Positions 1 to 28,195 of a stretch of 28,195 nucleotides of DNA are shown piece by piece. Made by a program: the position numbers and the translations under genes. Each line of letters begins with the position of its first letter. The stretch's first letter is position 1. The notes under the pieces are model-generated. The model was not told the DNA's origin, ran no database searches, and saw only the letters and a list, made by a program, of their open reading frames with translations. The stretch lies in the IMG/VR virus record IMGVR_UViG_3300044233_001111, positions 1 to 28,195 of that record. The stretch is one strand, 5' to 3'. The DNA comes from a virus. Its lineage: Duplodnaviria; Caudoviricetes.

Positions 1-458
1 AGAACTGGAGTTGGCAGTATCCGAAGGGAGCACACTTTAGTAAACGTCATCCTAAACTTACAATGATTGATGGAACGTCACAATCACCAGAGGTTGAACG
101 TCTTGCTGGTATTGCAATGTCTCTGTTTCTGAACATCTATGAAAAAGGATTGCAAGGTAAAGTCTATCCAGAACTACTATGGGCTGGTGCATCTATCAAA
201 GATAAACATAGAGAAGATAATACGCACACAGATCACATGGACGATGTACCAAAGAATATGAAAGTTCTAAAAGTTCTTGGTGTGTTGAACTCTGATTGGA
301 AACAAGAGTGGGGCGGTGGATTTACTTGGAATGGTAAAACCTATTATGCAAAGCCTGGTTCATTTTATTTCTTTGATCCAAGAGTTCCGCATAGAGCAGA
401 TGATATTCTGTGTGACGAAAAACGAATTGCGATTGATTATACAGTAAGAGCAATGTAA
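1..458 (+). CDS. 2OG-Fe(II) oxygenase-fold protein, 5'-truncated by the window edge
   Basis: The frame of ORF 63..458 is open back to position 3 (NWSWQYPKGAHFSKRHPKLT-M), so the true start lies upstream. HxD (HTD), the W..EWGG motif, PG..Y.FD, distal His (PHRA) and RIAI Arg match the 2OG-Fe(II) dioxygenase double-stranded beta-helix pattern. Confidence 0.75.
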   Translation, partial: NWSWQYPKGAHFSKRHPKLTMIDGTSQSPEVERLAGIAMSLFLNIYEKGLQGKVYPELLWAGASIKDKHREDNTHTDHMDDVPKNMKVLKVLGVLNSDWKQEWGGGFTWNGKTYYAKPGSFYFFDPRVPHRADDILCDEKRIAIDYTVRAM

Positions 459-997
459 TGAACTATATCCAATATTATGATAATATTATGAAAAAGGATT
501 TGTGTGAGGAACTTATAGATAAGTTTGAAAACTCACCAGAACACTATGATGTTAGATCTAATAAAACTATGGACTTTACACAAATTAATCTCGTTCAAAA
601 TAAGGATTGGAATAAGTATGTAAATCCACTTAGTAAAATATTTTCATCTTGCATAGAGAGGTACAAAAGTGATTGTAATGTTGTGGGAAATATGTGGCCA
701 AAAAAATATGGGTTTGAAGAGTTTCGTTTAAAAAGATATCTTCCTAATGGAGTAGATGAATTTAGAAATCATGTAGATGTAACTAGGTATGCAACAGCAA
801 GAAGGTTTTTAGTTTTCTTTCTTTATCTTGATGACAATGAAATGGGACATACAACATTTCCTCAAATGGATATATCTGTTCAACCAAAGGTTGGAAGAAT
901 GTTGATGTTTCCACCAATGTGGACACATCTTCATGCTGGAACAAAACCAATTAAAAAACCAAAATATATTATAGGAAGTTATTTACATTATGTCTAA
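458..997 (+). CDS. 2OG-Fe(II) oxygenase, prolyl-4-hydroxylase-like
   Basis: KRY...FRNHVD (HxD), RFLVFFLYLDD, G.TTFP, PKVGRMLMFPP.WTHLH.G and KYII; this type is common in marine T4-like phages. TAATG overlap with the upstream stop. Confidence 0.85.
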   Translation: MNYIQYYDNIMKKDLCEELIDKFENSPEHYDVRSNKTMDFTQINLVQNKDWNKYVNPLSKIFSSCIERYKSDCNVVGNMWPKKYGFEEFRLKRYLPNGVDEFRNHVDVTRYATARRFLVFFLYLDDNEMGHTTFPQMDISVQPKVGRMLMFPPMWTHLHAGTKPIKKPKYIIGSYLHYV

Positions 998-1544
998 ACC
1001 AAACTATTATGATTTCAATGTGAGGTTTCCAATATACGAAACCAATATACTAAACCTTACTAATGCACGACATGAAGATGCAGACTTTACTCTGCATGAG
1101 AATCTTGAACGAATGATTCTTGAAACTGGTGATGAGATGCAGAAGTCTACTAATGTCAAAGCAGATATGACAAACTGGACTATGCACAAAACTCATACTG
1201 GTTTTAAACAACTTGCAGATATGGTGATTAGTATTGCTGGTCAACTTACAAAGAACAAACCACCGCTCTACACATCAGAGTGTTGGGGTGCTGTCTATGG
1301 TGAGGGTGAAGAAACAAAAGAACACAATCACTGGCCTTATCTGTGGAGTTGGTGTTACTATGTAAAAGCACCAGAGGGTTCAAGTCCTCTTGTCTTTCCA
1401 GAAACCAAACCAGTTATTTGTTTTGAACCAGAGGAAGGTGATCTGATTATCTTCTCATCTCTCGCACGACACAGTGTACCACCTTGCACTTGCAAGGAGA
1501 AACGAATTATGATTGCTGGAAATATTGGTGTCAAACAAATATGA
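990..1544 (+). CDS. Putative 2OG-Fe(II) oxygenase, HxH type (TIGR02466/2OG-FeII_Oxy_5-like)
   Basis: W.AVY..GE...EHNH..W.S.CYYV..P, PEEGDLIIFSS...HSV and RIMIAGN match the family pattern. 8-nt overlap with the upstream gene. Confidence 0.75.
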   Translation: MSKPNYYDFNVRFPIYETNILNLTNARHEDADFTLHENLERMILETGDEMQKSTNVKADMTNWTMHKTHTGFKQLADMVISIAGQLTKNKPPLYTSECWGAVYGEGEETKEHNHWPYLWSWCYYVKAPEGSSPLVFPETKPVICFEPEEGDLIIFSSLARHSVPPCTCKEKRIMIAGNIGVKQI

Positions 1545-2056
1545 GTGGTGCGACATACTACAAGTTTAATATGGAACTACCTATGTTGTGGGTAAATCTA
1601 AAAGAGTTTGACAATGATAAACTTGCAAACATTATCATTTCAAAAGGTGATGTGCAAAACAAGGAAACAAATGTCAAAGCAAACATGACAGGTTGGAGAC
1701 TTGACTTAGAACACGAAGAGGTGAATACTCTTGCAAACAAAGCAATAGAACTTGCAAGTGACATACGAAAGTCTTATAGTCAGATTGATTATTACACTCG
1801 TTCTTGTTGGGGTGCATCTTATACCAAAGGTCAATACACAGATGAACACGCACACTGGCCTTGTCTTTACAGTTGGTGTTATTATGTCAAAGCACCAAAG
1901 GGAAGTTCTCCACTTGTTTTTACTGAGGGGAACATAGAGTTTGAACCGACAGAAGGAGACTTGATTATTTTTTCCTCACTGGTAAATCATAAAGTTCCAA
2001 AGTGTGAATGTGAAGAACCTAGAGTTATGATTGCTGGTAATATTAGTGTGAGATAG
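1541..2056 (+). CDS. Putative 2OG-Fe(II) oxygenase, HxH type; paralogue of 990..1544
   Basis: Same motifs (EHAHWP..YSWCYYVKAP.GSSPLVF, PTEGDLIIFSSL..H.V, RVMIAGNI). Start placed at ATG 1541 (ATGA overlap with the upstream stop; MSGATYYKFN aligns with MSKPNYYDFN) rather than 1484. Confidence 0.75.
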   Translation: MSGATYYKFNMELPMLWVNLKEFDNDKLANIIISKGDVQNKETNVKANMTGWRLDLEHEEVNTLANKAIELASDIRKSYSQIDYYTRSCWGASYTKGQYTDEHAHWPCLYSWCYYVKAPKGSSPLVFTEGNIEFEPTEGDLIIFSSLVNHKVPKCECEEPRVMIAGNISVR

Positions 2057-2058
2057 AT

Positions 2059-2397
2059 ATGAGTGAAGATGATGATATGAAAGCCTATGGTTATGAGGGT
2101 GAGATAATAGCAGTCCTCATACCAAAAGAAAAACAAGAATTAAAAAAACCAAGAAGGTTTAAGGTTATTATTATAAATGATGACTACACACCTATGGAGT
2201 TTGTGGTCGGCATACTTATGACATATTTTAATAAAACAGTAGATGAGGCAGATGCTGTAACTTTGGAGATACACAAAAATGGTAAAGGTATTGCCGGTAT
2301 CTACCCTCTTGAAATCGCAGAAACAAAACTTAGACAGGCAATGAAACTCGCAAGAAAAGAGGAACATCCCCTATCAATCAAACTGGAATCAGAATAA
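2059..2397 (+). CDS. clpS: ATP-dependent Clp protease adaptor ClpS
   Basis: P.RFKVIIINDDYTPMEFVV..L..YF, IH..GKGIAGIY..EIAETK and AR..EHPL...LE are the canonical ClpS signature. Confidence 0.95.
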   Translation: MSEDDDMKAYGYEGEIIAVLIPKEKQELKKPRRFKVIIINDDYTPMEFVVGILMTYFNKTVDEADAVTLEIHKNGKGIAGIYPLEIAETKLRQAMKLARKEEHPLSIKLESE

Positions 2398-2398
2398 T

Positions 2399-2476
2399 CT
2401 GCCCGTAGCTCAGTTGGATTAGAGCAACGGTCTTCTAAACCGTAGGTCGCAGGTTCGACTCCTGCCGGGCAGGCCA
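2399..2476 (+). tRNA. tRNA-Arg, anticodon TCT (reads AGA)
   Basis: Cloverleaf folded by hand: acceptor CTGCCCG/CGGGCAG, D arm GCTC/GAGC, anticodon stem ACGGT/ACCGT with loop CT-TCT-AA (anticodon 2434-2436), T arm GCAGG-TTCGACT-CCTGC, discriminator G and encoded CCA. The GGA in the D loop provides the Arg identity element A20. Confidence 0.96.
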
Positions 2477-2489
2477 AAAACTTTACTTG

Positions 2490-2497
2490 TATAAATA
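2490..2497 (+). promoter_or_regulatory. T4-type late promoter TATAAATA
   Basis: Exact gp55 consensus in the intergenic space before ORF 2528, followed by AAGGAG at 2515-2520. Confidence 0.75.
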
Positions 2498-2527
2498 AAA
2501 TTTCCAACCAAGTAAAGGAGATGTCTA

Positions 2528-2743
2528 TTGATCAAATATAGAATTTGCCGTAAGCAAGTTCTTCATAAAGATTTGAACGAGAAAGACGCACTAGAAAAAA
2601 TGCATCAATTAAAAAAAGATGCTTTACAATATTCAGAAGAACTAGTTTACGAGTTAGAAGAATACTGGGTTACAAAAAAGAAAAAACTCCAGTGGGTTAA
2701 AGATAAAAAACATCCAAACCTATCCTATCAAAAACTTAAATAA
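2528..2743 (+). CDS. Small Lys-rich hypothetical protein (TTG start)
   Basis: 71-aa ORF with AAGGAG 7 nt upstream of the TTG and a late promoter upstream; it fills the gap between the tRNA and gp5. Confidence 0.6.
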   Translation: MIKYRICRKQVLHKDLNEKDALEKMHQLKKDALQYSEELVYELEEYWVTKKKKLQWVKDKKHPNLSYQKLK

Positions 2744-2748
2744 CTCTT

Positions 2749-2756
2749 TATAAATA
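2749..2756 (+). promoter_or_regulatory. T4-type late promoter TATAAATA
   Basis: Exact consensus upstream of gp5, followed by AAGGAG at 2764-2769. Confidence 0.8.
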
Positions 2757-2775
2757 ACTCTATAAGGAGTTATTG

Positions 2776-4209
2776 ATGCAAGAAGTTTATAAGCACTTCA
2801 TGGGTGAAGATGGTTTTGTTTGGTTCACTGGGGTTGTTGAAGATAGAAATGATCCATCTTCACTAGGTCGTGTTCGTGTTCGTTGTGTGGGATTTCACAC
2901 AGATGATCTAAATGACATACCCACGGCAGACTTACCTTGGGCTCATGTCATGCACCCAGTTACAGATCCATCCATGCAAGGGTTAGGACACACACCATCT
3001 TTTCTCGTAGAGGGGAGTTGGGTGTTTGGTTTTTTCCTAGACGCAAAAGAAAAACAACAACCCATGATCATGGGCAGTCTGCCTGGCATCCCAAAAGGAA
3101 AACCAAACTATGGATATGGATTTAATGATCCACGAAGTCCTTTTAGTAAACAACCAGCATATGCTGGAACTCCAACCTATGGCCCATATCCAGTAGATGA
3201 CATTGATTACGATATGCCATCTGGCCATGGTCTAGGTGAACCAGACACAAATAGACTTGCACAAGGTGAAAGTGCAGAGTCACATAATGCACTCATAAAA
3301 CTAAGAGAGAATAGACAGACTGGTATTCAGACTGCGACACAACCAAATCTGACAGAGGTTTCGGATGAGGCAGTTGCAGAGGAACGAGGAAGTTTTGATG
3401 AACCGCATCCACGAGATATTGATTATAATAATGTAGATGGTGAGGACTATGGATTTTATCGTGCGGGCCTATATCCATATAATCATGTTTTTGAATCTGA
3501 GTCTGGTCATCTAACAGAAGTGGATGATACACCAGGCAATGAAAGAACAATGCGTTATCACACTGCTGGTTCGTATGAGGAGATAATTGCAGACGGAACA
3601 AAGACAACAAAAGTAATCGGTGATAACTTTGAAATCATAATGAAGGACTCTAATGTTTATGTTGGTGGTAATGTCAATCTAACAATCGGTGGGACTGTTC
3701 GTCATCTTATCAAGGGAGACTATCACCTAGAGGTTGAAGGGAACTACACAAAAAAGATACACAAGAATATGAGAACTAAAGTTGGTGCTGGAGAGATTGG
3801 TGGAAATGTAGAGGAAGAAATATTTGGAAACCATTCTTACAATATATCCAACAATACAAAAGGTAGACATGGAGAGGATGTTGATATTATAGTTGGGGGA
3901 AATGAGACACGACAAATAAACGGAACTCTTGATATCTCTGTTCGCAGTAATATCTTTGCAACATCACTAGAGGGTAATTTTGACATGGCTGCAAAAACTA
4001 ATATGAGTTTGCAAACACAGTCTGGAATCTTCTCTGCAAAATCTGGAACAACTCTAAATATTAAATCGGTAGAAACTATGACTGTTAAATCAGAAGCAGA
4101 CATTGATATGGATTCAACAACTGAAACAGACATCACTGCTGGAACTCTGATGGACTTAAATGCTGGAACTGAGATTGACGCAGATGCACCAACGATTAAT
4201 TTGAACTAA
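2776..4209 (+). CDS. gp5: Baseplate hub/central spike protein, T4 gp5-like
   Basis: N-terminal OB fold (FVWFTGVVEDRNDP..LGRVRVRC.G.H...LPWA; EGSWVFGFFLD...QQP.I.GS), YPYNHV.ESESGH..EVDDTPG.ER...YH..G motif, VxGx beta-helix repeats, and a C-terminal INLN end. ATG 2776 fits the Shine-Dalgarno spacing; TTG 2773 is an alternative start. Confidence 0.92.
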   Translation: MQEVYKHFMGEDGFVWFTGVVEDRNDPSSLGRVRVRCVGFHTDDLNDIPTADLPWAHVMHPVTDPSMQGLGHTPSFLVEGSWVFGFFLDAKEKQQPMIMGSLPGIPKGKPNYGYGFNDPRSPFSKQPAYAGTPTYGPYPVDDIDYDMPSGHGLGEPDTNRLAQGESAESHNALIKLRENRQTGIQTATQPNLTEVSDEAVAEERGSFDEPHPRDIDYNNVDGEDYGFYRAGLYPYNHVFESESGHLTEVDDTPGNERTMRYHTAGSYEEIIADGTKTTKVIGDNFEIIMKDSNVYVGGNVNLTIGGTVRHLIKGDYHLEVEGNYTKKIHKNMRTKVGAGEIGGNVEEEIFGNHSYNISNNTKGRHGEDVDIIVGGNETRQINGTLDISVRSNIFATSLEGNFDMAAKTNMSLQTQSGIFSAKSGTTLNIKSVETMTVKSEADIDMDSTTETDITAGTLMDLNAGTEIDADAPTINLN

Positions 4210-4210
4210 A

Positions 4211-4423
4211 ATGAACGGAACATTTATCATAAGAGAAAAAAACGAACTTGTAACATACACGAAGTATGAAGATATACCTATGGAGTTTGACCATGTTATA
4301 AAGTTTGATCCAGATTGGCCTGAAGGCCCACACACAGATGAGGAACATGAATACATGGATACTTTTAATGATAAGTTACAAGACTTAATGAAAAGAGAGA
4401 GAACATATGCCGGCAGTAACTAG
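4211..4423 (+). CDS. Small acidic hypothetical protein between gp5 and PAAR
   Basis: 70-aa ORF starting 1 nt after the gp5 stop and overlapping the PAAR gene by 17 nt. Confidence 0.7.
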   Translation: MNGTFIIREKNELVTYTKYEDIPMEFDHVIKFDPDWPEGPHTDEEHEYMDTFNDKLQDLMKRERTYAGSN

Positions 4424-4703
4424 AATTGGAGATGCAGATGTAACACATTGTTCTGGTATGACAAGAGCTGCTGGTTCTTCAGATGTTTTTGTAAATAGTA
4501 TTGGAGTGAGTAGACAAGGTGATAATAATACTGGACATTTATTACCACCAAATATACCACCTTGTGCATCACACTCAGCACCAATTGCAAGTGGTTCTTC
4601 TACAGTATTTGTAAATGGTAAAGGTTGTGGTAGAGTTGGTGATTCAATTACTGGTTGTACATCTGTTGCAGCTGGTTCTTCAGATGTTTTTGCTGGGCCA
4701 TAG
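4407..4703 (+). CDS. gp5.4: PAAR-repeat spike tip protein, T4 gp5.4-like
   Basis: Three PAAR-like units (MPAVTRIGD, GVSRQGD, GCGRVGD) with GSSxVFxN repeats and His/Cys candidate metal ligands; lies just downstream of gp5. Confidence 0.92.
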   Translation: MPAVTRIGDADVTHCSGMTRAAGSSDVFVNSIGVSRQGDNNTGHLLPPNIPPCASHSAPIASGSSTVFVNGKGCGRVGDSITGCTSVAAGSSDVFAGP

Positions 4704-4713
4704 GGAGAAATAG

Positions 4714-6264
4714 ATGGCAAATCCAAACATACCAAATCTTTGCGGTGCAAATCCAAACCTAAATGAATCTTTGAGTAAGATAGAGGAACTCAAGGATAAA
4801 CTGTTATCTAATATAGATGTTGATGCGTCTACTCTCAAGTCAGAACTTGAAGAGGGATTAGATGAATTAACATCTGCGTTTGATAAACTAGAGGCAAAGT
4901 TACCAGAGGCACCAGCAGTAAATTTTCAGGCAGAGGTAACATCTCTAATCAATGATATAAACAAAACCACTGCTGCAGGCATTGGTGCTTTTAATACTAA
5001 ACTTGCAAGTTTAAAATTAGACTTTGGTAATACTCTTGAGGAAAAGGGAATAGACTTTGATAGTCTTATCGCATCAGCAGAGACAAAACTTGCTGGTGGT
5101 GGTAATGTTTGTGATCTTGTAAGTAACTTAGAAATACCTGCTGGTAATAGTGGAACTGGCATAACAACAGAGACAAAAGAAGAAAGAGGCACTGGCACAT
5201 CAATCACACTTACTGATACACCAAAAAGTATTGTAAGTGTTTTTGGTAAAAGATCTGGAGAAGGTTTTTTTGGTAGTGCTAATTATAAACAATCTGGTAG
5301 AACGATTACTACAACTGAAAGTTTTGAAATCATAAGAGTCAGGTATGTCATTGACCTCATAAAAGAAAAACCGATTGCAGTTAAACAAGCAGATAAGGAT
5401 GGAGAGAAAGAAGAGTTATCTATTGTATCAAAAAATCTAAAGTCTGTTGAAAAAAATGCAGAAGCAAAAGTTCAGGCTTTATCAAAACAAATAAATGACA
5501 GAACCGCAGCTGGTGTCTCAACTGATGATGTTCAAAAACAATTTGATACCCTTATCGCAACTTTGGAATCTGAAGAGTTCAAGACACAAATGAACAATGA
5601 TTTTGCCGCAGCAAAATCAGAGTATAATAAGATTGCTCAAGACCCATTGAAATATAAAACCATAACTGTTCCACAAGGAAATACAAGTTCTGTGAGTTCC
5701 ACATCTGATGAAGCAGCTGTTGCACAAGAAGAAAAGAAAGTTAGAAAAGTGAGGGCTACAACAACAGAGGATAGAAATACTGTTACTCAAGAACAAACAA
5801 CAATTACAACAAGTGGTGGTGAGGAAGTAACTATCACTGCACCTAAAACAGAAAAGACAGTCATATCAGAGAATGGTTTTACTAGTAGAAAAAATTATGT
5901 GTCTGAAAGCTTTATTAACTTTATAGATATTGAAGAATTAACAAAAATTAGAAAAATTTTTGGAACTAGTAAGTATCAAATTGTTGATCGTATTTCTTCT
6001 GGTATTGAACTTAAACAAACACCACTTACTATTGAGAGTGTTGCTGGAAGAAGTTATTTTCCCAATAGAGCCTCATTCTCATATGACGTTTTAGATGATT
6101 CAGACAAAAACAATATTACACCAGTAATACAAGATGATACAAAAAAAGTAATTTTTGTGCCAAGACCAAATCGGAAAAATAAAAATGTATCTGTTCGTGA
6201 CATACAAGTATTAAAAATAACATACACAGTATTAGAAAAGATTGACCCTAATTTTAAGGGATAG
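4714..6264 (+). CDS. Hypothetical protein, probably structural, with helical/coiled-coil segments
   Basis: 516-aa ORF with a GGGAG Shine-Dalgarno, located within the baseplate cluster; no family recognised. Confidence 0.7.
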   Translation: MANPNIPNLCGANPNLNESLSKIEELKDKLLSNIDVDASTLKSELEEGLDELTSAFDKLEAKLPEAPAVNFQAEVTSLINDINKTTAAGIGAFNTKLASLKLDFGNTLEEKGIDFDSLIASAETKLAGGGNVCDLVSNLEIPAGNSGTGITTETKEERGTGTSITLTDTPKSIVSVFGKRSGEGFFGSANYKQSGRTITTTESFEIIRVRYVIDLIKEKPIAVKQADKDGEKEELSIVSKNLKSVEKNAEAKVQALSKQINDRTAAGVSTDDVQKQFDTLIATLESEEFKTQMNNDFAAAKSEYNKIAQDPLKYKTITVPQGNTSSVSSTSDEAAVAQEEKKVRKVRATTTEDRNTVTQEQTTITTSGGEEVTITAPKTEKTVISENGFTSRKNYVSESFINFIDIEELTKIRKIFGTSKYQIVDRISSGIELKQTPLTIESVAGRSYFPNRASFSYDVLDDSDKNNITPVIQDDTKKVIFVPRPNRKNKNVSVRDIQVLKITYTVLEKIDPNFKG

Positions 6265-6268
6265 TCGT

Positions 6269-6276
6269 TATAAATA
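6269..6276 (+). promoter_or_regulatory. T4-type late promoter TATAAATA
   Basis: Exact consensus in the intergenic gap before gp25, followed by AGGAG. Confidence 0.8.
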
Positions 6277-6298
6277 AAATAAAACTAGGAGTCCATTT

Positions 6299-6727
6299 AT
6301 GTCAACTTATGATGCACAACAGACAAATGAAAGTGATCGTGTTGTAAAAGAATATGTAGATTTAGACCTGTTCTTTGGAAGAAAAAGTTCTAATTCTGAT
6401 ATTCAAGATTTAACAAATGTTAAGTCAGTAAAAAGATCTATTAGAAATCTTATATTGACTAATCACTTTGAAAAACCTTTTCACCCAGAGATTGGTAGTG
6501 GTGTGAGGGATATGTTATTTGAGAATATGACACCAGTTACAGCTCATATACTTGCTAGAAAAGTAGAAGATGTAATACTTAATTTTGAACCAAGAGCAAG
6601 ATTAGTCGGAGTGAGGGCAGAACCGATTTTAGATAGAAATACTTACGAAGTCACGATAGAATTTTATGTCGTAAATCAACCAACAGAGTTAGTAGACCTA
6701 TCAGTTATGTTAGAGAGATTACGATAA
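6299..6727 (+). CDS. gp25: Baseplate wedge subunit, gp25-like
   Basis: Y.DLDL.F, SVKRSIRNLILTN.FEKPFHPEIGS.V..MLFEN and I.NFEPRA.L..V motifs; ends LERLR and is coupled to gp6 by TAATG. Confidence 0.93.
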   Translation: MSTYDAQQTNESDRVVKEYVDLDLFFGRKSSNSDIQDLTNVKSVKRSIRNLILTNHFEKPFHPEIGSGVRDMLFENMTPVTAHILARKVEDVILNFEPRARLVGVRAEPILDRNTYEVTIEFYVVNQPTELVDLSVMLERLR

Positions 6728-8661
6728 TGGCAACGAATGAATCAAGATTAAGAGTTACGGAGTTAGACTTTGATAACATAAAAGACAATCTTAAATTTTT
6801 TCTAAAGGGACAAGATAAGTTCAAGGACTATGACTTTGAAGGTTCTGGTATGAATATCCTACTGGACACACTTGCATATAACACACACTACATGGCCTTC
6901 AATGCAAACATGGTTGCAAATGAAATGTTCTTGGACAGTTCTAGTTTACGTTCAAGTGCAGTGTCACACGCAAAAGCATTAGGGTATGAAGTTAGGTCTG
7001 CAAGAGCACCAAAGGCAACCATCAATGTAAATTTAGTTACCACAGATCCAACAAAAACTATGAACGCAGGCACAGCATTTACTGCAACCATAGACGGACT
7101 AAATTATCAGTTTGTTACAATATCTGATGTAACTGCATCTAACAGTGGAAACTCTGTTAATTTTGGCAGTGTTGATATCTATGAAGGAACTTATGTGACT
7201 TCAAAAGTTATTGTAGATACCTCTGACGTTGACCAGACCTTTACACTAACAGATCCAAGAGCAGACACGACAACTCTTACTGTTAAGGTTCAAACATCCA
7301 CCACAGATACGTCAACTATAACCTATACGAAAGCAACGGACATCACACAACTCTCTGCGTCATCCACAGTTTACTATTTACAAGAAGTTGAAAGAGGTAG
7401 GTTTGAGGTTTACTTTGGAGATGGTGTGGTGAGTAAAGCACTAGAGGATGGAAACATAGTTCAACTACAATATGTCATAACAAACAAAGGTGCGGCAAAT
7501 GGTGTGTCACTCTTTTCATCACCAGCAACCATTGATGGTGTGAGTGATATCGTTGTTACAACTGTCGCAAGTGCATTTGGTGGTGCAGAACCAGAGTCGG
7601 TTGATTCAATAAAACTAAACGCACCACTAAATTATTCTGCACAAGGTCGTGCGGTTACAACTTCAGACTATGAGGTTTACGTTAAAAAACTATTTGCAAA
7701 TACGCAGGCTGTTTCAGTGTGGGGTGGAGAGGATGGAAGTTTTGATCCTGCCACTGGTGTTAGTTCAACACCAGAATATGGAAAAGTTTTTATATCAGTA
7801 AAGTCTACAACTGGTGTGGATCTGACGGTAACGCAAAAAGATAACTTGGTAAAAGGTTTAGCACCATTTAAAGTTGCATCTGTCACACCAGTTATCGTTG
7901 ATGCAGATACCACTGAAATAATTTTAGGAGTTACTTTTATGTTTGACTCTTCATCTACCACTACAACAGGCGAAGGACTTGCAGCTTTAGTAAACACAAC
8001 ATTACAAAATTATAACTCTTCTGATTTACAAAGTTTTAACAGACCATTTAGACACTCTAAAGTTTTGAGGTTGATTGATGAAACTGATACTGCAATATTA
8101 AATAATACCACAACTGTGACGATGGCAAAAAGATTTACACCAACACTATCAACAGCAACATCTTATAATCTCAATTTTAATAATGCGTTCTTTAATCCAG
8201 TGACAGGGTACAATGAAGCTGGTGGTGGAGTTGTCTCCTCAACTGGATTTTTTCTAAACGGTGTCACTACAACAGAATATTTTTTTGATGATGATGGTTC
8301 TGGTAATTTAAGAATATACAGTCTCGTTGGTAACACAAGAACGTATGCAAATTCAAATGCTGGAACTATTGACTATGCAAATGGTTTAATAACGATAGGT
8401 TCAATAACAATCACTGGTGTTGGTTTTGTTGATGGTGCATCTTCATCTCAAATTCGTATAACTGCTTTACCTAGATCAAATGATATTACTCCTGTTAGAA
8501 ACCAAATACTTGAGATTGATTTTGCAAACACTACGATAACATCAAGTGTCGATGCAACTGCGACAACTGGAAAAGGTTATACAACAACTACAACATCTGC
8601 TGGGACAACAACCACAACAGTTACAACTACAACATCCACACCAACGAGTTCGGCGTATTGA
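6727..8661 (+). CDS. gp6: Baseplate wedge subunit gp6
   Basis: LDFD.IK.NLK.FL..Q..FKDYDFEGS.M..LLD.LAYNTHY..FNANM..NE.FLDS, YFGDGV, AP..Y.AQ.RAVT..DY, WGGED and YGKVFIS. Confidence 0.95.
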   Translation: MATNESRLRVTELDFDNIKDNLKFFLKGQDKFKDYDFEGSGMNILLDTLAYNTHYMAFNANMVANEMFLDSSSLRSSAVSHAKALGYEVRSARAPKATINVNLVTTDPTKTMNAGTAFTATIDGLNYQFVTISDVTASNSGNSVNFGSVDIYEGTYVTSKVIVDTSDVDQTFTLTDPRADTTTLTVKVQTSTTDTSTITYTKATDITQLSASSTVYYLQEVERGRFEVYFGDGVVSKALEDGNIVQLQYVITNKGAANGVSLFSSPATIDGVSDIVVTTVASAFGGAEPESVDSIKLNAPLNYSAQGRAVTTSDYEVYVKKLFANTQAVSVWGGEDGSFDPATGVSSTPEYGKVFISVKSTTGVDLTVTQKDNLVKGLAPFKVASVTPVIVDADTTEIILGVTFMFDSSSTTTTGEGLAALVNTTLQNYNSSDLQSFNRPFRHSKVLRLIDETDTAILNNTTTVTMAKRFTPTLSTATSYNLNFNNAFFNPVTGYNEAGGGVVSSTGFFLNGVTTTEYFFDDDGSGNLRIYSLVGNTRTYANSNAGTIDYANGLITIGSITITGVGFVDGASSSQIRITALPRSNDITPVRNQILEIDFANTTITSSVDATATTGKGYTTTTTSAGTTTTTVTTTTSTPTSSAY

Positions 8662-8664
8662 TAA

Positions 8665-11600
8665 ATGTCTGAGTTAAAGTCAAAATTTACGAAGAAGGTT
8701 TCTCCTCTTATAGAAGGACAGGTGCCTGACTTTGTTCAAGCAGATCATCCAGTATTCGTGGACTTTGTAAAAGATTACTTTCAGTTCTTAGAAGCTGGTA
8801 AACTTTCTATATCTGGTAATATTGATTATATTGTCCAAGAAACTAAAACTTCTGCTTTTATTTTAGAAGAAACAGATGGTGACAGAATTGTAACAGAGGC
8901 TGCATCTGGTTCTGGTGCAAAGTTCATTAATGGTGAAACGATAACTGGTGGAACAACTGGTGCAACGTCAACTGTTCTGGTAGAGGACTCTAGAAACTCA
9001 CAACTCTTTATCACAGGACAACAACTCTTTGAAACTGGTGAGACTGTAACTGGTGCAACATCTGGTGCTCAAGGTATTGTTACAGAGTATCGTGCAAACC
9101 CGATACAAACCATTCAACAGTTATTAGAATACGCAGACGTTGATAATACTCTATTTGATTTCTTAGATCAAATGCGTGATTCGTTTATGACAGCAATACC
9201 AGAGACACTTGCGTCTGGTGTATCAAAGAGAAATCTAATCAAAAATATTAAAGACTTGTATGCTGCAAAAGGATCATCTGAAGGACACAAACTTTTCATA
9301 AGATTGTTACTTGGTGAAAGTTCTGAGATATTCTATCCCACAGAATATATGTTAAGACTCTCTGATGGTGATTGGAGACAACGAACAATTATGAGAGTCG
9401 CAGCTGGTTCTGGTGTAAGTGGTGATGAAGTAATCAACCAAGTCATAACTGGTCAGACCTCTGGTGCAACAGCAGTCGTTGTTGATTCTCTTGTTTTACA
9501 GCAAGGTGCAACATCTGTTACTGAATTTAGAATCGCAAACATAACAGGGACTTTTGTTGATGGAGAAACAATAGTCGCAAACTCAACAGCAAGAGATGTT
9601 GATGTTACGTTTACCATTGAGGGAATTGTTGCATCTACTGCGCTAGTCAATGATGGTATACTTCACGCAGATAATGAAGATATAGATTTAGAAAATATAG
9701 GAAATGGTTTTGGTGAAATAAAAGTTGATGGTATTGCAGAGGGATCTGTAAGTGAAGTTATAGTAGATGACGTTGGTCAAAAATATGAAGTTGGTGATGT
9801 TCTAACTTTCACTACAAACTCTGCTGATACTAATGTAAGTTCTGCCAGTGGTTTTGTAAGCATGGTTGGTGGTGGTATCCAGTTAGAAACTGCAACACTG
9901 GATGATTCTAGTTTGACCGATGATGCAATTATTTTAGAAAGTGGAACAACCACATCACTTGAATCTTTTAACATTCAGTCAGAGCAAAATGTAGATGATA
10001 GGTTTAGAGGTGATGGTGAGACTCTTGCGTTTACTTTGACGGACGTAAATGCAAATATTGACACAGTGGTGGTCAATATTAATAATGTTCAAACACCATC
10101 AGTAAATGCATCTGGTGTAACAGTATGGACTGCAAGTGGAACTACGTTGACATTTCAAACAGATTTTACTCCAGCACTTGGTGATGAAATTTATGTGTAC
10201 GCAAATAGAAATGATCTAATAATTCTTGACGGAACTAATACTTCTAGTGATAATGCTGGACACAATATTTTAACTGATAGTGTTGAGGAGTTTGCAGATA
10301 CATACACGACTGCGACAGACCAAATTGTTTTAGAGTTTGATACGTTTGAAGATATTTTATCATCATCCACTGAGTCTGGATCAATTCAAAAAGTGCAAGT
10401 TTCTAGTGGTGGTCAAGGTTATACGAAACTACCAACCGTTTCCATTACAACTACAACTGGAACTGGTGCATCACTTCTTGCAACCACAGAAAATATTGGT
10501 GCAGCAAGGTCAATAAAAATCACTGACCCTGGCTTTAACTATGTTGGAACAAATCCACCAGATGCAACTTTTAGAGCTCACTTTGTTCTTAAAGATGTCA
10601 CTGGAACTTTTGCAAACACAAACACTCTTACAACTCATACTGGAACAGTTAAAGGGTTTGATGCAGACACAAATGTTCTTGATACAACATTTGAAAACGT
10701 GGTGAGAGTTGAACAAGAACAAACTGGAACATTTCAAGAGGGAATACAACTAGAGCAAGGTAATCTAGAACATATGCCTGCATCATTTTTACTTGAGGAT
10801 ATTTTAGATTTTGATGATGGTGAAAATATTGTATTAGATGGAACTGAAACATTTACACCACCAGCACAAAATATTACATTTAAAGTTCGTGTTGCTAGAA
10901 ATGCAGCTGACACCGCAAATATTTTCTACGTTAATGATGAACCCCAACCAAGACTGGTTCTTTACGAGGGTAATACTTATTACTTTGACTTATCTGACAG
11001 TTCATTGTACAATGCCAACTCTGCAAAGAACCATCAACTAAGATTTTCTGAAACAGAAAATGGAACACATGGTGGTGGAGTTGCATATGAAACTGGTGTA
11101 ACAACTTCCTCTGCAAATATAGCAGTTGGAACAACTGGTGCATATATTCAGATTGTGGTTGCAACTGGTGCTCCAGTTCTATATTATTATTGTGTCAATC
11201 ATTCTGGTATGGGTAACATTGCTCAGACACCATCATACGAAACTATTGTTCTAAACTCTGGTAGTAATATTCTTTTTAATGCAACACAACATGGCCCAAA
11301 TGTTGCAACAATAAAATTAGAGGATGGGACTCAAGGAAGAAAAGATACAGATAGTATTGTCTTTGAAGATACTGGTAGACCCATTCTTCTTGAAGAGGCA
11401 ATTATAGGAACACTCCAAGATGTTGAGGATAAACTTTTAATTGACAGGTATCAAGAAGATAATACTGGAAACTTCTTCATAGATTTGGAGACTGAGACTG
11501 CTGGTGTGTTTGGTGGTAGACTTGCGACAGAGGACTTTGGTGATTCAATATTATTGAACTCGTCTGCGGCCTCAACAGATGAGGGTAGTAAACTTCTTGG

Positions 11601-13452
11601 TGCAGATGAAACTGGTAATGGTCAGATAACTCTGAATGGAACAGATAGTGACTCAACTGATGCTGATAGTCATATCATAAACGAAAGTGGTATTGATTTC
11701 TCAAATCGCAATGTCACCATTACAGATAGTTCTGGTGCAAGTGGAACTATTGTAACAGCAGATATTGCAACTGGAACAACTGCTGTTGATATCATATCAA
11801 CTGATGCTGGTTCTTATGCTGGTATTGATAGTCTGTTAGGACAAGACTTAATTCGTATACAAGACTCTTATTACTATCAAGATTACTCCTATGAAGTTCA
11901 AGTTGGTGAGGCTTTCTCAACGTATGTGAATGAACTCAAGAAGGCAGTTCACCCTGCTGGTTTCCAACCATTTGGTAGAGTTACAATCGCAACTCTGGTA
12001 TCTGCTGCGATTACGAATACTGCGGCTGGTGTATCTGATTACACTGGTGATAGATTGTTCTCACCGATACTTGCATCTGTCATTGAAACTCTATTCTCAC
12101 AAAGACTACAAATGCGTATTGGTGTTCCTAAGTCTGATAGACACGATGGTCAAATTCCAATCGGAAGTCGTGAAGATCAAATCGTATTGGATGGAACAGA
12201 TGGTTCATCTTCCAATTCTGGTGAGTCTATACTCTATGAAGCCAACACTAGAATGGCAGACGATGACATAACATCTGGTGTAGATTCTGGTGGTGGTCGT
12301 TTGATGTCAGAAACATCCCATGCTCCGTCTGCTGATTATGATGGTGCGGTTGTCAAAGAACAAGTTGTCAGTATTAGTAAGAACCCAATTTACCTAGAAA
12401 GAAATCTTTTACTTCACCTTGCAGAGTTACCTTTTGGAACAAAGAATGGAACTTGTGGTATCGCACTAGAGTCTGGAAGTGGGACTCTTGCAGACGTTCT
12501 CGTTTTGGATGGTCAACTACCACTTGACGAGGGTGATGCGTTTATCGTGATGAATGGAACTGATGCAAGTGGATCTAATGAAGGAGACAATATTGTATTG
12601 AACGGAACTGATACGGATAGTTCAAATGCTGGAGAGAACTTACTTGCAGAATCAATGTTCTTCTCTTTCCCAGTTGGATTTAAGGTCGATGAGAATGATA
12701 GGTTCTTACTAGACTCAAATCACAATGACCAGACAATAACTCTGTCAGATGTTGGTGATATTACTTTTGAAGAAATAAGAAGATTAGATAGAATTAATTT
12801 AAGTGATACCAACGATAGTATAAACTGGGGTGGTGGTGAAGAAGACGGTATCACTTTAGAAAATGCTGGTAATCTTTTATTAGATGGAACTGATAGTTCT
12901 AGTTCTAATGCTGGAAGTCATATCATCCAAGAGACTACATTGAGAAACTATGTGCAGTTAGAAACTTCTGGTGTTATCGTGACAGAGGACTTCTCTACCA
13001 ATTCTAATCAGTCAAGAATATTACTAAATGATGGTGAGGAGATAGTTCTTGAAGATGGTATAAATTCACCAAAACAATCTCATGTGGAATTAGAACTTTC
13101 TGAAATAGATGGTGATATTATTTTAGACGGAACTGATAGTTCTGGATCTAATGCTGGGGATTTCTTAGTCCATGAGGCTTTCCATGATTATAGAGAATCT
13201 GCTAGATTGTTATCAGAATTTCATAACGTGTTTGCATCTGAAGGACATATTCCTCTCGCAAACTTTAGACTAAATAGTAGTAGTAAAGTCACAGTGGGTC
13301 ACGTTCAGGCTGCAGAAATAGTTGTAAGAAGCACTGGAGAGATTGCATTAGAGGATGCAACAGATACAACAAATACAAACACGGAGTATTTGTTAGATGA
13401 AACAAATGGAAATAACATAGATTTAGAGGGTGCAACAGGAATAACCCACTAA
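8665..13452 (+). CDS. gp7: Baseplate wedge initiator gp7-like protein, greatly expanded with inserted domains
   Basis: Position between gp6 and gp8. Q.P.FV..DHP.FV.F.K.Y..FLE, LIKNIKDLY.AKG...G.KL..R.L and IQDSYYYQDYSYEV...Y...LK..VHPAGF..FG are motifs of marine T4-like gp7. Confidence 0.82.
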   Translation: MSELKSKFTKKVSPLIEGQVPDFVQADHPVFVDFVKDYFQFLEAGKLSISGNIDYIVQETKTSAFILEETDGDRIVTEAASGSGAKFINGETITGGTTGATSTVLVEDSRNSQLFITGQQLFETGETVTGATSGAQGIVTEYRANPIQTIQQLLEYADVDNTLFDFLDQMRDSFMTAIPETLASGVSKRNLIKNIKDLYAAKGSSEGHKLFIRLLLGESSEIFYPTEYMLRLSDGDWRQRTIMRVAAGSGVSGDEVINQVITGQTSGATAVVVDSLVLQQGATSVTEFRIANITGTFVDGETIVANSTARDVDVTFTIEGIVASTALVNDGILHADNEDIDLENIGNGFGEIKVDGIAEGSVSEVIVDDVGQKYEVGDVLTFTTNSADTNVSSASGFVSMVGGGIQLETATLDDSSLTDDAIILESGTTTSLESFNIQSEQNVDDRFRGDGETLAFTLTDVNANIDTVVVNINNVQTPSVNASGVTVWTASGTTLTFQTDFTPALGDEIYVYANRNDLIILDGTNTSSDNAGHNILTDSVEEFADTYTTATDQIVLEFDTFEDILSSSTESGSIQKVQVSSGGQGYTKLPTVSITTTTGTGASLLATTENIGAARSIKITDPGFNYVGTNPPDATFRAHFVLKDVTGTFANTNTLTTHTGTVKGFDADTNVLDTTFENVVRVEQEQTGTFQEGIQLEQGNLEHMPASFLLEDILDFDDGENIVLDGTETFTPPAQNITFKVRVARNAADTANIFYVNDEPQPRLVLYEGNTYYFDLSDSSLYNANSAKNHQLRFSETENGTHGGGVAYETGVTTSSANIAVGTTGAYIQIVVATGAPVLYYYCVNHSGMGNIAQTPSYETIVLNSGSNILFNATQHGPNVATIKLEDGTQGRKDTDSIVFEDTGRPILLEEAIIGTLQDVEDKLLIDRYQEDNTGNFFIDLETETAGVFGGRLATEDFGDSILLNSSAASTDEGSKLLGADETGNGQITLNGTDSDSTDADSHIINESGIDFSNRNVTITDSSGASGTIVTADIATGTTAVDIISTDAGSYAGIDSLLGQDLIRIQDSYYYQDYSYEVQVGEAFSTYVNELKKAVHPAGFQPFGRVTIATLVSAAITNTAAGVSDYTGDRLFSPILASVIETLFSQRLQMRIGVPKSDRHDGQIPIGSREDQIVLDGTDGSSSNSGESILYEANTRMADDDITSGVDSGGGRLMSETSHAPSADYDGAVVKEQVVSISKNPIYLERNLLLHLAELPFGTKNGTCGIALESGSGTLADVLVLDGQLPLDEGDAFIVMNGTDASGSNEGDNIVLNGTDTDSSNAGENLLAESMFFSFPVGFKVDENDRFLLDSNHNDQTITLSDVGDITFEEIRRLDRINLSDTNDSINWGGGEEDGITLENAGNLLLDGTDSSSSNAGSHIIQETTLRNYVQLETSGVIVTEDFSTNSNQSRILLNDGEEIVLEDGINSPKQSHVELELSEIDGDIILDGTDSSGSNAGDFLVHEAFHDYRESARLLSEFHNVFASEGHIPLANFRLNSSSKVTVGHVQAAEIVVRSTGEIALEDATDTTNTNTEYLLDETNGNNIDLEGATGITH
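10216..13176 (+). repeat. Dispersed acidic peptide repeat (I/L)-L-(D/N)-G-T-D-x-S-S-S-(N/D)-A-G-x-x-I within gp7
   Basis: Copies near 10216, 11545 (degenerate), 11623, 12178, 12541 (two in tandem), 12871 and 13114, read from the translation. Confidence 0.85.
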
Positions 13453-13461
13453 AACTTTTTG

Positions 13462-13469
13462 TATAAATA
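13462..13469 (+). promoter_or_regulatory. T4-type late promoter TATAAATA
   Basis: Exact consensus in the gp7-gp8 intergenic gap. Confidence 0.8.
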
Positions 13470-13486
13470 AAGTAAAAGGTGTAAAA

Positions 13487-14983
13487 ATGTCGGCAATTAT
13501 TACAGAAAAATTTAGACAACATAATGCTTCACAGTTCGTAGAATCATTTACAGAGGCAGCTGCTTCAACTTATTATTTGTTCTTGGGGAAGGCAACTGCA
13601 TACACCTCAACAACAACTGGTGGAACTGATAGTTCCCCACCAACTCCAAACACGGGCCCAGAGGATGAGTTTCGTGCATGGAGATCAATGTTGGGTGCAA
13701 AACTTATTACGTCCTCTGATGTAAAAAGATCTATTCCTCGTAGGAACTGGTCAAATGGTGCAACCTTTGATATGTATAGACACGATTATTCATCTTCAAA
13801 TACATCCACATCTGGTTCTTCAGACTTATTTGACTCAACCTTTTACTTTATGACCTCTGATTTTAGAGTTTATAAGGTCTTGGATAATAATGGTGGTTCA
13901 GCTTTCTCTGGTTCAGAACCGACATCTGAATCAACTTCACCATTTGCATCTGGTGGATATGTTCTAAAATATATGTACACCATTTCTACTTCAGACTTTT
14001 CAAAGTTTGGAACTACAGACTTCATTCCAGTTGCAACCGACTCAACTGTAAGTGCAGCTGCAACAGATGGTAAGATTGAAAGTCTTGTGGTAACTGCTGG
14101 TTCTGGTTACACAGATGGAACTTACTATGCTGCAGTATTTGGTGATGGAAATAATCAAGGGACAAGTTCTGGTGCGATTGTGAGGATTACAGTTTCAAGT
14201 GGTGCGATTGTTTCTTTTGGATTGACTGCTGGTACTGATACAACTATCCATGCTGGTGGTGCTGCTTATACTTTTGGTTTTGTTAATCTTGGAGATGATT
14301 ATATTTTTAGTGACGCAAGTTTATCATCATCTGCATCATTAGGTGGTGGATCTGGTGGTGCGATAGAAGTCATTATCAGTCCAGATGGTGGACATGGTAG
14401 TGATGCAGTTCAAGAGTTGGGTGGTCACTTTGTGATGCTTGCAACCACACTCACACAGGCAGAGGGTGATGACTTTACAACCGCAAATGATTTTCGTTCA
14501 GTTGGTATCGTTGTAGACCCAACTAACTTTGGAACATCAACAGTCGCAACTGCATCAACTCGTAGACAAACTTACATTGTTAAAGTAGACACTAATAGTG
14601 GGACGTTTGAAGCAGACGAAAGAATTACACAAGCCACCACTGGTGCGGTAGGAAAGGTTGTGGAGTTTGATAGTTCACTAAGTTTACTTTACTATCAACA
14701 AGAGGAGTTCAAAGGATTTGGAACAAATGCAACAACAGGTGGATACGTTGCATTTAGTGGGACAAATCAAATAACTGGTGCATCTTCTGGTGCAACAGGC
14801 ACGACTGCTGGAACGACTGAAACAGTCACACTTGCAAACGCAAATACTGTGACACTTACCTCTGGTTATGCAAACCCAGAGTTAGCTTTCCCAAGTGGAA
14901 ATATTATTTACCTAGAGAATAGAAAACCTATACAACGAGCTTCAGATCAAACTGAAGATATTAAAGTTATAATTGAGTTTTAA
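13487..14983 (+). CDS. gp8: Baseplate wedge subunit gp8
   Basis: MSAIITEKFR..NA..F, YYLFLG, IPR.NW..G..FDMYRHDY, FY.MTSD.RVYK.LDN, GY..KYMYTI, GGHG.D...ELG and G.IIY.ENR.PI.RA.DQTEDIK.IIEF. Confidence 0.93.
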   Translation: MSAIITEKFRQHNASQFVESFTEAAASTYYLFLGKATAYTSTTTGGTDSSPPTPNTGPEDEFRAWRSMLGAKLITSSDVKRSIPRRNWSNGATFDMYRHDYSSSNTSTSGSSDLFDSTFYFMTSDFRVYKVLDNNGGSAFSGSEPTSESTSPFASGGYVLKYMYTISTSDFSKFGTTDFIPVATDSTVSAAATDGKIESLVVTAGSGYTDGTYYAAVFGDGNNQGTSSGAIVRITVSSGAIVSFGLTAGTDTTIHAGGAAYTFGFVNLGDDYIFSDASLSSSASLGGGSGGAIEVIISPDGGHGSDAVQELGGHFVMLATTLTQAEGDDFTTANDFRSVGIVVDPTNFGTSTVATASTRRQTYIVKVDTNSGTFEADERITQATTGAVGKVVEFDSSLSLLYYQQEEFKGFGTNATTGGYVAFSGTNQITGASSGATGTTAGTTETVTLANANTVTLTSGYANPELAFPSGNIIYLENRKPIQRASDQTEDIKVIIEF

Positions 14984-14985
14984 AC

Positions 14986-17900
14986 ATGGCACAACTTACA
15001 GATCTAAACGTATCACCTTACTATGATGATTTTAATAAGAATGACAATTTTCAAAAAGTTCTATTTCGTCCAGGCTTTGCAGTTCAGGCAAGAGAACTAA
15101 CGACACTTCAATCCATACTCACAGATCAGATTGAAAGTCATGGAAAGTTTGTTTTCAAAGAGGGTAGTCAGGTTATTCCTGGCCAGGCTTCTTTTTCAGA
15201 GTCATATTTTTCCTTACAACTTGCGTCAACATTTGCTGGTGAGGATGTTATTTTAAATCAGTTTTTTAATGAAACTTCCCCAGTAACTATAACAGGTTCT
15301 ACTTCTGGTGTCAAAGCACAAGTTGTTGGATTTAAGGCAGGGACTAGCACGACACAACCAATACTATATTATCAATATATACAGTCTGGTAATGATAACG
15401 CAACGGTGGAGTTTTCCGAATCAGAAAACATTACAGCTGATACAACTATTACACATACAACTTCTTATGCAGCTGGTGTTGCTTGTGCAACCACCCACTC
15501 TTCAAATGCATCACAAACTGGTTGTGCTGTCATTGTTGAAGAGGGTATATATTTTATTCGTGGTCAGTTTGTTAGAAATTCAAAACAAACCGTGGTGTTA
15601 AGTGATAATGATCAGACAGTGAGTGCTAGAGTTGGATTTCAAATTGTAGAAGAAATAATCACTCCAGAGGGAGATGCGAGTCTAACAGACAACGCAGCAG
15701 GGACAACAAACTTTGCAGCAAAAGGTGCCCATAGATTAAAAACTACTTTAACTCTTATATCAAAAGATGAAAACTCAACTGAAGATACAGACTTTGTAGA
15801 GATTATGAGAGTTAGAAATGGCAGACAGACCACTCCAGCAAGGTCTACAGAATTTTCTGTTTTAGGAGAGGAAATTGCAAGAAGAACTTTTGATGAATCT
15901 GGTGATTACACAGTCAGACCTTTTCAGTTTGAGTTAAGAGAGTCTGTGGACAATGACTTCAAAGGGAGAACAAACAAAGGTGTTTTCCAAGGTAAAACAG
16001 TAACAGATGATGGCAAAACACCTGATGAATCTTTACTTGCTCTTCGTGTATCACCAGGCAAAGCATTTGTAAGAGGTTTTGAACTTGAAAAAATTGCACC
16101 GACAGATCTTGATTTAAGTAAGGCAAGAGAGTTTGATACAGTCAATGCTAGTATTGCAACCTTTGAATTAGGAAACTTTGTAAAGGTTGATAATCTATAC
16201 GGAACTCCAGACATATCCCAAATATCTGGTGAGTCAACTGCGTATAAAACAGTGGGACTATTTGACTCTGATACTAAAACAAGAGGTGCTGCTGCTGGTA
16301 ATCAAATCGGTGTAGCAAGAGCCCGAGCTCTTGAGTTTGATTCTGGAACTGCTGGACAACAAGACGCACAATATAAACTATTTCTTTTTGATGTAAGAAT
16401 GTTTACAACTTTAACAATTAGTGGTATACCATCTCCAACTCTGACTGCAACTCATACTAATGGTGGTGTTCAAATTAAAGGTGCTACTTCTGGTGCAACT
16501 GGACTTGTGTTTGGTTCTCTTACGTCTGGAACAACTATAACATTGACAAATGTTATTGGTTCTTTTACAACAGGTGAAAAACTGATTGCATCTGACTCTG
16601 CTCTAACTGGTGGTTTAATTGAAATTACTGGTGGGGATGGTTCAACTGATATTACTATTGGTTCAGCCACAACTAGTATCAGAGCTGAGAGATTTGCTGA
16701 CGTAAGACAAGTCTTTATGGATGATGTTGACAGTGGACAAGACTTCACTGCTGACGTAGTTCCAGAACCCACTGGTGAAACTGGACAACTTATTCTTGAT
16801 GGAACTAATGCAACAAATGCTGATGCTGGTGATAACATAATTTTTGAAGAGGGAACTATTAATGCTGGAACAGTATCAGGTGCCTTTGATGTTCTTGGAT
16901 TAGAAGACATAAGAGTTGCACGATTGAAAAGCCCAGAAAAAAATGTTGCACTATTTAAGTTTCCAAAGAACACGATTAAAACTCTTTTGACAGAGACTAA
17001 TAATGGTGTGAGTGACACGCAGTTCACAGTTCGTAGACAGTTTATTGGAACAACAAACTCATCTGGTGTTGTCACATTTACTGCTGGAAGTAATGAAACA
17101 TTCAATGCGTTTGCAGATGCAGACTATACACTTTCAATATTAACTGCTGGTGGTGGAACTGGAGTTCAAGGAGATATTGTAGATTTAGATGGTAAACTTT
17201 CTGGAACTGGAACTGCAAGTTTGACTATCACAGATAACACTATTCTTGGAAATGCAGCTAAGGTAAAAGTAACTGCAACCATATTGAGAACATCTGTTCA
17301 ATCAAAAACAAAAACAACGCAACTATCTAAGCAACTCAAAGTCCTTGCAACTGATGCTGATGGTGCGTTTGGAACAAGAGCAACTGATAAAGAAATATCA
17401 TTAGGTCGTGCAGATGTGTTTAGACTTCAGGCTGTATTTGATTCAGAGGACACATCTTCTGATGCAACCACACCACAGTTTACTATTTCTAATCTTGTAG
17501 GAACTTTTCAAAGAGGAGAAAAAATAACTGGTGGAAGTTCTGGTGCTGTTGCAAGAATTATATCTACAACCTCTCCCATAACCTATGTTCTCACAGGAGC
17601 AGATGGTTCAACAGACTTTACTGCAAGTGAAACTATCACAGGTGCAGCTAGTGGTGCAACAGCAACAGTTGGAACACTCACTGCTGGTAGTAAAGTCATC
17701 ACTAGTAATTTTGTGCTAGATACTGGACAAAGAGATAACTTCTATGATATCGCAAGAATTGTGAGAAAGCCTGGTGTTGCAGAGCCACGAGGTAGACTTC
17801 TTGTAGTTTACGATTTCTTCACACATGGTTCTGGAGATGCGTTTACAGTTGACTCGTATACTGCGAGTGCTGGACAAATGGAGTATGATGATATTCCAAT

Positions 17901-20900
17901 TTACACTGCCAGTAGAGTTGACCCAGATGAGCCAGAACCAACTGGTGTATTTGAGTTAAGAGATTGTTTTGATTTTAGACCGGCTGTTGAAGATATTGCT
18001 GGAGCATCTACAAATCTTGCAACCATAGATCAAATCACTGGAAGCTCTTTTGATTTTTTCCACAGACAGTTTGATGGAACTGGTGCATCAACAGTTGATA
18101 CACCAAAGCCTGCTAGTAATCTACAAGCAGACTTTGAGTTTTTTCTTGGAAAAATAGTGAGTTTATTCTTACAAAAAAATGCCTCGTTTAGACTTGTAGA
18201 GGGTATATCTGCTGAAAATCCAACATTACCAAAAGATGTGGATGGTGCGTTAAAACTTGCAACATTCAATTTGCCACCATTTACCTTTCAACCAAAAGAT
18301 GTAGGTATACAAAGATTTAAAACTCAAAGATTTACCATGAGAGATATTGGTAGGTTAAAAGATAGACTTGAAAAAGTTGAGTCTTTAACTGCACTTTCCT
18401 TATTGGAAAGAGATGCAGAGTCTTTTGAAATACAAGATGCAAATGGACTCAATCGTTTTAAGTCAGGTTTTGTTGTGGATAACTTCAAGGGACACAGAGT
18501 TGGGGATGCGGTAAATAAAGATTATAATGTTGCAATGGATCAAGAGAAAAATGAAATGCGTCCTAAATGTGTTTTAAGAAATGCAAAGTTGATTGAATCA
18601 GTTTCCACGGATGCAGAGAGATCTGCTGCTGGTTATAGAAAAACTGGAGATTTATTAACACTTAATTATACTGATGTAGAACTTGTAAATCAACCATATG
18701 CAACTAGAATAGAAAATCTTTTCCCATACCTTGCTGCTAACTGGGTTGGTCTAATTAAACTTACTCCAGCTGGAGATGAATGGTTTGAAACAGAAATTGC
18801 TCCAGAGTTAATTATTAATGTTGAGGGTAACTATGATACTGTCCTTGCAGAAAATAGAAACTCCATAGGAACAGTTTGGAACTCATGGGAGACTCAATGG
18901 AGTGGAGTTGTATCAACCTCAAACAGTATCTTTAACCGTACCAGAGAGGTTGTCCGAAGAACTGTTCAAACAGTTAGAACAGATTTGACTAGAACTGGCT
19001 TACAGACAGATGTCGTTGAGGATATTGTTGAAGAATCTCAAGGTTTTAAAATTATATCAAGGGCTCTTATACCTTTCATAAGACCAAGGGTAATTAGTTT
19101 TGAGGGAGAAGCTTTCCTACCTAATACAAGAGTTTATGTATTCTTTGACAAACAAGATGTTAATGCTTTTGTAACCCCTCTCTCAAGTGATTATACAAGT
19201 GATACTACAATTGTTGCTGGTAGTCCTTTGATAACCACTGCTGCTGGTAAAGTAGAGGGGACTTTTGAAATACCAGAGTATAGATTTCCAGGCACTACAC
19301 AAAATCCTAAATTTAAGACTGGTGAAACAGAGTTTAGAATTACCTCAAGCTCAACAGATGAAAGAGCTGGTAAGGGTAGTGCTACAAAAGAACCTTTGAC
19401 TGCTGCAAGTACAACTTACCATGCAGTTGGTATTCTTGAAACAGAACAAGAAACTATTATCGCAACTAGAAATGCTCAAGTTGTTCAGACAAGAGTTTCT
19501 CAATCAACAAGTCAAACTTCTACTACTTCATCAGAAAGAGTTTTATTTAGTAATGATGATACAGACGATGATAGCGGGAATGATCCTTTAGCACAAACTT
19601 TTCTTATTGAAGAAGATGGTGGATGTTTCATAACTAAGATTGATTTATTTTATCAACTAAAAGATAATGTTTTACCAACATGGGTGGAGATAAGAAATGT
19701 CATAAACGGATATCCTGGCCCTAAAGTATTACCTTTTGGTAGAAAATTATTGTCTGCCTCTGAGATCAACTTATCTGACGATGGAACTGTTCCAACCACG
19801 TTTATATTTGACTCTCCAGTGTATGTGCAAAATGGTAATGAATACTGCTTTGTGTTGAGAACCACGAGTAATAATTATAGAGCATGGATTTCTCAATTGG
19901 GTGAGTTTGATGTATCTGGATCAAATAGAGTCGTTTCAGAACAACCTCATCTGGGAACATTATTTAAATCGCAAAATAACAGAACATGGACACCTGTCCA
20001 AGCAGAAGATATGAAATTCAAAATACATAGAGCAGATTTCTCTCCAACAACAGGGACGATAACTTTAGTCAATGACAATATTGGAGAGGCATTCACTGCT
20101 GAGGATGGAACTACAACTGTTTATGGTCGTAGACTTCAAGGAAATCCATTGACGTTGACTAATAGTTCTACTGCGATGAGAGTAAAACATTTTGATCATG
20201 GTATGTATTCTACATCTAATAATGTGAAAATTACTGGTGCAAAATCTGGTATAGAGACAACACTCAATGGTGCGATAACTGCAACTGCAACATCGTTAAC
20301 ACTCACATCTAATACTGGATTTGCCGCAAGTAATGACTCCTCTCGTTGTTATGTTAAGATTGATAACGAGATTATGTTTGGTACGTTATCTGGTAGTAAT
20401 ATTAATAGTTTGTCAAGAGGACAAGATAACACAACCGCAGCTGCACACTCTAATGGTGCAACGGTTGAACTATATCAAATACTGGGAACACCTCTAACAG
20501 AGATTAATAAAACACACACTGCAATTTCTGCTATTGATATGAACTCTTATGCAATTACTTTATCAACTGCACCAACCATTTCTGGTGCATCAACAACTGC
20601 TGAAGTCGGTAGGTCAACGGTGTATGCATCTGAGAACTATAGACTTGAAACATTGAGAACACAAATATCTGCTCTGGAAACATCAAGAACAGGAATTGAT
20701 GCAACAATAAAAACAACAAGTGGAACAAGTCCTAGTGGATCAGAGACATCCTTTACAACTGCCACTAAGGCAAGGGGGATACCACTAAACGAAAACTTTG
20801 ATTTGGATACGAGTAGAATTATTGCGTCAAATGTTAATGAGACAAATGAACTTTCTGGTGCAAAGTCCTTGTTTATAGATTTAAATTTACAGACTAGTAG

Positions 20901-21414
20901 ATCAAATGTTTCTCCAGTTATTGATCTTGATAGGTGTTCGATAAATGCGATTGGTAATGTGGTTAATAATATTGATTCTGCATCAGATGTAAATGAAGCT
21001 TTCTTTGCATCAACAGAGCCAGAGGGTGATAACAATGCTGCAGTTTATATTACTAAAAAGATTGCACTTGAAAATCCTGCTACTGCGTTGAAAGTTTTCT
21101 TTGCTGGTAATAAAATTGGAACGTCAGATATTAAAGTATTATTTAAAATACTACGTTCTGACTCTGCTGAGGACTTTGATGAACTGGGATATGAATTTTT
21201 CAACACCACTGGTTTACCAGATCAAACTGTTGCGGCCTCTTTGACCAGAAATGATTTCCAAGAGTATCTTTACACTGCTGGTGTAACAGATGATGGTATT
21301 GGAGAGTCGTTACCAGAGTTCATTGCATTTTCAATTAAGATCGTGTTACAGGCAAGTAATGCTGCCCAACCACCAAGAATTAAGGACTTGCGAGCAATCG
21401 CATTGGCAACGTAA
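14986..21414 (+). CDS. Large virion structural protein, VrlC-like/DUF4815 family
   Basis: LNVSPYYDDF....NF.KVLFRPG.AVQARELT.LQSIL, ARRT.DESGDY.V.PF, R.TMRDIG.L..R...VE..T.LSLLE, RFKSGF.VDNF, DPLAQTF and a P.IKDLRAIALA C-terminus; typical position after gp8 in marine T4-likes. Confidence 0.85.
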   Translation: MAQLTDLNVSPYYDDFNKNDNFQKVLFRPGFAVQARELTTLQSILTDQIESHGKFVFKEGSQVIPGQASFSESYFSLQLASTFAGEDVILNQFFNETSPVTITGSTSGVKAQVVGFKAGTSTTQPILYYQYIQSGNDNATVEFSESENITADTTITHTTSYAAGVACATTHSSNASQTGCAVIVEEGIYFIRGQFVRNSKQTVVLSDNDQTVSARVGFQIVEEIITPEGDASLTDNAAGTTNFAAKGAHRLKTTLTLISKDENSTEDTDFVEIMRVRNGRQTTPARSTEFSVLGEEIARRTFDESGDYTVRPFQFELRESVDNDFKGRTNKGVFQGKTVTDDGKTPDESLLALRVSPGKAFVRGFELEKIAPTDLDLSKAREFDTVNASIATFELGNFVKVDNLYGTPDISQISGESTAYKTVGLFDSDTKTRGAAAGNQIGVARARALEFDSGTAGQQDAQYKLFLFDVRMFTTLTISGIPSPTLTATHTNGGVQIKGATSGATGLVFGSLTSGTTITLTNVIGSFTTGEKLIASDSALTGGLIEITGGDGSTDITIGSATTSIRAERFADVRQVFMDDVDSGQDFTADVVPEPTGETGQLILDGTNATNADAGDNIIFEEGTINAGTVSGAFDVLGLEDIRVARLKSPEKNVALFKFPKNTIKTLLTETNNGVSDTQFTVRRQFIGTTNSSGVVTFTAGSNETFNAFADADYTLSILTAGGGTGVQGDIVDLDGKLSGTGTASLTITDNTILGNAAKVKVTATILRTSVQSKTKTTQLSKQLKVLATDADGAFGTRATDKEISLGRADVFRLQAVFDSEDTSSDATTPQFTISNLVGTFQRGEKITGGSSGAVARIISTTSPITYVLTGADGSTDFTASETITGAASGATATVGTLTAGSKVITSNFVLDTGQRDNFYDIARIVRKPGVAEPRGRLLVVYDFFTHGSGDAFTVDSYTASAGQMEYDDIPIYTASRVDPDEPEPTGVFELRDCFDFRPAVEDIAGASTNLATIDQITGSSFDFFHRQFDGTGASTVDTPKPASNLQADFEFFLGKIVSLFLQKNASFRLVEGISAENPTLPKDVDGALKLATFNLPPFTFQPKDVGIQRFKTQRFTMRDIGRLKDRLEKVESLTALSLLERDAESFEIQDANGLNRFKSGFVVDNFKGHRVGDAVNKDYNVAMDQEKNEMRPKCVLRNAKLIESVSTDAERSAAGYRKTGDLLTLNYTDVELVNQPYATRIENLFPYLAANWVGLIKLTPAGDEWFETEIAPELIINVEGNYDTVLAENRNSIGTVWNSWETQWSGVVSTSNSIFNRTREVVRRTVQTVRTDLTRTGLQTDVVEDIVEESQGFKIISRALIPFIRPRVISFEGEAFLPNTRVYVFFDKQDVNAFVTPLSSDYTSDTTIVAGSPLITTAAGKVEGTFEIPEYRFPGTTQNPKFKTGETEFRITSSSTDERAGKGSATKEPLTAASTTYHAVGILETEQETIIATRNAQVVQTRVSQSTSQTSTTSSERVLFSNDDTDDDSGNDPLAQTFLIEEDGGCFITKIDLFYQLKDNVLPTWVEIRNVINGYPGPKVLPFGRKLLSASEINLSDDGTVPTTFIFDSPVYVQNGNEYCFVLRTTSNNYRAWISQLGEFDVSGSNRVVSEQPHLGTLFKSQNNRTWTPVQAEDMKFKIHRADFSPTTGTITLVNDNIGEAFTAEDGTTTVYGRRLQGNPLTLTNSSTAMRVKHFDHGMYSTSNNVKITGAKSGIETTLNGAITATATSLTLTSNTGFAASNDSSRCYVKIDNEIMFGTLSGSNINSLSRGQDNTTAAAHSNGATVELYQILGTPLTEINKTHTAISAIDMNSYAITLSTAPTISGASTTAEVGRSTVYASENYRLETLRTQISALETSRTGIDATIKTTSGTSPSGSETSFTTATKARGIPLNENFDLDTSRIIASNVNETNELSGAKSLFIDLNLQTSRSNVSPVIDLDRCSINAIGNVVNNIDSASDVNEAFFASTEPEGDNNAAVYITKKIALENPATALKVFFAGNKIGTSDIKVLFKILRSDSAEDFDELGYEFFNTTGLPDQTVAASLTRNDFQEYLYTAGVTDDGIGESLPEFIAFSIKIVLQASNAAQPPRIKDLRAIALAT

Positions 21415-21641
21415 TGAGTAACTTTACTAGAGTAGAAGGACACCAAGATTTAGTAAGAGATAATAAATCTGGTGCAATCATAAATCGTAATCGTAGTGCG
21501 TATGAGATTGCAAAACGAAGAGCAGCAGATGCACAGAAACAAAGAGATGAAATTAGAAGTGCAACTCGTGAGATAAATACTTTGAAATGTGAAATGCACG
21601 AAATAAAAGATATGTTAAAAACTTTACTGGATAGAAACTAA
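21414..21641 (+). CDS. Small hypothetical coiled-coil protein
   Basis: VEGH.DLVRD..SGAIIN followed by a heptad-like helix; coupled by TAATG on both sides. Confidence 0.8.
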   Translation: MSNFTRVEGHQDLVRDNKSGAIINRNRSAYEIAKRRAADAQKQRDEIRSATREINTLKCEMHEIKDMLKTLLDRN

Positions 21642-22564
21642 TGGCAATTACAGCAGCACAGGTAACAACTAATAATAGTCTAGAACAGTTCAGACAAGAG
21701 TTCAACAATCTGCAATCAGATGTTCGTGGACTTGAGTCTGGAACAGTATCGTTTTCAACAGTTGCCACAAATCTTCAATTAATTTTTGAGGGTTCAACTG
21801 CTGATGATAATGAAACTACACTTGGTGTTATAGACCCAACAGCCGACAGAACGATAAATTTACCAAACGAAAGTGGAACTGTATTTCTTTCGGATTCAAC
21901 AAACAATGCTGTTATCACTGGTAAAACAACAATCACCTCTGGTGATGTCACACCAGCAAATGATGAGTTACTACTTAGTGATGCAGATGCAGGCGTTCTT
22001 AAAAGAGTTACAGTAAACAATCTAATCAGTTCTGCTGGTGGACTAACAGCTGTATCAGCAGATTCGACTCCTCAACTTGGAGGCGATTTAGATGTGAACG
22101 GAAACGATATTGTTTCAACATCAAATGGAAACATTGACCTTTTACCAAACGGATCTGGTAAAGTTATCATGGACGGAAATGGTAGCACAGGTGGTGTTCT
22201 TATTTCTGATGGTAGTGTTGAAATCAGATCTGGAACAGGTAGTGTTTCAGAGATTAAGTTTTATTGTGAAGTAAACAACGCACACGCACAAACATTAAAA
22301 GCACAACCACACTCTGCTGGTAGTAGTGCAGTTTTAACATTACCAGTGAATACTGGGACATTGATTGGTTCTGGTGACACAGGGACTTTACCACTTACAG
22401 CTATTGATATAGATGGTGGTACAGATATTAGTGCTGCCCTGTCTACCACTGATTTAATAATCGTTGATGATGGTGCTGGTGGGACAAACAGAAAGGCTGC
22501 ACTATCAAGAGTAGTGACATTGACTGACGATTCGGCAACTGCACTTGCGATTGCTCTAGGATAA
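21641..22564 (+). CDS. Tail-fibre-like structural protein
   Basis: N-terminal helix (LEQFRQEFNNL), fibre-type motifs LIFEG.TADD.ETTL...DPTADRTI.LP..SGT and D.TPQLGGDLDVNG, and a hydrophobic ALAIALG C-terminus. Confidence 0.7.
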   Translation: MAITAAQVTTNNSLEQFRQEFNNLQSDVRGLESGTVSFSTVATNLQLIFEGSTADDNETTLGVIDPTADRTINLPNESGTVFLSDSTNNAVITGKTTITSGDVTPANDELLLSDADAGVLKRVTVNNLISSAGGLTAVSADSTPQLGGDLDVNGNDIVSTSNGNIDLLPNGSGKVIMDGNGSTGGVLISDGSVEIRSGTGSVSEIKFYCEVNNAHAQTLKAQPHSAGSSAVLTLPVNTGTLIGSGDTGTLPLTAIDIDGGTDISAALSTTDLIIVDDGAGGTNRKAALSRVVTLTDDSATALAIALG

Positions 22565-22567
22565 ATA
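22560..22567 (+). promoter_or_regulatory. Possible variant late promoter GATAAATA
   Basis: One mismatch to TATAAATA, overlapping the upstream stop codon, 20 nt before ATG 22588. Confidence 0.35.
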
Positions 22568-22587
22568 TATAAAAAGGAAAGAGAAAA

Positions 22588-22935
22588 ATGGCAAATACAT
22601 TTAAATTAATAACAAAGGCAGGTGTCACAACAGCAGATGTCATTTACACTGTGGCAGGTTCTACAACTACAGTTATTCTAGGGATTATGCTTGGTAACAC
22701 AACAACAAGTCAAGTTACATCAACAGTTACGATAGAGTCAAACACAGGTAGTAGGTCTGGTAATAACGATGAGTCAAATCAAAATGTGGAGTTGGTAACT
22801 AATGCACCCATACCAGCTGGTGCATCACTTGAATTGTTGGCTGGTAACAAAGTTATCATGGAGACAACTGATGTATTAAAACTAACAGCATCTGGGGCAA
22901 CGGATATAGCACTATCAATCATGGAGATAACATAA
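22588..22935 (+). CDS. Small beta-rich hypothetical protein, probably fibre-associated
   Basis: 115-aa ORF (MANTFK...YTV...TT.ILG...N; IPAGASLEL..GNK.IME.TD.LK) with an AAGGA Shine-Dalgarno, in the fibre region. Confidence 0.75.
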   Translation: MANTFKLITKAGVTTADVIYTVAGSTTTVILGIMLGNTTTSQVTSTVTIESNTGSRSGNNDESNQNVELVTNAPIPAGASLELLAGNKVIMETTDVLKLTASGATDIALSIMEIT

Positions 22936-22936
22936 T

Positions 22937-23995
22937 ATGCCTTATATAGGTACAGCTGCTCAAGGGACTTTTGGTACTGGTACAAAAGACAGATTTAGTG
23001 GAAACAATTCCTCTACGTCTTTTACCATGTCTAGAAGTGTGGGTAACGCAAATGATATAGATGTGTTTGTGGAAAATGTTCGTCAAGAACCAACCATTGC
23101 TTACAGTGTATCTGGAACTACTCTTAGTTTTACTGGAACGCCTGCAACTGGTTCTAATAATATCTATGTGGTTCATAAAGCTGCATCTGTCAATGTAGTT
23201 CCACCATCAGGCAGATCCACCGACAATGTTGCAGATTTGCAAGTCACCTCAAGTCTAAGTGGTGAGGATATTTCTGGTACACTTAACAGACCAATAGGAC
23301 TTAACGCAACAGATGGTTCTGCGACTGATGCTGGTGATAGGATTATTCTAAATGGAACTGACAATGGTTCTTCAAACGCAGATGATAGTTTACTTTACGA
23401 AGAAGCAACAGACGATGTTGGTCTGGTAACTGGAACAGCAGTAGACATATTTACCTTTGATGGTAACGCAAAGGTAGAGGGAACTATGAGAGCATCAGCA
23501 ACTGGTGCGATAAAGGTTGAAGGTAACACTGACGATGGTATTCTTATATTAGATGCAAGTGCATCTGGAGTTGACGTTGGAAGTGCGATAGTCTTTGAAG
23601 AGGGAACTGATGATGGTGCTATGGCCTTGTCTGGTGTCACTAGATTATCTAATCTTGAATCTGTGGAAAGAGGTGTTACTGCAAAGACAGAAATCAGTGA
23701 TGGTGGTTCATCTAAGATTCTAGACTTCAACGCAAACCAAAATTTTATAATCAACATGAACGCAAGTTTGACACTAGGACAACCAGTAACAGGTCAAGTT
23801 GGACAAACTGGTTTCATCGTATTTAAACAAGATGCCTCTGGAAGTAGAACACTCACACTCAACTCTGCTTTCAAAAATCCAGGCGGAACTGCACCAACTC
23901 TGACAACGACTGCAAATGGAATTGATGTCATAGGATACATCATATCGTCACCGAATGAGATATTGTTAAGTACGGCACAACTTGCGTTTGCATAA
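22937..23995 (+). CDS. Tail-fibre/adaptor-like protein, 'MPYIG' paralogue 1
   Basis: 352-aa ORF with an N-terminal beta domain, central acidic repeats, and a C-terminal QD..GSRT...GGTAPTLTT domain shared with 26638..27675. Confidence 0.7.
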   Translation: MPYIGTAAQGTFGTGTKDRFSGNNSSTSFTMSRSVGNANDIDVFVENVRQEPTIAYSVSGTTLSFTGTPATGSNNIYVVHKAASVNVVPPSGRSTDNVADLQVTSSLSGEDISGTLNRPIGLNATDGSATDAGDRIILNGTDNGSSNADDSLLYEEATDDVGLVTGTAVDIFTFDGNAKVEGTMRASATGAIKVEGNTDDGILILDASASGVDVGSAIVFEEGTDDGAMALSGVTRLSNLESVERGVTAKTEISDGGSSKILDFNANQNFIINMNASLTLGQPVTGQVGQTGFIVFKQDASGSRTLTLNSAFKNPGGTAPTLTTTANGIDVIGYIISSPNEILLSTAQLAFA

Positions 23996-24008
23996 GGAGT
24001 CATAAATT

Positions 24009-26606
24009 ATGTCAGGCCCATTTGGTTCAACTCCACACAATCTTTTTAATACCACTGCATCAGATTTTTATAATGGTGTGATCAACCAGTCTTTGCGTTT
24101 TGAAGAGGGAGGTACGCACTATCTAGACTTTACTCCAGCACAAGATGGCACAGACAATAAAAGATATACTATTTCTGTATGGCTTAAACTTGCTCAAGAA
24201 AGTTCAGATTTTCGCACTGTATTTTCATCAAAAAATGCTGGTTCTGGAACTGGTCAAGGTCACAATACATATGCCTTTGGTACAGATGATCAGTTTGAAA
24301 CATACACAGAGAATGGTGCTAATAATCCATACACGACAGCCCTATATCGTGATAGAGGTTCGTGGTATAATTTTGTGATTGCGTATGACACAACTCAATC
24401 TACTGCTTCGGATAGGATAAAAATTTATGTGAATGGATCACGAGATACAACTCTTGGTGGATCATCTTTTCCTGGCGAAAATAGTGTAATGTCCTCTGTG
24501 AACACAAATGGTCGGTCACAGCAAATAGGTAAGTATGTGCCAGGCTATACTAGGTATTTTAATGGATACATGGCTGATTTTCACATGATTGATGGTCAAG
24601 CACTAGATGCAAGTTATTTTGGCGAGACGAAAAATGGGATATGGATACCTATAGCGTATGCAGATAATGGAGTAACCAGCCATGGTATTAATGGATATCA
24701 TCTAACATTTCAAGGAACTGGCACCTCAACTACTTCTCAAGGCACCACTGCACAAACAAACATTGGAGATGATCAGTCAGGCAATGGTAATAACTTTGCT
24801 GTGTACAATCTTGCAGCAGGAGATATCGTCCCTGACACGCCAGAGGGAAATTTTGCCACCGCCAACAACCTTGCTGTCAATACATCAAGCCCGTGGACAA
24901 CAAGTGAGGGCAATCTAAAAATTCTTTCAAGCAGTAATAATAAAAATATCAGAGGCAGTTTTTTGATGCAATCTGGTAAATGGTATTGGGAAACAAGGAG
25001 ACACAACGCAAATAATGGAAGCGGACAACTCTCTGATGGAGTAGGTATATCATTAGCAAGTGGTAACATAGAGGACAACCCATATCAAAGCGCAACTAAT
25101 TGGTCATACTATTCTTTCAATGGAAATAAATATAATAACAATTCAAGTTCAAGTTACGGAGATTCATGGAATACAGCGGGAGACATAATTGGTGTTGCAT
25201 TTGATGCTGACAATGGTGCGATTTGGTTTAGTAAAAACGGCACTTGGCAAAATAGCGCAACAGCATCAGAAATAGCTGCTGGCACAACAACCAACGCCGC
25301 ATATACTGGACTAACAGATTCAGAGGGATATGTCTGCAATTGGTGGCGTACAGGTGGCACTAATGCAGAAGAGCTAGACTTAAATTTTGGTCAGAACCCA
25401 TCATTTAATGCAGAGTTAACTGGTGGTGATGTTGGTACTGAATCTGGTGATGGTAACGCACTTTTCAAATATGCACCCCCAACTGGGTTCAAAGCGTTAA
25501 CAACATCTAATATGCCAGATATAACAATCGGCCCGAACAGCACGGAACAGGCTGACGATAATTTTAACACGGTGCTGTATACTGGCGACGGCACGACTAG
25601 TCGCTCAATAACTGGTGTCGGTTTCACCCCCGACTGGATTTGGGGCAAATCTCGCAGCAATGCAGAAGATCATTTTCTGCATGATACAGTGCGAGGTGCG
25701 GGTAAAAAATTAGAGTCAAATAATACTGGTGCAGAAGATACAACTGCAACGGCTGTTATTAGCGCATTTGAGAGTGATGGATTTACTGGCCCGGCATCTA
25801 CGCCAGGTAATATTAATGTCAACACTAGGACATATGTAACGTGGAACTGGAAAGCTGGTGGCAGCGCATCAAGTAACTCCGATGGCAGCAACATCACGTC
25901 AAGCGTATCAGCTAATACTGCCGCTGGATTTAGCATAGTTGCTTATACTGGAACGGGCACTGGTTCACATACGGCTGGGCATGGATTAACTCAAAAACCA
26001 GATTTAGTAATTGTTAAAAACAGAGATGCAGATTCATCACCTAACTATTGGCACGTTAATCACAAAGATTTAACTGCATCTGACTATAATATTTTTCTAA
26101 ATCTTACTAGCGCAGAATCTGATGTGAACACAAACTACGCTGAAGGTGGCATTGGTTTGGGTGATGCAAATGTAATTGACTTTGTAGCTGGTTATAGTGG
26201 AGCAAACAATGTTGCAAACTGTAACAAAAGTGGAAGTGATTACATAGCCTACTGTTTCCACAGTGTTGAGGGCTACTCAAAGTTTGGGCTTTACAAAGGC
26301 AACGCCAATGCTAATGGAGCTTTTGTTTACACAGGGTTTAGGCCAGCTTGGATTATGACCAAAAGGACTGACACCACATCAAACTGGCTTATCATTGATG
26401 TAAAACGTGACATTGATAATGTGGCACATAATCGTTTAATACCTAATTTGTCTAATACTGAAGCAACAAGCGTTGCCGCTACAATGGATATTTTAAGCAA
26501 TGGCTTTAAACGCAGAGATACAAATGTAGATGTAAATGCATCAGGCGGAACCTACATCTACCTCGCCTTTGCCGAACAGCCGTTTAAATTTTCTAATAGT
26601 CGATAA
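24009..26606 (+). CDS. Putative receptor-binding protein with a ConA/LamG-like domain, a SPRY-like domain and three C-terminal repeats
   Basis: YTISVWLK...WYNFVIAYD...KIYVNG...IG...YFNGYMADF..IDG (LamG-like); SGKWYWE...GDIIGVAFDADNG.IWF.KNG.W (SPRY-like); three Y.G.G...G..P.....K.R repeats. AAGGAG Shine-Dalgarno. Confidence 0.75.
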   Translation: MSGPFGSTPHNLFNTTASDFYNGVINQSLRFEEGGTHYLDFTPAQDGTDNKRYTISVWLKLAQESSDFRTVFSSKNAGSGTGQGHNTYAFGTDDQFETYTENGANNPYTTALYRDRGSWYNFVIAYDTTQSTASDRIKIYVNGSRDTTLGGSSFPGENSVMSSVNTNGRSQQIGKYVPGYTRYFNGYMADFHMIDGQALDASYFGETKNGIWIPIAYADNGVTSHGINGYHLTFQGTGTSTTSQGTTAQTNIGDDQSGNGNNFAVYNLAAGDIVPDTPEGNFATANNLAVNTSSPWTTSEGNLKILSSSNNKNIRGSFLMQSGKWYWETRRHNANNGSGQLSDGVGISLASGNIEDNPYQSATNWSYYSFNGNKYNNNSSSSYGDSWNTAGDIIGVAFDADNGAIWFSKNGTWQNSATASEIAAGTTTNAAYTGLTDSEGYVCNWWRTGGTNAEELDLNFGQNPSFNAELTGGDVGTESGDGNALFKYAPPTGFKALTTSNMPDITIGPNSTEQADDNFNTVLYTGDGTTSRSITGVGFTPDWIWGKSRSNAEDHFLHDTVRGAGKKLESNNTGAEDTTATAVISAFESDGFTGPASTPGNINVNTRTYVTWNWKAGGSASSNSDGSNITSSVSANTAAGFSIVAYTGTGTGSHTAGHGLTQKPDLVIVKNRDADSSPNYWHVNHKDLTASDYNIFLNLTSAESDVNTNYAEGGIGLGDANVIDFVAGYSGANNVANCNKSGSDYIAYCFHSVEGYSKFGLYKGNANANGAFVYTGFRPAWIMTKRTDTTSNWLIIDVKRDIDNVAHNRLIPNLSNTEATSVAATMDILSNGFKRRDTNVDVNASGGTYIYLAFAEQPFKFSNSR

Positions 26607-26611
26607 GATAT

Positions 26612-26619
26612 TATAAATA
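26612..26619 (+). promoter_or_regulatory. T4-type late promoter TATAAATA
   Basis: Exact consensus upstream of ORF 26638. Confidence 0.8.
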
Positions 26620-26637
26620 AAGTAAAAGGAAAATAAT

Positions 26638-27675
26638 ATGCCATATATAGGACAAGGTGCAGATGGATTTGGGATACGAAGGAGATTTTTCTTTACTGCT
26701 TCTGCTGGTGATACCAGTGTAAGTGGTACAGATAATAATGGCCTTACGTTAGCATTTACTGATGGTTCATTGGTAGACGTTTTTTTAAATGGTGTATTAC
26801 TTGATCCTAATTCAGATTATAATACGTCCACTACAAACACAATAGGAAGTATTGCTTCACTTGCACTAAATGATTTTATAGAGGTGATAGTATATGATGT
26901 GTTTGCAGTTGGTGATGCTGTATCTGCATCAACTGGTGGTACGTTCAATTCTGGGATAAGTGTTACTGGAAGTATCACTGCAACCACAGACATAACTGCA
27001 ACTGGGGGAATGTCTGCACAGTCAGAGGATGTTTTTCAAAATCGTAGAATACAAATAAATGCATCTGCGAATGATACTGATGAGGGTTCTTTTTTACTGT
27101 TAGATAGAACAGATAGTGGTGGATCAGATGCTGGAGAAAATATAGTTTTTGAAGGAGACACACTCTTCTTAACAACAACAAAAGAAGATGACTTTATTGT
27201 TTTAGAGGATAATGATACACAAGGATTTCTAAATCTAGAAACTTCATTTAAATTTAAGGCAGAGGATAACACAGTATCAACGACAGATGGTCTGACAATT
27301 ACTGGTGCAGCAGAGATACCAAATATAAGAACACATACAAACTTTGATGCTGGTGCATCACAAGACATTAAAGATTTAGGAAGTTCAACTGGAACAGTAG
27401 TTTTAGATTTGAATGAAAATGCTAACTTTCAAATTACTTTAACTGGTAATCTAACTTTAGCAAATCCAACATCACTTACTGCTGGTACGTCTGGTAGTAT
27501 ATTTTTAATACAAGATGGAACTGGGAGTAGGACAGCCACTTTTGGTAGTTCTTTTGATTTTATAGGTGGCACTGCACCGACATTAACAACAGCAGCAAGT
27601 TCAGTGGACAGACTTGACTATATAGTGTTAGATGCTAGTAATATACACGCAGTCGCCACACTTGCGTATTCATAG
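26638..27675 (+). CDS. Tail-fibre/adaptor-like protein, 'MPYIG' paralogue 2
   Basis: 345-aa ORF with the same three-part layout as 22937..23995. Confidence 0.7.
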   Translation: MPYIGQGADGFGIRRRFFFTASAGDTSVSGTDNNGLTLAFTDGSLVDVFLNGVLLDPNSDYNTSTTNTIGSIASLALNDFIEVIVYDVFAVGDAVSASTGGTFNSGISVTGSITATTDITATGGMSAQSEDVFQNRRIQINASANDTDEGSFLLLDRTDSGGSDAGENIVFEGDTLFLTTTKEDDFIVLEDNDTQGFLNLETSFKFKAEDNTVSTTDGLTITGAAEIPNIRTHTNFDAGASQDIKDLGSSTGTVVLDLNENANFQITLTGNLTLANPTSLTAGTSGSIFLIQDGTGSRTATFGSSFDFIGGTAPTLTTAASSVDRLDYIVLDASNIHAVATLAYS

Positions 27676-27684
27676 GAGAGATAG

Positions 27685-28195
27685 ATGGCTTGGGTCATAG
27701 TAGAAGATGGTGCAGTAGTTAGAGAATTTAGTAGACCTACTGCCTTCACATATAAGGATTTACAATATCCTCGCAACTGGATACAAAATGCCACTGATGC
27801 AGAAAAATCTGCGATTGGTTTGGTAGAAGTTACAATATCTGGTGGACAAAAAAGTAGTGATTATTATAATAGTAGTTTGGGTAATCTTGTGATTGCAAGT
27901 GATGGTAGTGTCTCTAGAACTTGGACAAATACTGCAAAGACATTATCAACAGTTCAATCACAAAAAGTTAAAGAAGCAAAAAGAGATGCCAACAATATGT
28001 TATATCATACAGATTGGTATGTTGTTCGTAAGGCAGAAACTGATGTCGCAGTGCCAGGCGAGATCACTGCGTACAGAACTGCTGTGAGAACTTGTTATGG
28101 CAATCTTAAAACTGCAATTAATGCTGCGTCAGACGTAGATGGTGTTGCATCTTTGTATCAACATTCTGCTGGTGCTTCTATCACTGAAAAGACCT
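27685..28195 (+). CDS. Putative tail-fibre assembly chaperone-like protein, 3'-truncated; not in the supplied ORF track
   Basis: AGGAG then ATG at 27685, open to the window end: MAWVIVEDGAVVREFSRPTAFTYKDLQYPRNW...NMLYHTDWYVVRKAETDVAVPGEITAYRTAVR. The L..TDW...YR..(V/L)R pattern resembles fibre assembly chaperones. Confidence 0.7.
   Translation, partial: MAWVIVEDGAVVREFSRPTAFTYKDLQYPRNWIQNATDAEKSAIGLVEVTISGGQKSSDYYNSSLGNLVIASDGSVSRTWTNTAKTLSTVQSQKVKEAKRDANNMLYHTDWYVVRKAETDVAVPGEITAYRTAVRTCYGNLKTAINAASDVDGVASLYQHSAGASITEKT

What the first reader, a model, noticed from the sequence alone, without database searches (positions are those of the whole stretch)
10216..27160. One acidic peptide motif spread across four different virion proteins: a candidate docking or ion-binding code
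Seen: consensus (I/L)-L-(D/N)-G-T-D-x-S-x-S-(N/D)-A-G-(D/E/S)-x-I-x-x-E. It occurs about eight times in gp7 (e.g. IVLDGTDGSSSNSGESILYE 12181, LLLDGTDSSSSNAGSHIIQE 12874, IILDGTDSSGSNAGDFLVHE 13117), once in the VrlC-like protein (LILDGTNATNADAGDNIIFEEGT, about 16789), three times in 22937..23995 (about 23294-23410 and 23542-23610) and twice in 26638..27675 (about 27049-27160). Many short I-x-L-E-(D/S)-G half-motifs accompany it, including at the gp7 C-terminus. The motif sits as an insertion between otherwise recognisable domains. Inference: a short linear motif that recruits a common partner (decoration protein, fibre or chaperone) at many sites, binds Ca2+/Mg2+, or marks modification/cleavage sites. 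I know of no description of it but cannot confirm novelty.
Basis: partly seen in the sequence, partly recalled or inferred. Interest (0 to 1): 0.75.

Follow-up and report, generated by a model that had tools for sequence, protein, structure and literature searches.

The report
Three-strand plug for phage spikes
A short acidic peptide, repeated in several tail proteins of this marine phage and its relatives and often arranged as three short strands, is predicted to wrap around the three-fold base of a small spike protein, so it likely works as a portable plug for mounting many spikes on the virus particle.

Summary
The motif is real (9 core copies against 0.05 in shuffles) and matches no Pfam or PDB entry. 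It is confined to virion-module proteins: gp7, VrlC, fibres and, in relatives, sheath and neck. A candidate socket is a small trimeric spike starting with a K-I-[ST]-x-L cap, whose gene lies beside tag-bearing genes (28 of 108 against 11 of 424). A folded complex of the window's gp7 cassette with that trimer scored 0.73, best control 0.02, each strand pairing with a different subunit. Binding is predicted, not measured; the window is a fragment without the cap gene, so a relative's spike stood in. The scan noted this motif (e1-9757322) and the tag-cap pairing (e1-5773901, e1-5984904, e1-9783801) on other DNA; the three-strand rule and the model are added here. Not found in print in nine searches.

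The parts
8665..13452 (+). gp7-like baseplate wedge protein (1595 aa), main tag carrier
   Evidence: PF23786, phrog_2885/17744; between gp6 and gp8
8830..8898 (+). gp7 N-terminal three-strand tag, short-loop form (residues 56-78)
   Evidence: same site carries tags in orthologues
9877..9984 (+). gp7 three-strand tag, short-loop form (405-440)
10219..10338 (+). gp7 tag with one long loop; third strand 19 residues on (519-558)
10702..10842 (+). gp7 run of about five strands (680-726)
11245..11685 (+). gp7 long array of strands incl. copies at 962 and 988 (861-1007)
12181..12312 (+). gp7 long-loop copy at 1173, possible third strand at 1213
12544..12651 (+). gp7 three-strand tag with two long loops (1294-1329); the cassette used in the complex
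12850..12933 (+). gp7 three-strand tag, one short and one long loop (1396-1423)
12952..13176 (+). gp7 run of about seven strands ending in the copy at 1485 (not a multiple of three)
13342..13428 (+). gp7 C-terminal three-strand tag (1560-1588)
16789..16905 (+). tag inserted in VrlC-like protein (602-640); orthologues carry long- or short-loop forms here
23294..23401 (+). three-strand tag in fibre-like ORF 22937-23995 (120-155)
23510..23599 (+). second, degenerate three-strand tag in ORF 22937-23995 (192-221)
27049..27153 (+). three-strand tag in fibre-like ORF 26638-27675 (138-172)
27196..27264 (+). possible second short-loop tag in ORF 26638-27675 (187-209)
   Evidence: third strand weak

Best explanation
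The motif is the long-loop form of a portable acidic tag, often made of three short strands, that is predicted to wrap around the N-terminal cap of a trimeric phage spike, one strand per subunit, and so likely mounts spikes on baseplate, fibres, sheath and neck. Shown: the tag, its insertion into unrelated virion proteins, three strands in all sheath insertions, interchange of long and short loops at one site, and the gene-neighbour link to K-I-[ST]-x-L caps. Predicted: the tag is unfolded alone and folds on the trimer; each strand pairs with cap residues K4-K5-I6 of one subunit while H23 and T31-K35 (invariant N34) of a neighbour touch the L-[DN]-G-T turn, which would join one chain to a three-fold partner. 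Inferred: the window's phage encodes such a spike outside this fragment; gp7 could carry about a dozen; the spike heads (XD/gp9-type jelly roll, up to four paralogues with different heads) likely serve adhesion or further branching.
For: Complex of the window's gp7 cassette with the spike trimer of locus L235: score 0.73 in 3 runs, best of 3 controls 0.02; runs share at least 92% of contacts; tag pLDDT at least 79, but 26 when the spike is replaced; the mark was reached by 116 of 157 solved complexes and 2 of 215 mismatched pairs, counts that hold only roughly for this job. Contacts fall on invariant cap residues (K5, T7, L9, H23, T31, P32, N34, K35). Three strands in 66 of 66 distinct sheath insertions against 0.2% of shuffles, noticed before the complex was folded. 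Insertion has pLDDT about 50 in the sheath model. In 80 loci picked by the cap only, tags pile up in the next genes (-1 kb 15 of 78, +1 kb 13 of 66, 1 hit in bins -10 to -3 kb); in 26 of them the cap gene follows a gp6-sized gene, usually ahead of a gp7-like gene. In unrelated phages picked by a generic cap pattern, 28 of 108 have a three-strand tag within 300 nt upstream, against 11 of 424 and 1 of 98 other gene starts. The marine cap matches 6 of 50,697 phage records, all Melnitz or HTVC008M, and both carry tags in gp7 and gp14; contig G008 holds both. Spike head matches trimeric XD/gp9-type domains (Z 11.6, rmsd 1.9, 89 aligned).
Against: No binding was measured. The window has no cap gene and none was seen in 10 tag-bearing fragments (7-55% complete), so the partner is a stand-in. 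The strict strand rule was fixed after a looser one gave three strands in 44 of 68; the 66 insertions trace to about two origins. VrlC gives three strands in 7 of 18, two in 9, one in 2; some gp7 runs have 4, 5 or 7 strands. 80 of 108 generic caps have no strict tag upstream. P-HM2 has a diverged cap with no tag found beside it or in 72 kb scanned. Mosig has tags but no cap match; its record also lacks recA and helicase. Gene neighbourhood partly reflects structural genes clustering.
Confidence: 0.75

Rival explanations
1. The motif is a Ca2+/Mg2+-binding loop that stiffens or charges the virion surface without a protein partner.
For: D/N interchange at positions 4, 7 and 12 and a fixed-length G-T-D...[ND]-A-G-D loop; marine habitat; unfolded when modelled alone without ions.
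Against: 0 of 162 copies fit EF-hand, DxDxDG, RTX or Asp-box patterns (patterns recalled). Long loops are replaced by short ones at the same site. Explains neither the groups of three nor the link to cap genes. Ion binding could still be an add-on to docking.
Confidence: 0.1
2. Tags bind each other, cross-linking baseplate, fibres and sheath (for instance parking fibres on the sheath).
For: Tags sit on fibres and on the sheath alike; strands are amphipathic.
Against: Strongly acidic; not folded in the sheath model or beside an unrelated protein; single C-terminal tags stand just upstream of cap genes in unrelated phages. Self-association itself was not modelled.
Confidence: 0.05
3. The motif marks cleavage (T4 gp21-type I/L-x-E sites) or glycosylation.
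For: Many strands end in hydrophobic-x-E; S/T-rich loops; N-x-S/T in 81 of 162 copies; pelagimyophages carry glycosyltransferases (PMC7029224, passages).
Against: D or N replaces E in the first strand and D replaces N in 59% of copies; bacterial sequon in 1 of 162; carriers are tail proteins outside the prohead, and a cut inside the sheath would be harmful (established T4 assembly, recalled).
Confidence: 0.05
4. A selfish or neutral DNA repeat that inserts in frame (like Rickettsia palindromic elements) into tolerant loops.
For: Clean in-frame insertions; identical codons somewhat above expectation, 343 against 281 of 699; one pair 82% identical.
Against: No shared hairpin or palindrome; most copies 60-68% identical in DNA; only on the coding frame of virion genes, none in intergenic DNA or enzymes among 165 carriers.
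Confidence: 0.03

Closest known systems
crAss001 tail fibre gp22 docking on the gp38/gp39 hub (PMC10172136, passages; PDB 7QOJ)
   Same: A trimeric fibre is attached by its N-terminus to a dedicated site; gp22 residues 28-57 weakly match the second half of the cap profile (E 0.45).
   Different: There a folded A2B hub receives fibre residues 1-26; here a single, otherwise unfolded linear tag is predicted to wrap the trimer and is portable between proteins.
SU10/T7 adaptor fibre-dock loops (PMC9509320, passages)
   Same: Loops of a non-trimeric virion protein grip a trimeric fibre asymmetrically.
   Different: Two adaptor subunits and a folded dock domain are used at one fixed site; no repeated sequence tag.
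Branched tailspike complex of Ackermannviridae, XD domains of CBA120 TSP4 (PMC11414711, listing and abstract start; PDB 7REJ)
   Same: The spike head has the XD/T4 gp9-gp10 fold (Z 10.1, rmsd 2.6, 93 aligned); modular mounting of several host-binding trimers.
   Different: There folded domains dock on folded domains; here the attachment is predicted at the cap, and the XD domain is the free end.
Donor-strand complementation and beta-augmentation (chaperone-usher pili; recalled)
   Same: A peptide strand adds to a partner's sheet and folds on binding.
   Different: Three strands from one chain engage three subunits of a homotrimer; no incomplete Ig fold.
Acidic tag plus 'KISxL' cap joint of earlier scan notes (e1-5773901, e1-5984904, e1-9783801); same motif in e1-9757322
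   Same: Same kind of cap and tag, same tail-then-cap gene order (retested).
   Different: Here one or a few free spikes appear to serve many internal tags across the virion; the three-strand rule, the long-loop form and a controlled complex model are added. These are unpublished AI notes.

Membership tests
EF-hand / DxDxDG calcium loop | D-x-[DN]-x-[DNS]-G loop with hydrophobic residue 8 and acidic residue 12 | tested here: not met
   0 of 162 copies (pattern recalled); no Pfam hit
RTX nonapeptide repeat | G-G-x-G-x-D-x-[LIF] repeats | tested here: not met
   0 of 162 (pattern recalled)
Asp-box | S-x-D-x-G-x-T-W hairpin | tested here: not met
   0 of 162 (pattern recalled)
Any calcium-binding motif | measured ion binding | not testable with these tools
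   needs ITC or a structure with ions
Rickettsia-type palindromic in-frame element | conserved DNA palindrome, also in non-coding DNA and unrelated genes | tested here: not met
   no shared hairpin; carriers are virion-module proteins only
T4 gp21 cleavage site | strict E after I/L-x, in head proteins (recalled) | tested here: not met
   D/N at that place in the first strand; carriers are baseplate, sheath, neck and fibre proteins
crAss001 gp22-hub joint | folded A2B hub receiving the fibre N-terminus | tested here: inconclusive
   only a weak sequence match to gp22 28-57; cap alone was not folded and searched
XD / T4 gp9-gp10 jelly roll (spike head) | fold | tested here: met
   Foldseek E 4e-5 to TSP4; Z 8.6-11.6 for five phage chains; Atlas leads PF25692, PF26209, PF07880
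XD / T4 gp9-gp10 jelly roll (spike head) | homotrimer in the virion | tested here: inconclusive
   trimer modelled with pLDDT 86-88; virion presence not testable
Tag plus KISxL cap joint (scan notes) | acidic tag encoded next to a cap-bearing gene | tested here: met
   29 of 80 marine cap loci within 2 kb; 28 of 108 generic caps
Tag plus KISxL cap joint (scan notes) | cap gene in the same genome as the window's tags | tested here: inconclusive
   window and near-identical contigs are fragments; met in HTVC008M, Melnitz and G008
Tag plus KISxL cap joint (scan notes) | physical binding | tested here: inconclusive
   model supports it (0.73 against 0.02); not measured
Marine T4-like myophages (HTVC008M/Melnitz group) | gp25-gp6-gp7-gp8-VrlC order and gp8 similarity | tested here: met
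   gp8 60% to Melnitz, 46% Mosig, 41% HTVC008M, 33% cyanophages

The most novel reading that the evidence does not exclude
Tailed phages share a general, genetically portable plug-and-socket code: a 20-45 residue three-strand tag, insertable into any exposed loop, captures any trimer that starts with a K-I-[ST]-x-L cap. This marine group has spread it over baseplate, sheath, neck, fibres and perhaps head, coating the particle with tens to hundreds of exchangeable spikes whose number is set by tag copy number.
Probability: 0.5. Interest if true: 0.85.

Novelty: new variant of a known kind. Interest (0 to 1): 0.75.

Why it matters
It would give a function to the acidic repeats and 'hypothetical' small genes of abundant ocean myophages, including the cultured SAR11 phage HTVC008M and OM43 phage Melnitz, and explain how one chain anchors a three-fold fibre. 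It makes attachment sites of flexible fibres predictable from sequence across many unrelated phages, and suggests a short tag for displaying trimeric proteins. It can be tested at once with a peptide and a 150-residue protein.

Tried and rejected
Family and structure look-ups found nothing for the motif: Pfam, PDB sequences, ESM Atlas. For the cap: PDB (weak gp22 match in 115), Pfam, PHROGs only scattered weak hits. Folding the tag inside the sheath gave no structure. The 'longer' protein search returned only gp7-sized, motif-rich proteins in its top 120, so it did not test other carriers. Mosig as a negative control failed: it has tags and its record lacks the region expected to hold the cap gene. 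Searches for the cap in 10 tag-bearing fragments were empty and uninformative. The sheath tree reported 4 changes, but 4 rows were mislabelled; corrected by reading, there are two insertion-bearing clades. Internal modules of ORF 21641 resemble the second half of the cap only weakly (7 bits; hhalign probability 5%) and were not taken as the partner. Paper searches gave no description; one search was swamped by an unrelated word.

Full report
Setting. The window is a 28 kb fragment of a marine T4-like myophage: gp5, PAAR, gp25, gp6, gp7, gp8, VrlC and fibre-like genes. The nearest cultured phages by gp8 are Melnitz (60%), Mosig (46%) and HTVC008M (41%).

Observation. A DNA-pattern scan of viral contigs returned 146 stretches (about 470 estimated). 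Of 116 carrier ORFs in the 141 loci then on file, 61 were gp7; others were VrlC, tail sheath, neck gp14, fibre-like and small unknown proteins. A profile hit 165 of 2932 ORFs and none of the reversed ones. Among 1.84 billion representatives 485 matched at E<=0.001; of the best 150, 100 were gp7, 20 other families from these structural loci and 30 unassigned, mostly fibre-like starts or fragments, one probably a false hit. In all of Melnitz and Mosig as deposited and 100 of 147 kb of HTVC008M the long form occurs only in HTVC008M gp7, four times. No Pfam, PDB or Atlas match was found. DNA copies share no hairpin and only a modest excess of identical codons.

Anatomy. In the sheath the motif is a clean in-frame insertion at one site, present in some relatives and absent in others; the model has the T4 sheath fold and leaves the insertion at pLDDT about 50. 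All 66 distinct sheath insertions have three such strands (0.2% of shuffles). Caveats: the strict rule was set after a looser one gave 44 of 68; the insertions fall into two clades once four mislabelled rows are corrected; VrlC gives three in 7 of 18, two in 9, one in 2; window gp7 also has runs of 4, 5 and 7. Clear triples in the window lie at gp7 56, 405, 1294, 1396, 1560 and in both fibre-like ORFs.

Partner. Earlier scan notes pointed to fibres starting with a 'KISxL' cap; I tested that lead. Melnitz gp25, HTVC008M gp136 and locus L052 encode a small protein starting with such a cap. It is common (549 of 601 candidate stretches confirmed), its first 52 residues are 82% conserved, and its head has the trimeric XD/gp9 fold. 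Among 50,697 phage records it matches only Melnitz and HTVC008M, both of which carry three-strand tags in gp7 and gp14; contig G008 holds the cap gene and a gp7 with six motif matches. In 80 loci chosen by the cap alone, tags lie within 2 kb in 29 and almost nowhere else upstream; these loci form few lineages. In 26 the cap gene follows a 621-622 aa gene that I read as gp6 and mostly precedes a gp7-like gene (read from size and N-termini, not profile-tested). In unrelated phages chosen by a generic cap pattern, 28 of 108 distinct caps have a strict three-strand tag in the 300 nt upstream, 0 inside the cap gene and 1 on the other strand, against 11 of 424 and 1 of 98 other gene starts; a looser listing gave 48 tail segments from 110 caps, 34 with three strands.

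Model. The window's gp7 cassette (12529-12666, 46-row alignment) was folded with three copies of the L235 spike (65 rows): score 0.73 in three runs, best of three controls 0.02, at least 92% contact agreement, tag pLDDT at least 79 and 26 beside an unrelated protein. The mark was reached by 116 of 157 solved and 2 of 215 mismatched pairs, counts that hold only roughly here. Strands at 6-7, 23-25 and 38-39 each contact residues 4-7 of a different subunit, and N34 and its neighbours contact the L-N-G-T turn. This matches the three-strand count and the invariant cap columns. It is a prediction. No like complex was found by sequence in PDB apart from a weak match of the cap to crAss001 gp22, but the cap was not searched by fold, so memory of a solved complex is not excluded.

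Against. The window and ten tag-bearing fragments show no cap gene. Mosig has short tags but no cap match; only 5 of 27 Melnitz genes around that region are found in its record, recA and helicase not among them, so I read it as a gap. Three cyanophages show no tags in the stretches scanned; S-ShM2 has no cap, but P-HM2 has a diverged cap on a 533 aa fibre with no tag found. Most generic caps lack a strict upstream tag.

Rivals. Recalled calcium patterns fit 0 of 162 copies, but ion binding by the conserved long loop remains possible alongside docking. Cleavage, glycosylation, self-association and a selfish DNA repeat fit worse (see rivals).

Literature. Passages read: PMC7029224 (pelagimyophage genomes; 'motif' 0 times), PMC9004378 (Melnitz; 'spike' 0 times), PMC9509320, PMC10172136, PMC12810830 (P1 fibres anchored on gp16, unresolved). 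PMC11414711 was seen as listing and abstract start only. Nine searches found no description of tag or cap; subscription journals and all supplements were not seen and may bear on this. T4 gp21 specificity, calcium patterns and donor-strand complementation are recalled.

Verdict. A real, portable virion tag, likely the plug of a plug-and-socket joint for trimeric spikes (confidence 0.75). Fibre docking joints are known, but this tag-cap pair has no family, structure or paper that I could find; the scan has met it before on other DNA.

Noticed in passing
L239:7900-10477, L259, L262, L263: Up to four tandem genes share the cap but carry different heads: a possible set of exchangeable spikes.
   Followed up: partly
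L235:1335-2324; L144:19824-20366; L147:41768-42358: The gene upstream of the cap gene (annotated 'S-layer' protein, phrog_11617) carries tags in some relatives and none in Melnitz or HTVC008M; it may be a head or tail decoration.
   Followed up: partly
L226-L264, gene downstream of the cap gene: Starts with a peptide like the T4 capsid-targeting sequence (recalled; see e1-9911509), placing the cap gene in a cluster of virion genes.
   Followed up: no
MT647606.1 (L430-L432): The Mosig record, labelled complete, shows no recA or helicase match and has partial genes at both ends; a stretch is probably missing.
   Followed up: yes
NC_020484.1 33435-36485: HTVC008M gp7 is annotated 'head closure Hc2'; PHROG 3465 and 460 also hit window gp7, probably partly through shared tags.
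   Followed up: partly
window 21914-22024 and 22403-22513: Internal modules in ORF 21641 weakly resemble the second half of the cap, suggesting the cap derives from a fibre repeat.
   Followed up: partly
window 22937, 26638 (gene starts) and 22588-22935: Both fibre-like ORFs begin with M-P-Y-I-G, as do several Melnitz fibre genes, next to a 115 aa adaptor-like gene: probably a second, separate docking code.
   Followed up: no
window 8933-9480, 14767-14809, 16474-16514, 17516-17673: A second repeat (G-E-T-I-T-G-x-T-S-G-A-T-A type) is shared by gp7, gp8 and VrlC.
   Followed up: no
window 4714-6264: 516 aa ORF between PAAR and gp25 with no PHROG match and a coiled-coil-like start.
   Followed up: no
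window 3-2397: Four small genes that read like 2OG-Fe(II) oxygenases (two 72% alike in DNA) and a ClpS-like gene; labels from sequence inspection only.
   Followed up: no
L041:1259-1864, L161:8879-9346, L068:17383-18198: Tags also occur in small unannotated proteins (gp5.1-like, one near the portal gene, one near PAAR).
   Followed up: partly
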